64,000 nucleotides of DNA, taken from NCBI GenBank assembly GCA_046045415.1, contig JBJOLT010000032.1, forward strand, positions 4,578 to 68,577. Reading direction: 5' to 3'. Below are positions 1 to 64,000 of this stretch, in pieces. Origin of the DNA: Chloroflexota bacterium (GTDB lineage: Bacteria > Chloroflexota > Limnocylindria > Limnocylindrales > CSP1-4). Every line of letters begins with the position of its first letter. Position 1 is the first letter of the stretch. The notes beneath the pieces were generated by a model, which was given only the letters and a program-made list of their open reading frames with translations, made no database searches and was not told the DNA's origin. The translations under genes were made by a program, and so were the position numbers.

Positions 1-1183
1 CGGCCAGCTCGCCCTCCGGTCCGCCCAGGAGGACCTCGCCGCCGTCTCCGCGAGCGGGATCGATCTCGTCCGCGACGACCCGGCCGAGGCGGAGCGCCTC
101 CTCATCGACGCCTACGAGCGGCTCGCCGAGGCGGAGGCGGCCGGGATCCCGGTCGCGACGACGGAGCCGCTCCGGGCGAGCGCGATCGCCTCGCTCGACC
201 GGCTCTACCGGATGATCGACGTCGTCCCCACCGTCGCCTTCTCGTTCGCGAACCTCGAGGGGGTGGACCTCGCCGCGCTCGTCCGCGGCCCGGACGGCGT
301 CCCCTACGTCATCGACGCCGGGACGGAGGCGGTCTACCGGATCGACCTGACGGCCCGCGAGGCGATCCCGGTGATCCGCGCCGGGACGGCGGCGGGCGGG
401 ACGACGGTCGCGTCGCCGCGGCTCCTCGCGGTCGGCGGCCCCGATCTCCTCCTCCTCGACGCGAGGAACGTCCTCTGGCGGTGGCGGCCCGCCGACAAGA
501 AGGGGAAGGGGACGCTGATCCGCGTCCGCGTCACCGGGTCGGCCCAGTGGGGGCCCGACGTCCCGGCGATCGGCACCTTCCTCCGGAATGCGGAGGCCGG
601 CCTCTACAACCTCTACGTCGTCGACCCGTCGGAGCGACAGATCGAGCGCTACTCGCCGGCCGCCGACGGCTCCGGCTACCCGGCGGCGCCGAGCGGGTAC
701 CTCCAGACGCCGCAGGACCTCGGCGGCGTCGTGCAGCTCTTCATCGACGGGGATCTCTTCCTCGTCGACGGGGGACGGATCCTCCGCTTCGTCTCCGGGA
801 CGTCGCGCGACTGGGATCCCGTCGCCCCGCCCGACACCATCCTCCGTCCGGCCCCGTACTACGCGGCGATGGCCGCCTCGCAGGGGGTCCGCTCCGGCAG
901 GCTCTACGCCTGGGACCGGCTGAACGCCCGGATCGTCGCGCTCGAGAAGGGGAGCGCGCGGTACGTCGAGCAGTACCGTCTCGCCGGCGGCTCGCCCGAC
1001 TGGCGCGACGTCCGCGGGATGGTCGTCGACGCCCCGGCCGACGGGCCGGCGAGGCTCTGGTGGATCGACGGGAGCCGGCTCATGTCCGCCCTCCTCGCCC
1101 CTGCCGCCGGGGCCGCGAGCTCGGGCGACGGGACCGGCGGTACGCCGGCGGCGACGGAGGGGACGTCCGCCACGTCGCCCTAG
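1..1183 (+). CDS. hypothetical protein, 5'-truncated by window edge (listed ATG at 212 is internal; frame is open from nt 2)
   Basis: Reading frame 2 is open from the first base to TAG 1181-1183 with strong GC3 bias; recurring strand-like motifs VYRIDL / LYNLYVVD / LYAWD / LWWID suggest a repeat (beta-propeller-like) fold; no family recognised. Confidence 0.5.
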   Translation, partial: GQLALRSAQEDLAAVSASGIDLVRDDPAEAERLLIDAYERLAEAEAAGIPVATTEPLRASAIASLDRLYRMIDVVPTVAFSFANLEGVDLAALVRGPDGVPYVIDAGTEAVYRIDLTAREAIPVIRAGTAAGGTTVASPRLLAVGGPDLLLLDARNVLWRWRPADKKGKGTLIRVRVTGSAQWGPDVPAIGTFLRNAEAGLYNLYVVDPSERQIERYSPAADGSGYPAAPSGYLQTPQDLGGVVQLFIDGDLFLVDGGRILRFVSGTSRDWDPVAPPDTILRPAPYYAAMAASQGVRSGRLYAWDRLNARIVALEKGSARYVEQYRLAGGSPDWRDVRGMVVDAPADGPARLWWIDGSRLMSALLAPAAGAASSGDGTGGTPAATEGTSATSP

Positions 1184-1192
1184 GCGGCAGCG

Positions 1193-1864
1193 GTGGATAA
1201 TCGGGCCGTGGGCGACGAGCGCGAGGTCGGACTGGTCGAGATGGTGGTCGAGAGCGTCCGCGTCCAGACGAGCTCGAGCCAGCACGTCGTGATCCTCAAG
1301 CAGGTGGGCCGGGAGCGCTACCTCCCGATCTGGATCGGGCCGTGGGAGGCGCAGGCGATCGCCATGCGGCTCCAGGGGATGAGCCCGGAGCGGCCGCTCA
1401 CCCACGACACCTTCTCGACGACGCTCGATGCGCTCGGGGTCGAGATCCGCCGGGTCGTCATCGCCGATCTCGCCGACGAGACCTTCCACGCCCGGATCCA
1501 CCTGACGAGCGGCGATCGCGAGATCGAGATCGACTCCCGGCCCTCCGATGCGCTCGCGCTCGCGGTCCGCGGCGGCGTGCGGATCTTCGCCGCACCGAGG
1601 GTCCTCGCGCGCGCCGGGGTCGTCCCCGAGGCCGACGACGACGACGGGTCGCCCGCGCGGGAGCGGGCCGCCGGCCGGGCGAAGGCGACGCTCTCCGGCG
1701 AGGCGCTCGAGCGGACCGGCGAGCGGGTACCCGACGAGGAGCTCGACCTCTTCCGCGACTTCGTGAACTCGCTCGAGGTGGAGGGGGAGCGTCGCGAGGG
1801 GCCCACCGAACCCGGCGGGAAGGACGCCGCCGGCGGCGGCGGGACGGGCCCCGAGCCCGCCTAG
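1193..1864 (+). CDS. bifunctional nuclease (BFN/DUF151-like) family protein
   Basis: N-terminal core 'QHVVILKQVGRERYLPIWIGPWEAQAIAMRL...DTFSTTLDALGVEIRRVVI...FHARIHLTSGDREIEIDSRPSDALALAV' matches the conserved BFN-domain pattern as I remember it; acidic low-complexity tail. Confidence 0.65.
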   Translation: MDNRAVGDEREVGLVEMVVESVRVQTSSSQHVVILKQVGRERYLPIWIGPWEAQAIAMRLQGMSPERPLTHDTFSTTLDALGVEIRRVVIADLADETFHARIHLTSGDREIEIDSRPSDALALAVRGGVRIFAAPRVLARAGVVPEADDDDGSPARERAAGRAKATLSGEALERTGERVPDEELDLFRDFVNSLEVEGERREGPTEPGGKDAAGGGGTGPEPA

Positions 1865-2706
1865 GCCCCCCGCCCGGAGCCGGGCGCCTCGGTCACCATC
1901 GGCCGGCCGCGGCCGAGCGTCGCGGCCCGGTCGCGCCAGAGCCCGATCCGCAGCCGCCAGAAGTCGCGGACGGCGCGGCGGATCACCGACAGCTTCGCGC
2001 CCGTCGGCGAGCCCGCGGTGCGCGGATGGTGCGGGACGCCGACCTCGACGATCCGGCAGCCGCGCGCGCGGAGCTTGATGAGGAGCTCGGCCGAGAAGAA
2101 GGCCCCGTCCGACTCGACCCGGACCCCCGTGAGCGCATCCCGGCGGAAGACCTTGCACGCGCAGTCGACGTCCGTCGTCCGGAGGCCGAACCAGACGCGG
2201 TTCGCGAGCTTGTAGAGCCGCGCGTAGAGGAGCCGGAGCGGCGGGTCCGCCCGACGGATCCGGTACCCGACGACGACATCCGGCGCGTCCCCGGCGGCGA
2301 GCCGCTCGAGGAGGCGACCGAGGTCCGCGACGCGGAACTGGCGGTCCCCGTCCGTGAAGGCGATCAGCTCGTGGCGCGCCGAGAGGAAGCCGGTCCGGAC
2401 GGCGCCGCCGTAGCCGAGGTTCGTCCCCGTATGGATCGCGCGGACCTCGGGATGGGCGGCGGCGAGCCGGTCGGCGATCGCCGGGGTCGCGTCGCGGGAG
2501 CCGTCGTCGACGATGACGATCTCGAACTCGTCCGCGAGCGGCGGGAGCGCGACGAGCGCCTCGGCGACGAGCGCCTCGAGGTTCGCCTCCTCGTCGTGCG
2601 CGGGGAAGAAGTAGCTGAGCCTGGGGACGCGGGCCGCCGGCGCCGGCACGGCCTCGCTCGGTCGGGGAGATGTCACGCGGCGGACCCTAGCACGCGCGAC
2701 GCCCAC
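1861..2706 (-). CDS. GT2 glycosyltransferase, polyprenol-phosphate mannose synthase-like (Ppm1/DPM1 type); start uncertain (M1, or GTG near 2628)
   Basis: Classical GT-A/GT2 motifs 'FEIVIVDDGSRD', 'NLGYGGAVRTG', 'FTDGD' (DxD), 'VGYRIRR'; no membrane domain, i.e. catalytic-only Ppm type. Confidence 0.75.
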   Translation of the reverse strand: MGVARARVRRVTSPRPSEAVPAPAARVPRLSYFFPAHDEEANLEALVAEALVALPPLADEFEIVIVDDGSRDATPAIADRLAAAHPEVRAIHTGTNLGYGGAVRTGFLSARHELIAFTDGDRQFRVADLGRLLERLAAGDAPDVVVGYRIRRADPPLRLLYARLYKLANRVWFGLRTTDVDCACKVFRRDALTGVRVESDGAFFSAELLIKLRARGCRIVEVGVPHHPRTAGSPTGAKLSVIRRAVRDFWRLRIGLWRDRAATLGRGRPMVTEAPGSGRGA

Positions 2707-2727
2707 GGGTGGGCCGCCGGATCCCGG

Positions 2728-4104
2728 TCACCAGCCGAGGACCATCCCCCAGGCCACCCCCCACGCCTGGATCGCGATCGAGAGCCCGACGAGGAGCGCG
2801 GCGACGACGAGGCCGCGGCGACCCCACCTCGTCCGGAGCCGCTCGATCCCGAGCGCGACGAGGACGAGGGCGAACGGCGCGAAGTCGTTGCTGAAGCGGT
2901 ACCCGAACTGGACCCACCCCTGACTGAAGTGCGCGAGGTTGACGATCGCGATCGCGACGACGGCCGCGACGGCGCCGAGGACGAGCCGTGGGCTCCCGCC
3001 GATCCTGATCGCCGGGAGGGCGAGGAGCCACGCCGGGCTCGTGAGGATCAGGCTCATCCCGATCGGGTCCGGGACGATCCACGGGCACTCGGGGGAGAAG
3101 AACGCGCGCTCGAGGCCGGGCGCGCAGTCGGGGAGGATCCGGGGGAGCGAGCCGAACATCACCCCGAGGTTCTGCGGGATGTAGCGGAGGTCCTCGATCG
3201 CCCAGTCGGGCCGGTAGCCGAGCTCCGGGTACCCGAACGCCTCGCGCAGGTACTGGTAGTCGTAGGCCGGGTGGAAGAGCTCGCCGGTCGAGACGAGGTT
3301 GTAGGCGAAGAGCCCGCCGATCGGGATCGCCGCGCCGATCCCCGCCGAGAGCGACCGTCCGATGAACGAGCCGCCCCCGCCGACGAGCGCGAGGAACGGA
3401 GCGCCGAGGATCACCGGGAGACGGGCCGTCGCCGCGATCCCGAGGAGGAGCCCGGCGACGAACTGCCCGCGGTGGAGCGGCCCCCGGCCGGGCGGGCCGG
3501 CCTCCGCTGCGAGCGCCCGTTCGATGGCGAGGAGGACGAGTGCCACGGCGATCGTATGGGCGAGGAACCAGGTCGTCCCGATCGCCGACGTGTACCAGAG
3601 GACGGTCCCGAGGCCGAGGAAGACGGTCGCGAGGAGCCGCGACCGGCGGTCGATCGGCAGCCACCCGAGCATCCGGAGCGCGACGCCGACCGCGAGCGCC
3701 CCGGCGATCGTCGCGGCCCATTGGCCGTTCACCGCCTCGCCGAGGAGCGCGACGAACGGGAGGAGCACGAGCGCCGGGAGCGGCGGGAAGGGGATGAGCG
3801 CCTCGCCGGTGGGCCGGCCCGCCGCGTCGTAGAGCGGCATCGCGTCCTGGTAGTAGCCGTTCCCCGGGGCGTCGGGCGAGGACGGGTCGGGAAGGGTGAT
3901 CGCCGCCTTCCCCTCGAGGAACGCGGCCGCCTGGCGGACGAAGTGGTCGTACGGGCTGATCCGCGCCGGGTTGCTGATCGCGTAGACCGCGAGGATCGCG
4001 AGCACGATCGCGAGCCCGGCGGCGACCGGCAGGCGCCGCTCGAGGGCGCCCGGCCCGGGGTCGCCTGCGTCGTCGGTCGGCTCGGGTCGCGCCGCTATAC
4101 TCAT
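2728..4104 (-). CDS. polytopic membrane protein, GT-C-fold (ArnT/PMT_2-like) glycosyltransferase candidate
   Basis: 458 aa with >10 hydrophobic helices, periplasmic loops rich in aromatic/Pro residues (GNGYYQDAMPLYD..., FHPAYDYQYLREAFGYPELGYRPDW); sits between a PPM-synthase-like GT2 and a GT-C fusion; family assignment is by resemblance only. Confidence 0.5.
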   Translation of the reverse strand: MSIAARPEPTDDAGDPGPGALERRLPVAAGLAIVLAILAVYAISNPARISPYDHFVRQAAAFLEGKAAITLPDPSSPDAPGNGYYQDAMPLYDAAGRPTGEALIPFPPLPALVLLPFVALLGEAVNGQWAATIAGALAVGVALRMLGWLPIDRRSRLLATVFLGLGTVLWYTSAIGTTWFLAHTIAVALVLLAIERALAAEAGPPGRGPLHRGQFVAGLLLGIAATARLPVILGAPFLALVGGGGSFIGRSLSAGIGAAIPIGGLFAYNLVSTGELFHPAYDYQYLREAFGYPELGYRPDWAIEDLRYIPQNLGVMFGSLPRILPDCAPGLERAFFSPECPWIVPDPIGMSLILTSPAWLLALPAIRIGGSPRLVLGAVAAVVAIAIVNLAHFSQGWVQFGYRFSNDFAPFALVLVALGIERLRTRWGRRGLVVAALLVGLSIAIQAWGVAWGMVLGW

Positions 4105-4139
4105 CGTCTCCTCAGCGCTCGTTCAGGAGGCCGGTACGC

Positions 4140-7100
4140 GTGTCAGGCCCGGCTGGGGGTGGCGTCGCACCGGGCGAAGCGGCCCCGGACCGGTCGGCCC
4201 CCCGGGACGATCTCGTCGGGATCCTGCCGCTCCTCGCCCTCGGGCTCGCCCTCCGGCTCATCATCCTAGCGGTCGCGCCCGGCTCGGGCTTCGCCGTCGA
4301 CCTCGACGCGTTCCGCTTCTGGGCGGCCGACCTCGCGCGGAACGGACCGTTCGGCTTCTACGAGCGGGGCTTCTTCGCCGACTACACGCCCGGCTACCTC
4401 TATCTCCTCTGGCTCGTCGGCGTCATCGGCGGCCTCCTCCGCGGGCCGGAGGTCGCGGCGCTCGGCGACCTCATCAAGCTCCCGGCGATCCTCGCCGACG
4501 TCGCCGTCGCGTGGCTGATCCGGTCGCTCGCGATCGAGCTCGGCGCGACGAACCGGCGCGCGCTCGCCGCCGCCGCGCTCTTCCTCCTCTTCCCCGTCTC
4601 GTGGTTCGACAGCGCCCTCTGGGGCCAGGTCGACTCGGTCGGCGTCGTCTTCCTGCTGCTCGGGGTCCGGTCGATCTGGCGCGGGAACGCGCCGGCCGCC
4701 GCCGTCTGGGCGACGCTCGCGGCGGTCGTGAAGCCGCAGCTCGGGATCCTCGTCCCGATCCTTGCCGCGTGGGTGATCGGCCGCCTCCTCGCCGAGCGCC
4801 GGACGGCCGCGCTCGCGGTCGCGACCGCGAGGGACGGCTCCGCCCCGGCGCCCGTCGTCTCGAACCCGATCCGGGCGATCGGCTTCCCGATCCTCGCCGC
4901 CGCCGCGACCGCGACCGCCGCGAGCGCCCCGTTCGGTCTCACGCTCCTCGGGCTCTTCGGCCAGGTCGCATCCGCCGCCGCCGGCTACCCGTATGCATCG
5001 GTGAACGCGTACAACCCGTGGGCGCTCGCGACCGTCGACGGCCGGGGTGTCGTCGCCGACGGCACGTGGGTCCGCGATGCCCCCGGCCTCGCGCTCGAGC
5101 CGTACCTCGCGTTCGGCCCCGTCCCGGCCGTGGTCGTCGGCACGGTCCTCCTCCTCATCGCGATCGTGGCGATCGGCGCCGTCGTCGTCCGCCGACCCAC
5201 CCGCGGCACGGTGATCGCCGCGCTCGCCGTCCTCGCGATCGCCTTCTTCGTCGTCCCGACCCGGGTCCACGAGCGCTATCTCTTCCCGTTCATCCCGCTC
5301 GCCCTCATCCTCGCGGCGCGCTCCGACCGCTGGCGCCTCCCGTGGCTCGCCGGCGCGACGACGACGACCCTCGGGATGTACGTCGTCCTCACGACCCTCT
5401 ACCCGGGGAACCCCGGGATCTCGGACTGGCTCGGGATCGGGCCGGCGATCCGGTCGGCGGCGGGCGTGACGACCCTCGCCCTCATCCACGTCGCGCTGCT
5501 CGCCCGAGGGGTGACGCTCCTCCGCCACCGCGCGATCGACGAGCTGGAGGCCACCCCGCCGGAACCGGCGGCCGCCGCCGCGACCGTGGCCGTGGCGGTG
5601 GCCGCGGCCGACGTGACGCCGGCGCCCGTCCGCGCCGCCCCCGCGCCGCCACCGGCCGTCCCGGAGCCGGTCGGAGCCGCCGCGCCGTCCTGGCTCGAGC
5701 GGCCCGACCCGGCGGATCCCGGCCTCCTCGCCGAGGTCCGCCGCCGCCTCCTCGCGAGGCCGCTCCGCGCCGACCGGAGCGCGGCGCTCGTCGGGGAGCC
5801 GGGCGGGCGACTCGACCGCCTCGACCTGTGGATCGTCGTCGTCCTCGTCGTCCTCCTGCTCGCCGGGCGCGCCCACCGGCTCGAGCAGCCGTACCAGATG
5901 CACTTCGACGAGGTCTACCACGCCCGTACCGCGACCGAGTTCCTCCAGCACTGGCGCTACGGCGAGCCCCACCCCATCTACGAGTTCACGCACCCGCACC
6001 TCGCGAAGTACGCGATGGCCGCCGGGCTCGTCATGTTCGGGGGCGACCGGGTGGTCGCGACGAGCTCGCTCGGGGCGCCGGTGGCCGCGGCCGCGATCGA
6101 GGGCCGCTGGGAGGACCCGCGGCTCCCCGCCGCCCGCGCCGGCGACCGGCTCTACCTCGCGACGGGGAGCGACGTCCGCGTCATCGATCTCGCCCGCCGC
6201 TCGGAGGTCGTCCGGCTCCCGATCCCGGGAGCCCGCTCGCTCGCCGTCTCGTCGCTCCGGCACGAGCTCTACGTCGGGACGGACTCGGGGACGATCCTCG
6301 CGCTCGCGACCGCCGCCCTCGACGACGTCCGCCTCGGGGTCCCGCCGCCGGGGGCCGCGGCGATCCGGACCGTCGCCGAGATCGGCGCCCCGGTCGCGCG
6401 GCTCCATGCCGCCGGCGACGGCGCGACGATCCTCGCGGTCGCCGGCGACGAGGTCGTGGCGCTCGCGAGCGACGGCGGGGCGCCACGCGGGCGGCTCGCC
6501 CTCCCGGGGGCGACCGGGTTCGCCGATGCCGGGACGGCCGAGCTCCTCGTCGCTCGCCCGGCCGAGGTCCCCGACCCGGTCGCCGCCGCCCGGGTCCTCA
6601 CCACGCTCCTCGGCGGCTCGGACGGCAGCTACGTCGACCGTCTCGGCACCGGCGCGGGGAGCGTCACGATCGCCCCCGCCCCTCGCGGCGACCTCCGCGG
6701 CGAGCTCGACGCCGCCCTCGGGGACGGCCGTCTCGCCGGGTTCGAGCTCATCACCGTCGGGCGCGTGGCGGTCGGCGCGACGGACGGGATCGCGCTCGTC
6801 GCGACCGCCGACCCGGTGCTGCTGGAGCGGATCGGGACGACGGAGCCGGTGACGGGCCTCGCCGCGACGACGAACCTCGACGCCACCTACCTCTACGCGG
6901 CGACCGGCGAGTCGCTCACCGTCGCCGTCCTCCCGTCGTCGAGCGACACCGAGGGGCTCGCGCGGGTCTCGACGACGGTGCGGATGCCGGGTGCGGTCCG
7001 GGACGTCGCCTGGAACCCGGCGACGCAGATGATCCACGCCCTCGGCCGCGCCCCCGCCGGGTCCGACGGCGAGACCGTCTACGTCGTGGAACCGCACGGG

Positions 7101-9353
7101 AACGCCGTCTTCGCCGACGCGCGGCTCCCCTTCGCCCCGGCGGCGCTCGTCGTCGACGCCGCTCCCCGCTTCCCGAACGACGACCGCCAGGAGCTCCTCG
7201 CCTTCGCCGCGGACGGGAGCGGCGCGTCGGTCGCGGTCGGCGCCCATGCGTTCGCGTGGCGGCTCCCCGGCGTCCTCGCCGGGCTCCTCGGCTCGCTGGC
7301 CCTCTACCTCCTCGCGAGGATCCTCTTCCGGAGGCGTTCCGTCGCCGTGTTCGCCGCCGTCCTCGCCGGCCTCGACGGGATGCTCTTCGTCCAGTCGCGG
7401 ATCGGGATGAACGACGCGTACGTCGGGGCGCTGATCCTCGCCGCGATCGCGGCGTTCGCCGGTCTCTGGACGGGACGCTGGCGATCGCCCGCCGCGTTCT
7501 GGGTCGTCATGCCGGTCGTCGGGATCCTCCTCGGCCTGGCGCTCGCCGCGAAGTGGGTCGCCCTCTACGCGATCGCGGGGCTCGGCATCCTCGTCCTCGC
7601 CCGGTCGGCGCTCGGACGCGTGATCCTCGTCGGCGGGCTCCTCGCCGCCACCGCGGTCCTCGGCCTCGCGGCGATCTCCGTGCCCGCCGGCGGCACGAGC
7701 GGCGGCAACCTCTCGTTCGTCCTCGCGATGATCGCCGTGTCGCTCGTCGCCGTCGCGATCTCCGTCCTCCGGCCGGTCGCCTGGACCCTCGAGGAGCTCC
7801 GGTTCGCCGTCGCCGCCCCGCTCGCGACCGGTGTCGCGATCCTCCTCATCGGGATCCCGCTCGGGGTCGTCGGGCCCGGGCCCTGCGCCGATCCGGCGGC
7901 ACCGTGTCCCCAGCAACTCCTCCTCGAAGGGGCGTTCGGCCTCGTCGTCCTCTCCGGGCTCGCGCTCGGGGCGGCGCGCCTCGCCGCCGGCGTCGGATGG
8001 GGTCCGCTCGCCGACCCGGGCCGCGCGGCGCTCCGCGCCCTCCCTCCGGCCTCGCCGGCCCCGGAGGGCTGGCTCAGGCTCGGGTCCGGCCGCGGCCTCC
8101 CGGCCGTCTGGCTCGTCGTCTCGCTCCTCGCGATCCCCGTCGCGGTCTACGTCGCCTCGTACCTCCCGTGGGTCGCGCTCGGGAACCGGCTCGTCGAGTC
8201 GTGGCCGCCGGGGAACGCCGGTCAGACGCTCGCCGACCTGACCGCCTCGATGTACCGGTATCACGACGACCTCAGGGCGGCGCACGCCGCCTCGTCCCCC
8301 TGGTGGGCGTGGCCCTTCGACCTGAAGCCGGTCTGGTTCTATCAGGGGGGCTTCGAGAGCGCCACGGCCGGGGCGATCTACGACGCCGGCAACCTCGTCG
8401 TCTGGTGGCTCGCGATCCCCGCCCTCGGGTTCGCCGCCTGGGCCGCCTATCGGCGCCGGAGCCACGCCCTCGCGCTCGTCGTCGTCGCGTTCCTCGCGCT
8501 CTGGCTCCCGTGGGCGCGGATCGACCGGGCGACGTTCCAGTACCACTACTACACGGCGCTCCCCTTCGCGATCCTCGCGCTCGCGTACCTCGCCGCGGAG
8601 CTCTGGCACGGCCCACCCCGCGGCGTCTGGCTCCTCGCGCGGGTCTCGGCGGGGCTCGCGATCGTCGGCCCGCTCCTCCTCTGGCTCCTCCGCCTGCCGC
8701 TCTGCGCGCTCATCCGGGTCGAGGGCGCCAACCCCGGCTCGGAGGCGTGCGCCCTCCTTCCGCCGGGCGAGATCCTCGTCACCGCGCGGACCGCCGGCCT
8801 CCTCCTCGTCGCCCTCGTCGGGGGGCTCATGCTCGTCCGCGGGATCCTCTCCCTCGGGCGGCCCGGCGGACGCAGCACGGCCGTCGTCATCGGCGCGGTC
8901 GTCACGTCCGCGGGTCTCGTCGCCGCCGGCCGGCTCCTCGACGAGACCCCGCTCCTCCGGATCACCGCCTTCCCGCCCGAGGCGATCGCGCTCGTCGCCA
9001 TCGTCCCGGTCGGCTCCCTCGCCTGGCACGTCGCGACGGCGAGCGACCCGCGCCGCTTCGTCGCCGGGATCCTCGTCGCGGCCGCGGGCTGGTTCGTCCT
9101 CTGGTACCCGAACCTCAGCGGCCTCCCCCTCCCGAGCGCGCTCTTCAACGCGTACCAGGGGCTCCTGCCGACGTACCTCTACCCGTTCCAGTTCCCGGTG
9201 AACCTCGACCCCCCGGGCGAGGGGCCGCCGCTCGCGAGTCTCGAGTTCGCGATCCTCGCGCTCGCGATCGCCGGCACGGCGGTCGCCGTCGCGTGGAGCG
9301 CGTCGTCGTGGCGGCTGCCCGGGCGCGGCGGGGAGGCGGGCCCCCCGGCCTAG
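4140..9353 (+). CDS. 1737-aa polytopic fusion: N-terminal GT-C glycosyltransferase module + PMT-type (GT39-like) protein-O-mannosyltransferase module with a large repeat insertion
   Basis: Single open frame with coding GC3 bias throughout. aa 1-470 multi-TM with 'GPFGFYERGFFADYTPGYLYLLW'. An Ala/Pro linker follows, then a TM helix and the PMT loop-1 signature 'HFDEVYHARTATEFLQHWRYGEPHPIYEFTHPHLAKY' (nt ~5899). aa ~640-1050 hold blade-like repeats (LYLATGSDVRVIDL, LYVGTDSGTILAL, ILAVAGDEVVAL, LYAATGESLTVAVL, VYVVEPHGNAVFAD). The PMT TM core follows ('LFVQSRIGMNDAYV', 'YRYHDDLRAAHAASSPWWAWPFDLKPVWFYQ'). Confidence 0.7.
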   Translation: MSGPAGGGVAPGEAAPDRSAPRDDLVGILPLLALGLALRLIILAVAPGSGFAVDLDAFRFWAADLARNGPFGFYERGFFADYTPGYLYLLWLVGVIGGLLRGPEVAALGDLIKLPAILADVAVAWLIRSLAIELGATNRRALAAAALFLLFPVSWFDSALWGQVDSVGVVFLLLGVRSIWRGNAPAAAVWATLAAVVKPQLGILVPILAAWVIGRLLAERRTAALAVATARDGSAPAPVVSNPIRAIGFPILAAAATATAASAPFGLTLLGLFGQVASAAAGYPYASVNAYNPWALATVDGRGVVADGTWVRDAPGLALEPYLAFGPVPAVVVGTVLLLIAIVAIGAVVVRRPTRGTVIAALAVLAIAFFVVPTRVHERYLFPFIPLALILAARSDRWRLPWLAGATTTTLGMYVVLTTLYPGNPGISDWLGIGPAIRSAAGVTTLALIHVALLARGVTLLRHRAIDELEATPPEPAAAAATVAVAVAAADVTPAPVRAAPAPPPAVPEPVGAAAPSWLERPDPADPGLLAEVRRRLLARPLRADRSAALVGEPGGRLDRLDLWIVVVLVVLLLAGRAHRLEQPYQMHFDEVYHARTATEFLQHWRYGEPHPIYEFTHPHLAKYAMAAGLVMFGGDRVVATSSLGAPVAAAAIEGRWEDPRLPAARAGDRLYLATGSDVRVIDLARRSEVVRLPIPGARSLAVSSLRHELYVGTDSGTILALATAALDDVRLGVPPPGAAAIRTVAEIGAPVARLHAAGDGATILAVAGDEVVALASDGGAPRGRLALPGATGFADAGTAELLVARPAEVPDPVAAARVLTTLLGGSDGSYVDRLGTGAGSVTIAPAPRGDLRGELDAALGDGRLAGFELITVGRVAVGATDGIALVATADPVLLERIGTTEPVTGLAATTNLDATYLYAATGESLTVAVLPSSSDTEGLARVSTTVRMPGAVRDVAWNPATQMIHALGRAPAGSDGETVYVVEPHGNAVFADARLPFAPAALVVDAAPRFPNDDRQELLAFAADGSGASVAVGAHAFAWRLPGVLAGLLGSLALYLLARILFRRRSVAVFAAVLAGLDGMLFVQSRIGMNDAYVGALILAAIAAFAGLWTGRWRSPAAFWVVMPVVGILLGLALAAKWVALYAIAGLGILVLARSALGRVILVGGLLAATAVLGLAAISVPAGGTSGGNLSFVLAMIAVSLVAVAISVLRPVAWTLEELRFAVAAPLATGVAILLIGIPLGVVGPGPCADPAAPCPQQLLLEGAFGLVVLSGLALGAARLAAGVGWGPLADPGRAALRALPPASPAPEGWLRLGSGRGLPAVWLVVSLLAIPVAVYVASYLPWVALGNRLVESWPPGNAGQTLADLTASMYRYHDDLRAAHAASSPWWAWPFDLKPVWFYQGGFESATAGAIYDAGNLVVWWLAIPALGFAAWAAYRRRSHALALVVVAFLALWLPWARIDRATFQYHYYTALPFAILALAYLAAELWHGPPRGVWLLARVSAGLAIVGPLLLWLLRLPLCALIRVEGANPGSEACALLPPGEILVTARTAGLLLVALVGGLMLVRGILSLGRPGGRSTAVVIGAVVTSAGLVAAGRLLDETPLLRITAFPPEAIALVAIVPVGSLAWHVATASDPRRFVAGILVAAAGWFVLWYPNLSGLPLPSALFNAYQGLLPTYLYPFQFPVNLDPPGEGPPLASLEFAILALAIAGTAVAVAWSASSWRLPGRGGEAGPPA

Positions 9354-10546
9354 TCGCGGCCCCCCGGCCCCCGGTGCTCGCGGGGCGGCGCGGGCGGGAT
9401 CGGCGCCGTGTGATGCTCGGGCATCGCCCCGCTCGCCGCGAGCCGGCGGATCACGAACCCGTAGTAGGCGTCGACCCGCTCGGTCACCTGCTCCCAGCTG
9501 AACGCCTCGGCACGGGCGAGCCCGCTCGCACCCATCCGCTCCCGGAGCGCTGGGTCGCCGAGGAGGCTCATCGTCGCCGCCGCGATCGCCTTCGCGTCGC
9601 CCGGCGGTACGAGGAGCCCCTGCTCGCCCCGCTTCACGACCCCCTTGTAGCCGTGGATGTCCGACGCGACGATCGGCGTCCCCGCCGCCATCGCCTCGAG
9701 GAGGACGATCCCGAACGACTCGCGTCCCGTGGCGGGCGAGACGTAGACGTCGGCGGTCTTGAAGAGCGCCGCCTTCTCGCGGTCGCTCACCCGGCCGAGG
9801 AACTCGACGCCGCCGAGTCGCCGGGTCGCGACGTAGCGCCGCGCCTCGCGCTCCTGGGGTCCCGAGCCGACGACGAGCAGCCGGCAGTCGCAGTCCGCCT
9901 TCCGCATGATCCGGTAGGCCTTCAGGAGGTGGAGCAGCCCCTTCCGCGGCTCGTGACGCCCGACGAAGAGGACGTTCCGCCGTCCGTCCTGCCAGCGCGC
10001 GACCGGGACCGCGTCCCGATAGCGAGCGACGTCGACCCCGTTCGGGATCACCCGGTAGTCGCCCGGGAAGAAGCGATCGATGAAGTGGCGCGCGGCGGCG
10101 GAGACGGCGATCCGCCCGTGGAGCCGCCGCCCGTAGCCGCCGAGCACGCGGCTCCCGAACTCGTACGACGGCGAGAACCCGGCGTACGCGTGGAAGGTGG
10201 CGACGTTCACGCTCCTCGACTCCCTGAGGAGCACGAGCGAGAGGAAGGGGACGAAGGGCTCGTGGAAGTGAAGGAGGTCGAAGCGCTCTTCGTCGAGCAT
10301 CCGCCGGACCTGTGCGACGTAGCGGGGCGAGAAGGTGATCGTCCCCATCGAGCCGTTCGCCGGGACGCTGAACCCCTTCCCGAGCCGGATGACGTCGCCG
10401 TCCGTCGAGCGCTGGAACCCGTGGCTCGCGGAGATGATCCGGACATCGTGGCCGCGGAGGCGGAGATTCCGGTAGAGGTGCTCGACGTGCTCGTTCACCC
10501 CGCCGGGCGTCGGGTAGATGTACGGCGTGACGAGCCCGATCTTCAT
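9350..10546 (-). CDS. pimA: GT4 glycosyltransferase, PimA-like phosphatidylinositol alpha-mannosyltransferase (start at internal MKIGLV; the 580-aa ORF is over-extended)
   Basis: 'MKIGLVTPYIYPTPGGVNEHVEHL', 'VGRHEPRKG', 'VSPATGRESFGIVLLEAMAAGTPIVASDIHGY' are GT4/PimA-family motifs; PIM-type operon context; ATG overlaps the stop of the upstream PHP gene. Confidence 0.75.
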   Translation of the reverse strand: MKIGLVTPYIYPTPGGVNEHVEHLYRNLRLRGHDVRIISASHGFQRSTDGDVIRLGKGFSVPANGSMGTITFSPRYVAQVRRMLDEERFDLLHFHEPFVPFLSLVLLRESRSVNVATFHAYAGFSPSYEFGSRVLGGYGRRLHGRIAVSAAARHFIDRFFPGDYRVIPNGVDVARYRDAVPVARWQDGRRNVLFVGRHEPRKGLLHLLKAYRIMRKADCDCRLLVVGSGPQEREARRYVATRRLGGVEFLGRVSDREKAALFKTADVYVSPATGRESFGIVLLEAMAAGTPIVASDIHGYKGVVKRGEQGLLVPPGDAKAIAAATMSLLGDPALRERMGASGLARAEAFSWEQVTERVDAYYGFVIRRLAASGAMPEHHTAPIPPAPPREHRGPGGRD

Positions 10547-11376
10547 CGTGCGCCCCCGCCGGCCCCGCCACCGTCGCGGGTGAGGGCCTCGAGGTCGAGG
10601 CGGGCGGGTCGCCGCCGTCCCCCGGGGTAGCCGAGGTCGCGCCCCGTGCCGTCCCGGCGGATCGCGCCGCGGATCCCGTCGCGCGCGTCCCGGCCGTACT
10701 TGCGGAGCTGGCGGCCGAAGGTCCCGATCTGGCCCGCCCCATGGAAGGCGCCGTGCGCGTGGGTACGCCGCTCGAGGATCGCCCGGCGAAGCTCGTCGGC
10801 GCTCCTGCCCGGGAAGGTCGTCCAGCAGCTCCCGATCGCCTCGAGCGTGTGCGCGTCGCTGTTCCCGATCGCCGCGAGCCCGTGCTCCGCGGCGAACCGC
10901 ACGACCCTGCCGTGGAGCGGCCGCCCGAGCGCCGTCGGGTTGAAGGTCTCCAGTCCGTCCGGGTGGACGCGAGGATCCGGATCCCGGAGGAGTCGCTCCA
11001 GCGCCGGGGCCTGAGCGCAGAGCGGGTACGGGACGAGGGGGTGGGCCGGGATCGCGAGGCCACCCTGATCGTGGACCGCGGCGATCGTCCATCGGAGGGA
11101 GCGGAGCGACGGGATCCGCTCCTCGACGAAGAGCGCGAGGAGGTGGCCCCCGAGGGTCGTCACCTCCTCCCCGACGACCACCTCGACCCGGTGGCGCCGC
11201 TCCCTCGCGATCTCGCGCGCGGCGAGCGCCGCATCGATCCGCTCGTGGTCGGTGATCGCGACGACGTCGAGGACCCCCGCCCGCTCGATGTGCTCGAGGA
11301 TCTCGACGACCCCGGCGGTCCCGTCGGAAGCGAGCGTGTGGATGTGGAGGTCGGCGCGGCCGAGCCGGTCGGTCAT
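10543..11376 (-). CDS. PHP-domain metal-dependent phosphoesterase
   Basis: 'ADLHIHTLASDGT...VAITDHE' His-rich PHP signature; start at MTDRLGRADLHIHT overlapping (ATGA) the stop of the acyltransferase gene. Confidence 0.7.
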   Translation of the reverse strand: MTDRLGRADLHIHTLASDGTAGVVEILEHIERAGVLDVVAITDHERIDAALAAREIARERRHRVEVVVGEEVTTLGGHLLALFVEERIPSLRSLRWTIAAVHDQGGLAIPAHPLVPYPLCAQAPALERLLRDPDPRVHPDGLETFNPTALGRPLHGRVVRFAAEHGLAAIGNSDAHTLEAIGSCWTTFPGRSADELRRAILERRTHAHGAFHGAGQIGTFGRQLRKYGRDARDGIRGAIRRDGTGRDLGYPGGRRRPARLDLEALTRDGGGAGGGAR

Positions 11377-12317
11377 CGGTCCGGCACCGCGAGGTCGCGC
11401 CAGATCGGGAAGAAGAGCGACCACCACTGCTCCGGCGCCGTCGCGATCAGCCGCTCGTAGCCGGCCGCCTGGGCGGCAAGGAAGGCGACGACCCGCTCCC
11501 GCAGCTTCCCGGCCGCCGGCGGCTCGACGCGGATCAGCTCGCCCTCGTAGCGGCCGCCCCCGGTCCGGCGGGCGCCCATGACGTACGCGGGCGCCCCGCT
11601 CTCGATCGCGGCGAGCGCCCCGCCGATCGGGAGCGGCGCCGGATGGCCGAAGAACGGGACCTCGACACCGCCGCCGGTCACGTCGCGGTCGGCGACGAGG
11701 CCGGCGATCTCGCCGCGTCCGAGCGCCTCCTCCAGTTCCCGCTTCGCCAGCGCGATCGGGACGATCCGGAGGCCGACGAAGCCGCGCGTCCGCTCGAACC
11801 AGCGCTGGAGGACCGGGTCGGCGAGCGTCTCCATCGGGCAGACGGCCGGACGGCCGAGCCGGCTCGAGAGGTAGATCGCGGGGATCTCGAGCCCGCCGTA
11901 GTGGATCCCCACGAGGATGAGCGCGCCGCCCCGCTCGAACGGCGAGTCACCGGGCTCCGTCGCGAACTCGACGAGCCGCCTCACCCGCTCCGGGGTGAAC
12001 GACGGGGCGCGGAGGACTTCGAGGTAGTAGCGGGCATGGTGCCGGGACGCGGAGCGAAGGAGCGCCTCGAGCGCACGCGGGTCGCTCGCCGCGCGCCGTG
12101 CCGCGTCCGTGCCGCGACCGGTCGCCGCGAGCGACTCGCAGACGCGGCGGAGGTTCCGACGCCCCTGCTCCGCCCGGCGCGGGTCGGCCCGGAGCCAGAG
12201 GTCCCCCGCGAGCTCGGCGAGCGCGACGAGCGGGCGCTCGGGGAGGCGGCAGGCGAGCGCCGACGCCGCGTCGATCGCGAGGCCGCGGAGGCGCTGGCCG
12301 GGTGTGAGGCGGGTCAT
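11373..12317 (-). CDS. lipid acyltransferase of the HtrB/LpxL-LPLAT family (PatA-like PIM acyltransferase), copy 2
   Basis: 314 aa from MTRLTPGQ; conserved 'LILVGIHYGGLEIP', 'PFFGHPAPLPIGGALAAIESGAPAYV', 'EQWWSLFFPIW' blocks typical of lauroyl/myristoyl-type acyltransferases; ATGA overlap with upstream gene. Confidence 0.7.
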   Translation of the reverse strand: MTRLTPGQRLRGLAIDAASALACRLPERPLVALAELAGDLWLRADPRRAEQGRRNLRRVCESLAATGRGTDAARRAASDPRALEALLRSASRHHARYYLEVLRAPSFTPERVRRLVEFATEPGDSPFERGGALILVGIHYGGLEIPAIYLSSRLGRPAVCPMETLADPVLQRWFERTRGFVGLRIVPIALAKRELEEALGRGEIAGLVADRDVTGGGVEVPFFGHPAPLPIGGALAAIESGAPAYVMGARRTGGGRYEGELIRVEPPAAGKLRERVVAFLAAQAAGYERLIATAPEQWWSLFFPIWRDLAVPDR

Positions 12318-13342
12318 CGACCGGGCGCCTGCCCGGCGAGGGTGGCGTCGGCCTCCGGAGCGGCCCGCTCGCCGCTCCCCGGCGGGCGGGCGAGCGCCGC
12401 CTCGAGCCGGTCGCGCTCCGCCGGGTCGCTCGGCCAGATCGGCTTGAAGCTGTACCACTGCTCGGGGGCGGCGGCGATCGTCCGCTCGAGCGCGTCGGCG
12501 ATCCGCTGGGTCGCCGACGCGAGATCGGCCGGGTCGGTCGAGGCGCACTCGATCGGCTCGTCGTGGGTGACGTAGAAGGTGCCGTCCGGGTGCCGGCGCG
12601 AGGTGAACGGCAGGATCGTCGCGCCGGTCTTCGCCGCGAGGTAGGCGGGGCCGGCCGGCAGCATCGTCGGTGCGCCGAAGATCCGGACCGGGATCCCGTC
12701 CGGCTTGTAGCCCCAGTCGACGAGGAGGCCGAGGATCTCGCCGCGCTTCAGGACGGCGAAGACGTCGCGGAGGTTCCGCCACGGGATCAGCTCCACTCCC
12801 CAGGAGCGGCGGACCGCCCGCAGGTGCTCGAACAGCTCGGGGAAGGTCGAGTCGTCGGCGACGACGGAGATCGGCCACCCGTGGCGCGCGATCCCGGCGG
12901 CGATCGCCTCGTTGTTCCCGACGTGCTGGCCGACGAGGACCAGGCCCTTCGAGCGCTTCCGGATCGCCTCGAACGTCTCGAGCCCGGCGAGATCCACCTG
13001 CGCGGCGGCGCGCTCGGGCGGCATGCTCGTCTGGCGGAGGAGCTCGACGATGTAGCGCGCATAGTTCCGGTAGGCCGCGAGCGCGAGCCGCCGGACCCGC
13101 GGGTCGTCCACCGTCGTCCCGAGGACGTGGGCGAAGTTCGCATCGACGAAGCGCCGCTTCTCCGGCCAGAGGAGATAGCCGGCCCTCGTGACGACCCCGC
13201 CGACGGTCCATGCCGGCCGCGGCGGGATCCTCGCGGCGAGCCACTCCGCCGTCCGGTAGAGCCGGAGCGCGGCCCGCTCCACGACCCGCGGTGCGCCGCG
13301 GCGCCGCCGATGCGGCGCCTCGCGCCCGCCGCTCGCCGTCAC
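12314..13342 (-). CDS. lipid acyltransferase of the HtrB/LpxL-LPLAT family (PatA-like), copy 1; deduced GTG start overlapping pgsA-like stop
   Basis: Same family blocks as copy 2 ('LVLVGQHVGNNEAIAAG', 'IFGAPTMLPAGPAYLAAKTGATILPF', 'EQWYSFKPIW'); the upstream part of the 497-aa ORF is Arg-rich shadow sequence. Confidence 0.6.
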   Translation of the reverse strand: MTASGGREAPHRRRRGAPRVVERAALRLYRTAEWLAARIPPRPAWTVGGVVTRAGYLLWPEKRRFVDANFAHVLGTTVDDPRVRRLALAAYRNYARYIVELLRQTSMPPERAAAQVDLAGLETFEAIRKRSKGLVLVGQHVGNNEAIAAGIARHGWPISVVADDSTFPELFEHLRAVRRSWGVELIPWRNLRDVFAVLKRGEILGLLVDWGYKPDGIPVRIFGAPTMLPAGPAYLAAKTGATILPFTSRRHPDGTFYVTHDEPIECASTDPADLASATQRIADALERTIAAAPEQWYSFKPIWPSDPAERDRLEAALARPPGSGERAAPEADATLAGQAPGR

Positions 13343-13971
13343 CGGCCCGGTGCCCCGAGCGAGGCGATCGTCCGCTGCACGGCGGTGATCGTCGCGAGGA
13401 GGGCGATCGCCCCGAGCGAGACCTCGAGCGCCGGGGCCGGATCGTCGGCGAGCCCGGCCGCGACGAGGCCCGCGAAGAGGATCGCGATCCTGATCTCCCG
13501 CGGGGCGAGGCCGACGTTCGCGATGCCGCTCCCGGTGGAGAGGCCGAGCCCCTCGGCCCGGGCGCGCGTGTAGCTGACCATGAAGGCGGCCGCCATCGCC
13601 GCGCCCGCGAGGAGGACGGCACGGTCCTCGCCGGCGGCGAGCGCCCCCGCGAGGATCCCGACGAAGACGAGCGCCTCGCCGGCCCGGTCGCTCACCGAGT
13701 CGAGGAACGCGCCCGCGGGCCCCGCCTTCCCGGTCGCACGGGCGAGCGCACCGTCGAAGAGGTCGAAGACGGCCCCGCCGAGGACGAGGCACCCGGCCGC
13801 GACCCACGCGCCGGATGCGGCGACGACGGCGGCGACGATCGCGATCGCGAGCCCGATGACGGTCAGGGCGTTCGGCGTGAGGCCGAGCCTCCCGAGCGCG
13901 AGCGCCACCGGCGTCCCGAGCTCGCGGACGCGGGCCCGCTGCTCCGGGGTGAGGAGGCTTCCCCGGTTCAT
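13339..13971 (-). CDS. CDP-alcohol phosphatidyltransferase (phosphatidylinositol(-phosphate) synthase PgsA1-like)
   Basis: 210 aa from MNRGSLLTPEQ; hallmark 'GGAVFDLFDGALAR ... GAFLDSVSDR' (D-G-x2-A-R...G-x3-D-x3-D) with 5-6 TM helices; start overlaps (ATGA) the ArsR gene stop. Confidence 0.75.
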   Translation of the reverse strand: MNRGSLLTPEQRARVRELGTPVALALGRLGLTPNALTVIGLAIAIVAAVVAASGAWVAAGCLVLGGAVFDLFDGALARATGKAGPAGAFLDSVSDRAGEALVFVGILAGALAAGEDRAVLLAGAAMAAAFMVSYTRARAEGLGLSTGSGIANVGLAPREIRIAILFAGLVAAGLADDPAPALEVSLGAIALLATITAVQRTIASLGAPGR

Positions 13972-14312
13972 CGCACAGCCCCGTCGGCGAGGCCGAGGAT
14001 CGCCCGTTCGCGATCGGCCATCTCCGCGAAGACCTCCGGCCGGATGCTGCAGACCGTCTCGCGGCCCGTCCGCCGCGTCGCGACGACCCCGGCGATCCGG
14101 AGCCGGCGGACGTGCCAGCTGACGAGCGGCTGCGACCGACCGACGTGGGCGATCAGCTCGGTGACCGTCGCGGGGCCGGCGGCGAGCCGTCGGAGGATCC
14201 GGAGGCGGGTCACGTCGGCGAGGGCGCGATGGAAGCGATGGAGCGTGAGGAGCGGGTCCGCGCCGTCCGTCACCGGCGAGAAGCCGGGGCGGACACCGGC
14301 GGGGGAGGTCAC
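13968..14312 (-). CDS. ArsR/SmtB-family winged-helix transcriptional regulator (no metal-site cysteines in helix alpha3)
   Basis: 'LADVTRLRILRRLAAGPATVTELIAHVGRSQPLVSWHVRRLRIAGVV' HTH pattern of ArsR family; first gene of the PIM-type operon. Confidence 0.75.
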   Translation of the reverse strand: MTSPAGVRPGFSPVTDGADPLLTLHRFHRALADVTRLRILRRLAAGPATVTELIAHVGRSQPLVSWHVRRLRIAGVVATRRTGRETVCSIRPEVFAEMADRERAILGLADGAVR

Positions 14313-14386
14313 GTTCCGTCTCCTCTCCGTGGTCGGCGGCCGGCCGCATCCGGGCCCGACCCGGGTCGCCGCGTCGCCGTCATATA

Positions 14387-14396
14387 AACGCGCGTT
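14387..14396. promoter_or_regulatory. perfect 10-bp palindrome AACGCGCGTT inside an AT-richer patch (catataAACGCGCGTTgattctatc) in the divergent ArsR/MFS intergenic region; candidate operator
   Basis: Read directly; only AT-rich island in this spacer, 20-60 nt upstream of both divergent genes. Confidence 0.4.
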
Positions 14397-14420
14397 GATT
14401 CTATCGGGCCGCCCGCGGGG

Positions 14421-14443
14421 GTGTCGAACCGTACACTCGACAC
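14421..14443. promoter_or_regulatory. inverted repeat GTGTCGA-N9-TCGACAC abutting the MFS start codon; candidate operator
   Basis: Read directly from sequence (gtgtcgaaccgtacactcgacac then gtg start at 14444). Confidence 0.35.
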
Positions 14444-16024
14444 GTGCAGCGCGGCGACCGCCTCGTCCTCCTCGCCGTCGTCGGCGTCTCGGTCCTCCTC
14501 GCGGGGCTCGAGCTGATGATCACCGCCGTCGCCCTGCCGGCGATCCTCGCGGACCTCGCCTCGTGGACCGAGCTCCGGCTCGCCTCGTGGATCGTCAACG
14601 GCTACCTGATCGTCTCGATCGTCGCGATGCCGATCGCGGGCCGGCTCGTCGACCTCCTCGGGGCACGGCCGCTCCTCCTCGGCGCCCTCGCGCTCTTCGT
14701 CGGCGGCTCGCTCCTCTCCGGTGCGGCGCCGTCGCTCGAGCTCCTCATCGCCGGCCGCCTCGTCCAGGGGGCGGGCGGCGGTGCGCTCATCCCCGTCGCG
14801 ACCGCCGCGGCCGCGGAGCTCTTCGACGGCCGGGCCCGGGCCCGGGCGATCGGTCTCGTCGGCGCGCTCACCTTCGTCGGGATGGCGGTGGGGCCGCTCG
14901 CGGGCGCATGGATCCTCGAGCGGGTCGACCCGGCCGGGCTCCTCTCCGCGCTCGGACGCCCCGGGGGTCTCGCGGAGTCGCTCCTCGCCCCGGCCTGGCG
15001 ATGGGTCTTCTACGTGAACGCTCCGATCGGGATCGCGGCGCTCGCCCTCGGCTGGGCGGCGAGCGCCGGCTGGGCGACACCCCGCCGGAGCGGCTCGCTC
15101 GACGCCGTCGGGTCGCTCCTCGTCGCCGGCAGCCTCGCGACACTCCTCGCCGGGGTGACGCTCGCCGACGGGACGGTGGGGAGCCGCCTCCTCGACCCGG
15201 GCCATCCGCCGACGCTCCTCGTCGCGACCGGGCTCGTCCTCGGCCTCGCCGCGGTCCGCCACGCGCTCCGCTCGCCGGATCCGTTCCTCGATCTCCGGAT
15301 CCTCCGCCGGCCGGTCGTCGCCGCGGCGGGGCTCGTCGCCCTCCTCACCGGGTATGCCCTCGCGACCGCGCTCGTCGGGGGCGCGGTCTTCGTCGACCGG
15401 GTCCGCTACGCGGGCCCGGAGACGCAGCAGCTCGTCCTCGGCGCGCTCGGCGGAGCGGCGGCCGTCGCCGCGCTGTCCGCGGGGTTCCTGCTGGACCGGC
15501 TGCCGGCAGGGCCGGTCACGGCGGCGGGCGTCGTCGCGGCCGCGGCCGCCCTCGCGGCGATGGCGGGGTGGGGACCGGCGACCGGGACCGAGACGCTCGC
15601 GGCGGCGATGGCGCTCTTCGGGGCCGGGTTCGGCCTCACGCTCACCTCCCGGTCGGCCGCGGCGATCGAGGCGGCGGGGAGCGGCGCCCGGGGGCTCGCG
15701 AGCGCGACGGTCACCGTCGCTCGGATGGCCGGGATGGCGCTCGGGCTCGCCGTCCTCACCGCGTACGGCTCCACGACGATCGAGCGGCTGAGCGCCGACG
15801 TCTTCGCGACGCCGGAGGCGTACGTGGCCTACCTCCCCGCCGAGCTCCGCGACCGGCCGCTCGAGGACCCGCTCGTGGTGGAGGCGCTCGAGGACTGGGC
15901 CGCCCGCGAGGCCGCCACGGTCCTCGCCGACTGCTTCGCGGTCGGTGCCTTCGTCACGGCGATCGCGATCCTTCCGGCGGTCGCGCTGGGACGACGGCGG
16001 ACTATGCTGGGTGACGATGGCTGA
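14444..16024 (+). CDS. MFS transporter, 14-TMS drug:H+ antiporter (EmrB/QacA-like)
   Basis: 526 aa, repeated TM helices, MFS motif A-like 'GRLVDLLGARPLL', C-terminal extra TM pair. Confidence 0.8.
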   Translation: MQRGDRLVLLAVVGVSVLLAGLELMITAVALPAILADLASWTELRLASWIVNGYLIVSIVAMPIAGRLVDLLGARPLLLGALALFVGGSLLSGAAPSLELLIAGRLVQGAGGGALIPVATAAAAELFDGRARARAIGLVGALTFVGMAVGPLAGAWILERVDPAGLLSALGRPGGLAESLLAPAWRWVFYVNAPIGIAALALGWAASAGWATPRRSGSLDAVGSLLVAGSLATLLAGVTLADGTVGSRLLDPGHPPTLLVATGLVLGLAAVRHALRSPDPFLDLRILRRPVVAAAGLVALLTGYALATALVGGAVFVDRVRYAGPETQQLVLGALGGAAAVAALSAGFLLDRLPAGPVTAAGVVAAAAALAAMAGWGPATGTETLAAAMALFGAGFGLTLTSRSAAAIEAAGSGARGLASATVTVARMAGMALGLAVLTAYGSTTIERLSADVFATPEAYVAYLPAELRDRPLEDPLVVEALEDWAAREAATVLADCFAVGAFVTAIAILPAVALGRRRTMLGDDG

Positions 16025-17021
16025 CGCGGGGGCGGATCCGATCGAGCGCGGCGCCGGGCCGGGGCGCGTCCGGATCGCCTCGATCCGCGCCGGGGTCTAC
16101 GCGGAGCACGAGGGGCTCGACGAGCTCCCGGCCCTTCTCGCCGAACCGGAGCGGGCGCTCTGGATCGACCTCGCCTCCGCCGACCACGACCAGGTGACGG
16201 CGGTCACCGAGGCGCTCCGGCTCCACCCGCTCGTCGCGGAGGACATCCTCGAAGGGAACCAGCGCTCGAAGATCGAGCTGACCGACGAGCACATCCACAT
16301 CGTCCTCTTCATCCTCCACTACGGGGAGTCGATGACGGCCTCCGAGGTCGACATCGTCGTCGGGAAGGGGTTCCTCCTCACCGTCCACGGCTCGACGTGG
16401 GACCCGTGGGGGACGCAGCACCTCCGCGAGGGTGTCGAGCCCGTCCTCCGCCGCGGTCCGGACCACCTCCTCTGGGCGATCGTCGACGCGATCGTCGACG
16501 ACTACTTCCCGTTCATCGACCGGGTCTTCGACGCGATCGACGCGGTGGAGGACGTCGTCGTCACCCGGACGTCGCCCGAGGCGCTCCAGCGGATCTTCTC
16601 GCTGAAGCGCGACCTGATCACCGTTCGGCGGGCGGTCGCGCCGGTGCGCGAGATCTTCAACCAGCTGACGAACCGCGACCTCGCGCTCATCGACGAGGAG
16701 GAGATCGTCTACTTCCGCGACGTCTACGACCACCTCATCCGTCTCTCCGACGAGATCGACAGCCTCCGGGAGCTCGTGAGCGGCACGCTCGAGGTCTACC
16801 TCTCGACCGTGAACAACAACCTCTCGGTCATCATGAAGCGGCTCACCGGGATCACCGTGATCCTCGCCGGGGTCGGCGCGATCGGCGGCCTCTTCGGGAT
16901 GAGCGAGGCGGGGACGGTGCTGAGCGGCGCCGAGGCGGGCGGCTTCTGGGCGATCGTGATCCTCACGATCGTCACCGCGGGCGGCGTCGCGATGTGGCTC
17001 CGCCGGATCGACTGGATCTAG
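16017..17021 (+). CDS. corA: CorA-family divalent cation (Mg2+/Co2+) transporter; signature reads GMS instead of GMN
   Basis: Soluble N-terminal domain plus two C-terminal TM helices 'MKRLTGITVILAGVGAIGGLFGMSEAG...WAIVILTIVTAGGVAMWL'; start MADAG overlaps MFS stop by 8 nt. Confidence 0.8.
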   Translation: MADAGADPIERGAGPGRVRIASIRAGVYAEHEGLDELPALLAEPERALWIDLASADHDQVTAVTEALRLHPLVAEDILEGNQRSKIELTDEHIHIVLFILHYGESMTASEVDIVVGKGFLLTVHGSTWDPWGTQHLREGVEPVLRRGPDHLLWAIVDAIVDDYFPFIDRVFDAIDAVEDVVVTRTSPEALQRIFSLKRDLITVRRAVAPVREIFNQLTNRDLALIDEEEIVYFRDVYDHLIRLSDEIDSLRELVSGTLEVYLSTVNNNLSVIMKRLTGITVILAGVGAIGGLFGMSEAGTVLSGAEAGGFWAIVILTIVTAGGVAMWLRRIDWI

Positions 17022-17040
17022 CCGTCCGGCGGCGGCCCGC

Positions 17041-17724
17041 CTAGTCGCAGGCCCGGGGCCGTGCCGCCGGGTGCGCCGCCTCGTGTGCGGCCGGCCCGCT
17101 GCTGAGGAACGTCGCGAGGACCTGGAGCTTCGGCCGGGTCCCGCGCGGCCCCTCCGACGTCTGCAGCCAGAGCTCCTCGGTCGTCGCCGCGAGCGCGTCG
17201 TCGAGCGTCAGCTGCGACGGCCGGACCTCGGAGATCTCGTACAGGAAGAGCCGGTCGTCGCTCGTGTAGACCTCGACGAGCGCGCCGAGCATCCCGGCGC
17301 CGTCGTCGCGGCGCGACTCCTCGAGCATCGGGAGGAACATCCCCTCGCGGGCGTGGGCGTAGAGGTAGGTCGCCCGTCCCTGGCCGGGCTGGCCGAGCTC
17401 CTGGATGAACATCGCGACGTCGCACGGCGGGTAGGTCGTCTCGTCGCCCGGGGGCGTGATGACGGGGAGGTCGATCCCGAGCGTCGGGACGACGACCCGG
17501 GTCGCGACCCGGTCGCCGCTCGAGCCGACGTACGACCCGTCCGTGTCGGGCGCACCGCTCATCCATGGCGCGTCGCCGTCGGCCGGCGCCGTCGGGGCGG
17601 CCCCGCCCTGCAGCGACGCCTCCGAGCCGAGCGAGACGAGCCCGCCCGCGAGGAGCGTCACCCCTGCGGCCATGAGGAAGGCCGGCGCGAACCGATCCCG
17701 GAGCCAGTCGACGAGCGCACGCAT
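17041..17724 (-). CDS. sortase-fold (sortase-like) membrane-anchored protein with Ser at the catalytic-Cys position; start at internal MRALVDW
   Basis: N-terminal TM anchor. By eye it aligns to sortase: 'RVVVPTLGIDLPV' with the IEIPxxxIxxPV block, 'YLYAHAR' with the AGH block, 'RLFLYEISEVRPSQL' with the RKYKMTSIRDV strand. 'ELWLQTSEGP' sits where sortases carry LTLITC, and 'RPKLQVLATF' carries the conserved Arg. Confidence 0.5.
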   Translation of the reverse strand: MRALVDWLRDRFAPAFLMAAGVTLLAGGLVSLGSEASLQGGAAPTAPADGDAPWMSGAPDTDGSYVGSSGDRVATRVVVPTLGIDLPVITPPGDETTYPPCDVAMFIQELGQPGQGRATYLYAHAREGMFLPMLEESRRDDGAGMLGALVEVYTSDDRLFLYEISEVRPSQLTLDDALAATTEELWLQTSEGPRGTRPKLQVLATFLSSGPAAHEAAHPAARPRACD

Positions 17725-17797
17725 CGCGGCCGCATCGTAGCAGCGCGCCCGATACCGCCCCCGTGGGGCGCCGCCACCCCCTGCTACGCTCCGCCCG

Positions 17798-18457
17798 ATG
17801 CCGTCCCGCCCGCGCCCGCGCGCGCTCCCGCTCGCCTTCGTCGCCGGCGTCTCCGCCGTCGTCGCGGCGTCGATCCTCGCGGTCGTCGCCGGGCCGCCCC
17901 CCGTCCCCGCCGCCCCGGCCGGCTCCCCGAGCCCGATCGGCGCCGCCTCGCCGTCGATCCCCGCGCCGCTCCCGCCGGCCCCGACCCCACCCGCGTCAGA
18001 CCCGGTGCCCGCCGACGCCTTCGGGGTCGGGTCGCGCGCCCCGGCCCTCGAGCTCCGGACCGTCGGCGGCGGCACGATCTCGCTCGCGGCGCTCGCCGGC
18101 CGTCCCGTCTGGATCGTCTTCACCGCGACGTGGTGTCCCTCGTGCCGCGAGGACGCGGCGCTCATGCGCTCGCTCGCCCTCCGGTACCGCTCCACCGGGC
18201 TCGTCGTCGCCGCGGTCCACGTCCGCGAGGACGAGGCGAGCGTCGCCGCGTTCGCCGGGACGCTCGACCCCGCCTACCCGCTCGCGCTCGATCTCGACGG
18301 CGCGGCGGCACGGGACTGGCGGGTCGTCGCACTGCCGTCGCACCGGTTCGTCGACGCGACCGGGACGATCCGGGCCGGCGTCGTCGGGAGCCCGGGACCG
18401 GTGATCCTCGCCGAGGCGCTCGGGGAGATCCTCCCCGGGATCGAGGTGACCCCCTAG
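17798..18457 (+). CDS. TlpA/ResA-like membrane-anchored thiol:disulfide oxidoreductase (thioredoxin fold, WCPSC)
   Basis: Signal/anchor helix, Pro-rich linker, 'IVFTATWCPSCRED' thioredoxin active site. Confidence 0.75.
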   Translation: MPSRPRPRALPLAFVAGVSAVVAASILAVVAGPPPVPAAPAGSPSPIGAASPSIPAPLPPAPTPPASDPVPADAFGVGSRAPALELRTVGGGTISLAALAGRPVWIVFTATWCPSCREDAALMRSLALRYRSTGLVVAAVHVREDEASVAAFAGTLDPAYPLALDLDGAAARDWRVVALPSHRFVDATGTIRAGVVGSPGPVILAEALGEILPGIEVTP

Positions 18458-18463
18458 GCCGGA

Positions 18464-19930
18464 TCAGCCGCCGAAGGCGCGCGCGGCGTCCGCGACGACC
18501 GAGATGAGGAACGACGGGAAGAGCCCGAAGGCGACCGTCCCCACCGTCGTCGCCGCGAGCCCGGCCCAGACGAGGGAGCCGTGGCGGAGCGCGGCGACGT
18601 CGCTCGCCGGCTCGCGCATGTACATGTAGACGACGACGCGGAGGTAGTAGAAGGCGCCCATCGCCGCGTTCAGGACCGCGACGATCGCGAGGAGGCTGAC
18701 CGGCGGTCCGGCCTGGACCGCCGCGAGGATGATGTACGCCTTCCCGAAGAAGCCGGCGGTCGGCGGGATCCCCGTGAGCGAGAGCAGGAAGAGGACCATG
18801 AGGATCCCGAGGAGCGGCTCGCGACGCCCGAGTCCGGCGAAGGTGTCGAGCGAGCTCGTCACCCCCGGGCGCCGCTGGAGCGCGGCGACGACGGCGAACG
18901 CACCGAGGTTCATGAAGGTGTACGCCGCCCCGTAGTAGAGGAGCCCCTCGAGCCCGCCGATCTCCCCGGCCGCGTAGGCGGCGATCCCGACGAGCATGTA
19001 CCCGGTGTGGGCGATCGAGGAGTAGGCGAGCATCCGCTTCACGTTCGTCTGGGCGAGCGCGACGAAGTTGCCGAGCGACATCGTGAGCGCCGCGAGGATC
19101 CAGAAGACCGGGAGCCACTCGGCCTGGAGCGGGCCGAGCGCCTCGACGAAGAGCCGGATGATCAGCGCGAAGGCGCCGACCTTCGGACCGACCGAGAGGT
19201 AGCCGGTCACCGGCGTCGGGGACCCCTGGTAGGCGTCCGGTGTCCAGTAGTGGAACGGGACGGCGGCGATCTTGAAGGCGACGCCCGTCGTCATGAACGC
19301 GAGCCCGATCGCGAGCCCCGCGGAGAGCGGCGCCGTCCCGCCGGCGATCTCGCCGAGCCGGGTGGCCACCCCCTCGATCGAGGTCGTCCCCGCGATCCCC
19401 CAGACGTACGCGAGCCCGAAGAGGAAGATCGCCGAGCTGAACGAGCCGAGGAGGAAGTACTTGATCGCCCCCTCGGTGGAGAGCGCGTCGCGCTTCGCGT
19501 AGCCGGCGAGGAGGTAGCCGGGGAGGACCATGAGCTCGAGGCCGAGGAAGAGGACGAGGAGATCGCCGGAGCCGGCGATCAGCATCGCGCCGCTCAGGGC
19601 GAAGACGAGGACCGCGGCGAACTCGGCGACGGGCAGCTCGCGCGGCTCGAGGTAGTCGGGGGCGAAGAGGAGCGTGAGGGCCCCGATCGTGATGAAGAGG
19701 AGATGGAGGAAGGTCGTCAGGCCGTCGACCCGGTAGCTCCCGCCGAAGGCGCTCCCCGGGGTCGCGCCGACGATGACGGTGAGCGCGGCGACGACCGCGA
19801 GGCCGCCGAACGCCGTGACGAGCGCGGCCGGCCGGTTCCCCGGCACCACCATGTCGACGACGACGATCGCCGCGGCGACGAGGATCGCCGCGACGAGCGG
19901 GGCGATCGTGACGAGGTCGTTCAGGCTCAT
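18464..19930 (-). CDS. nuoN: NADH-quinone oxidoreductase subunit N
   Basis: 488 aa, 14 TM antiporter-like subunit; blocks 'LFLGLELMVLPGYLLAGY', 'KYFLLGSFSSAIFLFGLAYVWG'. Confidence 0.9.
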   Translation of the reverse strand: MSLNDLVTIAPLVAAILVAAAIVVVDMVVPGNRPAALVTAFGGLAVVAALTVIVGATPGSAFGGSYRVDGLTTFLHLLFITIGALTLLFAPDYLEPRELPVAEFAAVLVFALSGAMLIAGSGDLLVLFLGLELMVLPGYLLAGYAKRDALSTEGAIKYFLLGSFSSAIFLFGLAYVWGIAGTTSIEGVATRLGEIAGGTAPLSAGLAIGLAFMTTGVAFKIAAVPFHYWTPDAYQGSPTPVTGYLSVGPKVGAFALIIRLFVEALGPLQAEWLPVFWILAALTMSLGNFVALAQTNVKRMLAYSSIAHTGYMLVGIAAYAAGEIGGLEGLLYYGAAYTFMNLGAFAVVAALQRRPGVTSSLDTFAGLGRREPLLGILMVLFLLSLTGIPPTAGFFGKAYIILAAVQAGPPVSLLAIVAVLNAAMGAFYYLRVVVYMYMREPASDVAALRHGSLVWAGLAATTVGTVAFGLFPSFLISVVADAARAFGG

Positions 19931-19949
19931 CGGCCGCGGGCCTCCGCTG

Positions 19950-21491
19950 CTACCTGGCGATCGTCGCGAGCGCGTCGCCCGCGACCTGCGCGAGGACGCT
20001 CGCGACCGACCCGTCGATCAGGTCGAGGAGGAGGCCCGGGAAGATCCCGAAGACGAGCGTCAGGGCCGCGAGCGGCACGAGCGTCACCACCTCGACCGGC
20101 CGGAGGTCGGTGAGGTGACCGCCGAGGCCGCGGAGGAAGTCGGAGAGCTCCCCGGTGAAGAGCCGCTGGAACATCCAGAGGAGGTACGCGGCGCCGATCA
20201 CCATGACGATCGCCGCGACCGCGGCGGCGAGCGGGTCGTACGCGAAGGTCCCGAGGAGGACGAGGAACTCGCCGACGAAGCCGGAGAGGCCCGGAAGCCC
20301 CGCGGACGCGAAGGCGAAGAAGCCGAACGCCGCGGCGTAGACCGGGGTCGCCCCGGCGAGCCCGCCCATCTTCGCGATCGTCCGGTCGTGCGTCCGCTCG
20401 TAGATGACGCCGACGAGGAGGAAGAGGGCGCCGGTGATCAGCCCGTGGTTCACCATCTGGAGGATCGCCCCCTGGAGCCCCTGCTCCTGGAAGACGAAGA
20501 TCCCGAGGGTGACGAAGCCCATGTGGCTCACCGACGAGTAGGCGACGAGCTTCTTCAGGTCGGGCTGGACGAGCGCGACGATCGCGCCGTAGACGATCGC
20601 GACGAGGCTGAGGACGACGATCGCCGGCCCGAACGCGACGGCCGCCTCCGGGAAGAGCGGGATCGCGAACCGGATCAGGCCGTAGCCGCCGAGCTTCAGG
20701 AGGATCGCCGCGAGGATCACCGAGCCGGCGGTCGGCGCCTCGACGTGCGCGTCGGGGAGCCACGTGTGGAACGGGAACATCGGGACCTTGATGGCGAAGG
20801 CGAGGAAGAAGGCGAGGAAGGCGAGGATGCCGAACGTCCCGTCGAAGCCCCCGGTCGCCGCGAAGGTCGTGAGCTGCTCGACGTCGAACGCGCCGGACCA
20901 GGAGCCGGTCGCGACCTGGTGGGTCCAGGCGCTCGCGATGATCGCGACGAGCATGAGGAGCGACCCGACGAGCGTGTAGAGGACGAACTTGATCGTGGCG
21001 TAGATCCGGTTCGGGCCGCCCCAGATCCCGATGATCAGGTACATCGGGACGAGGACGATCTCCCAGAAGATGTAGAAGAGGAAGAGGTCGAGGGAGACGA
21101 AGACGCCGATCATCCCCGCCTCGAGGACGAGGAAGGAGGCCATGTACTCCTTCACCCGCTCGCCGATCGGCCCGAAGCTCGCGAGGATCGCGATCCAGCT
21201 GATCGTCGTCGAGAGGACGACGAGGACGGCGGCGAGCCCGTCGACCCCCACCTTGTACTGGATCCCGAAGACCGGGATCCACTCGGCGACCTCGACGAAC
21301 TGGTAGCCGGCCGCGTCCGGCCGGAAGCCGGCGAGGAGCGCGAGCGAGACGACCCAGTTCGCGAGCGCCACCACGAGCGCGAGCCGGCGGACCGTCGCGA
21401 CGCTCCCGCGCGGGACGAGCGCGACCGCGACCGCCCCGACGAGCGGGAGGAAGGTGACGATCGAGAGGATCGGGAGGCCGTTCAGCTCCAT
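19950..21491 (-). CDS. nuoM: NADH-quinone oxidoreductase subunit M
   Basis: 513 aa antiporter-like subunit, 'HTWLPDAHVEAPTAGSVILAAILLKLGGYG'. Confidence 0.9.
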   Translation of the reverse strand: MELNGLPILSIVTFLPLVGAVAVALVPRGSVATVRRLALVVALANWVVSLALLAGFRPDAAGYQFVEVAEWIPVFGIQYKVGVDGLAAVLVVLSTTISWIAILASFGPIGERVKEYMASFLVLEAGMIGVFVSLDLFLFYIFWEIVLVPMYLIIGIWGGPNRIYATIKFVLYTLVGSLLMLVAIIASAWTHQVATGSWSGAFDVEQLTTFAATGGFDGTFGILAFLAFFLAFAIKVPMFPFHTWLPDAHVEAPTAGSVILAAILLKLGGYGLIRFAIPLFPEAAVAFGPAIVVLSLVAIVYGAIVALVQPDLKKLVAYSSVSHMGFVTLGIFVFQEQGLQGAILQMVNHGLITGALFLLVGVIYERTHDRTIAKMGGLAGATPVYAAAFGFFAFASAGLPGLSGFVGEFLVLLGTFAYDPLAAAVAAIVMVIGAAYLLWMFQRLFTGELSDFLRGLGGHLTDLRPVEVVTLVPLAALTLVFGIFPGLLLDLIDGSVASVLAQVAGDALATIAR

Positions 21492-21495
21492 CGCG

Positions 21496-23529
21496 TCACC
21501 GCCCCACGATCGCGAGGTACGACGCCGCGACGACGATCAGGCCGACCGCGATCCCGAGCGCGTAGTTCTGGACCCGGCCGGTCTGGATCCGACGGAGCTC
21601 GCGACCGGTCGACGCGGCGAGCGTCCCGATCCCGTTCACCGTGCCGTCGACGATCGCCCGGTCGAACCACCAGAGCGAGGCCGCGACCCGCCCGCCGATC
21701 CGGATGAAGAGGAGGTCGTTCAGCTCGTCGAACCACCACTTGTTCAGCGAGGCCCGGTAGAGGAACGGGGCGCGGGCGCTCAGGGCGGCGACCCGCTCCG
21801 GCCGCGGCTCGGCGCGGATCGGTCCGAGCGAGACGCCGAAGAGCCGCCATGCGACGCCGATCGCGGTGGCCGCGAGGGCGACCGTCAGGAGGATGAGCGC
21901 GCCGTCGACGCCGAAGAGCTCGATCGGCTTCTCCACCGTCCCGAGCATCACCATCGTCTCCTCGAAGATCGGATGGAGCCAGTGGGCGATCGGCGAGTCG
22001 ACCCCGAGCGGGACCCCGAGCGCGACGCCGATCCCGGCCGAGAAGACCGCGAGGACGAGGAGCGGGACCGTCATCGAGCGGGGCGACTCGTGGATCCGCG
22101 GCTCGACCGCCGGGTCGACCCGGCTCGAGCCCCAGAACGTGAGCCCCATGAGGCGGAACATGTAGAAGGCGGTCATCGCCGCGACGACGAGCCCGATCGC
22201 CCAGACGACGTACGCGCCGTTCTTGAAGGCGACGTGGAGGATCTCGTCCTTCGAGAAGAAGCCGGCGAGCGGCGGGATCCCCGCGATCGCGAGCGAGCCG
22301 ATGAGCATCGTCGCGTACGTGATCGGGATCCGCCTCGCGAGCCCGCCCATCCGGCGCATGTCCTGCTCCTCGTGGACCGCGTGGATCACCGAGCCGGAGC
22401 CGAGGAAGAGGAGCCCCTTGAAGAAGCCGTGGGTCATCAGGTGGAAGATCGCCGCGGTCCACGCTCCGACGCCGAGCGCCGCGAACATGTAGCCGAGCTG
22501 GGAGAGAGTGGAGTAGGCGAGGACCCGCTTGATGTCCGTCTGCGTGAAGGCGATCGAGGCGGCGAGGATCGCGGTGAAGATCCCGATCGCCGCGACGATC
22601 GTCATCGCCTCCGGGCTGTGGCCGAAGAGCGGGTTGAGGCGCGCGACGAGATAGACCCCCGCGTTCACCATCGTCGCCGCGTGGATGAGCGCGGAGACCG
22701 GGGTCGGGCCCTCCATCGCGTCGGGGAGCCAGACGTGGAGCGGGAACTGGGCGCTCTTCCCCATCGCCCCCATGAAGATGAGGAGCGCGAGCCCGGTGGC
22801 GACGAGATGATCGAGCTCGTGGACCCGCTCGAGGACCTCGCGGATGTCGAGCGTCCCGAGCGTGACGAAGACCCCCATGATCCCGAGCGCGAAGCCGACG
22901 TCGCCGACCCGGTTCACGAGGAACGCCTTCTTCGCCGCGAGCGCGGCGGAGCGCTTCCGGTACCAGAAGCCGATGAGGAGGTACGAGCTGAGCCCGACGA
23001 GCTCCCAGGCGACGAAGATGACGAGGAGGCTGTCCGCGAGGACGAGGAGGAGCATCGAGAACATGAAGAGGTTCAGGTAGGCGAAGAACCGCCAGTACCC
23101 GGGGTCGTGGCTCATGTAGCCGAGCGAGTAGACGTGGACGAGCATGCCGATCGTCGTCACGACGATGAGGAGGCACGCGGTGAGGTTGTCGACGAAGAAG
23201 CCGGCGCTCACGTCGAAGTCGCCCGCCGGGATCCACTCGAAGAAGGTGATCCCGTAGCCGTGGTGGCCGAACGGGCCCGCACCGGAGATCGAGGCGACGG
23301 CGACCGCCATCGCGGCGAGCCACGAGCCGACGACCACGAGGACGGGGACGAGGCTCGCGGCCCGGATCCCGTAGCTCGCCTGGAGCCGGCGCCCGAAGAG
23401 GGCCGTGAAGGCGAAGCCGGCGATCGGCAGGAGCGCGATCAGCGGGATGAGGAGGTCGTGGATCCCGCCCGAGGCGGCCTCGGCCGTGGCCTCGGCGGCG
23501 GCGAAGAGGGTCGGGAGTCGCTCGGGCAT
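21496..23529 (-). CDS. nuoL: NADH-quinone oxidoreductase subunit L
   Basis: 677 aa, 'HVWLPDAMEGPTPVSALIHAATMVNAGVY', long C-terminal amphipathic helix region. Confidence 0.9.
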   Translation of the reverse strand: MPERLPTLFAAAEATAEAASGGIHDLLIPLIALLPIAGFAFTALFGRRLQASYGIRAASLVPVLVVVGSWLAAMAVAVASISGAGPFGHHGYGITFFEWIPAGDFDVSAGFFVDNLTACLLIVVTTIGMLVHVYSLGYMSHDPGYWRFFAYLNLFMFSMLLLVLADSLLVIFVAWELVGLSSYLLIGFWYRKRSAALAAKKAFLVNRVGDVGFALGIMGVFVTLGTLDIREVLERVHELDHLVATGLALLIFMGAMGKSAQFPLHVWLPDAMEGPTPVSALIHAATMVNAGVYLVARLNPLFGHSPEAMTIVAAIGIFTAILAASIAFTQTDIKRVLAYSTLSQLGYMFAALGVGAWTAAIFHLMTHGFFKGLLFLGSGSVIHAVHEEQDMRRMGGLARRIPITYATMLIGSLAIAGIPPLAGFFSKDEILHVAFKNGAYVVWAIGLVVAAMTAFYMFRLMGLTFWGSSRVDPAVEPRIHESPRSMTVPLLVLAVFSAGIGVALGVPLGVDSPIAHWLHPIFEETMVMLGTVEKPIELFGVDGALILLTVALAATAIGVAWRLFGVSLGPIRAEPRPERVAALSARAPFLYRASLNKWWFDELNDLLFIRIGGRVAASLWWFDRAIVDGTVNGIGTLAASTGRELRRIQTGRVQNYALGIAVGLIVVAASYLAIVGR

Positions 23530-23535
23530 CGGCCG

Positions 23536-23847
23536 CTACTCCCGCATCGAGGCGTACTCGTCGACGAGCGGCGTCCGCCGGTTCCGGTAGATCGCGATGA
23601 CGATCGCGAGCCCGACGGTCGCCTCGGCGGCCGCGACCGCCATGACGATGATCACGATGACCGCGCCCTGGCTCGCGAGCGCCGGGATGAACGCGCCGAA
23701 GGCGAGGATCGCGAGGTTGACGGCGTTCAGCATCAGCTCGATCGACATGAGCATGCTGATCGCGTTCCGGCGGGCGAGGAACCCGAACGTCCCGATCGCG
23801 AAGAGGAGCGACGCGAGGATGAGGTACGCGTCGAGCGAGTCGGTCAC
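23536..23847 (-). CDS. nuoK: NADH-quinone oxidoreductase subunit K
   Basis: 103 aa, three TM helices, 'LMSIELMLNAVNLAILAF...AAAEATVGLAIVIAIYR'. Confidence 0.9.
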   Translation of the reverse strand: MTDSLDAYLILASLLFAIGTFGFLARRNAISMLMSIELMLNAVNLAILAFGAFIPALASQGAVIVIIVMAVAAAEATVGLAIVIAIYRNRRTPLVDEYASMRE

Positions 23848-24380
23848 GCGCTCCCCTCGTCATCGCGGCGCGCGAGGAAGATCCCGCCGATGACCGCGGC
23901 GAGGAGGAGGACGCTGACGATCTCGAACGGAAGGACGAACGACTCGAAGAGCGTCCTCGCGATCTCGTTCGTCGACGCCGGGACCGCCTCGTCGACCTCG
24001 CCCCAGTCGGTCGCGACGGCGGCGAGCGCCATGACGGCGGCGAGGACGACGGCCGCGATCGCGGCCGGGATCGCCTGGGTCTGGAAGACGAGCCGAGCGG
24101 GCGCCGCCTTCGACTGGGTGAGCATGACGGCGAAGAGGATGAGGACGCTGATCGCGCCGATGTAGACGAGGACCTGCGCGGCGCCGACGAGCGGGGCGCC
24201 GAGGAGGATGTAGAGGCCGGCGAGGCCGCCGAAGCAGACGATCATCGCGAGGCCGCAGCGGATGATGTCGCGCATCGTCACGACGAGGAGGCCGGCGACG
24301 AGCATCAGCCCCGCGAACGCGAGGAAGAGGACGTCCTCCCACGGGATCCCGACGATCGGGACCGTTGCCGATAGCGCCAC
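23844..24380 (-). CDS. nuoJ: NADH-quinone oxidoreductase subunit J (deduced GTG start preceded by GAGGGAG)
   Basis: 178 aa C-terminal part of the over-extended 1193-aa ORF; 'VLFLAFAGLMLVAGLLVVTMRDIIRCGLAMIV...VLVYIGAISVLILFAVML' NuoJ-like; ATGA overlap with nuoK. Confidence 0.8.
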   Translation of the reverse strand: MALSATVPIVGIPWEDVLFLAFAGLMLVAGLLVVTMRDIIRCGLAMIVCFGGLAGLYILLGAPLVGAAQVLVYIGAISVLILFAVMLTQSKAAPARLVFQTQAIPAAIAAVVLAAVMALAAVATDWGEVDEAVPASTNEIARTLFESFVLPFEIVSVLLLAAVIGGIFLARRDDEGSA

Positions 24381-24448
24381 CCAGCTCCCTCTCTCGTGCT
24401 CAGCCGGCTCGTGCCGGTCGTCCCATCCCCGACCGGCGCTCCGGGACC

Positions 24449-27079
24449 CTACCCGTGTCCGTGCCCGTCGTGGCCCCCGTGACCGTGGCCGTTGCCGTTC
24501 GCATGGGCGTGGCCGTTGCCGCCGCCGTTCCGGGCGAAGCTCGCCGGGAGGACCGGGAGGTTCGACCCCGCGAGGGCTCGCTGCTCGCCCGACGCCCGGA
24601 GCGCCCACTGGCGCTCCCGCCGGACGTACGTCATCTCCGTCTCCTGGTCGATCCGCGCGAGGGCGAGGAGGTCGATCATCGGGTTCTCGCGGCTCTCGTG
24701 GGCGAGCTCGAAGTCGGCGCCGTCGCGGAGCGCGTCGTACGGGCAGGCGTCGACGCAGATCCCGCAGAGGATGCAGCGGCTCTCGTCGACCTCGTACTTC
24801 TGGAGGACCCGCGGCTTCGGCATGAGCGCGCCGGTCGGGCACGTCTCCGCGCACCTGCCGCACGAGACGCACGGCGTCTCGTTCAGGCTCATGTCGAGCG
24901 GCGTCGTCACGAGCGTGTCGAAGCCGATCCGCATGAAGTCGTAGCACGCGGCGCCCACCACCTCGGCGCAGACGTTCGCGCAGCGACCGCAGTCGATGCA
25001 GCGGGACGGCTCGCGGAGGATGAACGCGTGGCTGTCGTCGCGGATGTAGTCGTGGTTCTTCCCGGTGAAGCGGTTCTCCGTGACGCTCCGGTAGCCCGCC
25101 CCCTGATGGTGGCCCTTCTCGAGGGTCCGGAGCGTGGTCCCGTACTCGATGCCGAGCCGGCGGAGGTCGCAGAAGCCGATCGCCTCGCAGGTGCACTGGA
25201 GGCAGCGGGTCGACTCGGCGACCGCCTCGGCCGGGGTGTACGGCAGCTCGTACTCGACGTAGCTCCGGTTCCGGTCGTGCGCCTCCATCGCCGTCATCCG
25301 GTAGCGCGGCTCCTTCGCCTCGCTCGTGAACGGGACGATCGAGAGGAACTCCGGCTGCGGCTCGGCGAGCGTCTGGCGCGTCCGGATCGAGGCGAGGTCC
25401 GCGCCGCGGAGGTATGCGTCGACCGCGTACGCGGCGCGGCGCCCCTCGGCGATCGAGGCGACGACCGTCTGGGCGCCGGTCCGGACGTCGCCCGTCCCGA
25501 AGACGCCGGGGCGGTCGGTCGCGAACGTGACGGCGTCGGCCTTCAGCCGGCGGTTCTTCGTCGCCGTGACACCGACGCTCCCCGGGTGCTCGGCCCAGTC
25601 GAGCTCCGGCCCCTGGCCGATCGCGAGGAGGACGCGATCGCACGGGATCGTGAACTCCGTCCCCGGCGCCGGCTCCGGGCGGCGCCGGCCGGACGCGTCG
25701 GGCTCGCCGAGCTTCATCCGGATGAACTCGATCCCGGTTACCTTCCCGGACTTCTCGTCGACGATCACCCGGGTGGGGCCGGCCTGGAAGATCGCCGTCA
25801 CCCCCTCCTCGATCGCCTCGTGGACCTCGCCGGCGGCAGGCATGTCCTTCATGTCGCGCCGGTAGACGAGCGTCACCTCCTTCGCCCCCTGGCGGACGGA
25901 GGTGCGGACGCAGTCCATCGAGGTGAAGCCGCCGCCGACGACGACGACGCGGCTCCCCTTGTGGCCGGGGTACTCGAGGCCGAGCGTCGCGGTCCGGAGG
26001 TACTCGAGGCCGTCGATGACGCCGTCGGCCTCCTCGTTCGGGACGCCGAGCTTGTTCGTGTCGTAGCAGCCGATCGCGACGACGACCGCGTCGTAGCCCT
26101 GGTTCTGCAGGTCGTCGAGCGTGAAGTCGCGCCCCAGCCCCTGGTCGCAGACGATCCGGCCGCCGAGCCGGACGACGCTCTCGTACTCCGCCTCGAGGAC
26201 CTCCACCTTCGGGAGCCGGTACTGCGGGATCCCGTAGCGGAGCATCCCGCCCGGGGCGGGGTCGCGCTCGAAGACGGTGACCTCGTGCCCGCTGAGGAGC
26301 AGGTAGTAGGCGGACGACATCCCGGCCGGGCCGGAGCCGATCACCGCGACGCGGCGGCCCGTCGGCGCCTGGCGCTCGAACGGGACCGGCGGGTCGATCC
26401 CGTCGTTCAGCTGCGCCTTGAGGACCTGGTCCCCCGCGTACCGGTGGCTGTCGCGGATCGCGATCGCCTCGTCGACCTCGTCGCGCCGGCAGTGCTCCTC
26501 GCACGGGGCGGGGCAGACGCGGCCGAGCACCGACGGGAACGGGATCGTCCGCTTGAAGACCCGGGCCGACTCCCGCCAGTTCCCCTCGGCGTTCTGCTTG
26601 AGGAACCCGGGGATGTCGATGTGGCTCGGGCACTTGTTCTGGCAGGGCGGGAGGCAGTACGCGTTGTGGTCGCTGAAGATCAGCTCGAGGTTCGTCCGCC
26701 GGAGTCGGCGGACCTCCTCGGTCTGCGTGCTGACGACCATCCCCTCGGCCGCGGCGAGGGAGCAGCTGATCGGCGGGTTCTCGATCCCCTCGACCTCGAC
26801 GACGCACATCCGGCAGGCCCCGAAGCCGGGGAGCTTCGGCTCGTAGCAGAGGGTCGGGATCTCGATCCCGTTGTCGCGGCAGACCTCGAGGATCGTCTGG
26901 CCCTCGTGGCCCTCCACGACCCGGCCGTCCACCTCGATCCGGATCCGCGGCGTCGACTGCGGCCGCTGGGGCGAGACGGTGGTGAGGAGCCGCTCCGCGC
27001 GGGGGTCGGCGGCGGTCGCGGGCGCGCCGTCGCCGGTCGCCGGGGGCTGCGCGCCTGGTCGGATCAGCAGGTCGGTCAT
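24449..27079 (-). CDS. NuoG-like Fe-S subunit chimera: NuoG/HydA-type N-terminal 2Fe-2S + His/Cys cluster, complete GltD-like (glutamate-synthase small-subunit-type) FAD/NAD(P)H oxidoreductase module, three CxxCxxCxxxC(P) 4Fe-4S motifs, His/Gly/Asn-rich C-terminal tail; no molybdopterin-like domain
   Basis: 'TLCYEPKLPGFGACRMCVVEV...ISCS' (2Fe-2S); 'SDHNAYCLPPCQNKCP'; 'VCPAPCEEHC' + 'VAVIGSGPAGMSSAYYLLLSGHEVTVFERDPAPGGMLRYGIP' + 'VVVVGGGFTSMDCVRTS' (GltD Fer4_20 + two Rossmann sites); 'CIDCGRCANVCAEV', 'CVSCGRCAETCPTGAL', 'CILCGICVDACPYDAL'; tail 'NGGGNGHAHANGNGHGHGGHDGHGHG'. Confidence 0.8.
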   Translation of the reverse strand: MTDLLIRPGAQPPATGDGAPATAADPRAERLLTTVSPQRPQSTPRIRIEVDGRVVEGHEGQTILEVCRDNGIEIPTLCYEPKLPGFGACRMCVVEVEGIENPPISCSLAAAEGMVVSTQTEEVRRLRRTNLELIFSDHNAYCLPPCQNKCPSHIDIPGFLKQNAEGNWRESARVFKRTIPFPSVLGRVCPAPCEEHCRRDEVDEAIAIRDSHRYAGDQVLKAQLNDGIDPPVPFERQAPTGRRVAVIGSGPAGMSSAYYLLLSGHEVTVFERDPAPGGMLRYGIPQYRLPKVEVLEAEYESVVRLGGRIVCDQGLGRDFTLDDLQNQGYDAVVVAIGCYDTNKLGVPNEEADGVIDGLEYLRTATLGLEYPGHKGSRVVVVGGGFTSMDCVRTSVRQGAKEVTLVYRRDMKDMPAAGEVHEAIEEGVTAIFQAGPTRVIVDEKSGKVTGIEFIRMKLGEPDASGRRRPEPAPGTEFTIPCDRVLLAIGQGPELDWAEHPGSVGVTATKNRRLKADAVTFATDRPGVFGTGDVRTGAQTVVASIAEGRRAAYAVDAYLRGADLASIRTRQTLAEPQPEFLSIVPFTSEAKEPRYRMTAMEAHDRNRSYVEYELPYTPAEAVAESTRCLQCTCEAIGFCDLRRLGIEYGTTLRTLEKGHHQGAGYRSVTENRFTGKNHDYIRDDSHAFILREPSRCIDCGRCANVCAEVVGAACYDFMRIGFDTLVTTPLDMSLNETPCVSCGRCAETCPTGALMPKPRVLQKYEVDESRCILCGICVDACPYDALRDGADFELAHESRENPMIDLLALARIDQETEMTYVRRERQWALRASGEQRALAGSNLPVLPASFARNGGGNGHAHANGNGHGHGGHDGHGHG

Positions 27080-27091
27080 CGTCGGGGTCTT

Positions 27092-28414
27092 CTAGCTGCG
27101 GCCGCCCACCGGGACGGCGATCGGGCGGCAGACGCCGGCGGGGCAGGCGCTCCGCACGAGATGGTCGTCGAGCTCCGAGCGGAAGTATCGCATCCCACTC
27201 GTGAACGGGAGCGTCGCGAGCCGCTCGTGGTCGCAGAGGCCGCTCGCGCTCACGTCGTGCGCGAGGTCCTCGATGAGCGCGGGGTCGGTGGGCTTCGGCA
27301 CGCCGGTGACGATCCGCTCGCCGATCTCGTAGAGGCGGCGGAGCCCGATCCGGCAGGGGATCGTCTTCCCGCAGGCCTCGTCGGCGCAGAAGCGGGTGAG
27401 GAGCCGGGCGAGGTCGACGACGCATGCCCGCTCGTCGACCGCGACGAGCGAGCCGGAGCCGACGTGCGCACCCGCCTCCCGGAGCGGCTCGAAGTCGTAC
27501 GGCGTCGCGGCGAGCGTCGCCGGGAGGAGGCCGCCCGACGGGCCGCCGACGAGGAACGCCTTGAGGGCGTGTCCCTTCCCGGTCGCCCCGGCGAGGGCGG
27601 CGATCTCGCCGAGCGGCGTCCCGAGCGGCACCTCAGCGACCCCGGCGCCCGCCGGCGTCCGGAGCGCGACGAGCGCCGTCCCGGGGCTTGCGGACGAGCC
27701 CGTCTTCGCGAACGCGGCGGCCCCGTGGGCGAGGATCCACGAGGCGGCGGCGAGCGTCTGGACGTTCGCGACGACCGTCGGCTTCCCGAAGAGCCCGCGG
27801 ATCGCCGGGTGCGGCGGCCGCTGCTCCGGCTGGCCGCGCTTCCCCTCGAGCGCCTTCAGGAGGACGGTCTCCTCGCCGAGCATGTACGCGCCGGCGACCG
27901 GCGTGACGTGGACCGTCAGCTCGCGGCCGCTCGCGGCGTAGTCGCTCCCGAGGAGGCCCGCGTCGGTCGCGTGCCCCACCGCCGCCGTGAGCCGGCGGAC
28001 GACCTCCGTCTCCTCGGCGCGGACGGCGATCCACGCCTCGGCCGCACCGACGGCGTACGCGGCGATCGCGACGCCCTCGATGACCGCGTACGGGTTCGTC
28101 TCGAGGAGCGCACGGTCGGTCCCGGCCGCCGGGTCCGCCCCGTACCCGTTCGCGACGACGTAGCGGGTCGCGACGGGCTGGGTGGCGCAGACGCGCCACT
28201 TCTCCGCGGCGGGGAAGCCGGCGCCGCCGCGACCGCGGAGCCGCGCCTCGGCGACGACGGCGATCGTCCCCTCCGGCCCGAGCCCCACCGCCGCACGGAG
28301 GCCGGCGAACGCGCCGGCTGCGACGGCGGCGTCGAGGTCGGTGGGGTCGGCGGGCGTGGCGGCCGGGAGGAGGATCCGCGGCCACGCGGCGGGGGTCGGG
28401 AGGATCGTCGTCAC
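27092..28414 (-). CDS. nuoF: NADH-quinone oxidoreductase subunit F-like (51-kDa flavoprotein), divergent (GTG start)
   Basis: 'LRGRGGAGFPAAEKW', 'AGAYMLGEETVLLKALEGKRGQP', 'ACGKTIPCRIG' and 'SGLCDHE' align to the NuoF FMN/NADH and N3 regions. Confidence 0.8.
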   Translation of the reverse strand: MTTILPTPAAWPRILLPAATPADPTDLDAAVAAGAFAGLRAAVGLGPEGTIAVVAEARLRGRGGAGFPAAEKWRVCATQPVATRYVVANGYGADPAAGTDRALLETNPYAVIEGVAIAAYAVGAAEAWIAVRAEETEVVRRLTAAVGHATDAGLLGSDYAASGRELTVHVTPVAGAYMLGEETVLLKALEGKRGQPEQRPPHPAIRGLFGKPTVVANVQTLAAASWILAHGAAAFAKTGSSASPGTALVALRTPAGAGVAEVPLGTPLGEIAALAGATGKGHALKAFLVGGPSGGLLPATLAATPYDFEPLREAGAHVGSGSLVAVDERACVVDLARLLTRFCADEACGKTIPCRIGLRRLYEIGERIVTGVPKPTDPALIEDLAHDVSASGLCDHERLATLPFTSGMRYFRSELDDHLVRSACPAGVCRPIAVPVGGRS

Positions 28415-29071
28415 TCAGCGGCCCCCGAGCGCGGCGTCGAGGGCGCCGACGTAGGCGGCCTCGGTCGGGCGGAGCGCGGCCGCCGCCGGCGCCGCACCGC
28501 TCGCGGCCGTCGGCGGCTCGAGGCGGAGGTGCCGGTAGTAGGTGGCGGTGCCGTAGATCATCGCGTACCAGGCGCCGGTCCGGTGGCTGATCCGCTTGAG
28601 CGCGGCGACCGGGAGGTAGCCGTACGCCGCCTGGACCCCCTCGAGGATCGGGAGGAGCGCCTTCGGGTCCTCGCCGTGCTCCTCGAGGACGCGGTCGACG
28701 TCGGCGAGGTCGATCGGCTCGAAGCGGACGTACGCCGGGTCGGGGACCGGGCGGCCGGAGCGGCGGAGCGCCGATTCCTCTCGCCGCTCGGCGTACGTCT
28801 CGGTCGCGCCCCAGTGGACGTGGTAGCGGCCCTTCGTGTCGACGCCGCCCATGTCGATGCACTCGATCGGGCAGGCCTGCGCGCACTGGAAGCAGGTCTC
28901 GCACTTCAGCGTCCCGAACTCGTCGTAGAGGAGCTGGAGCCGCCCGCGGAAGCGGACCGCCTCGTCGGGCGCCACCTCCGGGTAGCGGACGGTGATCTTC
29001 GGCGCGAAGAAGCGCCGGAGGGTGAGCGCCATCCCCCTGACGATCCCGAGGCCGGGCACGAGGCTCATCAT
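28415..29071 (-). CDS. 218-aa chimera: NuoI-like N-terminal half (one CxxCxxCxxxCP motif only) fused to a NuoE-like N-terminal helical region lacking the 2Fe-2S thioredoxin-like domain
   Basis: 'MALTLRRFFAPKITVRYPEV...VRFRGRLQL...KCETCFQCAQACPIECI' is NuoI-like; no second Cys motif; 'ALLPILEGVQAAYGYLPVAALKRISHRTGAWYAMIYGTATYY' matches the NuoE helical region (LLPILHxxQExxGYLP...VYGVATFY) but no Cys follows; ATGA/adjacent coupling to nuoH and nuoF. Confidence 0.7.
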   Translation of the reverse strand: MMSLVPGLGIVRGMALTLRRFFAPKITVRYPEVAPDEAVRFRGRLQLLYDEFGTLKCETCFQCAQACPIECIDMGGVDTKGRYHVHWGATETYAERREESALRRSGRPVPDPAYVRFEPIDLADVDRVLEEHGEDPKALLPILEGVQAAYGYLPVAALKRISHRTGAWYAMIYGTATYYRHLRLEPPTAASGAAPAAAALRPTEAAYVGALDAALGGR

Positions 29072-30414
29072 CCCCTCCCGTTCACGACGACGATCGCGGC
29101 GGCGGTCACGAAGAGGTTGAGGAGCGCCGCGGGGGTGAGCCACTTCCAGGCGAACCCCATGAGCTGGTCGATCCGGACCCGCGGGAGCGTCCCGCGCATC
29201 CAGACGAAGATGAACACGAAGACGTACGACTTGACGAAGAACCAGAGGAGGCCGATCACCCAGTCGAGGCTCACGACCGCGAGGCCGAGGACGCCGGCGA
29301 CGGCGACGAGGTTGAAGAGGACGAAGCCGATGACGAGCGCCCGGACGAGCGAGACGCGGCTGTCGAGCATCCAGAACGGGAGCGCGAGCCCGACGATCGC
29401 GAGCGGCGGGACGACGAGGAGGAGCGCGAGGAGGCCGATCCCGAGCGAGCCCGGGTCGAGCGCCACAGAGACCGGGAAGGGCCAGTCGAACGGGGCCGTC
29501 CAGCCGCCGAAGAAGAGCGTCACGGCGAGCGCCGAGACGATGAAGACGTTCACGTACTCGGCGAAGAAGAAGAAGCCGAAGCGCATCCCGGAGTACTCGG
29601 TCGCGAAGCCGGCGACGATCTCCGAGTCCGCCTCGGTCAGGTCGAACGGGGTCCGGTTCGCCTCCGCCGTCGCGGCGATGAAGAAGATGAGGAAGCCGAG
29701 CGGCTGGCGCCAGACGTTCCAGTCGAGGATCGAGCCGGACTGCATCTCGACGATCGCGTTCAGGCTCATCGTCCCCGCGAGGAGGATGAGGCCGACGACC
29801 GAGAGCGTGAGCGGGATCTCGTAGCTGACGACCTGGGCGGCCGCCCGGAGCCCGCCGATGAGCGAGTACTTGTTGTAGCTCGCCCAGCCGGCCATGAGGA
29901 GGCCGACGACGCTCAGCCCCCCGATCGCGAAGAAGTAGAGGAGCCCGATGTTGAAGTCCTGGCCGAAGAGGCCGGGCGCGAACGGGATGACCATCATCGT
30001 CATCACGCACGAGAGGAACGTGACGACCGGCGCCCACGTGAAGACGAGGCCGTCGGCGCCCGTCGGGGTGAAGTCCTCCTTCACGAGCACCTTCAGCCCG
30101 TGGTTCACCGACATGAGCGACCCGAACGGCCCGACCCGGTCCGGCCCGATCCGAAGGTTGATCAGCGCGATCACCTTCATCTCCATGTAGATGATGAGGA
30201 AGGCGGTCGGGACGCTCAGGAGGAGGACGGCGGTCGCCGCGACGACGAAGCGGATGATCGGGAGGTTCGCGAGGAGCGCCTCGAGGATCGTCCCGCCGAG
30301 GAGCGCGATCACCGCGACGAGCGAGGCGGTCACCGCGAGCAGGACGGGGACCGCGACGAAGACGACCTTCCCCGGGAGCGTGAGGCGGCTCCAGGCGCGG
30401 GAGGCGACCGTCAC
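29068..30414 (-). CDS. nuoH: NADH-quinone oxidoreductase subunit H (deduced GTG start overlapping nuoD stop)
   Basis: 448 aa, 'GLLYFFAIGGLSVVGLLMAGWASYNKYSLIGGLRAAAQVVSYEIPL', 'EADSEIVAGFATEYSGMRFGFFFFAEY' NuoH hallmarks. Confidence 0.85.
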   Translation of the reverse strand: MTVASRAWSRLTLPGKVVFVAVPVLLAVTASLVAVIALLGGTILEALLANLPIIRFVVAATAVLLLSVPTAFLIIYMEMKVIALINLRIGPDRVGPFGSLMSVNHGLKVLVKEDFTPTGADGLVFTWAPVVTFLSCVMTMMVIPFAPGLFGQDFNIGLLYFFAIGGLSVVGLLMAGWASYNKYSLIGGLRAAAQVVSYEIPLTLSVVGLILLAGTMSLNAIVEMQSGSILDWNVWRQPLGFLIFFIAATAEANRTPFDLTEADSEIVAGFATEYSGMRFGFFFFAEYVNVFIVSALAVTLFFGGWTAPFDWPFPVSVALDPGSLGIGLLALLLVVPPLAIVGLALPFWMLDSRVSLVRALVIGFVLFNLVAVAGVLGLAVVSLDWVIGLLWFFVKSYVFVFIFVWMRGTLPRVRIDQLMGFAWKWLTPAALLNLFVTAAAIVVVNGRG

Positions 30415-31652
30415 TTGTCGATCCCTCCCATGATCGGGTCGAGCGACGCCATCACCGCCATCGTGTCGGCGACGAGGTTCCCCGGCATGAGGAGCGGGAC
30501 GAGCTGGAGGTGGACGAACGACGGGTCGTGGATCTTCAGCCGGAACGGCTGGTCGGTCCCGTCGCTGATCGCGTGCATCCCGTAGACGCCGCGCGGCCCC
30601 TCGACCGCCCCCCACGCGCGACCGGGCCGCGGCCGGAGGAGGCGGGGGAGCTTCGCCATGACCGGCCCGTCCGGCATCTCGTGGAGGCACTGGTCGATGA
30701 TCCGGAGGCTCTGGCGGACCTCGTCCATCCGGAGGAGGTAGCGCGCGAGGCAGTCCCCCTCGCTCCGGGTGGGGATGTCGAACTCGAGCTCCGGGTAGAC
30801 CGAGTACGGGTGCGCGCGCCGGAGGTCGAACGGGACGCCGGTGGAGCGGAGGTTCGGCCCGGTGACGCACATCCGGATCGCCGTCTCGCGGTCGATCGTC
30901 CCGAGGCCGCGCATCCGGCGGACGAAGATCTCGTTCTCGTTCAGGAGCCCGAGGTTCGCCTCGATCTGGCTGCCGGCCCGCGTCATCCACTCGCCGAGGC
31001 GGCTCATGAACTCGTGGTTCAGGTCGCCGTTGACGCCGCCGATCCGGAAGTAGTTGAAGAGCATCCGCTGGCCCGTGAGGGCCGCGAGCATCTCCACGAT
31101 CTCGTCGCGCTCGATGAAGCTGTAGAGGATCGGGGTGAGGCCGCCGAGATCGAGCGCCATCCAGCCCATGAAGAGCGCGTGACTCTGGATCCGGAGGAGC
31201 TCGGTCGAGAGGACCCGGATGTACTCGGCGCGGCGCGGCACCTCGACGTCGAGGAGCTTCTCGAAGGCTATCACCGCCGCCCACTCGCTGAAGAGCGAGC
31301 TGACGTACTCGAGCGGGTCGACCTGGCTGATGCACTGGTGGTAGTCGGCGTTCTCGCAGAGCTTCTCCACCCCGCGGTGGAGGTAGCCGAGGACCGGGTC
31401 GATGTCGATGACCTGCTCGCCGTTCAGCTTGAGGACGACCCTGAGGACGCCGTGCGTCGAGGGGTGCTGCGGCCCCATGTTGATGAACATCTCGCCGTCG
31501 CCGAGCGTGTAGAACTCGGCTTCCCGCTCGGTCCGCGGCGGGTACGGCGGGACCGGCTCGAAGACGCCGATCTCGGCGTCGAGCGTCACGCGCGGGTCGT
31601 CGGCCGACTGGTGCGCCGGCATCTCGTACGGGGTGTGCGGCCCGGCCGTCAT
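30411..31652 (-). CDS. nuoD: NADH-quinone oxidoreductase subunit D (49-kDa)
   Basis: 'FINMGPQHPSTHGVLRVVLKLNGEQV', 'DPVLGYLHRGVEKLCE', C-terminal 'RLKIHDPSFVHLQ' blocks; starts at MTAGPHT (ATGA overlap with nuoC). Confidence 0.9.
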   Translation of the reverse strand: MTAGPHTPYEMPAHQSADDPRVTLDAEIGVFEPVPPYPPRTEREAEFYTLGDGEMFINMGPQHPSTHGVLRVVLKLNGEQVIDIDPVLGYLHRGVEKLCENADYHQCISQVDPLEYVSSLFSEWAAVIAFEKLLDVEVPRRAEYIRVLSTELLRIQSHALFMGWMALDLGGLTPILYSFIERDEIVEMLAALTGQRMLFNYFRIGGVNGDLNHEFMSRLGEWMTRAGSQIEANLGLLNENEIFVRRMRGLGTIDRETAIRMCVTGPNLRSTGVPFDLRRAHPYSVYPELEFDIPTRSEGDCLARYLLRMDEVRQSLRIIDQCLHEMPDGPVMAKLPRLLRPRPGRAWGAVEGPRGVYGMHAISDGTDQPFRLKIHDPSFVHLQLVPLLMPGNLVADTMAVMASLDPIMGGIDK

Positions 31653-32197
31653 GCGCCGATCCTTCGGACGACCGCGTCCGCCGCCGTGTTCGTCGGCACC
31701 TGCGGCTGCTCGATGTGGCGGACCCCGCCGCCGGGCGAGCGCGCCGCGTCGTCCGGGAGGTGGAAGTCCTTCCGGAGCGGGAAGCTCCGGTACTCGGGCG
31801 GCATGTAGATCCGGCGGAGGTCGCGGTTCCCCTCGAACACGATGCCGAACATGTCGTACGTCTCGCGCTCCATCCACTCGGCGCCCTTCCAGAGGAACGT
31901 CACCGAGGGGATGCGGGGCTCGTCGCGGGGGAGCTCCACCGCGATCACCCGGAGCCAGTCCGGCGAGGCGGGGCTCCAGAGGTGGTACGTGACCTGGAGC
32001 GTCGTCCCGGTGTCGACGCCGCAGAGGTCGGCGAGCATCTGGAAGCGGAGCTCGGGATCCTCGGCGAGGATCCGCATCACGTCCGGGACGTCCGCCGGCC
32101 GGACCCTGATCTCCGTCTCGTCATGGCGCTGGCGGACGGGGCCGACGAGCCGGTCGCCGAGGCTCGCCCCGAGTCGGCGCCGCAGGGCGCGGTCCAT
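31649..32197 (-). CDS. nuoC: NADH-quinone oxidoreductase subunit C (30-kDa)
   Basis: 182 aa, 'LADLCGVDTG...VTYHLWS', 'WKGAEWMERETYDMFGIVFEGNRDLRRI'. Confidence 0.85.
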   Translation of the reverse strand: MDRALRRRLGASLGDRLVGPVRQRHDETEIRVRPADVPDVMRILAEDPELRFQMLADLCGVDTGTTLQVTYHLWSPASPDWLRVIAVELPRDEPRIPSVTFLWKGAEWMERETYDMFGIVFEGNRDLRRIYMPPEYRSFPLRKDFHLPDDAARSPGGGVRHIEQPQVPTNTAADAVVRRIGA

Positions 32198-32200
32198 CGG

Positions 32201-32905
32201 TCAGACGCCCTCCGGGACGGTCGGGCCGACGGGCTTCTCCGCCCACTGGCCGCGGCGGTCCTTGACGATCTGCTGGAGCTTCATCATCCCGTAGATCAGC
32301 CCCTCGGGACGCGGCGGGCAGCCGGGGATGTAGACGTCGACCGGCATCACCCGGTCGATCCCCTCGATCGTCGAGTAGCTCCGCTTGTAGCGGCCGCCGG
32401 AGCACGTGCAGTCGCCCATCGCGACGCACCACTTGGGCTCCGGCATCTGCTCCCAGAGGCGGACGAGCGGCCCGGCCATCTTCGTCGTCAGCGTCCCCGC
32501 CACGATGAGGACGTCGGCCTGTCGCGGGCTCGCGCGGAAGGGGAACATCCCCCAGCGGTCCATGTCGTTCTTCGAGGTCGCCGCCGACATCATCTCGATC
32601 GCGCAGCACGCGAGGCCCGAGAGGAGCGGCCAGAGGCTGTTCATCCGGATGAGGTCGAGGACGTAGTCCGCCTTCGTCGGGATCACCTCGAGCGCGCCGC
32701 CCCAGCGGGCGTCGTCCTTCCGCTCGAGACCGGCGAGCTCCACCTGGCGGAGGTGGGTGACGTCCGATCCCGCCCCGCCCTGGTAGGCGAGCGGGTCGGT
32801 CGACGCCCAGAGGGTGTTCGGGACGACGATCGGCTCGACGAGCGCGTCCGACTCGCGGACGACGAGCGCCCCCGGGATCTCGCCGCCCCCGTCGCCCGGC
32901 CTCAC
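32201..32905 (-). CDS. nuoB: NADH-quinone oxidoreductase subunit B (deduced GTG start overlapping nuoA stop)
   Basis: 'SLWPLLSGLACCAIEMM', 'KWCVAMGDCTCSGGRY', 'VDVYIPGCPPRPE' (N2 cluster Cys set). Confidence 0.85.
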   Translation of the reverse strand: MRPGDGGGEIPGALVVRESDALVEPIVVPNTLWASTDPLAYQGGAGSDVTHLRQVELAGLERKDDARWGGALEVIPTKADYVLDLIRMNSLWPLLSGLACCAIEMMSAATSKNDMDRWGMFPFRASPRQADVLIVAGTLTTKMAGPLVRLWEQMPEPKWCVAMGDCTCSGGRYKRSYSTIEGIDRVMPVDVYIPGCPPRPEGLIYGMMKLQQIVKDRRGQWAEKPVGPTVPEGV

Positions 32906-33345
32906 CGCCACGACAGGACCCCCTTCCGCCACGCGTACGCCAGCCCGAGGAGGAGGATCGCGACGAAGACGAGCATCGTCACGAAGCCCGCGAGGAGGAG
33001 CTCCGGGAAGACCGTCGCCCAGAGGTAGATGAAGATCACCTCGATGTCGAAGGCGACGAAGAGCAGGGCGTAGATGTAGAACGAGACGCCGTACCTGCCG
33101 TGGGTGTCGCCGAACGTGTCGATCCCCGACTCGTACGGGAGCCCCTTGTGCGGGTCGCCCTTCACGCGGTGCGAGAGCAGCCACGCGGCGGCGATCGTGA
33201 GGAAGACGAACGAGACGCCGGCGAAGGCGAACCCGACGACGTACCAGATGCCGGTCAAGCGTTCCTCGCTCTCGAAGGGGCGGGGGCGATGGCGGGCGCG
33301 ACGGGCGGCCGGGACGAGCGCGGTCGGCGTCGCACGCTCGCGCAT
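32902..33345 (-). CDS. nuoA: NADH-quinone oxidoreductase subunit A (start uncertain: ATG at 33345 or later)
   Basis: Three-helix membrane protein 'GIWYVVGFAFAGVSFVFLTIAAAWLLS...DTFGDTHGRYGVSFYIYALLFVAFDIEVIFIYLWA'. Confidence 0.75.
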   Translation of the reverse strand: MRERATPTALVPAARRARHRPRPFESEERLTGIWYVVGFAFAGVSFVFLTIAAAWLLSHRVKGDPHKGLPYESGIDTFGDTHGRYGVSFYIYALLFVAFDIEVIFIYLWATVFPELLLAGFVTMLVFVAILLLGLAYAWRKGVLSWR

Positions 33346-33406
33346 TCTAGCAAGGGGCGGGGGGCCGGGCGCCGCCGGACCCGGCCCGGGATCCGCGCCG
33401 GGCCGA

Positions 33407-34678
33407 TCAGGGCGCCGTGGCGAGGTCGGGCCGCGTCCGGCCGAGGCCCGCGAGCGTCGCGTCGCCGGGGAGCGCACGGCCGAACGCGACGACCCGGAAG
33501 CCGCCCGTCGCGCCGGGGTCCAGGAGCCGCGCGACCGCGGCCCGCAGCTCGATCCACGAGGGGAGGGTCGTCGCCGGATCCTCACGGATCGCCGCGAGCA
33601 GCTCCCCGAGCCCCGAGCCGACGAGGAAGGCCGCCTGGGTCGTCGTCCCGAGGTGGCGGAGCCCGGCCGCCTCGCCCGCCCGGACGACGGCCGTCAGGTC
33701 GACGTGGGCGGTGACATCCTGGCGGCCGACATGGGCGTACGGGTCGCGCCCGACCATCTGGCGGAGGTACGTCCGGAGCGTCCCCTCGCGGCGCGCCGGG
33801 CCGTAGAGCTCGGCCGCGTCATGGCCGTAGTCGACGAGGAGGACGACCCCGCGTTCGAGGCGGCCGGCGACCGACGCGAGCCACGGGTCCAGCTCGAGGC
33901 AGATCTCGGCCCGCTGCCCGTCGGCGAGCTCGATCCCCTCGGCCTCGAGCCGGGCGGCGAGCGCCGGGGTCGTGGGGTCCGCGACGGCGTCGACGAAGCG
34001 GCCCGCCGCCCCGTCCCAGTCGACGAGGAGCTCCCTGAGCCGGCCCGCCGCCGACGTCACCCGATGGAACGGGAGGGCGTCGAGGAGCTCGTTCGCGAGG
34101 ACGACGCCGGCGACCGGGGCCGCATCCGGGGCGGCGAGCGACCCCGCGAACCCGGCGGCGGCGATCGCCCCCTCCAGCTCTGCCCGGCGCGGCGGGGCGG
34201 TCTCGACCGGCTCGTAGCGGAGTGCCGCGAGCAACGGCGAGCCCGAGCGTCGGAGTCCGTCGAGGATCGCGACGCCGAGCGTCCCCGACCCCGCTCCGTG
34301 CTCGACGAGCGTGAAGGGAGCGGGGCGACCGGCGAGCCCCCACGCCTCCTCGACGGTGCGCGCGATCGTCCAGCCGAAGATCGGGTGGAGCTCCGGCGCC
34401 GTGACGAAGTCCCCGGCGCGGCCCGGCCGCGGGCCCGGGGCGGCGTAGTAGCCGAGCTCGGGATCGTGGAGCGCGACCGCCATGAAGCGGGCGAAGGTGA
34501 TCGGGCCGCTCGCGGCGATCTCCGCCTGGAGCCGCTCGACCAGCCGCGGCTCGCTCGCGGGGAGCGGGCCGGGCGGCGGGACCCGGCGGATCCCCGGGAC
34601 GATCGAGGTCGTCCCCGCCGGCCCGTCGTCCGGCTCGCCGCCCCGTCCACGGCCCCGACCGTCGGCCGGGTCGCTCAC
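33407..34678 (-). CDS. MidA/NDUFAF7-family (DUF185) class I SAM-dependent methyltransferase (deduced GTG start)
   Basis: 'GPITFARFMAVALHDPELGYYA', 'GDFVTAPELHPIFGW', 'LVEHGAGSGTLGVAIL' are the MidA/NDUFAF7 signature blocks; immediately upstream of nuoA. Confidence 0.7.
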   Translation of the reverse strand: MSDPADGRGRGRGGEPDDGPAGTTSIVPGIRRVPPPGPLPASEPRLVERLQAEIAASGPITFARFMAVALHDPELGYYAAPGPRPGRAGDFVTAPELHPIFGWTIARTVEEAWGLAGRPAPFTLVEHGAGSGTLGVAILDGLRRSGSPLLAALRYEPVETAPPRRAELEGAIAAAGFAGSLAAPDAAPVAGVVLANELLDALPFHRVTSAAGRLRELLVDWDGAAGRFVDAVADPTTPALAARLEAEGIELADGQRAEICLELDPWLASVAGRLERGVVLLVDYGHDAAELYGPARREGTLRTYLRQMVGRDPYAHVGRQDVTAHVDLTAVVRAGEAAGLRHLGTTTQAAFLVGSGLGELLAAIREDPATTLPSWIELRAAVARLLDPGATGGFRVVAFGRALPGDATLAGLGRTRPDLATAP

Positions 34679-35856
34679 GCGTCGGTGCCTCCGGCCGCAT
34701 CGGCCCGGTCGGGACCGCGCTCCCGGAGCCCCCAGCCGGCGACGAGCCGCACCCCGGGCCCGACGAGGGTGTGGCCGCCGAGGACGATCGGGATCGGCGC
34801 CTCCCGCGCGGCCGCCGTCAGCTCCCGGAGCCACGGATCGCCGATCGACCGCTCGTCGAGGAGGTCGGACGCGTAGCGATCCTCGGCGGCCGGCCAGCCG
34901 GCCTCGTCGGGCCCGAGCCGGTGGGCGAGGAGGACCCTCGTGTCGACGAGGGCGGCGTCGCCGAGCTCCGCGAGGAGCCGTCCGATCGCACCCGGCCCAT
35001 CGCGGTCGAGGAGGAGCCCGAGCGTCGACCGGGGCGGGCGGATGCGGGTGCCCTCGGCTCCCCCGGCCGCCGGGCCGAGGGCGAGCGGGCTGCTCGCCCG
35101 GAGGCCCCGCTCCTCGACGAGCGCCCGGATCCGGGCCGCCGAGCGGCGCTCGAGCCACCGGACGGCCCTCCCGTTCGTCCGCCCGGCGAGGACCACCTCG
35201 GCCCGCCGATCGGCGAGCCGTGCCGCGACCGCGGCGAGCCGCCCCGTCACCGTCGCCGCCCGCCCGGCGAAGGCGGTCGTCGCCGCGGTGAGGACGACGT
35301 CGAGCGGGCTGTCGAGGTCGACCTGGAGCCGCCAGCGGTCGCGGAGGTCCCGGACGCGCCGGCCGGCGACCTCGGCGAGCCAGCGCGGGAGGGCGTTGTC
35401 GGCGGGGAGCGGCGGGATCGGCGGGAGCCGGTCGGCGCGCGCGATCGCGACGATGTCCGCGGAGTACGCGTTGTTCGCGAGCACCCGGGGCTCGGCGGCA
35501 CCGGCCGCCGCGACGAAGCGGCGGAGGTCGGCCGTCCGCGCGAGCGGGATGGATCCGGCGCCGAGGACGACCACCCCGAACGGATCGCGGTCGCCGGGCG
35601 GACCGCCCGCGAGCCGGTCCTCGCCACCGCCCGCGCCCCCCGCCCGGTCCCGGCCCACCAGCGCCGCGAGCCGCTCACCGAAGGACAGCTCGTCGGGCGG
35701 TCCCGCGACGAGGCGGACGTCCGCCGCCCCGGCCGCGACGAACCCGCGGACGTGGCGGTCCCCGGTGACGAGCCGGGAGGTCGCGAGGAGCCATTCGAGC
35801 GGCGGCGCCTCGGGCGCCGGCTCTCGGTGGAGGATGATGACGCGGACGGGCGGCAC
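34675..35856 (-). CDS. hypothetical protein (possible nucleotidyltransferase-fold N-terminal half; family not recognised)
   Basis: 393-aa ORF with coding GC3 bias, 'VVVLGAGSIPLARTADL ... VLANNAYSADIVAIARADRLP'; GTGA-coupled to the MidA-like gene. Confidence 0.45.
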   Translation of the reverse strand: MPPVRVIILHREPAPEAPPLEWLLATSRLVTGDRHVRGFVAAGAADVRLVAGPPDELSFGERLAALVGRDRAGGAGGGEDRLAGGPPGDRDPFGVVVLGAGSIPLARTADLRRFVAAAGAAEPRVLANNAYSADIVAIARADRLPPIPPLPADNALPRWLAEVAGRRVRDLRDRWRLQVDLDSPLDVVLTAATTAFAGRAATVTGRLAAVAARLADRRAEVVLAGRTNGRAVRWLERRSAARIRALVEERGLRASSPLALGPAAGGAEGTRIRPPRSTLGLLLDRDGPGAIGRLLAELGDAALVDTRVLLAHRLGPDEAGWPAAEDRYASDLLDERSIGDPWLRELTAAAREAPIPIVLGGHTLVGPGVRLVAGWGLRERGPDRADAAGGTDA

Positions 35857-35883
35857 CGCCCGAGTCTACCGAGCGGAGGTGGC

Positions 35884-36582
35884 GTGGTCCCCCGTCGGGT
35901 GCGCGCGTACATCGGCCTCGGGGCGAACGTCGGCGACGCCCGCTCGACGCTCCGGGATGCGGTCGCCGCGCTCCGTGCCCTCCCGGGCGTCCGGCTCGCC
36001 GGCGTCTCCGCGCTCTACGCCACGGCGCCGGTCGGGGTCGTCGATCAGCCGGACTTCGCGAACGCGGTCGTCGCGCTCGACGTCCCCGCCGGGCCGGATG
36101 CGCCCGCCGGCGCGACCGCCCTCCTCGTCGGCCTCAAGCGGCTCGAGCGTGCGTTCGGGCGGCAGCCGCGCGAGCGGTGGGGTCCCCGCGAGCTCGACCT
36201 CGACCTCCTCGTCTTCGGCCGCGCGCGCCTCTCGATCGAGCGGCCCCCGGCCGGCGCATCGCTCGACGCGGAGGTCGACCCCGGGAAGGCGACCCGGCTC
36301 CTCGAGGTCCCGCATCCCGAGGCGGCGAACCGCCTCTTCGTCCTCGCACCGCTCGCCGATCTCGCGCCGGCGCTCGTCCCGCCCGGCTGGCGGGTCCCGG
36401 TCGCAGCCGCACGCGACCGGGCCGTCGCGACCGAGGGCCCCGACGCGGTCCGCCGCGTGGGCCGCTGGGACCGGCGCAGGGGCGACTGGGTGGCGGAGGG
36501 GGCGGACCGTCAGCCGGCCGCGAGGTCCCGGACGGCGAGCCGCGTCTCGACGACCCGCCCGTCGACCCGCTCCACGCGGTAG
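35884..36582 (+). CDS. folK: 2-amino-4-hydroxy-6-hydroxymethyldihydropteridine pyrophosphokinase (HPPK); GTG start; C-terminal Arg/Ser/Thr-rich tail may be read-through
   Basis: 'RAYIGLGANVGDARSTL', 'YATAPVGVVDQPDFANAVVAL', 'GRQPRERWGPRELDLDLL', 'NRLFVLAPLADLAP' HPPK blocks. Confidence 0.7.
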   Translation: MVPRRVRAYIGLGANVGDARSTLRDAVAALRALPGVRLAGVSALYATAPVGVVDQPDFANAVVALDVPAGPDAPAGATALLVGLKRLERAFGRQPRERWGPRELDLDLLVFGRARLSIERPPAGASLDAEVDPGKATRLLEVPHPEAANRLFVLAPLADLAPALVPPGWRVPVAAARDRAVATEGPDAVRRVGRWDRRRGDWVAEGADRQPAARSRTASRVSTTRPSTRSTR

Positions 36583-37235
36583 GCCCCCGCGCCCGGCCGG
36601 GCGCTCACCACCTCGCGGAGCTCACGGCCGGCGAACCGGAGCCCGACGTGGTCGTCGGCCGCGTAGCCGGCCTGGAGGCCGTCGGGAGGTCCGAGCTCGA
36701 CGAGCCGCTGGTAGAGCGGCCGACGGCCCGGCTCCGAGTCGTAGTGCGGACAGTTGCTCCCGGGGAGGAAGCCGAGGCCGCCGTGGAGCGCGCGGAGCTC
36801 CGGCCCGAACGAATCGGTCGTCCCCGCCTCGAACCAGCAGATCGATCCGGCGCTCATCCCGGCGAGGACGATCCCCCGCTCCCACGCGGTCCGGAGGATC
36901 GCGTCGAGGCCGTGGACCCGCCAGATCGCGAGCATGTTCGCCGTGTTCCCCCCGCCGACGTAGATGACGTCCTGCGCGAGGAGCCGCTTCGCCAGCTCCT
37001 CCTCGTCGCGCCGGAAGAGCGAGACGTGCGATGCGACGACCGGGCGGCCCGCGAAGGTCGCGTGGAAGTCGACGATCGAGGCGTCCCGGTCCCCGCCCGC
37101 GGTCGGGAGGTAGCAGACGCGCGGCGTCGGGACGCCGGCGAGCGAGAGGACGTAGTCGTCGATCAGCCGGTCCGGGCCGCTCGACCGGAGACCCCCGCCG
37201 CCGAGGGCGACGATCGTCGGCTCGGGCGCCCCCAC
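36510..37235 (-). CDS. peptidase S51 family (dipeptidase E / cyanophycinase-like)
   Basis: 'IVALGGGG', 'VIYVGGGNTANMLAIWRVHGLDAIL', 'VLAGMSAGSICWFEAG', 'NCPHYDSE' S51 signatures. Confidence 0.75.
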   Translation of the reverse strand: MGAPEPTIVALGGGGLRSSGPDRLIDDYVLSLAGVPTPRVCYLPTAGGDRDASIVDFHATFAGRPVVASHVSLFRRDEEELAKRLLAQDVIYVGGGNTANMLAIWRVHGLDAILRTAWERGIVLAGMSAGSICWFEAGTTDSFGPELRALHGGLGFLPGSNCPHYDSEPGRRPLYQRLVELGPPDGLQAGYAADDHVGLRFAGRELREVVSARPGAGAYRVERVDGRVVETRLAVRDLAAG

Positions 37236-37236
37236 C

Positions 37237-38226
37237 TCAGAGCCTCACCGACGGCGGGCGCGACCGGTCGAACATGTGGACCGTGTCGATGAACCGGACC
37301 TGCTGCGTCCGGTACGCCATGACGAGCGAGTGGGTCCGGGCGCCGCCGCCGAAGAAGCGGACCGCCTGGAGGAGGTCGCCGCTCGTGACGCCGGTCGCCG
37401 CGAAGACGAGGCTCTCGCCGGAGGCGAGCTCGCTCGTCGTGTAGACGCGGTCCTCGTCCTCGATCCCCATCCGCCGGGCCCGCTCCCGCTCGTCGTCGTT
37501 CCGGAAGCGGAAGCGCGCCTGGATCTCGCCGCCGAGGCACCGGAGCGCGGCGGCGGTGAGGACCCCCTCCGGCGCGCCGCCGATCCCCATGACCGCGTGG
37601 ATGCCGGTCCCCGAGACGGCGCAGCTGATCGCCGCCGAAAGGTCCCCGTCGCCGATCAGCTTGATCCGGGCGCCGGCCTCCCGCACCTCGGCGATGAGCG
37701 CATCGTGACGGGGCCGCTCGAGGATGACGATCGTGATGTCGTTCACGTTCCGGCCGAGCGCGTGGGCGATCCGGCGGACGTTCTCGCTCGCCGACTCGCG
37801 GATGTCGACCTTGCCCGCGACGACCGGGCCGACGCAGAGCTTCTCCATGTACGTGTCGGGGGCGTTCAGGAGGCCGCCCCGCTCGGAGGCGGCGAGGACG
37901 GTGATCGAGTTCGACTGGCCGTGGGCGACGAGGTTCGTCCCCTCGAGCGGATCGACCGCGATGTCGATCTCGGGGAGCGCCCGCGGCCCGCGGCCGCCGG
38001 CCGGCCGCCCCACCTGCTCGCCGATGTAGAGCATCGGCGCCTCGTCACGCTCCCCCTCGCCGATGACGATCGTCCCGGCCATCTCCATCTCGTCCATCGT
38101 CGCCCGCATCGCTTCGGTCGCGGCGCGGTCCGCCCCGTGCCGGTCGCCGCGGCCCATGAGGCGGGCGGCGGCGATCGCCGCCGCCTCCGTGACGCGGACC
38201 ATCTCGAGGGCGAGGAGCTGCTCCAT
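37237..38226 (-). CDS. glpX: fructose-1,6-bisphosphatase class II
   Basis: 329 aa from [25 protein letters not shown]; '[25 protein letters not shown]', '[14 protein letters not shown]' GlpX blocks. Confidence 0.85.
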
Positions 38227-38234
38227 CGATCCCC

Positions 38235-39782
38235 CTAGTGCCGGAAGTGGCGGCGCCCGGTGAAGACCATCGCGAGGTGGTGGCGGTCCGCCGCCTCGAT
38301 CGCCATCTCGTCCCGGGTCGAGCCGCCCGGCTGGATGATCGCCGTGACGCCGGCCTGGGCGGCGAGCTGGATCCCGTCGGGGAACGGGAAGTAGGCGTCG
38401 CTCGCCATCACGGACATCCGCGCCCGGTCGCCGGCCCGCCGGAGCGCGATCTCCACCGAGACGTTCCGGCTCGCCTGGGCCGCGCCGATCCCGATCGTCG
38501 CCGCGTTCTTCGCGAGGACGATCGCGTTCGAGCGGACGTGGCGGACGGTCCGCCAGGCGAAGAGGAGGTCGGTCAGCTCCTCGAGCGTCGGCCGGCGCCG
38601 GGTGACGACCTGGAGCTGGCCCTTGTCGAGACCCAGCTCGTCGTGCGTCTCGACGAGGAGGCCGCCGGCGACCCGCTTGAAGTCGAGCGAGGCGATCCCG
38701 TAGTCGCGCGGCCCCTCCGCGGGGCTCGGCGGGACGGAGAGGAGCTCGAGGCCGGGCTTGCCGCGAAGGATCCCGAGCGCCGCCTGGCTGAACCCGGGGG
38801 CGACGACCGCCTCGTACGAGTTCGCGGCGATCTCCCGGGCCGTCGCGCCGTCGAGCTCGCGGTTCACGCCGACGATCCCGCCGAACGACGCGACCGGGTC
38901 GGTCTCGAGCGCCTTCCGGTACGCCTCGACGAGCTCGTCGTTCGAGGCGAGCCCCACCGGGTCGGTGTGCTTGACGATCGCGACGGTCGGGGCGGTGAAG
39001 TCGTTCGCGACCCGGTACGCCGTGTCGAGGTCGAGGATGTCGTTGAAGCTCGGCCGGCTCCCGGCGAGCTGGGTCGCGTCGGTGAGCGATCCCGAGACGT
39101 GCGTCGTCTCGCGGTAGAGCGCGCCGCGCTGATGCGGGTTCTCGCCGTAGCGGAGGTCCTCCACCTTCTCGAGGACGAGCGCGAGACGCGGCGGGAAGAG
39201 CCGGCCGGAGACCTGGTTCAGGTAGGCGGCGATCTCCGCGTGGTAGGCGGCGACCGTCCCGAACGCCTCGGCGGCGAGCTGCTGGCGGAGCTCCGCCGAG
39301 ACGAGCCCGCGCTCGCGGATCTCGCGGATCACCTGCGGGTAGTGGCGCGGATCGGCGATCGGCGCGACCCCGGCGTAGTTCCGGGCGGCCGCCCCGAGGA
39401 GCGCCGCCCCGGCGACGTCGATCATCTCGAGCGCCTCGTGGAGGGGGACGACCCGCGCCCCCACCTGCGGCGCGAACGGCCGGACGTTCACCGCCACGAC
39501 GTCGATCGCGCCGATCCCCGCCGCGGCGAGCTCGGCGAGCTGGTCGGGGAGGTCGCGACGGGCGAGGATCCCGGCGTAGATCGCCGGATGGAACGTCTTG
39601 ACGAGGCCGCCGAGGAGCGGGGTGCTGCTCGTCAGGTCGGCGACCGACCCGACGGCGATCCCGTCGGCGGCGAGGTGCTCCCTCGTCCCGTCGGTCGCGA
39701 CCACCTCGACGCCGAGCTCGAGCAGATCGCGGGCGAAGGCGGAGATCCCGTCGCGGTTGGCGACCGAGAGGAGCGCACGCAC
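38235..39782 (-). CDS. purH: bifunctional AICAR formyltransferase / IMP cyclohydrolase (deduced GTG start after GGAGG)
   Basis: '[19 protein letters not shown]', '[17 protein letters not shown]', '[14 protein letters not shown]', '[40 protein letters not shown]' PurH blocks. Confidence 0.85.
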
Positions 39783-39997
39783 CCTGGCCACCCTCCATCG
39801 GCCGGCGTGACGCCGGCGCTCCACGTCCCGTCCCTCGCACCGAGTATAGCGCCGGACCCGACCCGTCCCGACCGGACCGACCGGGTGCCGCGACGCCGGC
39901 GACCGGGCCGCGGCCGCGTGGCATACTCGGCCCCGCACGCCGCCCGCCCGGATGCGGGCCCGCGACGCCGCCGGGACGCGGCGCCTGGAGAGAGATC

Positions 39998-40426
39998 GTG
40001 ACGCTGCTGCCCTGGGAGTACTTCTTCGAGGCGTTCAGCCGAAGGAACTTCCACGACCTCTACACGCCGACGTGGGTCGCGTCGCTCGTCCTGATGATCG
40101 CGCTCATCGTCCTCTACAACGTCCGGACGAGGCAGCTCCACCGCCACCCGCCGTACCTCGACCTCTACGAGTGGCTCCTCTGGACCGGGGTGATCACGCT
40201 CGGGCTCCTCCTCGTCTACGCCCTCTTCGTCTTCGACTTCATCTTCGTCCTCGTCACCCTCGTCGGCGGGCTCGCGCTCCTCGTCTGGATCCGGTTCGTC
40301 CGCTTCCCGCCGATCCTCGCCGCGTACGAGACGAAGCTCGCGAAGGCGCGGTACCTCAGCCGGCTCCGCTACGCGAAGCCCGAGGCCACGATCCGCCCGA
40401 AGTCGAAGCGGCGCCGGAAGCGCTGA
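39998..40426 (+). CDS. small membrane protein (3 predicted TM helices, basic C-terminus), GTG start
   Basis: Open frame with GC3 bias, hydrophobic helices '[15 protein letters not shown]', '[20 protein letters not shown]', '[15 protein letters not shown]'. Confidence 0.5.
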
Positions 40427-40484
40427 GACGCCCCCGGAGCGCGACGTCCCCGCCGAGCGCTCCGACGCGACAGGGGAGCCGCCG

Positions 40485-40952
40485 ATGGAGATCCGCCGGT
40501 TCGGGGTCGGACATCGCCGGACGCGCGGCCCGGCCGGGACCCGCGGCGTCACCGGTCAGGTGATCCACGCCGACGCCCGGGGGAGCATCACCGAGCTCGC
40601 CTTCGCCCGTCGCGCCCGGATGGAGCCGCACCTCAGCCCGAACTCCGCGTGGCTCGTCGTCATCGAGGGGGGCGGGTTCGTCCAGGTCGGCGACGAGCGG
40701 GCGCTCGTCGCGGCGGGCGAGGCGGTCCACCTGCCCGCCGGCATCCCCCACGCCGCCTGGACCGAGCACTCCGAGCTCCGGGCGCTCGTCGTCGAGCTCG
40801 GCGGGGCCGACGACGCGCTCCTCCGCGGGATCCTCGACGCGGACCGCGTCCGCCGACCGATCGGGTCCGGACCGGTCTCGAAGGGGGAGGGACGGCTCGC
40901 GTCGACGCCCGGCCGGCCGCCGCGGGACCCCGAGGCGCACGAGCCGGACTGA
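40485..40952 (+). CDS. cupin-domain protein
   Basis: 'HLSPNSAWLVVIEGGGFVQVGDERALVAAGEAVHLPAGIPHAAW' two-His cupin motif pattern. Confidence 0.6.
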   Translation: MEIRRFGVGHRRTRGPAGTRGVTGQVIHADARGSITELAFARRARMEPHLSPNSAWLVVIEGGGFVQVGDERALVAAGEAVHLPAGIPHAAWTEHSELRALVVELGGADDALLRGILDADRVRRPIGSGPVSKGEGRLASTPGRPPRDPEAHEPD

Positions 40953-41008
40953 CGCGGCGCGGCGCCCGGCCGGCGCCCCGCCGGCGCGCTGCCGGGTCGG
41001 CGCGCGGA

Positions 41009-41653
41009 TCAGCGTCCGAGGAGCGCCCCGAGCTGACCGAGGATCCGCGCCGTCGCCCCCCAGATCTCGAGCCCGTCGACGGGGTAGGTCGCGTAGCGGA
41101 GCGCGAGCCCGCGGACCTCGCGCTCGACGACGGGGCGCGGCGCGCCGGGGAGGAAGGCGGCGACGGGCGGCGCGACGATCCGCGCGACCTCCGCGGGGTC
41201 GGGGGCGAGCGTCGGTGCGGCCGCCGCGAGCGCGAGGACCGGGGTGACGGCGTGGCCGCTCACGACGACGGCGACCCGGTCGAGCCGCCCGGCGATCGAG
41301 ACGCTCCCCGGGCGGAGCCCGATCTCCTCGCCGGCCTCGCGGAGCGCCGTCGTCTCCGGGTCCGGATCGCCGGGCTCGCACTTGCCGCCGGGGAAGCTCA
41401 CCTCGGCCGAGTGGTGGCCGTCGTACGCGACCCGCTCGGTGAGGACGACCCGCGCCTCCCCCGACGCGTCGGGGTGGAGGAGCACGAGGACGGCCGCCTC
41501 GCGGAGCGGCGCGCCGCCCGGGCCGCGGAGCTCCGCCTCGTCGAGGAGGCGGGGCGACCCCCCTGCCGCGAGGACGGGCATCAGGTCGGCGGGCGAGGGC
41601 GGAAGGGGTGCCGGCAGGTCGGCGAGCCGCCGGGCGACCTCCTCGAAGCGCAC
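41009..41653 (-). CDS. Nudix hydrolase (CoA pyrophosphatase-like); start GTG 41653 or ATG 41581
   Basis: Nudix box 'FPGGKCEPGDPDPETTALREAGEEIGL'; 'AAVLVLL' upstream strand. Confidence 0.7.
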   Translation of the reverse strand: MRFEEVARRLADLPAPLPPSPADLMPVLAAGGSPRLLDEAELRGPGGAPLREAAVLVLLHPDASGEARVVLTERVAYDGHHSAEVSFPGGKCEPGDPDPETTALREAGEEIGLRPGSVSIAGRLDRVAVVVSGHAVTPVLALAAAAPTLAPDPAEVARIVAPPVAAFLPGAPRPVVEREVRGLALRYATYPVDGLEIWGATARILGQLGALLGR

Positions 41654-41661
41654 CGGTCGGA

Positions 41662-44444
<2,783 letters not shown>

Positions 44445-44448
<4 letters not shown>

Positions 44449-45452
44449 CGGGTCGCTCCTGCGCCGCCGACCGCGGCGAGGAACGCCTCGGCCGCGCGCC
44501 GCTCGGCATCGTCGTGGAGGGTGGGGATCCGGACCCCGATCCGGACGAGGAGGTCGCCGCGGCCGCTGCCGGTGAGCCGTGGCATCCCCTGGCCGGCGAG
44601 GCGGAACGTGCGGCCCGGCTGGGTCCCCGGCGGGATCCGGAGGAGGACGGCGCCGCCGATCGTCGGGACGCGGACCTCGCCGCCGAGCATCGCCTCGCCG
44701 AGCTCGATCGTCAGGTCGCGGGACAGGTCGGCCCCCTTCCGCGTGAAGACGGCATTCGGGAGGAGCCGGGTCACGAGATCGAGGTCGCGGGCCGCCGCGC
44801 CGTCGCCGCCGCCCTGGCCGCGGAGCCGGACCCGGCTTCCGTCGTCGACCCCGGGCGGGACGCGGACCTCGAGCCGCTTCCCGTCGAGCTCGACGATCCT
44901 GCTCGTCCCGTGGAACGCCTCCTCGAGCGTCACGTCGACCGACGCCTCGACCGGGGCGCGCCGTCCTCCGCCGCGCCGGCCCCCCGCCTCGCCACGGCCG
45001 CCGGCACCGCCGCCCCGTCCGCCGAGGCCCGCGAGGAGCTCGTCGATCGACGCGCCGCCGGACCCCGCCGCCTCGCCCCCGAAGAACGCCCGGAAGAAGT
45101 CGGAGAAGCCCGATGCGTCGCCGCCGGTCCGGAACTCGAAGCGGACCCCGCCCGGCCCCGTCCCGCCGGCGGCCCCCGGGAACCCGCCGAAGCCGGCGAA
45201 CGGCCCGCCGCCGCGGCTCCGGGAGAGCTCCTCCCAGTTCGCTCCGAGGGTGTCGTACCGGCGGCGCTTCTCCGGGTCGGAGAGGACCTCGTGCGCCTCG
45301 TTCACGTCCTTGAAGCGGGCTTCGGCCGCCGGATCGCCGGGCCGGAGGTCCGGGTGATGCTCGCGGGCGAGCGCCCGGTACGCGCGCTTGATCTCGGCCG
45401 CCGTCGCGGTCTTCGGGACACCGAGCGTCCGGTAGTAGTCCTTGTACTCCAT
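44445..45452 (-). CDS. DnaJ-domain co-chaperone without zinc-finger repeats (CbpA/DnaJ2-like)
   Basis: J-domain '[36 protein letters not shown]...[20 protein letters not shown]'; Gly-rich linker; C-terminal substrate-binding domains; no CxxCxGxG. Confidence 0.8.
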
Positions 45453-45513
45453 CGGGGTCGCTCGGGGGCGCCCCGCCGGCCGGAGCCGGTGCCGCGCCCC
45501 CTCGCCCTCCTCG

Positions 45514-48102
45514 TCAGCCGCCCTGGACGACGACCGGCGGCTGGTCCGTCGAGGGGAACGGTCGCTGCGGGACCCGGGGTTCCGACTCCCGACCCGACCC
45601 GCCGCCGTCGCGCGGTGCCGTCGGCGGCGCAGGCGGGAGCGGCTCCGGACGCCGCCGGAGCGCGGCGCCGAGCACCTGGTCCATCGACTCGACGAGCGTC
45701 AGCTCGATCTGGCTCCGGATCTCCTGCGGGATGTCGCGGAGGTCCTTCTCGTTCCGCTTCGGCAGGATCACCCGCTTCGCCCCGGAGAGGTGCGCCGCGA
45801 GGATCTTGCTCTTCAGCCCGCCGATCGGGAGGACCCGCCCGCGGAGCGTGATCTCGCCGGTCATCGCGACGTCCTTGTTCACCGGGATCCCGGTGAACGC
45901 GCTCACCATCGCGGTCGCCATCGTGATCCCCGCGGACGGACCGTCCTTCGGGATCGCGCCGGCCGGGACGTGGATGTGGAGCGTGTTCTTCTCGAACGTC
46001 TCCCGGGGGATCCCGAGCTCGTTCGCGTGGGCCCGGATCCAGGAGAGGGCGGCCCGTGCCGACTCGCGCATCACGTCGCCGAGCTGGCCGGTGAGGATGA
46101 AGTCCTCCTTCCCCTCCATCTTCGTCACCTCGACGGCGATCACGTCGCCGCCCACCTCGGTCACGACGAGCCCGGTCGCGGCGCCGATCTGGTCCTCCGG
46201 CTCCAGCTCCCCGTACTCGAAGCGCGGCGGTCCGAGGTACTCCTCGACGCGCTTCGTGTCGACGACGGTCTTCCGCTTCCTGCCCTCGGCGACCGTCCGC
46301 GCGACCTTCCGCATGATGTTCGCGAGCTCGCGCTCGAGGTTCCTGACGCCCGCCTCGTGCGTGTACGCCTGGACGAGCGTCGTCATCGCGTCGTCGGCGA
46401 TCCCCACGAGCTTCTCGGAGAGCCCGTGGTTCTCCATCTGCTTCGGGATGAGGTAGCGCCGCCCGATCTCGATCTTCTCCTGCTGGGTGTAGCCGGGGAG
46501 CTGGATCACCTCCATCCGGTCGCGGAGCGGCGCCGGGATCGGGTCGAGGAGGTTCGCGGTCGCGATGAAGAGCACCTTCGAGAGGTCGAAGGGCACCTCG
46601 AGGTAGTTGTCCTGGAACGAGTTGTTCTGCTCCGGGTCGAGGACCTCCAGGAGGGCGGACGACGGGTCGCCCCGGAAGTCCATCCCGATCTTGTCCACCT
46701 CGTCGAGCATGAAGACGGGGTTGTTCGTCCCGGCGGACTTCACGTTCTGGATCACCCGGCCCGGGAGCGCACCGATGTACGTCCGGCGGTGGCCGCGGAT
46801 CTCCGCCTCGTCGTGGATCCCGCCGAGGCTCATCCGGACGAACTTCCGCCCCATCGCCCGCGCGATCGACTTGCCGAGCGACGTCTTGCCGACGCCCGGA
46901 GGTCCGACGAAGCAGAGGATGGGCGAGCGGACCTCCGGCGCGAGGCTCCGGACCGCGAGGTACTCGACGATCCGCTCCTTGATCTTCTCGAGGCCGTAGT
47001 GGTCCTCGTCGAGGATCTGGGCCGCCTCCTTGATGTCGAGCCGGTCGTCGGTCGAGACGTTCCACGGGAGGCCGACGAGCCAGTCGACGTAGGTCCGGAT
47101 GACCCCGACCTCCGGCGACGCCGACGGGATCCGGCTCATCCGGTCGATCTCCTTGACCGCCCGGGCCTTGATCTCGTCCGGCATCCCGGCGGTCTCGACC
47201 TTGTCGCGGAGCTCGTTCACCTCCGCCTGCTGCGGGTCGTCCTCGCCGAGCTCGCGCTGGATCGCCTTGAGCTGCTCGCGGAGGATGTACTCCCGCTGGG
47301 TCTTGTCCATCTCGGACTTGACCTCGCTCTGGATCTTCCCCTTGAGCTCGAGGATCTCGACCTGGCGGGCAAGGAAGGCGCTGACGAGCTTCAGCCGCTC
47401 GACGACGTCGACCGTCTCGAGGAGCTCCTGGCGCTGCTCGGTCGTCATGTCCGGGCTGTACGCGACCATGTCCGCGAGGAGGCCCGGCTCGTTGATGTTC
47501 CGCGCCGCGACGGCCGCCTCCGGCGGGACCGGGGCCCCGTTCGCGACGTACTGCTCCATCTGGCCCTGGACCGTCCGCATCAGCGCCTGGATCTCGACGC
47601 CGCTCGGGCTCTCGTCCTCGATCTCCTCGATCCGGGCGATCAGGTACGGGGTCGTCGAGGTGAAGCCGAGGACCCGCAGCCGGCCCTGACCCTGGACGAT
47701 CGCGCGGACCGTCCCGTCCTGGAGCGCGACGACCTGGGCGATCTTGCCGAGCGTCCCGACCTCGTAGAGCTCCTTCGGGTCGGCGATCTCCTCGCGGTCG
47801 GCCTGGCGCTGGGTCACGAGCGCGATCGGGCCGCCCTCGGCGACGGCGGCGTTCAGCGCCTTCACGCTCTTCTCCCGGCCCACCTGGAGCGGGACGATCA
47901 TCTCCGGGAAGATCACCGTCTCGCGGAGCGCGACGAGCGGCAGCTCGCGGATGCGCGAGGCGCCGGCCCCCTCCTCATCGGGAGTGGCGGCGGGCGGCGT
48001 CGGGAGGTCGGATGACGACTCGGCGCCGGGCGTGGCGTCGCCCGGCTCGTCGCCTGCGGCGGCGCGGAACGGCTCGCCGGGATCGGTGGGTCGTGTGGTC
48101 AT
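45514..48102 (-). CDS. lon: ATP-dependent Lon protease (La)
   Basis: Lon N-domain, AAA+ 'GPPGVGKTSLGKSIA', protease 'PKDGPSAGITMATAMVSAFT' Ser-Lys dyad region. Confidence 0.95.
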   Translation of the reverse strand: MTTRPTDPGEPFRAAAGDEPGDATPGAESSSDLPTPPAATPDEEGAGASRIRELPLVALRETVIFPEMIVPLQVGREKSVKALNAAVAEGGPIALVTQRQADREEIADPKELYEVGTLGKIAQVVALQDGTVRAIVQGQGRLRVLGFTSTTPYLIARIEEIEDESPSGVEIQALMRTVQGQMEQYVANGAPVPPEAAVAARNINEPGLLADMVAYSPDMTTEQRQELLETVDVVERLKLVSAFLARQVEILELKGKIQSEVKSEMDKTQREYILREQLKAIQRELGEDDPQQAEVNELRDKVETAGMPDEIKARAVKEIDRMSRIPSASPEVGVIRTYVDWLVGLPWNVSTDDRLDIKEAAQILDEDHYGLEKIKERIVEYLAVRSLAPEVRSPILCFVGPPGVGKTSLGKSIARAMGRKFVRMSLGGIHDEAEIRGHRRTYIGALPGRVIQNVKSAGTNNPVFMLDEVDKIGMDFRGDPSSALLEVLDPEQNNSFQDNYLEVPFDLSKVLFIATANLLDPIPAPLRDRMEVIQLPGYTQQEKIEIGRRYLIPKQMENHGLSEKLVGIADDAMTTLVQAYTHEAGVRNLERELANIMRKVARTVAEGRKRKTVVDTKRVEEYLGPPRFEYGELEPEDQIGAATGLVVTEVGGDVIAVEVTKMEGKEDFILTGQLGDVMRESARAALSWIRAHANELGIPRETFEKNTLHIHVPAGAIPKDGPSAGITMATAMVSAFTGIPVNKDVAMTGEITLRGRVLPIGGLKSKILAAHLSGAKRVILPKRNEKDLRDIPQEIRSQIELTLVESMDQVLGAALRRRPEPLPPAPPTAPRDGGGSGRESEPRVPQRPFPSTDQPPVVVQGG

Positions 48103-48139
48103 GCGCGGCTCCCCTCGGTTCGTCCTGATCTCACTTCGT

Positions 48140-48487
48140 TCAGCGCCGCCCGCCGGACGGGTTCCCCGCTCGTCCGGCGGCGGAGCGCGACCCCTCGTCG
48201 AAGAGCCGCTCGAGGATCCTCGTCCCGAGGCGTTCCTCGAGCTCGAAGAGGATCCGGACGCCCGCGAGGTTCACCCCGCGGTCCTGGGTCAGGTGGCGGA
48301 TCCAGAGGATCCGCCGGATGTCGTTGTCGCTGTAGAGGCGGATGTTCGTCGGCGTCCGCGCCGGCGAGACCAGGCCCTCGTCCTCGTAGATCCGGAGCGT
48401 CCGTGGGTGGACGCTCAGGATGCTCGCCGCCACGCTGATCACGTAGACGGGTCGGGCGGGGTCCTGGTCCGGCCGGCGGAACGTCAT
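48140..48487 (-). CDS. hspR: MerR-family heat-shock repressor HspR (start at internal MTFRRPD)
   Basis: 'VYVISVAASILSVHPRTLRIYEDEGLVSPART...RLYSDNDIRRILWIRHL...NLAGVRIL' HspR/MerR HTH pattern; hsp20-hspR-lon-dnaJ-clpB context. Confidence 0.8.
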   Translation of the reverse strand: MTFRRPDQDPARPVYVISVAASILSVHPRTLRIYEDEGLVSPARTPTNIRLYSDNDIRRILWIRHLTQDRGVNLAGVRILFELEERLGTRILERLFDEGSRSAAGRAGNPSGGRR

Positions 48488-48518
48488 CGACTCGTCGTCC
48501 GGCGCCGCGGTCCGGCCG

Positions 48519-49049
48519 TCACCGGTCCGATCCGGAGGCGCCGGCGGCCTTCGTGCCATCGGTCTCGCTCCCGGTCGCGCCCGTCGGGCCGGTGGCCACA
48601 CGCGGCGAGATCGTGATCCGCCGCGGCTTCACCGCCTCGGCGCGCGGGATCCTGATCCGGAGGAGCCCGTCCTCGAAGGTCGCCTCGGCCTTCTCGGCCT
48701 CGAGGCCCTCGGGGAGCGTCACCGTCCGCGACATCTCGCCGCGGCGGATCTCCTGGACGAGGTACTCGCCCTCCTCCCCGGCCTCGCGCCGCTCCTCGGC
48801 GGTCCGGGCGCGGATCGTCAGCGTCCCCTGCTCGATCGTCAGCTCGACGTCGTCCGGCTTCACGCCCGGGAGCGCGGCCTCGACGAGGACCGAGTCGCGG
48901 TCGTGCCGGATGTCGAGCGGGAGGACCCCGCCGAGCCCCGCGAGGATGGAGCGGGTGGGTCGGACGTAGCTGTCCTCGAAGAGTCGGTCCATCGCCTGCC
49001 GAAGGGACATCAGCTCCCCGAACGGCGACGGACGGCGGATGAGCGTCAT
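48519..49049 (-). CDS. Hsp20/alpha-crystallin family small heat-shock protein
   Basis: 'PLDIRHDRDSVLVEAALPGVKPDDVELTIEQGTLTIRAR...YLVQEIRRGEMSRTVTLPEGLEAEKAEATFEDGLLRIRIP' alpha-crystallin domain. Confidence 0.85.
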   Translation of the reverse strand: MTLIRRPSPFGELMSLRQAMDRLFEDSYVRPTRSILAGLGGVLPLDIRHDRDSVLVEAALPGVKPDDVELTIEQGTLTIRARTAEERREAGEEGEYLVQEIRRGEMSRTVTLPEGLEAEKAEATFEDGLLRIRIPRAEAVKPRRITISPRVATGPTGATGSETDGTKAAGASGSDR

Positions 49050-49112
49050 CGCGCAACACCTCCGTGTCGTCTCGCCCGCGCCGGACCCCCGTGGCCGACG
49101 CTGACATGGGAG

Positions 49113-49143
49113 AGGATAGAACCCTTACAACGATGTTGTCAAG
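49113..49143 (-). promoter_or_regulatory. candidate sigma70-type promoter (-35 TTGACA, 18-nt spacer, -10 TATCCT) for hsp20 operon, overlapped by imperfect inverted repeat CTTACAAC-N4-GTTGTCAAG (possible HspR operator)
   Basis: Read on minus strand in the only low-GC island of the 300-nt spacer upstream of hsp20; GGAGG 7 nt before the hsp20 ATG; coordinates +/-2. Confidence 0.35.
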
Positions 49144-49349
49144 TCAGTTATCCACATCGATGCTCTCAGATGTGTGCGTCTTGCTGTGCCGAAAGTCGGG
49201 CCCGGATCGGATGGCCGGGCGCGCCGGCCGACCGCACCGGCGGACGGTGCCGGGAGACGGGCACGGCGATGACGCCCGCGGGGGCGGGGAGGGCGTCGGG
49301 GGCCGGGGGAGTCCGTCCGGGGGACGCGCCCCCCGGGGGGGCGCGACCG

Positions 49350-50045
49350 CTAGGCGAGGTCGCCGGTCGAGAGCGTGTCGGCCGGGACCCCGCCGAGGAG
49401 CGCGCCGTGGAGCCCGACGGAGCAGTCGGGCCGGCCGATCGCGATCACCTTGTCTCCCGGCGCGAGGATCGTGTCGGGTCGCCCGACGAGCGCCGACCCG
49501 CCCCGGACGACGGCGAGGATCGTGCACCCCTCCGGCAGCGAGATCTCGCGGAGCGGCCGGCCGATCGCCGGCGACGCCTCGTCGAGGAGCGCCTCGATCA
49601 GCTCGAGCTCACCCTGGCCGAGCGCGGCGAGGTGGAGGAGCTCGTGGACCGGGATGTCCTGCTCCATCGCGCCGAGGATCATCCGGGTCGGCGAGATGAT
49701 CTCGTCGACGCCGAGGTGCTTGAAGAGCCGCTCGTTCTTCGGGTTGTTCACCCGGGCGATCGTCCGCGGGACGTCGAAGTGGTGCTTCGCCATCTGGCAG
49801 ATCACGAGGTTGTCCTCGTCGTCCCCGGTCACCGCCGCGACGATGTCCGCCCGCTCCGCCCCGGCCTCCTCGAGATGCTTCCCTTCGCAGCCGTCCTGCG
49901 CGAGGACGATCGAGCCGATCTCGTCGGCGATCTGGTCCGCCCGCCCGCGCTCCTTCTCGAGGAGGACGACCTCGTGGCTCGCCTCGAGGAGCTCCTTCGT
50001 CAGGTAGTAGCCCACCTTCCCGCCGCCGACGACGATCACGAACAT
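49350..50045 (-). CDS. trkA: TrkA/RCK-family K+ transport regulatory protein (TrkA-N Rossmann + TrkA-C)
   Basis: 'MFVIVVGGGKVGYYLTKELLEASHEVVLLEKE' NAD-binding fold, C-terminal 'GRPLREISLPEGCTILAVVRGG' RCK-C. Confidence 0.85.
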   Translation of the reverse strand: MFVIVVGGGKVGYYLTKELLEASHEVVLLEKERGRADQIADEIGSIVLAQDGCEGKHLEEAGAERADIVAAVTGDDEDNLVICQMAKHHFDVPRTIARVNNPKNERLFKHLGVDEIISPTRMILGAMEQDIPVHELLHLAALGQGELELIEALLDEASPAIGRPLREISLPEGCTILAVVRGGSALVGRPDTILAPGDKVIAIGRPDCSVGLHGALLGGVPADTLSTGDLA

Positions 50046-50050
50046 CGCGC

Positions 50051-50587
50051 TCAGCCCTCCCGTCCGACGGCCGGGGCCGTCCCGTCGCCGGACGCAGTAC
50101 CGCTTCCCGGGGCCGAGGCCGGCGCGTGCTGCCCGTCCGGGTCCGGGTGGCCGCCGGTCGGCGCGATGACCCCGGGCCGCGGCTCCACCCGCTCGCCGAG
50201 GAAGCCGAGGAGCGAGTCGACGAGGATGCTCGTCCGGCAGAGGACCGGGAGGCCGAGCGCGGCGTACGCCTCCGCCCGGACCGGATCGTTCACCTTCGCC
50301 ACGACCCTCGTCGCGCCGAGGTGCTCGAGCGCGATCTGCGCCGCCATCACGTTCCGGTTGTCGCCCTCGGTCAGCGCGAGGAAGATGTCCGCGCCCTCGG
50401 CGCCCGCCCGCCGCAGGACGTCCTCGTCGGTCCCGTTCCCGCGGACCGCATTGCCGCCGAAGCCGTCCGGGAGCCGGTCGAACGAGCGGGTCGAGATGTC
50501 GACGACGACGACCCGATGGCCGGCGCGGTCGTAGTGCTCGGCGACGAGCGACCCGACGCGGCCGCAGCCGACGATGACCACCTTCAT
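50051..50587 (-). CDS. TrkA-N (RCK N-terminal, NAD-binding) domain protein; start at internal MKVVIVG (ATGA overlap with usp)
   Basis: 'MKVVIVGCGRVGSLVAEHYDRAGHRVVVVDIS' Rossmann motif. Confidence 0.75.
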   Translation of the reverse strand: MKVVIVGCGRVGSLVAEHYDRAGHRVVVVDISTRSFDRLPDGFGGNAVRGNGTDEDVLRRAGAEGADIFLALTEGDNRNVMAAQIALEHLGATRVVAKVNDPVRAEAYAALGLPVLCRTSILVDSLLGFLGERVEPRPGVIAPTGGHPDPDGQHAPASAPGSGTASGDGTAPAVGREG

Positions 50588-51075
50588 CCGACGACCTCCG
50601 GCGCCTCGCGGATCACCCAGACCCGGCATGACGCGTTCTTGAAGCAGTAGGGGACGGTGCGCCCGATGGCGAAGTCGCCGCCGAAGCGCGTCCGGTAGGG
50701 GAGGGAGAGGACGAGGAGGTCCGCCCCCCGTTCGCTCGCCTCGTCCACGAGCGCCGCCCCGACGTCGCGCGCCTGGAGCAGGACCGTCTCGATCGGGTGG
50801 TGCACCGCCTCGGCGACCCCCTCGGCGAGATCGAGGATCTGCTGCGCCTCGCTCGAGGTGGACGCGATCGGCGCGTCGATCGGGTGGGTCCAGTCGATCT
50901 CGACGATGTGGACGACGACGACCTCCGCCTTCGACTGACGGGCCATCTCGCAGGTGAGGCGGACGAGGGCGGCGTCGCCGGGGCCGCCGTTCACCCCCAC
51001 GACGGCGCGGCGGAACGCTCCCGGGTTCGGATCCGACACGCGTGCTGGCTCCCTTCTCCGGCGCGACGATACCAC
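50584..51075 (-). CDS. universal stress protein (UspA family)
   Basis: 'RAVVGVNGGPGDAALVRLTCEMARQSKAEVVVVHIVE ... LLVLSLPYRTRFGGDFAIGRTVPYCFKNASCRVWVI' USP fold pattern. Confidence 0.8.
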   Translation of the reverse strand: MVSSRRRREPARVSDPNPGAFRRAVVGVNGGPGDAALVRLTCEMARQSKAEVVVVHIVEIDWTHPIDAPIASTSSEAQQILDLAEGVAEAVHHPIETVLLQARDVGAALVDEASERGADLLVLSLPYRTRFGGDFAIGRTVPYCFKNASCRVWVIREAPEVVG

Positions 51076-51106
51076 CGGGGGCGCGCGGCCACCGGCGCGT
51101 CGGCCG

Positions 51107-53107
51107 TCAGTGCGTCCTGCGGTACGGGACGTCCGCGATGACGGTGTGCTCCCGTCCGACGAGGGCGGCCTTCAGGCGCCGCGCGGTCTGGTTGTAGAGG
51201 ACGCGGTCCCACCAGCGTCGGGCGACGTACTCGGGGAGGACGACGATCGTCGTCGGCGCCTCCTTGTCCGGCGGCCACGCCTGGTCGAGGACGTCGAGGT
51301 AGGCGACGAACGGACCGACGAGCGCGCGGTACGGGCTCTCGACGACGACGAACGTCACATCCGGGAACTGGCGCTCCCAGCGGGTCCGGAGCTCGTCGGC
51401 CGTCTCCGCCTCGTCGGTCACGTAGACCGCGCGGACGTCGTCCCCGAGCGCCCGGCCGAAGTTCACCGCCTGGACCACCGCCCGGTTGATCCCCGCGACC
51501 GGGATGACGACCCGCTGCTCGCGGTGCGGCGGCGCGAACTCCACGTCGTCGGGGACCGCGAGCTCGGCGCCCTGCTGGCCGTACTGGCGGTGGATGAAGA
51601 GCATGACCGCCGTGATGATCGGGACGATGACGAGGACGATCCAGGCGCCCCGCTCGAACTTCGCCGCCGTGATGATCACCGACACCACCCCGGTGATCGC
51701 CGCGCCGACGAGGTTGACCCCGAGCTTCCATCGCCAGCCGCCGACCCGGTCGCCCGCCCAGTGGCGGACCATCCCCGCCTGCGAGAGCGTGAACGAGGCG
51801 AAGATCCCGACCGAGTAGAGCGGGATGAGGCCGGTGACCGAGCCGCCGAACAGGACGATGAAGATCGCCGCGACGACCGAGAGGATGACGATCCCCCAGC
51901 TGTACGCGAGCCGGTCGCCCCGGAAGCTGAACTGCCGCGGGAGGTAGCCGTCGATCGCGAGGATCTGCGCGAGTCGGGGAGCGCCGTTGAAGCCGGTGTT
52001 CGCCGCGAGGAGGAGGATGAGGGCGGTCGCCGCCTGGAAGACGAAGTACGGGCCCGACTCCCCGAAGGCGGCCCGCGCCACCTGGCTGATCACCGTCTCC
52101 GTCTCGCTCGGCACCACCCCGAACGCGGCGGCGAGGAGGCTGATCCCGACGAAGATCACCCCGAGGAGGACCGCCATGATCGTCAGCGTCGTCGCGGCGT
52201 TCCTCGACTCCGGCGGCTTGAAGGCAGGGACGCCGTTGCTGATCGCCTCGGTCCCGGTGAGGGCCACCGAGCCGAACGCGAACGCGCGGACGATGAGGAT
52301 CGCGCCGATCGCCTCGAACCCGCCCGGGGGCGGCTCGAGCACGGGCGTCGGGAAGCTCGCCCGCGGGTCGCCGGTGAGGATCATCCCGACACCGACGGCG
52401 ATGAGCGCGAGCGCGCCGCCGACGAAGAGGTAGGTGGGGAGCGCGAAGATGTTCCCCGACTCCCGGAGGCCGCGGAGGTTCGCGACGGTGAGGATCGCGA
52501 GGGCGGCGAGGCAGAGCTCGATCCGGAGCGGGATCAGCTCGGGGAAGACCGACGTCACCGCCGCGACGCCGGCGGCGGTCGAGACGGCGACGGTCATCAT
52601 GTAGTCGAAGAGGAGCGCCGCGGCCGCGACGAGCGCCGCGGTCCGGCTCACGTTCGCCTTCGCGACCGCGTACGCCCCGCCGCCCGACGGATACGCGTAG
52701 CAGATCTGCCGGTACGAGGTCGAGACGATGAGGAGGAGGACGGCGATCGCCATCGCGATCGGGACCGAGAAGACGAGCGCGGCCGTCCCGGCCGCGACGA
52801 GGATGTAGAGGATCTCCTCGGACGCGTACGTCGACGAGCTGATCGCATCCGAGCTGAAGATCGCGAGCGCCTTCGTCTTCGGGACGCGTTCGCCGATCTC
52901 CTCCTCGCTCGCGAGCGGCCGGCCGATGAGGACGCGCTTCACCGCCGCGACGAAGCGGCCACCGCTCGTCTGCGGCGCGCTCGCCGCCTCCTTCGCGACG
53001 AACTGGTCCCGTCCGGTGAAGCGGAAGTAGGGGGCGTGCGGGCGCTCGACCCGGACGCGCTTGTCCGCGATCTTCCGGCCCGGGAGGGGGCGTCGGCCGC
53101 CGATCAC
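51107..53107 (-). CDS. kimA: KimA-type (APC-superfamily) K+/H+ symporter with C-terminal cytoplasmic regulatory domain (GTG start; N-terminal ~50 aa may be extension)
   Basis: Blocks 'KRVLIGRPLASEE', 'KTKALAIFSSDAISSSTYASEEIL', 'SYRQICYAYPSGGGAYAVAKANV', 'ANLRGLRESGNIFALPTYLFV', C-terminal 'VVIPVAGINRAVVQAVNFG...VRAVYVT' match KimA (YdaO) as I remember it. Confidence 0.75.
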   Translation of the reverse strand: MIGGRRPLPGRKIADKRVRVERPHAPYFRFTGRDQFVAKEAASAPQTSGGRFVAAVKRVLIGRPLASEEEIGERVPKTKALAIFSSDAISSSTYASEEILYILVAAGTAALVFSVPIAMAIAVLLLIVSTSYRQICYAYPSGGGAYAVAKANVSRTAALVAAAALLFDYMMTVAVSTAAGVAAVTSVFPELIPLRIELCLAALAILTVANLRGLRESGNIFALPTYLFVGGALALIAVGVGMILTGDPRASFPTPVLEPPPGGFEAIGAILIVRAFAFGSVALTGTEAISNGVPAFKPPESRNAATTLTIMAVLLGVIFVGISLLAAAFGVVPSETETVISQVARAAFGESGPYFVFQAATALILLLAANTGFNGAPRLAQILAIDGYLPRQFSFRGDRLAYSWGIVILSVVAAIFIVLFGGSVTGLIPLYSVGIFASFTLSQAGMVRHWAGDRVGGWRWKLGVNLVGAAITGVVSVIITAAKFERGAWIVLVIVPIITAVMLFIHRQYGQQGAELAVPDDVEFAPPHREQRVVIPVAGINRAVVQAVNFGRALGDDVRAVYVTDEAETADELRTRWERQFPDVTFVVVESPYRALVGPFVAYLDVLDQAWPPDKEAPTTIVVLPEYVARRWWDRVLYNQTARRLKAALVGREHTVIADVPYRRTH

Positions 53108-53111
53108 CGGA

Positions 53112-53831
53112 TCAGTGCCCGTGCTCGAGGCGAGCGGCCAGCCGCTCGGGAAGGCCGCGCGCCCGGATCGCCGCCTGGGTCGCCCGGATGTCGTACGCGA
53201 CGCGTCGCCACTCGACGGTCGCGGCGACCGGGTCGAGGATCGCGTAGCTCGCCCGCGGGTCGCCGTCGCGCGGCTGCCCGACGCTCCCCGGGTTGACGAG
53301 GGAACGGGTCCCCTCGAGCGAGAGCGGGACCGGGCCCGGGCCGGCCGAGCCGACCGTCCCGCCGGACGCCCGGAAGGCGACCGGGACGTGGGTGTGGCCG
53401 TTCAGGCAGTGGGGGGTCCCGAACGCCTCGAGGTTCTCCTTCGCGATCCCGGCCGAGACGACGTACTCCCACATCGGGTCCCGCGGGCTCCCGTGGACGA
53501 GCGTGAATGCGCCCTCGACGCTCCGCTCCGGGAGTGCCGCGAGCCACGCGCGCGTCCCGTCGGCGATCGCGTCGCGGGTCCAGAGCGCGGCGGTCCGCGC
53601 CTCGGGGTTGAAGAAGGAGGCGTCGTCATCGCCGGTCGCGACCGCGTCGTGGTTCCCCCGGACGCCCGTCGCCCCCCGTGCCGCGAGCCGGGCGACGACC
53701 CCGTCGGGATCCGGACCGTAGCCGACGACGTCCCCGAGGACCCAGATCCCGTCGACCTCGCCGGCATCGGCGAGGACGGCGTCGAGGGCGACGAGGTTCG
53801 AGTGGATGTCCGAGAGGACCGCGATCCGCAT
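53112..53831 (-). CDS. metallophosphoesterase (YfcE-like phosphodiesterase)
   Basis: 'MRIAVLSDIHSN', 'VLGDVVGYG', 'GNHD', 'GHTHVP' calcineurin-like motif set. Confidence 0.8.
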   Translation of the reverse strand: MRIAVLSDIHSNLVALDAVLADAGEVDGIWVLGDVVGYGPDPDGVVARLAARGATGVRGNHDAVATGDDDASFFNPEARTAALWTRDAIADGTRAWLAALPERSVEGAFTLVHGSPRDPMWEYVVSAGIAKENLEAFGTPHCLNGHTHVPVAFRASGGTVGSAGPGPVPLSLEGTRSLVNPGSVGQPRDGDPRASYAILDPVAATVEWRRVAYDIRATQAAIRARGLPERLAARLEHGH

Positions 53832-53882
53832 CGCGGATGAGCGTAGCAGGGGCGGCCCCGCCCGGCGGACGCCGCGAGGCGG

Positions 53883-54614
53883 TCAGCGGGTCGTGACGAC
53901 GACGAGCCGGTGGCCGGGGATCCCGGCGGCCGCGGCGCCCGGTGGATCGACGAGGCGGATCCTCCCGCCGTCGAGCGACCGGAGGCGGCGCTCCGCGGCC
54001 GCGATCTCGTCGCCGAGGTCGCCGCGCTTCCAGGCGACGAGCCGCCCGCCGGGGGCGAGGAGCGGCGCCGCCAGCCCGACGAGCTCCTCGAGCGAGGCGA
54101 CCGCGCGGGCGACGACGATCGGCCACCGGCCGCGGTGGGCCGGATCCCCGCCGAGCGCCTCGGCCCGCGCCGTGGCGACCGAGACGGCCCCGCCACGGAG
54201 CGACCCGAGCGCGACGAGGTCCGCCACCGCCGTCTCGAGGAAGCGCGCCTTCTTCCCGATCGACTCGACGAGGAGCGCCCGCCTCGCCGGCAGCGCGAGG
54301 GCGAGCGGGAGGCCCGGGAAGCCCCCGCCGCTCCCGATGTCGAGGAGGTCGGCCGCGCCGAGCTCGCGGAGGAGCGGGAGTGCCGCGAGGCTGTCGATCA
54401 CGTGGGCCGTCGCGACCCGCTCGGGGTCCCGGACCGCCGTCAGATTGATCGCCGCGGTCCAGGCGAGCAGGAGCCGGACGTGCGCCTCGATCCCCGTCCG
54501 CGAAGCCGGCGAGAGCTCGATCCCGAGCGCCTCGAGGCCGGCGTCGAGCGCCGTGCCGAAGCCGTCGGGGAGGGGAGGAAGGTCCGAGGAGCGCGACGGG
54601 AGCGGCACGCGCAT
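53883..54614 (-). CDS. rsmG: 16S rRNA (guanine527-N7)-methyltransferase RsmG/GidB (start at internal MRVPLP)
   Basis: 'LLDIGSGGGFPGLPLALAL', 'LLVESIGKKARFL', 'ARAVASLEELV' GidB blocks. Confidence 0.8.
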   Translation of the reverse strand: MRVPLPSRSSDLPPLPDGFGTALDAGLEALGIELSPASRTGIEAHVRLLLAWTAAINLTAVRDPERVATAHVIDSLAALPLLRELGAADLLDIGSGGGFPGLPLALALPARRALLVESIGKKARFLETAVADLVALGSLRGGAVSVATARAEALGGDPAHRGRWPIVVARAVASLEELVGLAAPLLAPGGRLVAWKRGDLGDEIAAAERRLRSLDGGRIRLVDPPGAAAAGIPGHRLVVVTTR

Positions 54615-54886
54615 CGGCGCGCCGCCCCCGGCGTCATCGCGATCGCGTCCGCCGACCGTTCGCGGTCTCACGCGGCCCACCCGGTTCTCGGCCGGGTCTC
54701 CCCGGGCCCCTCGTGGTGCGCGCTCCCCTGCCTCTCGGTCCGCTTCCGCGGACGACGGACGCTACGGCCCGCCGAGCGCGGGGTCAACGGGGTTATCCAC
54801 GGATCGACCGACCGCCGGCGAGGTCGTGGACAAACGATGGGCGCGGTCCCCGATCCGTCCACCGTCCCGCGCCCGGGTCGCGAGTC

Positions 54887-55282
54887 TCAGCCCGGCCGGG
54901 CGGTGCCGCGGACCGGCCGTCCGAGCGTCCGCCTGACGACGTCGAGGATCTCGTCCACGTACTCGTCCGCCTCGCCGCGCTCCGCCGCGGTCTTGACGCA
55001 TCCCTGGACGTGGTCTTCCAGGACGAGGAGGGCGACCGAGTCGACCGCCGCCCGGAGCGCGGCCGTCTGCTGGAGGATGTCGACGCAGTACTCGTCCCGC
55101 TCGATCATCCGCGCGATCCCCCGGACCTGCCCCTCGATCCGGCTGAGGCGCCGGACCAGCTGGGCCCGGTCTTTCGTGTAGGAGTGCCGGAAGTCGTCCG
55201 CCCCGGTCCTCGCCGCCCCGTCCGTCATCGCGCCTCCGTCCGCCATGGCGCCCATCGGGGCCGCCGCCGCTCGGGACATCAT
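54887..55282 (-). CDS. csoR: CsoR/RcnR-family (DUF156) metal-sensing transcriptional repressor; start ambiguous (ATGATG at 55282 or internal M)
   Basis: 'LVRRLSRIEGQVRGIARMIERDEYCVDILQQTAALRAAVDSVALLVLEDHVQGC' with the C-H-C metal-site pattern of CsoR. Confidence 0.75.
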   Translation of the reverse strand: MMSRAAAAPMGAMADGGAMTDGAARTGADDFRHSYTKDRAQLVRRLSRIEGQVRGIARMIERDEYCVDILQQTAALRAAVDSVALLVLEDHVQGCVKTAAERGEADEYVDEILDVVRRTLGRPVRGTARPG

Positions 55283-55298
55283 ACCCCCGGGGGGTATG
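55280..55298. promoter_or_regulatory. perfect palindrome CATACCCCC-G-GGGGGTATG spanning both divergent start codons; CsoR-type operator candidate
   Basis: Read directly: minus-strand ATGATG (csoR) and plus-strand ATG (MSEDPAG) are the two arms; C5/G6 tracts resemble known CsoR operators (established knowledge, from memory). Confidence 0.45.
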
Positions 55299-55865
55299 AG
55301 CGAGGACCCTGCCGGACCCGGCGGCGACGGGGTATCCTTCTGGCCGATGGAGCAGGCCGCGCGCCCCCCGTTCGCCCACGAGAGCGAAGCCGAGCTGGCG
55401 CGGATCCTCGACTTCTACGGCGTCCGCTACGAGTACGAGCCGGACACCTTCCCGATCCTCTGGAACCTCGACGGCAAGGTCGTCGAGTCGTTCACCCCGG
55501 ACTTCTACCTCCCGGACCTCGACCTCTACCTCGAGCTGACGACGCTGAAGCAGCGGCTCGTCCGGAAGAAGAACCGGAAGCTCCGGCGACTGCGCGAGCT
55601 CTACCCGGCGGTGAGGGTGAAGCTCTTCTACGCGCGCGACTTCCGCCAGCTCATGCTCAAGTACGGGAAGCTCGCGCTCGTCGACGAGCTGAGCGGGACG
55701 ATCGGTCAGGTCGCCCTCCCGTACGCGACGACGGCCGCCGCCACGGACGGGCGCGCGGTCGCCGCGGTCGCGGACGGCGCGGTCGCCGCGGTCCCGGCGG
55801 CGCCGGCGTCACGGCGCGCGCGGGCCGCCCGCCGCGCGGTCGAGCCGCTCGAGGCGGTCGGGTGA
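55296..55865 (+). CDS. hypothetical protein with PD-(D/E)xK nuclease-like core (Vsr/DUF559-like); start uncertain (ORF opens at 55245)
   Basis: 'FTPDFYLPDLDLYLELTTLKQ' gives D...ELxK spacing typical of restriction-endonuclease-like fold; GC3 coding bias. Confidence 0.45.
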   Translation: MSEDPAGPGGDGVSFWPMEQAARPPFAHESEAELARILDFYGVRYEYEPDTFPILWNLDGKVVESFTPDFYLPDLDLYLELTTLKQRLVRKKNRKLRRLRELYPAVRVKLFYARDFRQLMLKYGKLALVDELSGTIGQVALPYATTAAATDGRAVAAVADGAVAAVPAAPASRRARAARRAVEPLEAVG

Positions 55866-55890
55866 CCCCGGTCGCCGGTCGGGTGGCTCC

Positions 55891-56451
55891 GTGACGCGCC
55901 CGGTCGACCTCGTCGCGGACGTCGCCGAGGTCCTCCTCACCGAGGAGCAGATCCAGGAGCGCGTCGCCGAGCTCGGCCGGAGGATCGGCGAGGACTACGC
56001 CGGGAAGGAGCTGACGCTCGTCAGCGTCCTCAAGGGCTCGCTCCCGTTCATGGCGGACCTGATGCGGCGGATCGAGATCCCGCTCGCGATCGACCTGATG
56101 GAGGTCTCCTCGTACGGGGGGACCTCGACGGAGAGCTCCGGCCTCGTCCGGATCCTCAAGGACCTCAGCTCGAGCATCGACGGCCGCCACCTCCTCATCG
56201 TCGAGGACATCATCGACACGGGCCTGACGCTCAACTACCTCGTCCGCTACCTCCGCGGGAAGAACCCCGCCTCGCTCCGGATCTGCACGCTGCTCGACAA
56301 GCCGGCCCGCCGGCTCGTCGAGATCCCCGTCGACTACGTCGGCTTCACGATCCCGGACCAGTTCGTCGTCGGCTACGGGCTGGACTACGGCGAGCACTAC
56401 CGGAACCTCCGGTTCGTCGGCGTCCTCCGGCCCGAGGTCTACTCGAGCTAG
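55891..56451 (+). CDS. hpt: hypoxanthine-guanine phosphoribosyltransferase (GTG start)
   Basis: 'LTLVSVLKGSLPFMADLMRRI', PRPP motif 'LLIVEDIIDTGLTL', 'VGYGLDYGEHYRNL'. Confidence 0.9.
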   Translation: MTRPVDLVADVAEVLLTEEQIQERVAELGRRIGEDYAGKELTLVSVLKGSLPFMADLMRRIEIPLAIDLMEVSSYGGTSTESSGLVRILKDLSSSIDGRHLLIVEDIIDTGLTLNYLVRYLRGKNPASLRICTLLDKPARRLVEIPVDYVGFTIPDQFVVGYGLDYGEHYRNLRFVGVLRPEVYSS

Positions 56452-56453
56452 CG

Positions 56454-56888
56454 ATGCACCGTCGAACGCTCGGCCGCGGGAGGCTCGTCGCGATCGTCGG
56501 GGCGCTCGTCGTCGCGGCGGGCTGCCTCCTCCCCTGGTACTCGATCGGCGGCGACGCGAGCGGGATCCCCGCCAGGCACGTCACCGCGCTCGGCGGCCTC
56601 GGCGGGCTCCTCGTCTTCCTCGCCGCGGTCGCGGTCCCGGCGCTCGTCGCCCTCCCGTACGCCGCCGGCGACCGGCCGGTCTCCATCGACCGATGGCCGG
56701 CCTACGGCCTCCTCCTCCTCGTCGCGGGCGGGGGGATCGTCGCGACCGCGCTCTCGATCATCGCCGGCGACCTGCTCATCGAGGGGTTCCGGCCCGAGCG
56801 GGCGCCGGGGATCTGGATCGCCTCGGTCGGCGTCCTCGTCCTCGCGCGCGGCGTCTACGAGATCTGGGAGGAGCCCTCCCGGAGCTGA
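56454..56888 (+). CDS. small integral membrane protein (4 TM helices), unknown function
   Basis: 144 aa, hydrophobic helices, start 3 nt after hpt stop. Confidence 0.5.
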   Translation: MHRRTLGRGRLVAIVGALVVAAGCLLPWYSIGGDASGIPARHVTALGGLGGLLVFLAAVAVPALVALPYAAGDRPVSIDRWPAYGLLLLVAGGGIVATALSIIAGDLLIEGFRPERAPGIWIASVGVLVLARGVYEIWEEPSRS

Positions 56889-56910
56889 GGCGGCCCGCTG
56901 GGGGGCCGCC
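56889..56910. terminator. GC hairpin (GGCGGCCC-gctggg-GGGCCGCC) filling the 24-nt gap between convergent genes; possible bidirectional terminator (no U-tract)
   Basis: Read directly; 8-bp perfect stem, 6-nt loop. Confidence 0.35.
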
Positions 56911-56912
56911 GG

Positions 56913-57670
<758 letters not shown>

Positions 57671-57674
<4 letters not shown>

Positions 57675-58684
57675 GCCGCAGGTGCTCCCAGGTACGCCTC
57701 GATCACCTTCGGGTCCTTCCGGACCTCGTCGGGCGTCCCCTCGGCGATCTTCTCGCCGTGGTCGAGGACGGTGACGCGGTCGCTGATCCCCATGACGACC
57801 TTCATGTCGTGCTCGATCAGGAGGATCGTCAGCCCGAGCTCCGAGCGGAGCCTGCCGATCAGCTGGGTCAGCTCGAGCGTCTCGCGCGGGTTCATCCCGG
57901 CGGTGGGCTCGTCGAGGAGGAGGAGCGTCGGCTCGCTCGCGAGCGCGCGCGCCACCTCGAGCCGGCGCTGGTCGCCGTACGGGAGGTTCTTCGCGAACTC
58001 GTTCTCACGACCCTTCAGCCCCACGAGCGCCATCAGCTGCGAGGCGCGGATCTGCGACTCGCGCTCCTCGCGCCGGTCGAGCGGCGTGCTGAAGAGCGCG
58101 TCGATCGGTCCTGCCCGGAGCCGCGTGTGCATCCCGACGAGGACGTTCTCGAGCGCCGTCATGTTCTGGAAGAGCCGGATGTTCTGGAAGGTCCGGCCGA
58201 GGCCGGCGGCGACCATGTCGTTCGGCCGGCTGCTCCGGAAGACCCCGAGCCGGGCGAGAAGGTCGAGGTAGCGCCGCGGCCGGATGATCGCCGCGAGCAT
58301 CATCCCCATGAGGACGACGCCGCCGGTGAGGCCGGCCGCGACGTACGGCAGCTCGCCCGCCGTCGCGCCCTCGATCGTCCCCTCGACCGCGTAGCCGACG
58401 ATGGCGGCGATCACCGACGGGATCAGCCAGACGATCGGCTCGATCGCCGTCCGCCGCGACCGGGCGATCATCGGCCGGCCGCGGAAGTCGATGACGCCGC
58501 CGCTCGGGTCGTAGATCCCGGCGATGATGTTGAAGAAGGTCGTCTTACCCGCGCCGTTCGGCCCGATGAGGCTGACGATCGAGCGCTCGGGGATCGTGAA
58601 GTCGACGCCGTTGACGGCGACGAGGCCGCCGAAGCGCTTCGTCACCCCCTTCGCCTCGAGGATGAGACCGCCGTCGCCGCTCAT
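57671..58684 (-). CDS. livG: branched-chain amino acid ABC transporter ATP-binding protein LivG-type with ~70-aa hydrophobic insertion after Walker A
   Basis: 'GPNGAGKTTFFNIIAG', 'GLGRTFQNIRLF', 'LPYGDQRRLEVARAL', 'LLLDEPTAGMNP'; inserted 'IEPIVWLIPSVIAAIVGYAVEG...GGVVLMGMMLAAII'. Confidence 0.85.
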
Positions 58685-59865
58685 CGCGCCTCCCCGACCA
58701 TCTCGTCGCTCCCGGGCGCAGCGCCCATCCCGCCGTCGATCTCGCCGGCTGCGTCGTCCTCGCCGATCTCCTCGGCGGCGTGGAGCTCACGGCGGCGCTT
58801 CCCGCTCGGGAAGAGCCCCTCCGGTCGGAAGAGCATCATCACGACGAGCGCGACGCCGTAGAGCAGGAACTGGTACTGGACGAAGTTCAGGTCCGAGATG
58901 ATCGGGATCTGGAACGGGAGGTTCTCGAAGAAGGCGTTCAGCTGCTTCAGCATCACCGCCTGGATGTTGTAGATGACGAACGCTCCGACCGCGACGCCCC
59001 AGATGTTCCCCATCCCGCCGAGGACGACCATCGCGAGGACCGTGAACGAGACGGTGAAGAGGAACTGGTCGGGGCTGACGAGCGTGAGCTTCGAGGCGTT
59101 GAAGACGCCGGCGAGCCCGGCGGTGGACGCCCCGAGCGCGAAGGCGAGGAGCTTCGTCGTGACGGTGTTGATCCCGTTCGCCGCCGCGGCGAGCTCGTCC
59201 TCGCGGATCGCCATCCACGCCCGCCCGATCCGGGAATCCTCGAGCCGGTAGATGAGGACCATCGCGAGCGTGACGAGGATCGCCATGATGAAGAAGTACG
59301 GATACGGGTCGGTCCCCTTGAAGTCGATGCCGAGGAGATCCGGGCGGTAGATGCCGCCGATCCCGTTCGTCCCCTCGGTGTAGCGGTCCGCGTTGAGGAA
59401 GACGATCGGGACGATCTCGCCGAAGCCGAGGGTCATGATCGCGAGGTAGTCGCCGCGGAGCCGGAGCGTCGGCGCGCCGAGGAGCACGCCGAAGAGCATC
59501 GCGAAGAGCGCCCCGATGAAGAGCATCGGGAGGAACGGGAACTCGTTGCCGCTGAACGGCGAGGCGCCGAACGCGTAGACGTAGGCGCCGATCGCGAAGA
59601 AGGCGGCGTAGCCGAGGTCGAGCAGGCCGGCGAGCCCGACGACGATGTTGAGACCGAGCGCGAGGAGCACGTAGACGCCCGCGTTCGCGAAGCCGTCCAC
59701 CCAGACCTGCGTCGGCTGGAAGAGGCTGAAGGGCGGGAGGCCCGGGAGGACGAGGCAGAGCGCCGTGAAGATCGTCATCCCGACGATCACGGTGATCGAC
59801 CGGTGGTTCGAGCTGAAGCGAGAGATCCGGGCCCGCATCCCGAGGGCCGCCGTCGCGCCGCTCAT
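58681..59865 (-). CDS. livM: branched-chain amino acid ABC transporter permease LivM-type
   Basis: 394 aa polytopic permease, ATGA-coupled to livG and livH. Confidence 0.8.
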   Translation of the reverse strand: MSGATAALGMRARISRFSSNHRSITVIVGMTIFTALCLVLPGLPPFSLFQPTQVWVDGFANAGVYVLLALGLNIVVGLAGLLDLGYAAFFAIGAYVYAFGASPFSGNEFPFLPMLFIGALFAMLFGVLLGAPTLRLRGDYLAIMTLGFGEIVPIVFLNADRYTEGTNGIGGIYRPDLLGIDFKGTDPYPYFFIMAILVTLAMVLIYRLEDSRIGRAWMAIREDELAAAANGINTVTTKLLAFALGASTAGLAGVFNASKLTLVSPDQFLFTVSFTVLAMVVLGGMGNIWGVAVGAFVIYNIQAVMLKQLNAFFENLPFQIPIISDLNFVQYQFLLYGVALVVMMLFRPEGLFPSGKRRRELHAAEEIGEDDAAGEIDGGMGAAPGSDEMVGEAR

Positions 59866-60935
59866 GCCCGCTCTCCGAGCTGCTGGCCGAGGATCCCGGC
59901 CGGGCGGAAGACGAGGATGAACGTCAGGACGAGGAAGACGACGAACTCGGCCCAGCGGAGGAACCCGAGCGTCGCGGCGAAGACCTCGATGAACCCGATG
60001 AGGAAGCCGCCGAGCGCGGCACCGGTGATGTTGCCGATCCCGCCGAGGACCGCCGAGGTGAACGCCTTCAGGCCGGCGACGAAGCCGAGGTCCTGGCGGA
60101 CGAAGCCGAAGTTCAGGCCCCAGACGACGCCGGCCGCGGCGGCGAGCGAGCCGCCGAGGAGGAACGTCATCGCGATCGTCTGGTTCAGGTCGACGCCCAT
60201 CAGCTGCGCCGCCTCGCGGTCCTGCGCGGTCGAGCGCATCGCGCGCCCGAGCCGGGTCCGGCGGACGAAGAGCTGGAGGGCGAACATCAGGCCGATCGCG
60301 ACCGCGACGATCAGGACGTTCAGCAGCGGGACCGAGGCCTCACCGATCGAGACGCGCCAGTCGAACGGGAAGATCTGCGGCGACTTCCGGTCGCCGGAGC
60401 CCGCGATGACGAGGGCGGCGTTCTGGAGGATGAACGAGACGCCGATCGCCGTGATGAGCGGCGCGAGGCGGGGCGCGTTCCGGAGCGGCCGGTAGAAGAA
60501 CCGCTCGATCGCGACGTTCAGGAGGCCGATCAGCGGCATCGAGACCGCGAAGGCGATCAGCAGGTAGAAGACGAGTTGGAGCGGGTCGCTCACCGGACCG
60601 GCGCCGAGCCCGAGCCCGATCTTGTCGAACGGCTCCGGGAACGGCCAGTAGCTCAGGGTCCAGAGCGAGACGAAGGCGCCCATCATGAAGACGTCGCCGT
60701 GGGCGAAGTTGATGAGCTCGATGATCCCGTAGACCATCGTGTACCCGAGGGCGATGAGCGCGTAGATCGCGCCGATCGTCAGGGCGTTGAAGACCTGGAC
60801 GGTCGCCGTCGTCGGATCGGTCGCGGCGCTCAGGATGAGGTAGTAGAGGACGAGCCCGACGCCCACGAACGCCACCGCCGTCAGGAGGCGGCTCCAGTTC
60901 CGTGTCGTCGGCACCGGGGTGGCGATCGCAGTCAC
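59862..60935 (-). CDS. livH: branched-chain amino acid ABC transporter permease LivH-type
   Basis: 357 aa polytopic permease. Confidence 0.8.
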   Translation of the reverse strand: MTAIATPVPTTRNWSRLLTAVAFVGVGLVLYYLILSAATDPTTATVQVFNALTIGAIYALIALGYTMVYGIIELINFAHGDVFMMGAFVSLWTLSYWPFPEPFDKIGLGLGAGPVSDPLQLVFYLLIAFAVSMPLIGLLNVAIERFFYRPLRNAPRLAPLITAIGVSFILQNAALVIAGSGDRKSPQIFPFDWRVSIGEASVPLLNVLIVAVAIGLMFALQLFVRRTRLGRAMRSTAQDREAAQLMGVDLNQTIAMTFLLGGSLAAAAGVVWGLNFGFVRQDLGFVAGLKAFTSAVLGGIGNITGAALGGFLIGFIEVFAATLGFLRWAEFVVFLVLTFILVFRPAGILGQQLGERA

Positions 60936-61018
60936 GGGTGTCCCCTTGCTCGCGGGAGAGAGACAGGGCCGGGGATCCGGTCGGATCCCCGGCCCTGCTG
61001 TTTCGCTAGCCGGATCGA

Positions 61019-62332
61019 CTACTTCGCGTAGTCGAGCTGCTCCTTGAACGCCCAGTCGACCTTGCCGCCGGCGTCCGTGTACGCGTAGATCGAGATGATC
61101 TTCTGGGTGGTGTCGCCGTTCGCGTCGAACGAGACGTCCCCGAGGATCGTCTTGTAGACGACCGACGTGTCGACGGCCGCCTTGCGGACCGCCTCGCGGA
61201 AGGCCGCCTTGTCGGCGACGTCCGCACCGCTCGCGGCGGCACGGGCGATCGCGTCGAGGACGACCTGGGCGCAGCCGAAGCCGATCGCCGCGTAGCCGGT
61301 CGCATCCTCACCGAACTCGGCGAGGTAGTCCGCGTTGAACTGCGCCTTCGCCGGGAAGTCGCCGATCCCCGCGAGGGTGGAGTAGCTGTTCTTCGCGTTC
61401 GCGCCGGCGAGGTTGAGGAACGAGTCCTGCGTCTCACCGGAGCCGTCGTTGATGCCGTCGGGGCCGACGTACGGGATGTCCCCGAGCCCGGCCTGGACGG
61501 CCGCGTTCAGGATCCGCGCGCCGCCGGTCGCGGTGACGCCACCGAAGTAGATCGCCTCGGGGCCGAGCGACGCGGCCTTCGTGAGGATCGAGCTGTAGTC
61601 GGTCGTCGTCTTCGGCACGCCGTCGCGGCCGACGACGGTCCCGCCGTTCGCCTCGAGGTACTTGATGAACTCGTCCGCGATCCCCTTGCCGAACGTCTCG
61701 GTGTCGTCGATCACGTAGACCTTCGTCTTGCCGAGGTTCTCGAGGATGTACTTCGCCGCGGCCGGACCCTGGTAGTCGTCCGTCGTGACGAGGCGGGTGT
61801 AGTTGATGTCGTTCGGGCGGGCCTTCCGGACGTCGAGCGCGCCGAACTCGGGCTTCGTGAGACCCGGGTTCGTGTTCGCCGGGCTGCACTGGAAGATGCC
61901 GGCCTCGTTCGTGATCGGGATCTGGACCTTCGCGACCGACGAGTTGACCGGGCCGATGATCGCCATGAAATCGGGATCGGCCGCGATCGCCGCGACGTTC
62001 TTCGCGCCGGTCTGCGGGTCGTGGACGCCGTTGAGCGCGTCGTCGTAGATCGCCGAATCGGGGAACTCGACCGTGCAGTCACCGGCCTTGTTGCCGGCCT
62101 GCTTGAGGGCGAGCTTCACGCCGTTGACGATCGGCTGGGACGCCGCGAGCTCCGAGCCCTGCATCGGGAGCTCGGTCGCGATCTTCACCGTGCACTCGGC
62201 CGCCGGGGCCGGGGTGGCCTCGCCGCCGGAGGCGGTCTCCTCGGGAGCCGTGGTCGCCTCACCGCCGCCGGTGCAGGCCGTGAAGGCCAGCGCCGCGGTG
62301 GCCGCGAGGACTCCGAGCCTCGTGTACTTCAT
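61019..62332 (-). CDS. Leu/Ile/Val-binding-type ABC substrate-binding lipoprotein (LivK/LivJ-like); start at MKYTRLG after GAGGAGG
   Basis: Signal peptide + lipobox 'LAFTAC', periplasmic-binding-protein type I fold blocks 'KVYVIDDTETFGKGIADEF', 'AIYFGGVTATGGARI'. Confidence 0.8.
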   Translation of the reverse strand: MKYTRLGVLAATAALAFTACTGGGEATTAPEETASGGEATPAPAAECTVKIATELPMQGSELAASQPIVNGVKLALKQAGNKAGDCTVEFPDSAIYDDALNGVHDPQTGAKNVAAIAADPDFMAIIGPVNSSVAKVQIPITNEAGIFQCSPANTNPGLTKPEFGALDVRKARPNDINYTRLVTTDDYQGPAAAKYILENLGKTKVYVIDDTETFGKGIADEFIKYLEANGGTVVGRDGVPKTTTDYSSILTKAASLGPEAIYFGGVTATGGARILNAAVQAGLGDIPYVGPDGINDGSGETQDSFLNLAGANAKNSYSTLAGIGDFPAKAQFNADYLAEFGEDATGYAAIGFGCAQVVLDAIARAAASGADVADKAAFREAVRKAAVDTSVVYKTILGDVSFDANGDTTQKIISIYAYTDAGGKVDWAFKEQLDYAK

Positions 62333-62541
62333 CCGTTCCATCCTCCTCGTGTCACAACCGGTGACCCGGACCTCCGATCGCGCTCCCTGCCGCTCGGCCG
62401 GGCGGTGACCGCCCCTCGGTCCGCCGGACCCCTCGGCCCCACCGACGCGAGCGTCGAGACGCGGGGACGGCGATGCCCGATCGGATCGGGAGAGAGCGAC
62501 CGCACCCGGCGACGCGCAGGTTGCCGCCGAAGCGATGCCGT

Positions 62542-62568
62542 ATGATAGCGAGCGGCGAGACGAATGCA
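62542..62568 (-). promoter_or_regulatory. candidate promoter for liv operon: -35 TTGCAT, 16-nt spacer, -10 TATCAT, giving a ~200-nt GC-rich 5' leader
   Basis: Read on minus strand in the only lower-GC patch of the 390-nt spacer. Confidence 0.3.
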
Positions 62569-62724
62569 ATACGTCCGCGCCCTCCGCCGCAGGCTCGGGG
62601 AACGGCTCCCGGAGCGGGTTCGCCCGCTCGCCGCCCCGGCGCCGCCGGACCGCTGACGGCCGATCGTCGTCGACCGGTGCCCGAACGCACGCGTCCCGCC
62701 CCGCACGAGGAACGACCCGCAGCG

Positions 62725-63198
62725 GTGGACTACCTGGTCCGAACGGCGCGCATCACGGATATCGACCGTGTCGTCGCGCTCTGCGCCGACATCCTCCGCA
62801 TCGCGCGGACCGGATCCGGGGCGCGGCAGCTCGATGCCGGGGACCTCCTCCGTCAGCTCGTCTTCCTCCCGCAGGCCACGGTCCTCGTCGCGGAGACGCG
62901 GCGCGAGATCGTCGGCGCTGCGGTACTCGCGCTCCGGCCCTCGGTCCGGGCGGGCGGGTACGTGGGGACGATCGACCTGCTCACCGTCGATCCCCGCCAT
63001 CGGGTGGAGGAGATCGCCGATGCGCTCGTCGAGGAGGCGCTCCGCTCGGCGGCGAACAAGGCCTGCGTCCGCGTCGAGACGACGCGGCCGGCCGACGCCG
63101 GCGAGCACGACCGGTGGGTACGCCACGGCTTCGCGACGGACGGGGAGCTCCTCGTCCGGCCCGTGGAGCGGGCACGGATCGGCCGACAGGAGGCCTGA
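62725..63198 (+). CDS. GNAT-family N-acetyltransferase (deduced GTG start; upstream part of ORF is low-complexity)
   Basis: 'ATVLVAETRREIVGAAVLAL...GYVGTIDLLTVDPRHRVEEIADALVEEALRSAANKACVRVE' acetyl-CoA-binding motif A region. Confidence 0.6.
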   Translation: MDYLVRTARITDIDRVVALCADILRIARTGSGARQLDAGDLLRQLVFLPQATVLVAETRREIVGAAVLALRPSVRAGGYVGTIDLLTVDPRHRVEEIADALVEEALRSAANKACVRVETTRPADAGEHDRWVRHGFATDGELLVRPVERARIGRQEA

Positions 63199-63329
63199 GA
63201 CCCGGCACGCGCGGACGGGCCGGACAGCAGAAGGATCGACAGGGATTCGAACGAGGCCGGCGAGCGGCCGGGCCGCGACCGACGCGGCCGCCGGGCGTCG
63301 CGCCTCACCAGCGGATAGGAGTCAGGGGT

Positions 63330-64000
63330 TTGGGTAAGAACGTCGCCGTCTTCGTCGATGTGGCGAACATCTTCTACGCGGCGAAGGCGGCCGGGGTGGA
63401 CATCGACTACGTCACCCTCCTTCGCTCGGCGACCGCCGGGCGGGACCTCGTGCGCGCGTACGCCTACACGGGTCTCGACCCGGAGAACGAGAACCAGCGG
63501 AACTTCCATTCCTTCCTCGCGCGGAACGGCTTCCGCGTCGTCAGCAAGGACATCCGGAAGTACGGCGACGGGAAGGTGAAGGCGAACCTCGACATCGAGC
63601 TCGTCGTCGACATGATGAAGACGGCGCGGAACCTCGACGTCGCGATCGTCGTCTCCGGCGACGGCGACTTCGCCCCCGCGATCCGTGCCGTCCAGGAGAT
63701 GGGCGTCCGGGTCGAGGTGATCAGCTTCAAGGGGAACACCAGCTCCGACCTGATCGACGTCGCCGATCTCTTCAGCGACATCACGCAGCTCGCGAAGGTC
63801 GAGAAGGGGACACGGTCCGGTCGGCGCGTCGCCGAGAGCGACGACGACCTCTCGATGACCGAGGTCCCGGACAAGCAGAGCGAGGGCGCGGCGCGCGGCC
63901 GCGGCCGCGGTCGCGGCCGCACGAAGGTCACCGAGGCCGAGGCCGCTCCGGCGGCGCGCGGCCGTCGCGTGACGAGGACGGCCGTCGCAGCGGCCGAGCC
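63330..64000 (+). CDS. NYN/LabA-like domain protein, 3'-truncated by window edge; TTG start 9 nt after AGGAG (not in ORF track because no stop in window)
   Basis: My translation 'LGKNVAVFVDVANIFYAAKAAGVDIDYVTLL...VVSKDIRKYGDGKVKANLDIELVVDMM...VAIVVSGDGDFAPAIRAVQEMGVRVEVISF' shows the NYN D...D...DGDF acidic motif set; Arg/Gly-rich tail. Confidence 0.6.
   Translation, partial: MGKNVAVFVDVANIFYAAKAAGVDIDYVTLLRSATAGRDLVRAYAYTGLDPENENQRNFHSFLARNGFRVVSKDIRKYGDGKVKANLDIELVVDMMKTARNLDVAIVVSGDGDFAPAIRAVQEMGVRVEVISFKGNTSSDLIDVADLFSDITQLAKVEKGTRSGRRVAESDDDLSMTEVPDKQSEGAARGRGRGRGRTKVTEAEAAPAARGRRVTRTAVAAAE

What the first reader, a model, noticed from the sequence alone, without database searches (positions are those of the whole stretch)
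1861..14312. PPM-dependent glycosyltransferases directly abut a PIM-type phosphatidylinositol-mannoside operon: possible complete lipomannan-like pathway in one locus
The giant GT-C ORF ends at 9353. Its stop overlaps (CTAG) the stop of the tail-to-tail minus-strand operon. That operon encodes an ArsR regulator, a CDP-alcohol phosphatidyltransferase (PI or PIP synthase), two PatA-like acyltransferases, a PHP phosphoesterase and PimA (GT4). In mycobacteria and corynebacteria these are the steps that build AcPIM anchors. The anchors are then elongated by PPM-dependent GT-C mannosyltransferases. Ppm synthase, the GT-C transferases and the PIM core are physically juxtaposed here. This suggests a compact lipomannan- or lipoglycan-like biosynthetic island.
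Basis: inference. Interest (0 to 1): 0.7.

Follow-up and report, generated by a model that had tools for sequence, protein, structure and literature searches.

The report
Inositol-glycolipid operon beside giant membrane glycosyltransferases
A soil-type Chloroflexota bacterium carries a mycobacteria-like gene set for mannosylated inositol lipids, always next to large membrane glycosyltransferases, and the set includes a phosphatase that may be the missing enzyme of bacterial phosphatidylinositol synthesis.

Summary
On the minus strand, six genes run 14312->9350: an ArsR regulator, a phosphatidylinositol-phosphate (PIP) synthase, two PatA-like acyltransferases, a PHP phosphoesterase and a PimA-like GT4. 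Every junction is a 4-nt ATGA/GTGA overlap. The PimA stop shares CTAG (9350-9353) with the stop of a 1737-aa protein. That protein fuses an ALG6/PIG-M/ALG3/PimE-like GT-C module to a PMT-like GT-C module carrying a probable beta-propeller insert. Upstream lie a third GT-C (458 aa) and a soluble GT2 of the polyprenyl-phosphate-sugar synthase class.

The organism belongs to Candidatus Limnocylindria (Chloroflexota), not Actinobacteria. The GT-C/PIM adjacency holds in 65 of 65 related loci. It is absent from most other lineages with the same operon, including Dormibacterota.

- No PimB' is present.
- This window lacks the inositol-phosphate synthase that 58 of 58 relatives carry.
- The GT2's sugar is unknown.
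- The larger GT-C module belongs to the protein O-mannosyltransferase family.

A lipomannan-like product is plausible but unproven.

The PHP gene tracks the PIP synthase across distant lineages and gene orders (39 of 50 loci), including a minimal ArsR-PHP-synthase form. It is a candidate for the PIP phosphatase, still unidentified in Actinobacteria.

The parts
13968..14312 (-). ArsR/SmtB-type HTH regulator, first gene of the operon
   Evidence: NF033788 HTH_metalloreg, 73.7 bits, above its cutoff of 55. Its stop overlaps the next gene's ATG. An ArsR gene heads the homologous operons in other lineages too.
13339..13971 (-). CDP-alcohol phosphatidyltransferase, predicted phosphatidylinositol-phosphate (PIP) synthase
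   Evidence: Pfam CDP-OH_P_transf. NCBIfam archaetidylinositol-phosphate synthase 127.8 bits and PIPSynth 114.3 bits, both below the equivalog cutoffs of 180 and 170. Best solved relatives are M. tuberculosis PgsA1 6h53 (80.7 bits) and the Renibacterium and M. kansasii PIP synthases.
12314..13342 (-). PatA-like acyltransferase 1 (GTG start overlapping the synthase stop)
   Evidence: Pfam Lip_A_acyltrans, 137 bits. Best NCBIfam hit is phosphatidylinositol mannoside acyltransferase NF005919 at 147.6 bits (cutoff 209). Best PDB hit is PatA 5f2t at 73 bits, against LpxM-type at 27 bits. It carries an H-x4-E motif (HVGNNE).
11373..12317 (-). PatA-like acyltransferase 2, a paralogue 32-33% identical to acyltransferase 1
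   Evidence: Pfam Lip_A_acyltrans, 75 bits. NF005919 PatA is the best hit at 112.6 bits, below its cutoff. The paralogy is shown. It carries an H-x4-E motif (HYGGLE).
10543..11376 (-). PHP-family (TrpH-like) metal-dependent phosphoesterase; inferred PIP (PI-3-phosphate) phosphatase
   Evidence: Pfam PHP_C 55.6 bits plus a sub-threshold PHP hit. The H-x-H, D, H, E, H, H and D-x-H metal ligands are invariant. No TM helix is predicted. Identity is 68-95% across Limnocylindria. Homologues at 36-48% identity sit next to PIP synthase, MIPS or PimA genes in 39 of 50 loci from other lineages, including a minimal ArsR-PHP-synthase form.
9350..10546 (-). PimA-like GT4: GDP-mannose:phosphatidylinositol alpha-mannosyltransferase (predicted)
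   Evidence: Full-length match to M. smegmatis PimA 4n9w/2gej at 231 bits, E 2e-67. The next best hit scores 88 bits and PimB' 83 bits. Y9, G15, G16, N63, H118, R196, E199, P200-R201-K202-G203, E274-S-F and E282 are conserved. Q18->N, Y62->A and R68->T are not (read against PMC9202250).
4140..9353 (+). 1737-aa fusion protein with two GT-C glycosyltransferase modules
   Evidence: A single ORF with GC3 0.96 throughout. Orthologues of 1740-1776 aa occur in relatives. About 30 hydrophobic segments are predicted. Its stop shares CTAG with the PimA stop.
4140..5579 (+). N-terminal GT-C module (aa 1-480), ALG6/PIG-M/ALG3/PimE-like
5811..9353 (+). C-terminal PMT-like GT-C module (aa 558-1737)
   Evidence: Pfam PMT_4TMC 49.8 bits (cutoff 32.4) and PMT 34.1 bits (cutoff 22.7). 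Best PDB sequence hit is yeast Pmt4. The loop-1 motif HFDEVYH is kept in 57 of 58 orthologues.
5868..7271 (+). Extracytoplasmic region of about 470 aa in loop 1 of the PMT-like module, containing the DE motif and a probable beta-propeller insert
   Evidence: No TM segments between aa 577 and 1044. No Pfam hit. A profile of orthologues gives weak hits to YVTN/WD40-type propellers, e.g. 1l0q at E 3e-6.
2728..4104 (-). 458-aa GT-C fold membrane protein, divergent from the giant gene with 35 bp between start codons
1861..2706 (-). Soluble GT2, polyprenyl-phosphate-sugar synthase class (Ppm1/DPM1/ArnC/GtrB-like); sugar not determined
   Evidence: Pfam Glycos_transf_2, 93 bits. Best NCBIfam and PDB hits are ArnC (about 50 bits), haloarchaeal dolichyl-P-hexose transferase, PgfS, PpgS, P. 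furiosus DPMS (37.5 bits) and GtrB (32 bits), all far below equivalog cutoffs. No TM helix is predicted. It is co-directional with the GT-C genes in relatives.
14444..16024 (+). MFS transporter, conserved divergent neighbour of the operon (membership in the system uncertain)
   Evidence: Pfam MFS_1, 135 bits. It occupies the same divergent position in nearly all Limnocylindria loci and in L107 and L156.

Best explanation
The region is a conserved cell-envelope glycolipid locus of a Limnocylindria (Chloroflexota) bacterium. It has two halves.

Cytoplasmic half:
- A translationally coupled six-gene operon under an ArsR-type regulator.
- The CDP-alcohol transferase condenses CDP-diacylglycerol with inositol-1-phosphate to give PIP.
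- The PHP phosphoesterase removes the ring phosphate to give PI (inferred).
- The PimA-like GT4 adds one mannose from GDP-mannose, giving PIM1.
- The two PatA-like acyltransferases add one or two extra acyl chains.
- The predicted product is an acylated PI-monomannoside.

Extracytoplasmic half:
- The soluble GT2 charges a polyprenyl phosphate with a hexose, probably mannose.
- Three GT-C modules use that donor on the outer face of the membrane: the 458-aa protein and the two modules of the 1737-aa fusion.
- The most likely acceptor is the flipped acyl-PIM anchor. The ALG6/PIG-M/PimE-like N-module would act on the lipid-linked glycan.
- The PMT-like module, with its propeller, would extend or branch the glycan, or transfer sugar to a protein.
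- The result would be a PI-anchored lipoglycan analogous to, but built independently of, actinobacterial lipomannan.

Shown: gene identities at family level, operon coupling, fold classes and conservation of the adjacency. Inferred: the PHP substrate, the donor sugar, the GT-C acceptors and any lipoglycan product.
For: PIM core:
- Matches to PimA, PatA and PgsA1/PIP synthase.
- 4-nt overlaps at all five junctions.
- The same module (MIPS, synthase, two acyltransferases, PHP, GT4, ArsR) recurs in Dormibacterota and in other lineages with GC 0.29-0.72 and with a different gene order.

PHP as PIP phosphatase:
- It is embedded in the operon.
- Its metal ligands are invariant.
- It co-localises with PIP synthase in 39 of 50 distant loci. 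Seven of these reduce the module to ArsR-PHP-synthase.
- The literature states that the actinobacterial PIP phosphatase is unidentified (PMC6506517). The only known bacterial one, from Bacteroides, belongs to the unrelated PgpA family (PMC9246714).

GT-C link:
- 65 of 65 Limnocylindria loci keep the convergent adjacency at only 45-57% protein identity in the GT-C protein, while the far side gains and loses genes.
- The N-module fold is closest to transferases acting on lipid-linked glycans, including GPI-MT-I and PimE.
- Some orthologues reach Pfam GT87, and NCBI names some of them GT87/DUF2029.
- In unrelated lineages a PMT_2 GT-C sits inside the operon (L117) or 0.6-2.7 kb downstream on the same strand (L095, L096).
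- The operon has only one cytoplasmic mannosyltransferase, so any further glycosylation needs other enzymes.
Against: - The GT-C genes are convergent or divergent to the operon, so they are not co-transcribed with it.
- In Dormibacterota (L088) and most other lineages the same operon has no GT-C neighbour. The operon therefore functions without them.
- The C-terminal module carries the PMT, PMT_4TMC and DE-motif signature of protein O-mannosyltransferases. The extra GT-C of relatives is TMEM260-like.
- The GT2's sugar is unknown.
- The PimA-like protein lacks R68 and Y62, which are reported as critical in mycobacterial PimA (PMC9202250).
- MIPS is absent from this window.
- The PHP subfamily's solved relatives include a 5'-3' exoribonuclease, and its weak NCBIfam matches include RNase RNM and a nucleoside bisphosphate phosphatase. 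None is a lipid phosphatase.
- No lipid data exist for Limnocylindria.
Confidence: 0.45

Rival explanations
1. There are two separate systems that merely sit side by side. The operon makes PI and acyl-PIM as a membrane lipid end product. The GT2 and the GT-C proteins form a protein O-mannosylation system, using a polyprenyl-phosphate-mannose donor and PMT-like and TMEM260-like transferases to modify secreted or cell-surface proteins. The adjacency would be inherited synteny within one class, perhaps kept by shared regulation or shared use of GDP-mannose.
For: - The C-module passes the Pfam PMT and PMT_4TMC thresholds and keeps HFDEVYH in 57 of 58 orthologues.
- Its best PDB sequence hit is Pmt4.
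- Relatives add a TMEM260-like GT-C.
- The orientation is convergent.
- The PIM-type operon occurs without GT-C neighbours in Dormibacterota and most other lineages.
- A sortase gene lies nearby, so surface proteins are present.
Against: - The N-module is closer to lipid-glycan transferases than to PMT or OST.
- The adjacency is invariant in 65 of 65 loci despite about 50% sequence divergence and rearrangement of the far side.
- GT-C genes recur inside or beside the operon in three unrelated loci.
- No candidate Ser/Thr-rich substrate gene is conserved in the locus.
Confidence: 0.33
2. The GT-C and GT2 genes build or decorate another envelope polymer, such as a wall polysaccharide, an S-layer glycan or a lipid-linked oligosaccharide, that is unrelated to inositol lipids.
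For: - The donor sugar is undetermined.
- The propeller-like insert has weak similarity to an S-layer YVTN domain and to a PBP domain.
Against: - No other polysaccharide genes (flippase, polymerase, initiating phosphotransferase, nucleotide-sugar enzymes) lie in the conserved locus.
- The only conserved glycolipid genes nearby are the PIM genes.
Confidence: 0.12
3. The PHP protein is not the PIP phosphatase. It would be a nucleotide or RNA phosphoesterase (TrpH/RNase AM or pAp phosphatase type), or a regulator of precursor pools, analogous to the Nudix hydrolase that follows pimA in mycobacteria (my own recollection of the Rv2612c-Rv2609c cluster, not checked here). PIP dephosphorylation would then be done by an enzyme encoded elsewhere.
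For: - Nearest solved and curated relatives are a PHP phosphoesterase of unstated function (9etk), a 5'-3' exoribonuclease (7ug9), RNase RNM and a 3',5'-nucleoside bisphosphate phosphatase. All are weak matches limited to the N-terminal region.
- 11 of 50 distant homologue loci show no inositol-lipid gene nearby.
Against: - The gene is translationally coupled between the acyltransferase and PimA.
- It tracks the PIP synthase through three different gene orders and into a three-gene ArsR-PHP-synthase module.
- It is among the most conserved proteins of the operon, at 68-95% identity.
- No other phosphatase is present in any version of the operon.
Confidence: 0.35

Closest known systems
Mycobacterial/corynebacterial early PIM pathway (PgsA1 PIP synthase, PimA, PatA; the pgsA1-patA-pimA cluster)
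   Same: - The same three enzyme families sit in one operon, and the order synthase, then acyltransferase, then PimA is retained.
- The PimA-like protein aligns with PimA over its full length and keeps the GDP-mannose and catalytic-cleft residues.
- The predicted chemistry is PIP, then PI, then PIM1, then acyl-PIM.
   Different: - The host is Chloroflexota (Limnocylindria), not Actinobacteria.
- There are two PatA paralogues instead of one.
- A PHP phosphoesterase and an ArsR regulator are integral to the operon, and MIPS is too in relatives.
- No PimB' is present.
- PimA acceptor-loop residues Y62 and R68 are not conserved.
- Curated equivalog cutoffs for PatA and PIP synthase are not reached.
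PimE / MptA-C (GT87), the polyprenyl-phosphate-mannose-dependent GT-C mannosyltransferases of PIM/LM synthesis
   Same: - The N-module has the GT-C fold.
- It has an invariant Asp in the first outer loop, where PimE has its catalytic D58 (PMC12041525).
- It shares PimE's structural neighbours ALG6, PIG-U and ArnT.
- Some orthologues reach or approach the Pfam GT87 threshold.
   Different: - The window's own sequence does not hit GT87.
- There is no sequence-level match to PimE in the PDB.
- The module is fused to a second GT-C, which is not known for GT87 enzymes.
Protein O-mannosyltransferases (PMT/GT39; bacterial Pmt)
   Same: - The C-module passes the Pfam PMT and PMT_4TMC thresholds.
- It has the loop-1 DE motif (HFDEVYH).
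- Like bacterial Pmt, it has no MIR domain.
   Different: - It is about 1180 aa with a loop-1 insert of about 400 aa, probably a beta-propeller, plus extra C-terminal TM helices.
- It is fused to another GT-C.
- It scores only 46.7 bits against the NCBIfam Pmt equivalog, whose cutoff is 800.
- Its acceptor is unknown.
Eukaryotic GPI-anchor mannosyltransferase I (PIG-M/Gpi14) and ALG6/ALG3
   Same: - They use dolichyl-phosphate sugars to glycosylate lipid-linked glycans, and PIG-M acts on a PI-based lipid.
   Different: - Sequence identity is only 14-16%.
- The kingdom is different.
- No partner subunits are evident.
Bacteroides inositol-lipid cluster (MIPS BT_1526, PIP synthase BT_1523, PIP phosphatase BT_1525)
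   Same: - The logic is the same: MIPS, PIP synthase and a dedicated phosphatase are clustered (PMC9246714).
- The synthase weakly matches the BT_1523 family.
   Different: - The Bacteroides phosphatase belongs to the PgpA family, whereas here it is a PHP/TrpH-type metalloenzyme.
- Downstream steps there lead to sphingolipids, whereas here they lead to mannosylation and acylation.

Membership tests
PimA (GT4 GDP-Man:PI alpha-1,2-mannosyltransferase) | Full-length GT-B/GT4 similarity that is closest to PimA rather than to other GT4 enzymes | tested here: met
   231 bits, E 2e-67, over residues 1-365 to 4n9w/2gej. The next non-PimA hit scores 88 bits and PimB' 83 bits.
PimA (GT4 GDP-Man:PI alpha-1,2-mannosyltransferase) | Residues reported as critical (Y9, Q18, Y62, N63, R68, H118, R196, E199, R201, E274; PMC9202250) | tested here: inconclusive
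   Seven are identical (Y9, N63, H118, R196, E199, R201, E274). Q18->N is conservative. Y62->A and R68->T are not conserved, and both lie in the acceptor loop.
PimA (GT4 GDP-Man:PI alpha-1,2-mannosyltransferase) | Transfers mannose to the 2-OH of the inositol of PI | not testable with these tools
   This needs an enzyme assay or lipid analysis.
PatA (PIM acyltransferase, LPLAT/HtrB family) | Lip_A_acyltrans domain with the best match to PatA and an H-x4-D/E motif | tested here: met
   NF005919 is the top hit for both paralogues (147.6 and 112.6 bits). PatA 5f2t is the top PDB hit. HVGNNE and HYGGLE motifs are present.
PatA (PIM acyltransferase, LPLAT/HtrB family) | Reaches the curated equivalog score (NF005919 cutoff 209 bits) | tested here: not met
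   147.6 and 112.6 bits, both below 209. I therefore file them as PatA-like, not as PatA equivalogs.
Phosphatidylinositol-phosphate synthase (PgsA1/PIPS) | CDP-alcohol phosphatidyltransferase closest to the inositol-phosphate-using synthases | tested here: met
   The top NCBIfam hits are AIP synthase and PIP synthase. The top PDB hits are Mtb PgsA1 and the Renibacterium and M. kansasii PIPS. In 58 of 58 relatives it is adjacent to MIPS.
Phosphatidylinositol-phosphate synthase (PgsA1/PIPS) | Reaches the curated equivalog score (NF045883 cutoff 170; NF040950 cutoff 180) | tested here: not met
   114.3 and 127.8 bits.
PHP (polymerase and histidinol phosphatase) phosphoesterases, TrpH-like | PHP fold motifs with conserved His/Asp/Glu metal ligands, plus the PHP_C domain | tested here: met
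   PHP_C scores 55.6 bits against a cutoff of 21.3. The H-x-H, D, H, E, H, H and D-x-H positions are invariant in 20 close and 26 distant homologues.
Bacterial PIP phosphatase (functional class; known example is Bacteroides BT_1525, PgpA family) | Homology to the PgpA-type PIP phosphatase | tested here: not met
   The protein is PHP-type and gives no PgpA hit. If it is a PIP phosphatase, it is a non-homologous analogue.
Bacterial PIP phosphatase (functional class; known example is Bacteroides BT_1525, PgpA family) | Dephosphorylates PIP to PI | not testable with these tools
   There is only genomic association: 39 of 50 distant loci, including a minimal ArsR-PHP-synthase form.
Polyprenyl-phosphate mannose synthase (Ppm1/DPM1 type GT2) | GT2 catalytic domain of the polyprenyl-phosphate-sugar synthase class | tested here: met
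   Glycos_transf_2 scores 93 bits. The best hits are ArnC, dolichyl-P-hexose transferase, PgfS, PpgS, DPMS 5mlz and GtrB.
Polyprenyl-phosphate mannose synthase (Ppm1/DPM1 type GT2) | Specificity for GDP-mannose | tested here: inconclusive
   All equivalog scores are 50-53 bits against cutoffs of 370-529. ArnC scores above DPMS. No sugar can be assigned.
GT87 (PimE, MptA/B/C) | Match to Pfam PF09594 above the gathering score | tested here: not met
   The window's N-module gives no GT87 hit. 16 of 24 orthologues give weak hits, mostly below 25 bits, and one orthologue (P0122) reaches 28.4 bits.
GT87 (PimE, MptA/B/C) | GT-C fold with a catalytic Asp in the first extracytoplasmic loop, and a structure close to PimE | tested here: inconclusive
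   [not shown]
PMT / GT39 protein O-mannosyltransferase | PMT and PMT_4TMC domains plus the loop-1 DE motif | tested here: met
   PMT_4TMC scores 49.8 bits (cutoff 32.4) and PMT 34.1 bits (cutoff 22.7). HFDEVYH is kept in 57 of 58 orthologues.
PMT / GT39 protein O-mannosyltransferase | Acceptor is a protein Ser/Thr | not testable with these tools
   The atypical architecture (propeller insert, fusion to a second GT-C) leaves the acceptor open.
Actinobacterial lipomannan pathway (as a system) | A second cytoplasmic mannosyltransferase, PimB' | tested here: not met
   There is no GT4 paralogue in the 64-kb window, and none in the operons of relatives.
Actinobacterial lipomannan pathway (as a system) | Co-localisation of the PIM core with polyprenyl-phosphate-sugar-dependent GT-C enzymes, conserved across genomes | tested here: met
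   65 of 65 Limnocylindria loci, plus three unrelated loci: L095, L096 and L117. It is not met in Dormibacterota and most other lineages.
Actinobacterial lipomannan pathway (as a system) | A PI-anchored mannan product | not testable with these tools
   No lipid data are available. The literature search found no report for Limnocylindria or of PIMs in Chloroflexota.

The most novel reading that the evidence does not exclude
Limnocylindria, and with them Dormibacterota and further uncultured lineages, make acylated phosphatidylinositol mannosides using an operon whose PHP phosphoesterase is the PIP phosphatase of the inositol-phosphate-dependent PI pathway. This enzyme would be non-homologous to the Bacteroides PgpA-type enzyme, and the corresponding enzyme is still unidentified in Actinobacteria. 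In Limnocylindria the anchor would then be elongated into a lipomannan-like, PI-anchored lipoglycan by a previously undescribed fused double GT-C enzyme, one module ALG6/PIG-M/PimE-like and the other PMT-like with a propeller. That would be an independent bacterial invention of a GPI- or LM-type glycolipid outside Actinobacteria.
Probability: 0.3. Interest if true: 0.8.

Novelty: new variant of a known kind. Interest (0 to 1): 0.62.

Why it matters
- Distribution of PIMs. PIMs and lipomannan are regarded as hallmarks of Actinobacteria. A conserved PimA/PatA/PIP-synthase operon in Limnocylindria and Dormibacterota would extend this glycolipid class to abundant, uncultured soil and freshwater phyla. 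It would also predict what their envelopes are made of.
- The missing phosphatase. The embedded PHP gene gives a concrete, cheaply testable candidate for the PIP-to-PI step. The mycobacterial literature still lists that enzyme as unidentified (PMC6506517).
- A second acylation step. The second PatA paralogue offers a candidate route for an additional acylation step in this lineage. The mycobacterial inositol acyltransferase is still unknown (PMC9490103; PMC12041525), although PMC9490103 expects it to be evolutionarily distinct from PatA.
- A new enzyme architecture. The 1737-aa double GT-C is a new architecture among C-type glycosyltransferases. Its strict linkage to the operon makes its acceptor experimentally approachable.

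Tried and rejected
- Exact-sequence look-up of the window's PimA-like protein found no contig on record. The source genome itself is therefore not in the collection. The closest PHP relative is 95% identical, on a 1.2-kb contig.
- Profile searches of the N-module and of the 458-aa protein against PDB sequences found nothing meaningful. Structure prediction was needed instead.
- hhalign of the 458-aa family against the N-module family showed no similarity. They are not recent paralogues.
- Pfam on the 470-aa middle region gave nothing. Only weak propeller-type profile hits appeared.
- tblastn for MIPS and for the TMEM260-like GT-C in the whole window found none.
- HMMs of the four Limnocylindria GT-C families, run against the 80 loci of other lineages, hit only two Limnocylindria-like loci.
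- I considered that the two Lip_A_acyltrans genes were lipid A (LpxL-type) enzymes. I rejected this because PatA is the best match for both, the genes are coupled to the PIP synthase and PimA, and the parts of the window I annotated contain no lipid A genes.
- I considered that the giant ORF was an artefact of high GC. I rejected this because GC3 is 0.96 throughout and relatives carry 1740-1776-aa orthologues.
- I considered that ArnT-type lipid A modification explained the GT-Cs. I rejected this because ArnT ranks below ALG6, PIG-M, ALG3 and PimE for the N-module, and is one of many equal hits for the 458-aa protein.
- Literature searches found no prior description:
  - Chloroflexi with phosphatidylinositol mannoside.
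  - Limnocylindria with phosphatidylinositol.
  - PHP domain with inositol-lipid genes.
  - PimA/PatA with Chloroflexi.
- Cluster names gave little taxonomy for most distant PHP groups, beyond Dormibacterota, Limnocylindrus and Thermodesulfobium.

Full report
**1. What is in the sequence**

The window has about 73-77% G+C across the region, so open reading frames alone are uninformative. Third-position GC analysis singles out one frame at each position. It gives the following genes.

| Coordinates | Strand | Gene |
|---|---|---|
| 1193-1864 | + | bifunctional nuclease |
| 1861-2706 | - | GT2 |
| 2728-4104 | - | 458-aa membrane protein |
| 4140-9353 | + | 1737-aa protein |
| 9350-14312 | - | six-gene operon (below) |

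Exact start codons of the minus-strand operon were located.

| Coordinates | Gene |
|---|---|
| 13968-14312 | ArsR |
| 13339-13971 | CDP-alcohol phosphatidyltransferase |
| 12314-13342 | acyltransferase 1 |
| 11373-12317 | acyltransferase 2 |
| 10543-11376 | PHP phosphoesterase |
| 9350-10546 | GT4 |

- Each of the five internal junctions is a 4-nt ATGA or GTGA overlap. This is the signature of translational coupling.
- The CTAG at 9350-9353 contains the stop codons of both convergent genes.

**2. Identity of the operon genes**

- GT4. It aligns over its whole length with M. smegmatis PimA (231 bits, E 2e-67). The next unrelated GT4 scores 88 bits and PimB' 83 bits.
- PimA residues. I read the alignment against the residues listed as critical in PMC9202250.
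  - Conserved: Y9, G15-G16, N63, H118, R196, E199, the PRKG loop, E274-S-F and E282.
  - Not conserved: Q18 is Asn, and Y62 and R68 of the acceptor loop are Ala and Thr.
  - The donor site is thus PimA-like, while acceptor recognition may differ somewhat.
- Acyltransferases. Both belong to Lip_A_acyltrans and both have PatA as their best curated and solved match. They fall below the equivalog cutoff. They are 32-33% identical to each other.
- CDP-alcohol transferase. It is closest to archaetidylinositol-phosphate and phosphatidylinositol-phosphate synthases and to M. tuberculosis PgsA1.
- PHP protein. It is a soluble TrpH-like metallo-phosphoesterase with PHP_C, and all metal ligands are invariant.

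**3. Identity of the glycosyltransferase side**

The GT2:
- It has no transmembrane helix.
- It matches only the polyprenyl-phosphate-sugar synthase class: ArnC, dolichyl-P-hexose transferase, PgfS, PpgS, P. furiosus DPMS and GtrB.
- Its scores are far below any equivalog cutoff.
- Calling it a Ppm synthase is a reasonable guess, not a result.

The layout of the 1737-aa protein:

| Residues | Feature |
|---|---|
| 28-461 | TM-rich module |
| 462-557 | Ala/Pro-rich linker |
| 558-576 | one TM helix |
| 577-1044 | soluble region |
| 1045-1721 | TM-rich module |

- C-terminal module. It passes the Pfam thresholds for PMT and PMT_4TMC. The soluble region begins with HFDEVYH, the loop-1 DE motif of protein O-mannosyltransferases, which 57 of 58 orthologues keep.
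- Soluble region. The rest of it has no Pfam match. It gives weak profile hits to YVTN/WD40 beta-propellers.
- N-terminal module.
  - It has no significant Pfam hit in the window's own sequence.
  - Among 24 orthologues, 16 give weak GT87 hits and 16 give weak Alg6_Alg8 hits. NCBI names some orthologues GT87 or DUF2029.
  - An AlphaFold2 model built on 44 sequences is confident: pLDDT 89.6, pTM 0.90.
  - This is the same structural neighbourhood that the PimE authors report for PimE (PMC12041525).
  - The invariant Asp54 lies in the first outer loop, where PimE has its catalytic D58.

**4. Where it comes from, and conservation**

- A genome-collection scan with the PHP family returned 491 confirmed loci. 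The best 80 are nearly all labelled Candidatus Limnocylindria/Limnocylindrales or Chloroflexota MAGs, at 63-76% identity. The window is thus from a Limnocylindria-type Chloroflexota with no close sequenced representative.
- tblastn mapping of all window proteins onto these loci, and the called genes, show one conserved layout.
  - MFS (reverse strand).
  - ArsR, synthase, MIPS, acyltransferase 1, acyltransferase 2, PHP and GT4 (forward strand).
  - The giant GT-C (reverse strand).
  - The 458-aa GT-C, a TMEM260-like GT-C and the GT2 (forward strand).
  - The nuclease (reverse strand).
- The giant GT-C is convergent on the GT4 gene in 65 of 65 loci that extend far enough. This holds although its modules are only 45-57% identical to the window's.
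- The far side is variable. Some genomes lack the 458-aa gene, and others lack the TMEM260-like gene.
- This window is atypical in two ways.
  - It lacks the TMEM260-like GT-C.
  - It lacks MIPS, which 58 of 58 relatives carry. The synthase/acyltransferase junction is a clean GTGA overlap, and one metagenomic locus (L130) shows the same MIPS-less form.

**5. Beyond Limnocylindria**

- A search of 1.84 billion representative proteins with the PHP sequence found 158 cluster representatives at E<=1e-30.
- I scanned metagenome contigs with an alignment of distant members, 36-48% identical to the window protein, and mapped neighbours.
- In 39 of the 50 loci of at least 4 kb, the PHP gene lies beside inositol-lipid genes. 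Three arrangements were seen.

| Arrangement | Where |
|---|---|
| ArsR-MIPS-acyltransferase-acyltransferase-PHP-GT4-synthase | commonest; GC 0.54-0.69; the L086-L091 group is Dormibacterota by cluster names |
| synthase-MIPS-acyltransferase-GT4-acyltransferase-PHP | one locus at GC 0.29 |
| ArsR-PHP-synthase | seven loci at GC 0.47-0.58 |

- The PHP gene therefore follows the PIP synthase through different gene orders and into a three-gene core.
- The literature states that the phosphatase converting PIP to PI is unidentified in mycobacteria (PMC6506517). The only bacterial example, from Bacteroides, is a PgpA-family protein (PMC9246714).
- The PHP protein is thus a well-supported candidate for a non-homologous PIP phosphatase. 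This is an inference from context. Its nearest characterised relatives act on nucleotides or RNA.

**6. Does the GT-C link generalise?**

- HMMs of the four Limnocylindria GT-C families hit only two Limnocylindria-like loci among the 80.
- Pfam annotation of flanks in L088, L094, L097, L098, L129, L149, L156 and others shows unrelated housekeeping genes. The operon evidently functions without adjacent GT-Cs.
- Other GT-Cs do recur.
  - L117 has an 810-aa PMT_2 protein inserted inside the operon, between the acyltransferase and PHP. It also has a 519-aa membrane protein with weak GT87/PIG-U hits two genes downstream. L119 has a 519-aa ORF in the same downstream position, but it gave no Pfam hit.
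  - L095 and L096 have PMT_2 proteins 0.6 kb and 2.7 kb downstream on the same strand.
- By my rough estimate from general knowledge, such GT-Cs occur a few times per genome, so three independent associations in about 25 informative loci is more than chance would suggest. I could not compute a proper background.

**7. Mechanism proposed**

Shown:
- The families and fold classes.
- The coupling of the operon genes.
- The conservation of the layout.

Inferred for the cytoplasmic half:
- CDP-diacylglycerol and inositol-1-phosphate give PIP (synthase).
- PIP gives PI (PHP).
- PI gives PIM1 (PimA-like, using GDP-mannose).
- PIM1 gives mono- or di-acylated PIM1 (the two PatA paralogues).

Inferred for the extracytoplasmic half:
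- The product is flipped to the outer face.
- It is further glycosylated there by GT-C modules, using a polyprenyl-phosphate hexose made by the GT2.
- The N-module's resemblance to GPI-MT-I, ALG enzymes and PimE fits a lipid-linked acceptor.
- The PMT-like module with a propeller could extend or branch the glycan, or mannosylate proteins.

Confidence:
- About 0.85 that the operon makes PI-mannoside-type lipids.
- About 0.55-0.6 that PHP is the PIP phosphatase.
- About 0.4 that the GT-Cs act on the PIM anchor.
- Main rival, about 0.33: the GT2 and GT-C set is a protein O-mannosylation system whose adjacency is class-specific synteny.

**8. Comparison with what is known, and novelty**

- The chemistry mirrors the early actinobacterial PIM pathway (PMC9490103, PMC12041525).
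- It differs in host phylum, in having two PatA paralogues, in the integral PHP, ArsR and MIPS genes, in lacking PimB', and in using GT-Cs that are not clear GT87 members.
- PI itself is reported as a major polar lipid in cultivated Chloroflexota, for example Dictyobacter (PMC12453558).
- My searches of the held library found no report of PIM genes or PIMs in Chloroflexota or Limnocylindria. They also found no report of a PHP-type PIP phosphatase.
- I rate the finding a new variant of a known kind, of good but not exceptional interest. The most valuable, directly testable element is the PHP candidate phosphatase. The lipomannan-like reading remains a hypothesis.

**9. Context**

- The rest of the window is housekeeping: CorA, sortase, an AhpC/TSA-family redoxin, predicted NADH dehydrogenase subunits, purH, ClpB, Lon and a permease.
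- This is core chromosome, not an island.
- In a 3.68-Mb relative contig the locus lies about 3 kb from dnaN-recF-dciA.

Noticed in passing
window 13339-13342 (synthase/acyltransferase junction); relatives L001-L085; L130: The window's operon lacks the inositol-1-phosphate synthase gene that 58 of 58 related loci carry between the PIP synthase and acyltransferase 1. No MIPS is found anywhere in the 64 kb. The junction is a clean GTGA overlap. One metagenome locus (L130) shows the same MIPS-less form, so it is probably a real sub-lineage variant with MIPS encoded elsewhere.
   Followed up: partly
window 2706-2728; relatives e.g. L001 18802-20415: Most relatives have a GT-C of about 540 aa, TMEM260-like and PMT_2 (PF11028), between the 458-aa GT-C and the GT2. 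The window lacks it. Other relatives instead lack the 458-aa gene. The far side of the locus therefore gains and loses GT-C genes while the giant GT-C stays fixed.
   Followed up: partly
L117 5563-7995 and 11282-12841; L119 11309-12868; L095 11079-12611; L096 13710-15371: In lineages outside Limnocylindria, different GT-C genes sit inside the homologous operon (an 810-aa PMT_2 in L117) or just downstream of it (L095, L096). A further 519-aa membrane protein, with weak GT87/PIG-U hits in L117 only, lies downstream in L117 and L119.
   Followed up: partly
L129 10031-12451; L149 9833-11995; L143 8267-10351: A large protein of 694-806 aa with a C-terminal NYN (predicted RNase) domain directly follows the CDP-alcohol transferase in three loci, including two of the minimal ArsR-PHP-synthase type. 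I have no explanation for it.
   Followed up: no
L117 10422-11282; L102 6344-7102: Thioredoxin-fold proteins follow the CDP-alcohol transferase in L117 and L102. In L119 a 272-aa ORF (10488-11306) occupies the same position but was not scanned. The window itself has an AhpC/TSA-family redoxin a few genes away (17798-18457).
   Followed up: no
L166 338-3071 (3.68-Mb contig): In a near-complete relative genome the whole locus lies about 3 kb from dnaN-recF-dciA, which suggests it is close to the replication origin.
   Followed up: no
window 9350-10546: The PimA-like protein keeps the GDP-mannose and catalytic-cleft residues. It replaces Y62 and R68 of the mycobacterial acceptor loop with Ala and Thr, and Q18 with Asn. 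This hints at a somewhat different acceptor or mode of membrane docking.
   Followed up: partly
window 10543-10700 (C-terminal tail of the PHP protein): Limnocylindria PHP proteins share a conserved, very basic C-terminal tail (QLRKYGRDARD...RRDGTGRDLGYPGGRxRPPR). The 240-aa homologues of other lineages lack it. It may be a membrane-association or partner-binding segment.
   Followed up: no
window 4104-4140: Only 35 bp separate the divergent start codons of the 458-aa GT-C and the giant GT-C, and the spacing is about 30 bp in L001. Any promoters must overlap each other or the coding regions, or the true starts lie further in.
   Followed up: no
L005 12082-17176; L166 10001-15470: Contigs from MAGs that appear to be long-read assemblies split the giant GT-C gene into two or three ORFs. 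These are most likely frameshift errors, and they inflate the number of 'partial' proteins in the databases (see the lengths).
   Followed up: no
window 17041-18195 (-) and 17798-18457 (+): The longest ORFs for the sortase-like gene and the AhpC/TSA-family redoxin gene overlap by about 400 bp on opposite strands. The sortase start is probably well downstream of the first start codon.
   Followed up: no
window 212-1183: This 323-aa ORF has no family match and ends in a Ser/Thr/Gly-rich tail. In L166 a 762-aa gene with no family match occupies the corresponding position upstream of the nuclease; I did not test whether the two are homologous. The start of this gene is therefore uncertain.
   Followed up: no

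What the first reader, a model, noticed from the sequence alone, without database searches (positions are those of the whole stretch)
4140..9353. 1737-aa single polypeptide fusing a GT-C module to a PMT-like O-mannosyltransferase with a ~400-aa repeat insertion
One uninterrupted frame runs 4140-9353 with uniform GC3 bias. It encodes a first multi-TM GT-C-like module (aa 1-470), an Ala/Pro-rich linker, and then a protein-O-mannosyltransferase-type module. The PMT loop-1 signature reads HFDEVYHARTA...EF. The late-TM motifs read LFVQSRIGMNDAYV and YRYHDD...SPWWAWPF...VWFYQ. About 400 residues of blade-like repeats sit between the DE-motif region and the TM core. Canonical PMTs instead carry MIR beta-trefoil domains in a later loop. 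Such repeats could provide substrate or carrier recognition for a processive or bifunctional glycosylation machine. Only the PMT-module motifs are familiar to me. The fusion and the repeat insertion are what I have not seen described.
Basis: partly seen in the sequence, partly recalled or inferred. Interest (0 to 1): 0.8.

Follow-up and report, generated by a model that had tools for sequence, protein, structure and literature searches.

The report
Double membrane glycosyltransferase with built-in propeller
This is a real 1737-residue membrane protein, found across an uncultured group of Chloroflexota, that joins two lipid-sugar-dependent glycosyltransferases and carries a seven-bladed propeller next to the second active site; it sits in a gene cluster resembling the mycobacterial pathway for inositol-lipid mannosides, so it probably helps build the cell envelope.

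Summary
Window 4140-9353 (+) is one coding frame (GC3 about 0.96 in every 300-nt bin) with AGGAGG 9 nt before the GTG start. It is not an artefact. More than 120 full-length homologues exist, and at least 568 GTDB species genomes encode a relative. In 81 of 87 fetched loci one ORF spans both modules. Nearly all are Chloroflexota / Ca. Limnocylindria MAGs.

Anatomy:
- aa 20-470 is a GT-C fold closest to ALG6, PIG-M, PimE and ALG3, with no significant Pfam match.
- aa 471-553 is a disordered Ala/Pro linker.
- aa 638-1032 is a confidently predicted seven-bladed WD40/YncE-like propeller inserted in extracytoplasmic loop 1, between the DE-motif helices and TM2. There is no MIR domain.

Candidate catalytic residues of both modules are invariant. 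One sub-lineage has the two modules as separate, ATGA-overlapping genes.

Synteny is conserved: a polyprenyl-phosphate-sugar-synthase-like GT2 and further putative GT-C genes lie upstream. Homologues of PimA, PHP, two PatA and PgsA1 lie downstream.

Best reading: a two-site enzyme using polyprenyl-phosphate sugar, acting on a PI-glycolipid and on proteins. Function is inferred only. It is a new variant of known kinds.

The parts
4125..4130 (+). Shine-Dalgarno-like AGGAGG, 9 nt before the GTG start
   Evidence: Read directly from the sequence.
4140..9353 (+). Whole gene: 1737 aa, more than 30 predicted membrane helices, stop TAG at 9351-9353
   Evidence: uniform GC3; identical NCBI protein; hydropathy.
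4197..5549 (+). N-module (aa 20-470): GT-C fold of the ALG6/PIG-M/PimE/ALG3 type. Invariant residues are D54 (nt 4299-4301), D81-Y-T-P-G85, W155/D157/W161/Q163, K198-P-Q200 and P373-T-R-V-H377-x-R-Y380
   Evidence: Model pLDDT 85.9, pTM 0.82. Foldseek: ALG6 E 2e-5, PIG-M TM-score 0.66, PimE E 3.3e-4, ALG3 TM-score 0.67. Invariant columns. Only a sub-threshold Pfam Alg6_Alg8 hit.
5550..5798 (+). Ala/Pro-rich linker (aa 471-553), predicted disordered and inferred to be cytoplasmic
   Evidence: pLDDT about 50. Only 35% identity and variable length among homologues. Replaced by a (TPSGP)n repeat in L085 and almost absent in the split form L088.
5799..6050 (+). C-module TM1 plus the two loop-1 helices (aa 554-637), with the DE motif D590-E591 (nt 5907-5912) and the HPHLAKY helix
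   Evidence: Secondary structure. Invariant H588-F-D-E-V-Y-H594 and T617-H-P-H620. Aligns to yeast Pmt4 'vvFDEVHFGKFA'.
6051..7235 (+). Seven-bladed beta-propeller (aa 638-1032) inserted in extracytoplasmic loop 1, ending just before W1040-R1041 at the start of TM2
6498..6785 (+). Alpha/beta sub-domain within the propeller (about aa 787-882), resembling an N-terminal segment of a PBP-like protein
   Evidence: The family profile matches 4ovd_A residues 72-166 at E 6.7e-7. Helices at slice positions 260-308.
7236..8729 (+). PMT-type membrane core (aa 1033-1530): R1087..N1091-D1092, the H1382..S-P-W-W-A-W-P..K-P-V-W-F-Y-Q loop with a beta-hairpin, and R1463-x2-F1466-x-Y-H1469. No MIR domain
8730..9350 (+). 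C-terminal extension (aa 1531-1737): about five more membrane helices and a loop with invariant C1522/C1537 just upstream
1861..2706 (-). Neighbour: soluble GT2 of the polyprenyl-phosphate-sugar-synthase class (candidate donor synthase)
   Evidence: Pfam Glycos_transf_2. Best solved relatives are ArnC 8.6e-12, Pyrococcus Dol-P-Man synthase 1.9e-8 and GtrB 8.8e-7. No TM segment. Present in 66 of 86 related loci.
2728..4104 (-). Neighbour, divergently transcribed: 458-aa protein with about 9-10 TM segments and a GT-C-like first loop (putative further glycosyltransferase)
   Evidence: Weak NCBIfam hit to LA_3751/LA_3752 putative GT. Hydropathy. Present in 67 of 86 loci. No solved relative.
9350..10540 (-). 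Neighbour, convergent: PimA-like GT4
   Evidence: Best solved match is PimA at E 1.5e-66 over the full length; the next family scores 5e-24. Present in 75 of 86 loci.
10543..11427 (-). Neighbour: PHP-family phosphoesterase
   Evidence: Pfam PHP_C and PHP. Present in 69 of 86 loci.
11373..13264 (-). Neighbours: two tandem PatA-like acyltransferases (11373-12290 and 12314-13264)
   Evidence: Pfam Lip_A_acyltrans. Best NCBIfam hit is PIM acyltransferase. PatA 2e-19 against LpxL 1.5e-5.
13339..13962 (-). Neighbour: phosphatidylinositol-phosphate-synthase-like CDP-alcohol transferase
   Evidence: Best NCBIfam hits are archaetidylinositol-P synthase and PIP synthase. M. tuberculosis PgsA1 at 1.2e-21.

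Best explanation
The gene encodes one very large polytopic membrane protein with two separate GT-C glycosyltransferase active sites, both facing the outside of the cytoplasmic membrane.

Shown here:
- The N-module is a GT-C of the ALG6/PIG-M/PimE/ALG3 structural type. Characterised members of that type take a sugar from a polyprenyl-phosphate carrier and add it to a lipid-anchored glycan.
- The C-module is a PMT-type GT-C. It has an invariant Asp-Glu pair in loop 1 and the PMT-specific C-terminal module.
- A seven-bladed propeller is spliced into loop 1, directly after the helices that carry the catalytic acidic residues.
- The two modules are joined by a disordered tether. At least one sub-lineage encodes them as two translationally coupled genes, so they work together but need not be covalently linked.

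Inferred:
- Both sites draw on the same polyprenyl-phosphate sugar, most likely mannose, made by the neighbouring GT2.
- The N-module extends a phosphatidylinositol-anchored glycolipid that is started in the cytoplasm by the adjacent PgsA1/PimA/PatA-like enzymes. This would parallel the role of PimE in mycobacteria.
- The PMT-like module O-glycosylates Ser/Thr of exported envelope proteins. The propeller would hold or select the acceptor at the mouth of the active site, a role played by other add-on domains in related enzymes (MIR, TPR, or the WW-like hairpin).
For: - Single coding frame and start site.
- Conservation of the fused architecture: more than 120 full-length homologues; at least 568 species genomes with the best 80 full-length; 81 of 87 loci with one spanning ORF.
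- N-module fold. Invariant D54 lies at the start of the first loop-1 helix, with invariant K198 and H377. This resembles the PimE functional residues D58, K195 and H321/H322 (PMC12041525).
- Propeller.
- Genuine split form: ATGA overlap, seven distinct sequences on at least 13 contigs, same synteny.
- Conserved neighbourhood. Neighbours match PimA, PatA and PgsA1 and polyprenyl-phosphate glycosyltransferases.
Against: - There is no experimental evidence for any activity, donor or acceptor, and no cultured organism carries the gene.
- The N-module has no significant sequence match to any Pfam family or any solved protein. Its residue correspondence to PimE rests on similar position and spacing, not on an alignment or a superposition.
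- The GT2's sugar is unidentified. Its best relatives include ArnC and GtrB as well as Dol-P-Man synthase.
- The target scores far below the NCBIfam cut-off for actinobacterial Pmt (46.7 against 800).
- The PI-lipid genes are on the opposite strand and converge on the target, so the link is synteny, not an operon.
- This window lacks the inositol-1-phosphate synthase gene that relatives carry in the cluster.
- The position of the propeller relative to D590/E591 was deduced from chain connectivity only, because model coordinates could not be inspected.
Confidence: 0.55

Rival explanations
1. Both modules act on glycolipid or polysaccharide rather than on protein. In this reading the PMT-like module, with its propeller as a carbohydrate or lipoglycan clamp, polymerises or branches a PI-anchored lipomannan-like polymer primed by the N-module. 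The protein would be a lipoglycan synthase and not a protein O-mannosyltransferase.
For: The locus is packed with PI-glycolipid genes and further putative GT-C genes. This resembles the PIM/LM/LAM logic of mycobacteria, where several GT-C enzymes extend one lipid-anchored glycan (PMC12041525). The target is far below the actinobacterial Pmt equivalog cut-off. Fusion of two enzymes usually joins consecutive steps of one pathway.
Against: The membrane core is closest to true protein O-mannosyltransferases and to no other GT-C family. The PMT-specific C-terminal module, the loop-4 hairpin region and the Rx2F motif, which form the peptide groove in M. tuberculosis PMT (PMC12331936), are conserved.
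Confidence: 0.25
2. Only the PMT-like module is catalytic. The N-module would be a non-enzymatic GT-C-fold scaffold, as PIG-U is in the GPI transamidase. It would bind a lipid or serve as the obligatory dimer partner that fungal PMTs find in a second PMT subunit.
For: PIG-U is among the best structural matches (E 6.2e-5). Stand-alone paralogues of the N-module carry precomputed Pfam PIG-U hits. Fungal PMTs work as dimers (PDB 6p25 and 9e61 are dimers).
Against: An invariant Asp (D54) sits where GT-C enzymes carry their catalytic base. Invariant K198 and H377 fit a phosphate-binding pair as in PimE (PMC12041525). That degree of conservation of polar residues is not expected for a pure scaffold.
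Confidence: 0.12
3. The long ORF is an assembly or annotation artefact: two neighbouring genes merged by a sequencing error, or a chance ORF in GC-rich DNA.
For: At 75% GC, ORFs of more than 2000 codons occur by chance in other frames of the same region. A genuine two-gene form exists in one lineage. Several database entries are split by frameshifts or gaps.
Against: GC3 of about 0.96 is in phase along the whole ORF. The same continuous ORF occurs in 81 of 87 loci from independent assemblies at about 50% protein identity. The apparent splits other than L088 trace to frameshifts, a run of N, or contig ends.
Confidence: 0.02

Closest known systems
Protein O-mannosyltransferases (PMT/POMT, CAZy GT39): yeast Pmt1/Pmt2/Pmt4 and M. 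tuberculosis PMT (Rv1002c)
   Different: A 395-residue seven-bladed propeller is inserted in loop 1. The C-module has about 18-20 membrane helices, against 11 in the fungal enzymes as I recall from the published structures, and it has an extra C-terminal helical bundle. It is fused to, or translationally coupled with, a second GT-C. It scores far below the actinobacterial Pmt equivalog threshold. Activity is untested.
PimE (GT87), ALG6 (GT57), PIG-M (GPI mannosyltransferase I), ALG3: GT-C enzymes that add a sugar from a polyprenyl/dolichyl-phosphate carrier to a lipid-anchored glycan
   Same: The N-module has the same overall fold (TM-score normalised to target 0.56-0.67). It has an invariant Asp at the start of the first loop-1 helix and invariant Lys and His residues at positions similar to PimE D58/K195/H322 (PMC12041525). 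Its genomic neighbours make the kind of PI-glycolipid that PimE and PIG-M act on.
   Different: There is no significant sequence similarity to any of them. The N-module belongs to a small family, mostly from Chloroflexota, without a Pfam model of its own. It is fused to a PMT-like enzyme.
GT-C enzymes with add-on acceptor-binding domains: TMTC1-4 and TMEM260 (TPR), eukaryotic PMT (MIR), AftD/Emb (carbohydrate-binding modules)
   Same: The principle is the same: a soluble extracytoplasmic domain is attached to a GT-C core, presumably to select the acceptor (PMC10214176 and PMC7801869 for TMEM260 and TMTC; PMC12331936 for MIR).
   Different: Here the add-on is a beta-propeller. It is spliced into loop 1 next to the catalytic acidic residues, not appended at the C-terminus or inserted in loop 4. 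I found no description of such an arrangement.
Mycobacterial early PIM pathway (pgsA1-patA-pimA gene cluster)
   Same: The flanking minus-strand genes have PgsA1, PatA and PimA as their best characterised relatives and lie in the same relative order. The mycobacterial operon order is from my own knowledge.
   Different: There are two PatA-like copies, an inserted PHP phosphoesterase and, in most relatives, inositol-1-phosphate synthase. All score below the NCBIfam equivalog cut-offs. The host is Chloroflexota, not Actinomycetota.

Membership tests
PMT / GT39 protein O-mannosyltransferase (C-module) | Matches to the Pfam PMT (PF02366) and PMT_4TMC (PF16192) models above their gathering scores | tested here: met
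   34.1 bits against 22.7, and 49.8 bits against 32.4.
PMT / GT39 protein O-mannosyltransferase (C-module) | Membrane core with the PMT fold | tested here: met
PMT / GT39 protein O-mannosyltransferase (C-module) | Acidic catalytic motif (Asp-Glu) in extracytoplasmic loop 1 | tested here: met
   D590-E591 are invariant in 51 sequences and align to yeast FDEVH.
PMT / GT39 protein O-mannosyltransferase (C-module) | Second essential Asp and the Rx2[Y/F] motif of loop 5 (MtPMT D176, R441/Y444; PMC12331936) | tested here: inconclusive
   R1087/D1092 align with yeast TETRLILLD within a significant match. R1463-x2-F1466 aligns with fungal GRQLFLHHY only in a sub-significant but collinear segment. All of these residues are invariant. 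No direct alignment to MtPMT was possible.
PMT / GT39 protein O-mannosyltransferase (C-module) | MIR beta-trefoil domain in loop 4 (eukaryotic PMTs only) | tested here: not met
   No MIR hit was found. The corresponding stretch is made of membrane helices. Bacterial PMTs also lack MIR (PMC12331936), so this excludes only the eukaryotic subtype.
PMT / GT39 protein O-mannosyltransferase (C-module) | Equivalog-level identity with characterised actinobacterial Pmt (NCBIfam NF058602) | tested here: not met
   46.7 bits against a cut-off of 800.
PMT / GT39 protein O-mannosyltransferase (C-module) | Transfers mannose from polyprenyl-phosphate-mannose to Ser/Thr of proteins | not testable with these tools
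   Requires biochemistry or genetics.
GT-C enzymes of the ALG6/PimE/PIG-M type (N-module) | GT-C fold with the conserved N-terminal helix module | tested here: met
   Foldseek: ALG6 E 2e-5, PIG-M, PimE and ALG3, with TM-score normalised to target 0.56-0.67. Model pLDDT is 85.9.
GT-C enzymes of the ALG6/PimE/PIG-M type (N-module) | Catalytic Asp at the tip of the first juxtamembrane helix of loop 1 | tested here: inconclusive
   Invariant D54 lies just after TM1 (helix 21-45), at the start of helix 52-68. Its equivalence to PimE D58 was not checked by superposition.
GT-C enzymes of the ALG6/PimE/PIG-M type (N-module) | Sequence membership in GT57 (Alg6_Alg8), GT87 (PF09594) or PIG-U/PIG-M Pfam families | tested here: not met
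   Only Alg6_Alg8 matched, at 16.5-19.3 bits against a cut-off of 25. There were no PDB sequence hits at E up to 10. Some relatives carry precomputed PIG-U, Alg6_Alg8 or GT87 hits.
Seven-bladed WD40/YVTN-type beta-propeller (insert) | Propeller fold with seven four-stranded blades | tested here: met
Seven-bladed WD40/YVTN-type beta-propeller (insert) | Recognisable WD40 or other repeat signature at sequence level | tested here: not met
   No Pfam family at E up to 0.1 for the insert alone. The only sequence signal is a profile hit to WDR18 at E 3.5e-4.
Mycobacterial-type PIM pathway (genomic context) | Adjacent PI-phosphate synthase, PimA-type mannosyltransferase and PatA-type acyltransferase | tested here: met
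   The best solved relatives are PgsA1, PimA and PatA by wide margins. All score below the NCBIfam equivalog cut-offs. The arrangement is conserved in 51-75 of 86 loci, and most absences are due to contig ends.

The most novel reading that the evidence does not exclude
The fusion physically couples a module related to the GPI-pathway proteins PIG-M and PIG-U, which handles a phosphatidylinositol-anchored glycan, to a protein-directed PMT-like module with a propeller. The whole sits inside a PI-glycolipid gene cluster. In this reading it would be part of a bacterial system that joins or co-modifies PI-anchored glycans and surface proteins, a prokaryotic counterpart of GPI-type chemistry. This would go beyond two independent glycosyltransferase activities. 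A milder version is that Limnocylindria make mycobacterial-style PIM/lipomannan lipoglycans outside the Actinomycetota, with this protein as the key extracytoplasmic enzyme. I would give that milder version about 0.35.
Probability: 0.05. Interest if true: 0.9.

Novelty: new variant of a known kind. Interest (0 to 1): 0.55.

Why it matters
GT-C enzymes build N-glycans, GPI anchors, O-mannosyl glycans and the mycobacterial cell envelope. How they select acceptors is a current structural question. This family offers three natural experiments:
- Two different GT-C enzymes in one chain, with a lineage where they are split.
- A PMT whose acceptor-side loop carries a whole propeller in place of the MIR, WW-like or TPR solutions seen elsewhere.
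- An apparently complete PI-mannoside-type gene set in an abundant, uncultured class of freshwater and soil Chloroflexota.

If the inferred functions hold, PIM-like envelope chemistry extends beyond Actinomycetota. The family would also give structural biologists a compact target for seeing donor sharing and acceptor capture. If they do not hold, it is still an undescribed domain architecture present in hundreds of species.

Tried and rejected
- **AlphaFold-database search.** A fold search against afdb50, meant to find unfused propeller-PMTs with names, was not possible because the library was unavailable.
- **Candidate unfused forms.** Most were artefacts. P0123/L083 and L087 are frameshift-laden assemblies. 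P0140/L086, P0377 and P0355 are cut by contig ends, and their cluster mates are 1819-1831 aa. P0143/L085 is interrupted by a 100-N scaffold gap inside a (TPSGP)n linker repeat. Only L088 (a split form, well replicated) and the singleton P0172/L084 are genuine.
- **L084.** I tried to classify this contig as phage or mobile element. One PHROG hit of unknown function among eight ORFs was not enough.
- **N-module sequence kinship.** No hits against solved proteins at E up to 10, and none in the N-module part of the family profile at E up to 0.01.
- **Labelling correction.** I first labelled the N-module 'GT-C_B'. I withdrew this after reading that PimE and ALG6 are placed in GT-C_A (PMC12041525).
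- **Regulatory signals.** Promoter and terminator scans around the gene found nothing.
- **Literature.** Searches for the fusion, for a propeller in PMT loop 1, for tandem GT-C proteins, and for PIMs in Chloroflexi found no description. The library does not cover most subscription journals, so absence is not proof.
Full report

Yes. The window is about 75% G+C, so long open frames occur by chance. The same region holds ORFs of 2039 and 2265 codons in other frames. The frame 4140-9353 (+) is different. G+C at the third codon position is 0.91-1.00 in every 300-nt bin along its whole length, and the phase changes only outside it.

AGGAGG lies 9 nt before the GTG start. The N-terminus aligns with that of homologues. 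An identical 1737-residue protein is already deposited as a hypothetical protein of a Chloroflexota MAG.

**2. Is the fusion genuine?**

Yes.
- A search of 5.8 billion proteins returned 1071 relatives. The 120 best are 1689-1875 residues long and mostly cover 97-100% of the query at 47-58% identity.
- A scan of one genome per GTDB species found at least 568 loci. The best 80 match query residues about 1-1726. Nearly all come from Chloroflexota / Ca. Limnocylindrales MAGs. A few short contigs are binned elsewhere, probably wrongly.
- In 81 of 87 fetched loci a single ORF of at least 1650 codons spans both modules.

I examined every apparent exception. Two are frameshift-laden assemblies (L083, L087). 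Two are contig-end truncations (L003, L086). One is a 100-N scaffold gap inside a (TPSGP)n linker repeat (L085).

One exception is real. In L088 a 494-residue N-module gene and a 1262-residue C-module gene overlap by ATGA, and the codon phase switches exactly at the junction. The 1262-residue form is represented by seven distinct sequences on at least 13 contigs. In a rough neighbour-joining tree it is nested inside the fused clade, which suggests a secondary fission (no support values).

A single unfused propeller-PMT (P0172, L084) also exists, in an unrelated context. It is a singleton.

**3. Anatomy**

*N-module (aa 20-470).* The AlphaFold2 model has pLDDT 85.9 and pTM 0.82. It is an all-helical GT-C fold. 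Its best solved matches are yeast ALG6, PIG-U, GPI mannosyltransferase I (PIG-M), PimE and ALG3.

It has no significant Pfam or NCBIfam match. The only hit is Alg6_Alg8 at 16.5-19.3 bits against a cut-off of 25. It has no sequence match to any solved protein.

Invariant polar residues across 51 sequences include D54, at the start of the first loop-1 helix, together with D81, D157, Q163, K198 and H377. This pattern resembles the PimE functional residues D58, D160/Q163, K195 and H321/H322 (PMC12041525). I could not verify the correspondence by alignment or superposition.

*Linker (aa 471-553).* It is Ala/Pro-rich, with pLDDT about 50, 35% identity among homologues and variable length. Positive charges flank both sides. 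The next module must start from the cytoplasm, so I infer that the linker is cytoplasmic.

Several residues are invariant:
- The loop-1 motif H-F-D590-E591-V-Y-H aligns with yeast FDEVH.
- W1040-R1041 lies at the start of TM2.
- R1087..D1092 aligns to yeast TETRLILLD.
- The SPWWAWP..KPVWFYQ segment has a predicted beta-hairpin.
- R1463-x2-F1466-x-Y-H aligns, weakly but collinearly, with fungal GRQLFLHHY.

These are the residue classes shown to be essential in M. tuberculosis PMT: D74, D176, R441/Y444 and the loop-4 C-terminal hairpin (PMC12331936). There is no MIR domain, as in bacterial PMTs. About five further helices extend the C-terminus.

*Insert (aa 638-1032).* Yeast Pmt4 has about 45 residues between the aligned loop-1 helix and TM2, where this family has about 434 profile positions. 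The insert is predicted at pLDDT mostly above 90 as about 29 strands. It matches seven-bladed propellers:
- G-beta, with TM-score normalised to target 0.65-0.72;
- a prokaryotic WD40 domain, 0.76;

No repeat family is detectable at sequence level. The insert is present in all 50 aligned homologues with about 1% gaps and 42% identity.

It lies between loop-1 helices and TM2, and loop 1 of PMTs is luminal/extracytoplasmic. The propeller must therefore sit outside the membrane, next to the catalytic loop. That is an inference from connectivity, because I could not inspect coordinates.

The loop-1-plus-propeller segment finds only 534 representatives among 1.84 billion cluster representatives, many of them fragments. 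The arrangement is essentially confined to this family.

**4. Neighbourhood**

Genes were called by codon-position G+C.

Upstream, on the opposite strand:
- A soluble GT2. Its best relatives are polyprenyl-phosphate glycosyltransferases: ArnC, archaeal Dol-P-Man synthase and GtrB.
- A 458-residue protein with about 9-10 membrane segments and a GT-C-like first loop.
- Most relatives carry a further TMEM260_N/PMT_2-type GT-C here.

Downstream, converging on the target and sharing a CTAG at the two stop codons:
- A GT4 whose best solved relative is PimA (E 1.5e-66, full length; the next family scores 5e-24).
- A PHP phosphoesterase.
- Two acyltransferases closest to PatA.
- A CDP-alcohol transferase closest to mycobacterial PI-phosphate synthase PgsA1.
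- Relatives also carry inositol-1-phosphate synthase here, which this window lacks.

The order is conserved across about 80 species-level genomes at about 50% protein identity.

**5. Most likely mechanism**

The protein has two outward-facing GT-C active sites. Each retains its candidate catalytic residues. The two are joined by a dispensable tether; the split form shows that it is dispensable.

I infer the following:
- Both sites use the same polyprenyl-phosphate sugar, supplied by the neighbouring GT2. The sugar is most likely mannose, given the PMT and PimA kinship, but this is not established.
- The N-module extends a PI-anchored glycolipid begun by the PgsA1/PimA/PatA-like enzymes, as PimE does in mycobacteria.
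- The PMT-like module O-glycosylates exported proteins, with the propeller selecting or holding the acceptor.

The main rival is that both modules act on a lipoglycan, making the protein a lipomannan-type synthase. A second rival is that the N-module is a non-catalytic PIG-U-like scaffold or dimer partner. The artefact explanation is refuted.

**6. Comparison with known systems, and novelty**

Each part belongs to a known kind: GT39-like PMT, ALG6/PimE-like GT-C, and WD40/YncE-like propeller. The combination does not.

I found no description of a tandem GT-C polypeptide, of a propeller in PMT loop 1, or of a PIM-type cluster in Chloroflexota. The searchable library omits most subscription journals. 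Databases label the protein only as 'phospholipid carrier-dependent glycosyltransferase' or 'hypothetical'.

I rate it a new variant of a known kind, with moderate to good interest. The architecture is solidly established and class-wide. Its function is entirely inferred, and the organism is uncultured.

Noticed in passing
window 10543-11427 (-): A PHP-family phosphoesterase sits between the PimA-like and PatA-like genes in 69 of 86 related loci. Its position suggests it could be the phosphatase that converts PI-phosphate to PI in this pathway. That is inference from position only.
   Followed up: partly
window 6498-6785 (+), aa ~787-882 of the target: An alpha/beta sub-domain is inserted within the propeller. 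With the family profile it matches residues 72-166 of the PBP-like protein 4ovd_A ('peptidoglycan glycosyltransferase') at E 6.7e-7. Its meaning is unknown; it hints at a link to cell-wall proteins.
   Followed up: no
window 9350-13962 (-), compared with L001, L002, L085, L088: This window lacks the inositol-1-phosphate synthase gene that relatives carry between the second acyltransferase and the PI-phosphate synthase. It also lacks the TMEM260_N/PMT_2-type GT-C that most relatives carry next to the GT2.
   Followed up: partly
L088 5520-10789: A replicated two-gene form of the system: N-module and C-module genes overlap by ATGA, with almost no linker. It is nested within the fused clade in a rough NJ tree.
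   Followed up: yes
L085 6854-8353 and 9780-9895: This divergent lineage has an extra stand-alone N-module paralogue upstream of the fused gene. Its linker is a (TPSGP)n repeat that broke the scaffold (100 N). The stand-alone paralogue family is small (86 hits) and carries precomputed Pfam hits to PIG-U, Alg6_Alg8 and GT87.
   Followed up: partly
L084 7762-10947: A singleton, genuinely unfused propeller-PMT (P0172, 1061 aa, about 40% identity). It lies on a 20-kb contig full of small ORFs without family matches and with no N-module. Whether the contig is a mobile element or phage could not be decided.
   Followed up: partly
window 9350-9353 and 4104-4140: The giant gene and the PimA-like gene converge and share a CTAG that holds both stop codons. 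The giant gene and the divergent 458-aa gene are only 35 nt apart, each with its own Shine-Dalgarno-like sequence. No sigma-70-like promoter or intrinsic terminator was found.
   Followed up: partly
window 212-1183 (+): A conserved upstream ORF with no family match is present in 60 of 86 related loci. The corresponding gene in relatives is 727-761 aa, so the window copy may be shorter or mis-started. The relatives' loci lie close to dnaA/dnaN/dciA.
   Followed up: no

What the first reader, a model, noticed from the sequence alone, without database searches (positions are those of the whole stretch)
9350..14312. PIM-type operon headed by an ArsR-family regulator and containing a PHP phosphoesterase: candidate for the unidentified PIP phosphatase
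The operon order on the minus strand is ArsR, CDP-alcohol phosphatidyltransferase, acyltransferase, acyltransferase, PHP, pimA. Every junction overlaps by 4 nt (ATGA or GTGA), which implies translational coupling. Actinobacterial PI synthesis goes through phosphatidylinositol phosphate. A phosphatase is needed to dephosphorylate it, and as far as I know its gene is not established. A PHP-family phosphoesterase, with His-rich metal site HIHTxxSDG, is embedded between the lipid acyltransferases and PimA. That makes it a natural candidate. The ArsR-type regulator lacks the metal-site cysteines. Having it as first cistron is an unusual regulatory arrangement for an essential lipid pathway.
Basis: inference. 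Interest (0 to 1): 0.65.

Follow-up and report, generated by a model that had tools for sequence, protein, structure and literature searches.

The report
Candidate missing phosphatase in inositol-lipid operon
A six-gene operon for making mannosylated inositol lipids, in a soil Chloroflexota bacterium rather than an actinobacterium, carries a metal-dependent phosphoesterase gene that stays next to, or fused to, the first mannosyltransferase across two phyla, which makes it a strong and easily testable candidate for the still unidentified enzyme that removes the phosphate from phosphatidylinositol phosphate.

Summary
On the minus strand, 9350-14312 holds ArsR, a PIP synthase, two PatA-like acyltransferases, a PHP phosphoesterase and PimA. 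All five junctions are 4-nt overlaps. One sigma-70-like promoter and a palindromic operator lie upstream.

The genome is Limnocylindria-like Chloroflexota, not Actinobacteria.

A survey of 83 loci that hold PHP homologues found the gene inside inositol-lipid operons in 45 of them:
- The 45 loci cover five Chloroflexota classes and two Actinomycetota lineages, with different gene orders.
- MIPS is usually present in these operons.
- PHP lies directly upstream of PimA in most of these loci (in L041 a thioesterase lies between them; L040 has no adjacent PimA).
- In Thermoleophilia, PimA and PHP are one ~630-aa protein, found in at least 120 sequence clusters.

More distant homologues (42% identity or less) sit in unrelated contexts, with no link to DNA polymerase or histidine genes.

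The synthase keeps every inositol-phosphate ligand of M. tuberculosis PgsA1, so PIP should be the intermediate. PHP is the only unassigned hydrolase in the operon. Its metal ligands are intact and it has no signal peptide or membrane segment.

No paper in the searched library links PHP proteins to this step. The mycobacterial enzyme was still called "long-sought" in July 2026. No biochemistry exists, mycobacteria lack this gene in their operon, and a PAP2_3 protein co-occurs with it in some lineages.

The parts
14422..14427 (-). -35 element TCGACA of the operon promoter
   Evidence: the only sigma-70-like site in 9200-14600 (10 of 12 matches, 18-nt spacer; 0.1 expected). Relatives have TTGACA at the equivalent place.
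14398..14403 (-). -10 element TAGAAT
   Evidence: Relatives have TAGCAT, TATTAT or TAGTAT at the equivalent place.
14384..14399 (.). Predicted ArsR operator: 6-4-6 palindrome ATCAAC-GCGC-GTTTAT (consensus ATMAAC-N4-GTTKAT) overlapping the -10 element and the expected transcription start
   Evidence: one match in 64 kb, none in 100 shuffles; the same palindrome, often as two tandem copies, lies just downstream of the -10 element ahead of ArsR in Limnocylindria loci. Related ATAAAC-N4-GTTTAT forms occur in Ktedonobacteraceae, Anaerolineales and an Actinomycetes MAG. Binding by ArsR is inferred.
13968..14312 (-). ArsR/SmtB-family winged-helix regulator (114 aa) without canonical metal sites; first cistron
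   Evidence: HTH_5, 5e-11. NF033788, 73.7 bits against a cut-off of 55; invariant SQPLVSWH recognition helix in 30 orthologues, and one conserved Cys (C88); heads the operon in Limnocylindria, Ktedonobacteraceae, Anaerolineales and an Actinomycetes MAG.
13339..13971 (-). Phosphatidylinositol-phosphate synthase (PgsA1/PIPS type CDP-alcohol phosphatidyltransferase, 210 aa)
   Evidence: best PDB match is M. tuberculosis PgsA1 (6H53), 1.2e-21; best NCBIfam models are AIP synthase and PIP synthase, both below their cut-offs; the signature D70, D73, G74, A77, R78, D91, D95 and the inositol-phosphate ligands R96, S133, Y134, R136, R138, R158, R161, R200 are conserved.
12314..13342 (-). PatA-like PIM acyltransferase 1 (342 aa)
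   Evidence: Lip_A_acyltrans, 9e-40. NF005919 PIM acyltransferase is the best model (149 bits, cut-off 209); best PDB matches are PatA, 1.5e-19.
11373..12317 (-). PatA-like acyltransferase 2 (314 aa), a paralogue of unknown acceptor
   Evidence: Lip_A_acyltrans, 7e-21. NF005919 is the best model (112.6 bits); the only PDB matches are PatA, 1.2e-12. The H-x4-E motif is present in the sequence.
10543..11376 (-). PHP-family metal-dependent phosphoesterase (277 aa); proposed PIP 3-phosphatase
   Evidence: PHP_C, 3e-15; invariant H11, H13, D18, H44, E71, H78, H112, D140, E143, N146, D174, H176; confident model (pLDDT 87.5) with PHP-fold neighbours at about 20% identity; conserved inside inositol-lipid operons; fused to PimA in Thermoleophilia.
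9350..10546 (-). PimA (GDP-mannose:phosphatidylinositol alpha-mannosyltransferase, GT4, 398 aa)
   Evidence: full-length match to M. smegmatis PimA (4N9W, 2GEJ), 2e-67. The next GT4 scores 5e-24.
4140..9353 (+). Context only: convergent 1737-aa PMT/GT-C-like membrane glycosyltransferase whose stop codon overlaps the pimA stop
   Evidence: PMT_4TMC, 4e-13, and PMT, 3e-8; the same convergent neighbour (1776 aa) occurs in L001 and L002. The true start codon was not determined.

Best explanation
This is an autoregulated operon for early phosphatidylinositol-mannoside synthesis in a Limnocylindria-like Chloroflexota bacterium.

**Proposed pathway**
1. The PIP synthase joins CDP-diacylglycerol to inositol-3-phosphate. 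Most relatives make that substrate with a MIPS gene in the same operon. The product is phosphatidylinositol-3-phosphate, formed on the cytoplasmic face of the membrane.
2. The PHP protein, a soluble cytoplasmic enzyme with a multinuclear metal centre, removes the 3-phosphate to give phosphatidylinositol. This step is inferred.
3. PimA mannosylates the phosphatidylinositol.
4. The two PatA-like acyltransferases acylate the product.

PHP is encoded directly upstream of PimA, with translational coupling, and is fused to PimA in Thermoleophilia. That arrangement would hand its product straight to PimA. A variant in which PimA acts first and PHP dephosphorylates mannosyl-PIP is not excluded.

The ArsR-family protein most likely represses the single promoter by binding the ATMAAC-N4-GTTKAT palindrome at the -10 element and transcription start. 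Its signal is unknown.

**Shown here:** gene identities, operon structure, conserved linkage, the fusion, the intact catalytic site, and the conserved operator.

**Inferred:** the substrate of PHP, DNA binding by ArsR, and repression.
For: 1. **There is a pathway gap.** The synthase keeps all residues that bind the phosphate of inositol phosphate in M. tuberculosis PgsA1, so a phosphorylated intermediate is expected. The enzyme for PIP to PI is called unidentified in PMC6506517 and PMC9385802, and "long-sought" in bioRxiv 10.64898/2026.07.15.738315. PHP is the only unassigned hydrolase in the operon.
2. **Linkage is conserved.** PHP lies in a cluster with PgsA, PimA, MIPS or PatA-like genes in 45 of 83 loci. 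The gene orders differ between lineages:
   - Limnocylindria: ArsR-PgsA-MIPS-AT-AT-PHP-PimA
   - Ktedonobacteraceae, L039, an Actinomycetes MAG and (with two extra genes) Anaerolineales: ArsR-(MIPS)-AT-AT-PHP-PimA-PgsA
   - Dehalococcoidales: MIPS-PHP-PimA-PgsA
   - Thermomicrobia: PHP-PimA-PgsA
   - One Ktedonobacteraceae locus (L040): ArsR-PHP-PgsA

   An independent Ktedonobacteria genome shows the same operon.
3. **PimA and PHP are fused.** A GT4(PimA)::PHP protein of about 630 aa occurs in at least 120 clusters at 57-98% identity, in PAP2_3-PgsA-MIPS-fusion operons. Its GT4 half matches PimA best, 2e-35. The domain order is the reverse of the gene order here, so read-through cannot explain it.
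4. **The catalytic site is intact.** The metal ligands are kept in all linked members; the fusions carry H78E, still a possible ligand, and L042 has Q at H11.
5. **The topology fits.** The protein starts directly at the catalytic motif, with no signal peptide or membrane segment. The PIP synthase pocket faces the cytoplasm (PMC6506517), and PimA acts on the cytoplasmic face (established knowledge).
6. **Distant homologues are unlinked.** Homologues at 42% identity or less have scattered neighbours: 161 Pfam families among 143 neighbouring genes, none recurring more than six times.
7. **The lipid is made in this phylum.** Cultured Ktedonobacteria have PI as a major polar lipid (PMC12453558).
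8. **Regulation.** There is one promoter and a unique operator that is conserved in relatives.
Against: - There are no biochemical or genetic data.
- No PHP-family enzyme is known, to my knowledge, to act on a lipid head group. The nearest structures are RNase AM, a 3',5'-nucleoside bisphosphate phosphatase and uncharacterised proteins, at about 20% identity.
- A PAP2_3 protein, from a family that includes lipid phosphatases, co-occurs with PHP in Thermoleophilia and one Dehalococcoidaceae locus. It could be the PIP phosphatase there.
- The mycobacterial operon has no PHP (PMC3229680), and Bacteroides uses a PgpA-like enzyme (PMC9246714). The role would therefore be lineage-specific.
- Linked and unlinked family members share nearly all conserved residues. 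Only one position is specific to the linked group, so the sequence gives no clear specificity signature.
- The basic C-terminal tail is also found in unlinked members, and it could bind nucleic acid rather than membrane.
- MIPS is absent from this 64-kb window.
Confidence: 0.58

Rival explanations
1. PHP acts on a soluble nucleotide, not on the lipid. It would be an accessory or regulatory hydrolase acting on pAp, GDP, CMP, GDP-mannose or CDP-diacylglycerol. That would parallel the HIT (Rv2613c) and MutT/Nudix GDP-mannose hydrolase (Rv2609c) genes that flank the mycobacterial operon.
For: The nearest characterised relatives by fold and by NCBIfam are RNase AM and the 3',5'-nucleoside bisphosphate phosphatase. 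The mycobacterial operon also carries nucleotide-hydrolase genes of unclear role (PMC3229680). Fusion to PimA could equally serve to remove GDP, which is an inhibitory product.
Against: Scores against the curated nucleotide-phosphatase and RNase models are far below their cut-offs: 31.7 against 400, and 41.9 against 375. This reading leaves the PIP to PI step without any gene in a cluster that otherwise runs from MIPS to acylated PIM. Bacteria are not known to need a dedicated GDP or CMP hydrolase for glycosyltransfer (established knowledge).
Confidence: 0.15
2. PHP is an inositol-monophosphate phosphatase. It would turn inositol-3-phosphate from MIPS into free inositol for other uses, or for a synthase that takes free inositol.
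For: PHP is adjacent to MIPS in Dehalococcoidales locus L032. PHP enzymes hydrolyse small phosphomonoesters such as histidinol phosphate (established knowledge).
Against: The synthase keeps the full inositol-phosphate binding site, so it should use inositol phosphate directly. Dephosphorylating that substrate inside the same operon would work against the pathway. The constant partner of PHP, and its fusion partner, is PimA rather than MIPS.
Confidence: 0.08
3. The PIP phosphatase is a different protein: PAP2_3 where it is present, or an unlinked PgpA, PgpB, HAD or alpha/beta-hydrolase enzyme. PHP would then serve another, unknown step of lipoglycan synthesis, or be a nuclease that travels with the operon by chance.
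For: PAP2_3 overlaps the start of PgsA in Thermoleophilia operons and lies next to PHP in L042. PgpB-type PAP2 enzymes dephosphorylate lipid phosphates, and Bacteroides uses a PgpA-like enzyme (PMC9246714). An alpha/beta hydrolase, EphE, is proposed for mycobacteria (bioRxiv 10.64898/2026.07.15.738315).
Against: PAP2_3 is absent from the Limnocylindria, Ktedonobacteria, Thermomicrobia and Anaerolineales operons, where PHP is present. PAP2_3 co-occurs with PHP instead of replacing it, which suggests different roles. The PAP2_3 family also includes phosphoinositol transferases, such as the AUR1-like BT_1522 (PMC9246714). PAP2 active sites normally face away from the cytoplasm (established knowledge), whereas PIP is made and PI is used on the cytoplasmic face. 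Chance hitch-hiking does not fit linkage across two phyla together with a stable fusion.
Confidence: 0.14

Closest known systems
Mycobacterial/Corynebacterineae early-PIM operon (Rv2614c-Rv2613c-pgsA1-Rv2611c/patA-pimA-Rv2609c)
   Same: It shares the core trio of PIP synthase, PatA-type acyltransferase and PimA, co-transcribed and tightly packed. The best PDB matches for all three are the mycobacterial enzymes.
   Different: This operon has no ThrRS, HIT or Nudix genes. Instead it has an ArsR-family regulator as first cistron, a second PatA paralogue and a PHP phosphoesterase. Relatives also carry MIPS in the operon. The host phylum is Chloroflexota.
BT_1525, the PgpA-like PIP phosphatase of Bacteroides thetaiotaomicron (PMC9246714)
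   Same: It fills the same proposed step, PIP to PI, and is likewise encoded inside the inositol-lipid cluster next to the PIP synthase and MIPS.
   Different: It has an unrelated fold and family (PgpA against PHP). BT_1525 rests on knockout and complementation with PIP accumulation. The PHP assignment rests on genomic context only.
TrpH/YciV-type PHP phosphoesterases (COG0613): RNase AM and the Cv1693 3',5'-nucleoside bisphosphate phosphatase
   Same: They share the PHP barrel, the PHP_C module and the full set of metal-ligand motifs.
   Different: Identity is only about 20%. Curated model scores are far below their cut-offs. The genomic context is lipid synthesis rather than RNA or sulfur metabolism. 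This clade also has a strongly basic C-terminal extension of 30-65 residues.
ArsR/SmtB autoregulated operons (arsRBC, cadCA, czrAB)
   Same: A winged-helix repressor is the first cistron, and an imperfect palindromic operator overlaps the promoter.
   Different: It has no alpha3 or alpha5 metal site and only one conserved Cys. The cargo is a lipid biosynthesis pathway rather than a metal efflux or reduction system. The effector is unknown.
EphE (ML2297/Rv3670), the alpha/beta-hydrolase candidate PIP phosphatase of mycobacteria (bioRxiv 10.64898/2026.07.15.738315)
   Same: It is also an unproven candidate for the same missing step, also argued from an association with PimA.
   Different: It has a different fold and a non-canonical mechanism, and it is not encoded in the PIM operon. 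The evidence there is a predicted interaction plus a mutant lipid phenotype. Here the evidence is gene linkage plus a natural fusion.

Membership tests
PHP (polymerase and histidinol phosphatase) superfamily | Conserved metal-ligand motifs: N-terminal HxH, then Asp/His, His, Glu, His, His and a C-terminal DxH | tested here: met
   H11, H13, D18, H44, E71, H78, H112, D174 and H176 are invariant in a 25-sequence alignment that spans 32-73% identity. They are retained in the linked loci inspected; the exceptions are H78E in the fusions and Q at H11 in L042.
PHP (polymerase and histidinol phosphatase) superfamily | Distorted (beta/alpha)7 barrel fold and a match to the Pfam models | tested here: met
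   The AF2 model has pLDDT 87.5 and alternating strands and helices. Foldseek gives probability 1.0 to PHP structures 3E38, 2ANU, 7UG9, 9ETK and 2YB1. PHP_C (PF13263) scores 55.8 bits against a cut-off of 21.3. PF02811 itself scores 22.6, below its 26.4 cut-off, for the window protein, but passes in orthologues.
3',5'-nucleoside bisphosphate phosphatase / RNase AM (TrpH-YciV equivalogs) | Score at or above the curated NCBIfam equivalog cut-off | tested here: not met
   NF041577 scores 31.7 bits against 400. NF047791 scores 41.9 against 375. The CehA/McbA domain model scores 64.9 against 80. Only the N-terminal 70 or so residues align.
PIP phosphatase (functional class; no sequence family defined outside the PgpA-like BT_1525) | Hydrolysis of the inositol 3-phosphate of PIP; PIP accumulates when the gene is lost | not testable with these tools
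   This needs an enzyme assay or genetics. The only evidence here is indirect: linkage, fusion and the pathway gap.
Phosphatidylinositol-phosphate synthase (PgsA1/PIPS, class I CDP-alcohol phosphotransferase) | Signature DX2DGX2AR...GX3DX3D | tested here: met
   D70, D73, G74, A77, R78, D91 and D95 align with D68, D71, G72, A75, R76, D89 and D93 of M. tuberculosis PgsA1.
Phosphatidylinositol-phosphate synthase (PgsA1/PIPS, class I CDP-alcohol phosphotransferase) | Basic pocket that binds the phosphate of inositol phosphate (S132, R152, R155, R195, R94, K135, R137 in PgsA1) | tested here: met
   All are conserved, with K135 replaced by Arg (residue roles from PMC6506517).
Phosphatidylinositol-phosphate synthase (PgsA1/PIPS, class I CDP-alcohol phosphotransferase) | Score at or above the curated NCBIfam cut-off | tested here: not met
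   NF045883 PIPSynth scores 114.3 bits against 170. NF040950 AIP synthase scores 127.7 against 180. These are the two best models, but the protein is too divergent to pass.
PimA (GT4 GDP-Man:PI alpha-1,2-mannosyltransferase) | Full-length similarity to characterised PimA that clearly exceeds similarity to other GT4 enzymes | tested here: met
   4N9W and 2GEJ match at E 2e-67 over residues 1-365. The next GT4 scores 5e-24, PimB' 1.7e-22 and MshA-type 9e-21. Acceptor specificity was not tested.
PatA (PIM acyltransferase, LPLAT/LpxL-like) | Lip_A_acyltrans domain with PatA as the closest characterised relative | tested here: inconclusive
   Both proteins pass PF03279, and PatA is their best or only PDB match. 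NF005919 scores 149 and 113 bits, below its 209 cut-off. Which acyl acceptor each one uses is unknown.
ArsR/SmtB metalloregulators | Winged-helix HTH_5 fold that passes the family model | tested here: met
   NF033788 scores 73.7 bits against 55. HTH_5 scores 42.7 against 22.
ArsR/SmtB metalloregulators | Metal-sensing site (alpha3 CXC, alpha3N or alpha5 ligands) | tested here: not met
   There is no Cys in the alpha3 region, no alpha5 His/Asp/Glu cluster, and a single wing Cys, C88. The protein shares the fold, but there is no evidence that it senses metal.

The most novel reading that the evidence does not exclude
The PHP_C-type PHP phosphoesterases may be a general, previously unrecognised family of lipid head-group phosphatases. 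Members linked to the operon, or fused to PimA, would be the missing PIP 3-phosphatase of Chloroflexota and deep-branching Actinomycetota. The unlinked members would do the same job elsewhere, including as the unidentified archaetidylinositol-phosphate phosphatase. Such members occur in Methanosarcinales, Methanotrichaceae, Methanomassiliicoccales, Bathyarchaeota and haloarchaea, and they keep an identical catalytic core.
Probability: 0.15. Interest if true: 0.85.

Novelty: new variant of a known kind. Interest (0 to 1): 0.66.

Why it matters
**The open question.** In bacteria and archaea, phosphatidylinositol is made through a phosphorylated intermediate. The dephosphorylating enzyme has been missing since that pathway was revised in 2009-2010. 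It is known only in Bacteroides, where it is PgpA-like, and is still described as "long-sought" in mycobacteria.

**What this finding offers.**
- It gives a concrete gene that can be tested cheaply.
- The evidence is as strong as genomics can provide: linkage across two phyla in different gene orders, and a natural fusion to the next enzyme.
- It points to ready-made reagents, namely the natural PimA::PHP fusion and the compact MIPS-to-PimA operons.

**If confirmed, it would:**
- add a lipid substrate to the PHP superfamily;
- show a third unrelated solution to the same step;
- document PIM-type glycolipid synthesis as a conserved trait of soil Chloroflexota;
- offer a way to make PI and PIMs in heterologous hosts.

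It would not by itself identify the mycobacterial enzyme.

Tried and rejected
**Searches that failed or gave nothing**
An 11-sequence alignment worked.
- The Rfam scan of the whole window found no match, so no riboswitch or known leader RNA is involved.
I therefore could not name cultured carriers through UniProt. The third protein search returned only MAG-derived names.

**Evidence that I discounted**
- PHP+GT4 "fusions" in the Limnocylindria clade (P0128, P0136, P0144). They have the same order as the overlapping genes, so a single indel could create them. I relied only on the Thermoleophilia fusion, which has the reverse order and many members.
- The basic C-terminal tail as evidence for membrane binding. 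Linked members average about +6 net charge, but unlinked ones average +4.4, and the hydrophobic face is small. I treat this as weak.
- Residues that might set specificity in linked versus unlinked PHPs. Only G151 stands out, so there is no usable signature.

**Ideas that were tested and rejected**
- A link between PHP homologues and DNA polymerase or histidine genes. Neither family is among the recurrent neighbour families; no family recurs in more than 6 of 143 neighbouring genes.
- A MIPS gene elsewhere in the window. None was found.
- Adjacency of archaeal PHP homologues to AIP synthase or MIPS. None was found.

**Not run**
- The reverse survey, asking what sits in PIPS/PimA operons that lack PHP. 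A metagenome scan seeded with this PimA would return mostly close relatives.

Full report
**1. The observation**

The stretch 9350-14312 holds six co-directional minus-strand genes:
- ArsR, 13968-14312
- a CDP-alcohol phosphatidyltransferase, 13339-13971
- two Lip_A_acyltrans proteins, 12314-13342 and 11373-12317
- a PHP phosphoesterase, 10543-11376
- a GT4 glycosyltransferase, 9350-10546

Reading the junctions directly shows five 4-nt start/stop overlaps: ATGA, GTGA, ATGA, ATGA, ATGA. Pfam confirms every family assignment. The PHP N-terminus reads LHIHTLASDG. ArsR has one cysteine, C88, which lies outside the known metal sites.

**2. Identity of the pathway genes**

- **PimA.** The GT4 aligns over its full length with M. 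smegmatis PimA at E 2e-67. The next GT4 scores 5e-24.
- **PIP synthase.** The transferase matches M. tuberculosis PgsA1 best. Its two best NCBIfam models are archaetidylinositol-phosphate synthase and PIP synthase, although both scores fall below the curated cut-offs. Mapped onto PgsA1, it keeps the catalytic signature and every residue reported to hold the phosphate of inositol-3-phosphate: S132, R152, R155, R195, R94 and R137, with K135 replaced by Arg (roles from PMC6506517). The enzyme should therefore release phosphatidylinositol phosphate, and a phosphatase is needed downstream.
- **Acyltransferases.** PatA is the best PDB match of the first acyltransferase and the only match of the second.

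**3. The organism**

The closest PHP homologues are 70-95% identical, and the syntenic loci come from MAGs named Chloroflexi, Chloroflexia or Candidatus Limnocylindria/Limnocylindrales. The window has about 75% G+C. This is not an actinobacterium.

**4.

*How it was done.*
- A search of 1.84 billion cluster representatives showed a broad family: 5043 members at E<=1e-3 and 158 at E<=1e-30.
- An alignment-seeded scan of one genome per GTDB species returned 80 loci, ranging from 73% to 32% identity.
- I translated all ORFs in the 83 loci held at that point, which include L001-L003. I then searched them with the window's operon proteins and a MIPS from L001.

*Linked loci.* PHP lies in a cluster with PgsA, PimA, MIPS or PatA-like genes in 45 loci, and the gene orders differ between lineages:
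- Limnocylindria: ArsR-PgsA-MIPS-AT-AT-PHP-PimA
- Ktedonobacteraceae (L037, and L085), L039 and an Actinomycetes MAG (L033): ArsR-(MIPS)-AT-AT-PHP-PimA-PgsA
- Anaerolineales (L041): the same core order, with a third acyltransferase and two extra genes around PimA
- Dehalococcoidales (L032): MIPS-PHP-PimA-PgsA
- Thermomicrobia (L043): PHP-PimA-PgsA
- One Ktedonobacteraceae locus (L040): ArsR-PHP-PgsA

*The fusion.*
- In two Thermoleophilia species, a single ORF encodes GT4 followed by PHP, downstream of PgsA and MIPS.
- This fusion forms a family of at least 120 clusters at 57-98% identity, all about 630 aa and all carrying both domain sets.
- Its GT4 half matches PimA best.
- The domain order is opposite to the gene order in Chloroflexota. 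Read-through of overlapping genes therefore cannot explain it.

*Unlinked loci.* The 38 unlinked homologues are all 42% identical or less, apart from L038 at 45%, whose contig is truncated. Their neighbours are scattered: 161 Pfam families among 143 neighbouring genes, none seen more than six times. No polymerase or histidine-pathway family appears among the recurrent ones, and the direct search of these loci found no adjacent PgsA or MIPS.

*Tree.* In a neighbour-joining tree, the linked sequences sit mostly in one large clade and one smaller one. This tree is only indicative.

**5. The PHP protein**

- All metal ligands are invariant across the family. They are kept in the linked and fused forms; the exceptions are H78E in the fusions and Q at H11 in L042.
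- The AF2 model is confident (pLDDT 87.5).
- Its closest solved neighbours are at about 20% identity: uncharacterised PHP proteins (3E38, 2ANU, 3E0F), RNase AM, PsfC and the Cv1693 nucleoside bisphosphate phosphatase.
- Curated equivalog models for those enzymes are missed by a wide margin.
- There is no signal peptide or membrane segment.
- A basic C-terminal extension is conserved. In Limnocylindria its consensus is FGRQLRKYGRDARDE..RRDGTGRDxGYPGGRxRPPRF. Unlinked relatives also have basic tails, so this says little.
- Linked and unlinked members differ at essentially one conserved position.

**6. Inference about function**

- In most relatives the cluster encodes every step from glucose-6-phosphate to acylated PIM, except the conversion of PIP to PI.
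- It contains exactly one unassigned hydrolase, and that hydrolase is of a phosphoesterase family.
- That gene keeps its place beside PimA through several rearrangements, and it is fused to PimA in one lineage.
- PIP is made, and PI is used, on the cytoplasmic face, where a soluble PHP can reach them.

The most economical reading is that PHP is the PIP 3-phosphatase and feeds PimA. I put this at about 0.58.

The main reservations:
- No experiment exists.
- To my knowledge there is no precedent for a lipid substrate in this superfamily.
- A PAP2_3 protein co-occurs with PHP in Thermoleophilia and in L042.
- Mycobacteria lack the gene in their operon (PMC3229680).

PAP2_3 co-occurs with PHP rather than replacing it, and its family includes phosphoinositol transferases (BT_1522 in PMC9246714). 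I therefore regard it as an add-on function, but it remains a rival.

**7. Regulation**

- The only sigma-70-like promoter in the region is TCGACA, 18 nt, TAGAAT, at 14427-14398 on the minus strand.
- A 16-bp palindrome, ATCAAC-GCGC-GTTTAT, overlaps its -10 element. It is unique in the window, with none expected by chance.
- The same ATMAAC-N4-GTTKAT element, often as two tandem copies, follows the -10 element ahead of ArsR in many Limnocylindria loci.
- ATAAAC-N4-GTTTAT variants occur in Ktedonobacteraceae, Anaerolineales and the Actinomycetes MAG.
- ArsR orthologues share an invariant SQPLVSWH recognition helix.

This fits the classical ArsR-type autorepressor layout. Being first cistron is therefore normal for the family. 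The unusual parts are the lipid-synthesis cargo and the absence of any metal site. Binding and the effector are inferred or unknown.

**8. Comparison with the literature**

- The PIP phosphatase is called unidentified for mycobacteria (PMC6506517) and for archaea and bacteria in general (PMC9385802).
- It was identified as the PgpA-like BT_1525 in Bacteroides (PMC9246714).
- A July 2026 preprint still calls the mycobacterial enzyme "long-sought" and proposes the alpha/beta hydrolase EphE (10.64898/2026.07.15.738315).
- Full-text searches found no paper that connects PHP proteins with this step, or that describes PIM operons in Chloroflexota.
- Cultured Ktedonobacteria do contain PI as a major lipid (PMC12453558).

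**9. Verdict**

It needs correcting on the host phylum and on how far it generalises to mycobacteria. I class it as a new variant of a known kind of operon that carries a plausible new enzyme function. Interest is moderately high because it makes a long-standing gap directly testable.

Noticed in passing
window 13339-13342 (PgsA/AT1 junction); compare L001 4680-5957: Almost all Limnocylindria relatives carry a myo-inositol-1-phosphate synthase gene between PgsA and the first acyltransferase. In this window those two genes overlap directly by 4 nt, and no MIPS is found anywhere in the 64 kb. The gene must lie elsewhere in the genome or have been lost.
   Followed up: partly
window 9350-9353 and 4140-9353: The pimA stop and the stop of a convergent 1737-aa PMT/GT-C-like membrane glycosyltransferase overlap in a CTAG palindrome, which leaves no room for a terminator. 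The same giant convergent neighbour occurs in L001 and L002. It may extend the mannolipid or O-mannosylate proteins.
   Followed up: partly
window 14384-14399; L005 5558-5589, L034 5737-5768, L040 9291-9306 and others: A conserved ATMAAC-N4-GTTKAT palindrome, often as two tandem copies, lies at the -10 element and transcription start of the ArsR-led operon in several Chloroflexota classes. It is unique in the window.
   Followed up: yes
L084 4141-4950; L076 6028-6846; L078 5770-6567; L042 3851-4969: A PAP2_3 family membrane protein lies directly upstream of (in L084 overlapping) the PIP synthase gene in Thermoleophilia operons, and lies next to PHP in one Dehalococcoidaceae locus. It is either a rival lipid phosphatase or an AUR1-like phosphoinositol transferase.
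   Followed up: partly
window 11373-12317 (AT2); L041 has three such genes: The operons carry two, and sometimes three, PatA-like acyltransferase paralogues. The enzyme that acylates the inositol ring of PIMs is, as far as I know, unidentified in mycobacteria, so the extra paralogue is a possible candidate. Inference only.
   Followed up: no
L037 7216-9531; L039 13377-15362; L040 12088-14772; L085 10383-12689: A large protein (660-890 aa) with a C-terminal NYN nuclease domain follows the PIP synthase gene in Ktedonobacteraceae and in L039.
   Followed up: no
L041 10759-11280 and 12645-13799: In an Anaerolineales MAG, a 4HBT thioesterase lies between PHP and PimA. A DAO-family FAD oxidoreductase lies between PimA and the PIP synthase.
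   Followed up: no
L084 14133-14798; L076 15607-16047; L078 15779-16438: A second, short PHP_C paralogue lies about 5 kb downstream of the PimA::PHP fusion, on the opposite strand, in three Thermoleophilia loci.
   Followed up: no
L059-L061, L073, L075, L077, L079-L081, L083: Unlinked family members with an identical catalytic core occur in archaeal MAGs: Methanosarcinales, Methanotrichaceae, Methanomassiliicoccales, Bathyarchaeota and Halobellus. The archaetidylinositol-phosphate phosphatase of archaea is also unidentified. No adjacent AIP synthase or MIPS was seen. The 68% G+C contig labelled Nitrosotalea (L059) looks mis-binned.
   Followed up: partly
window 14444-16024 (+): A divergently transcribed MFS transporter starts just beyond the -35 element of the operon promoter. 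It is the conserved upstream neighbour in L001. In several other Limnocylindria loci the sequence upstream of the promoter is conserved and looks like the same gene, though this was not checked. It could share the regulatory region.
   Followed up: no
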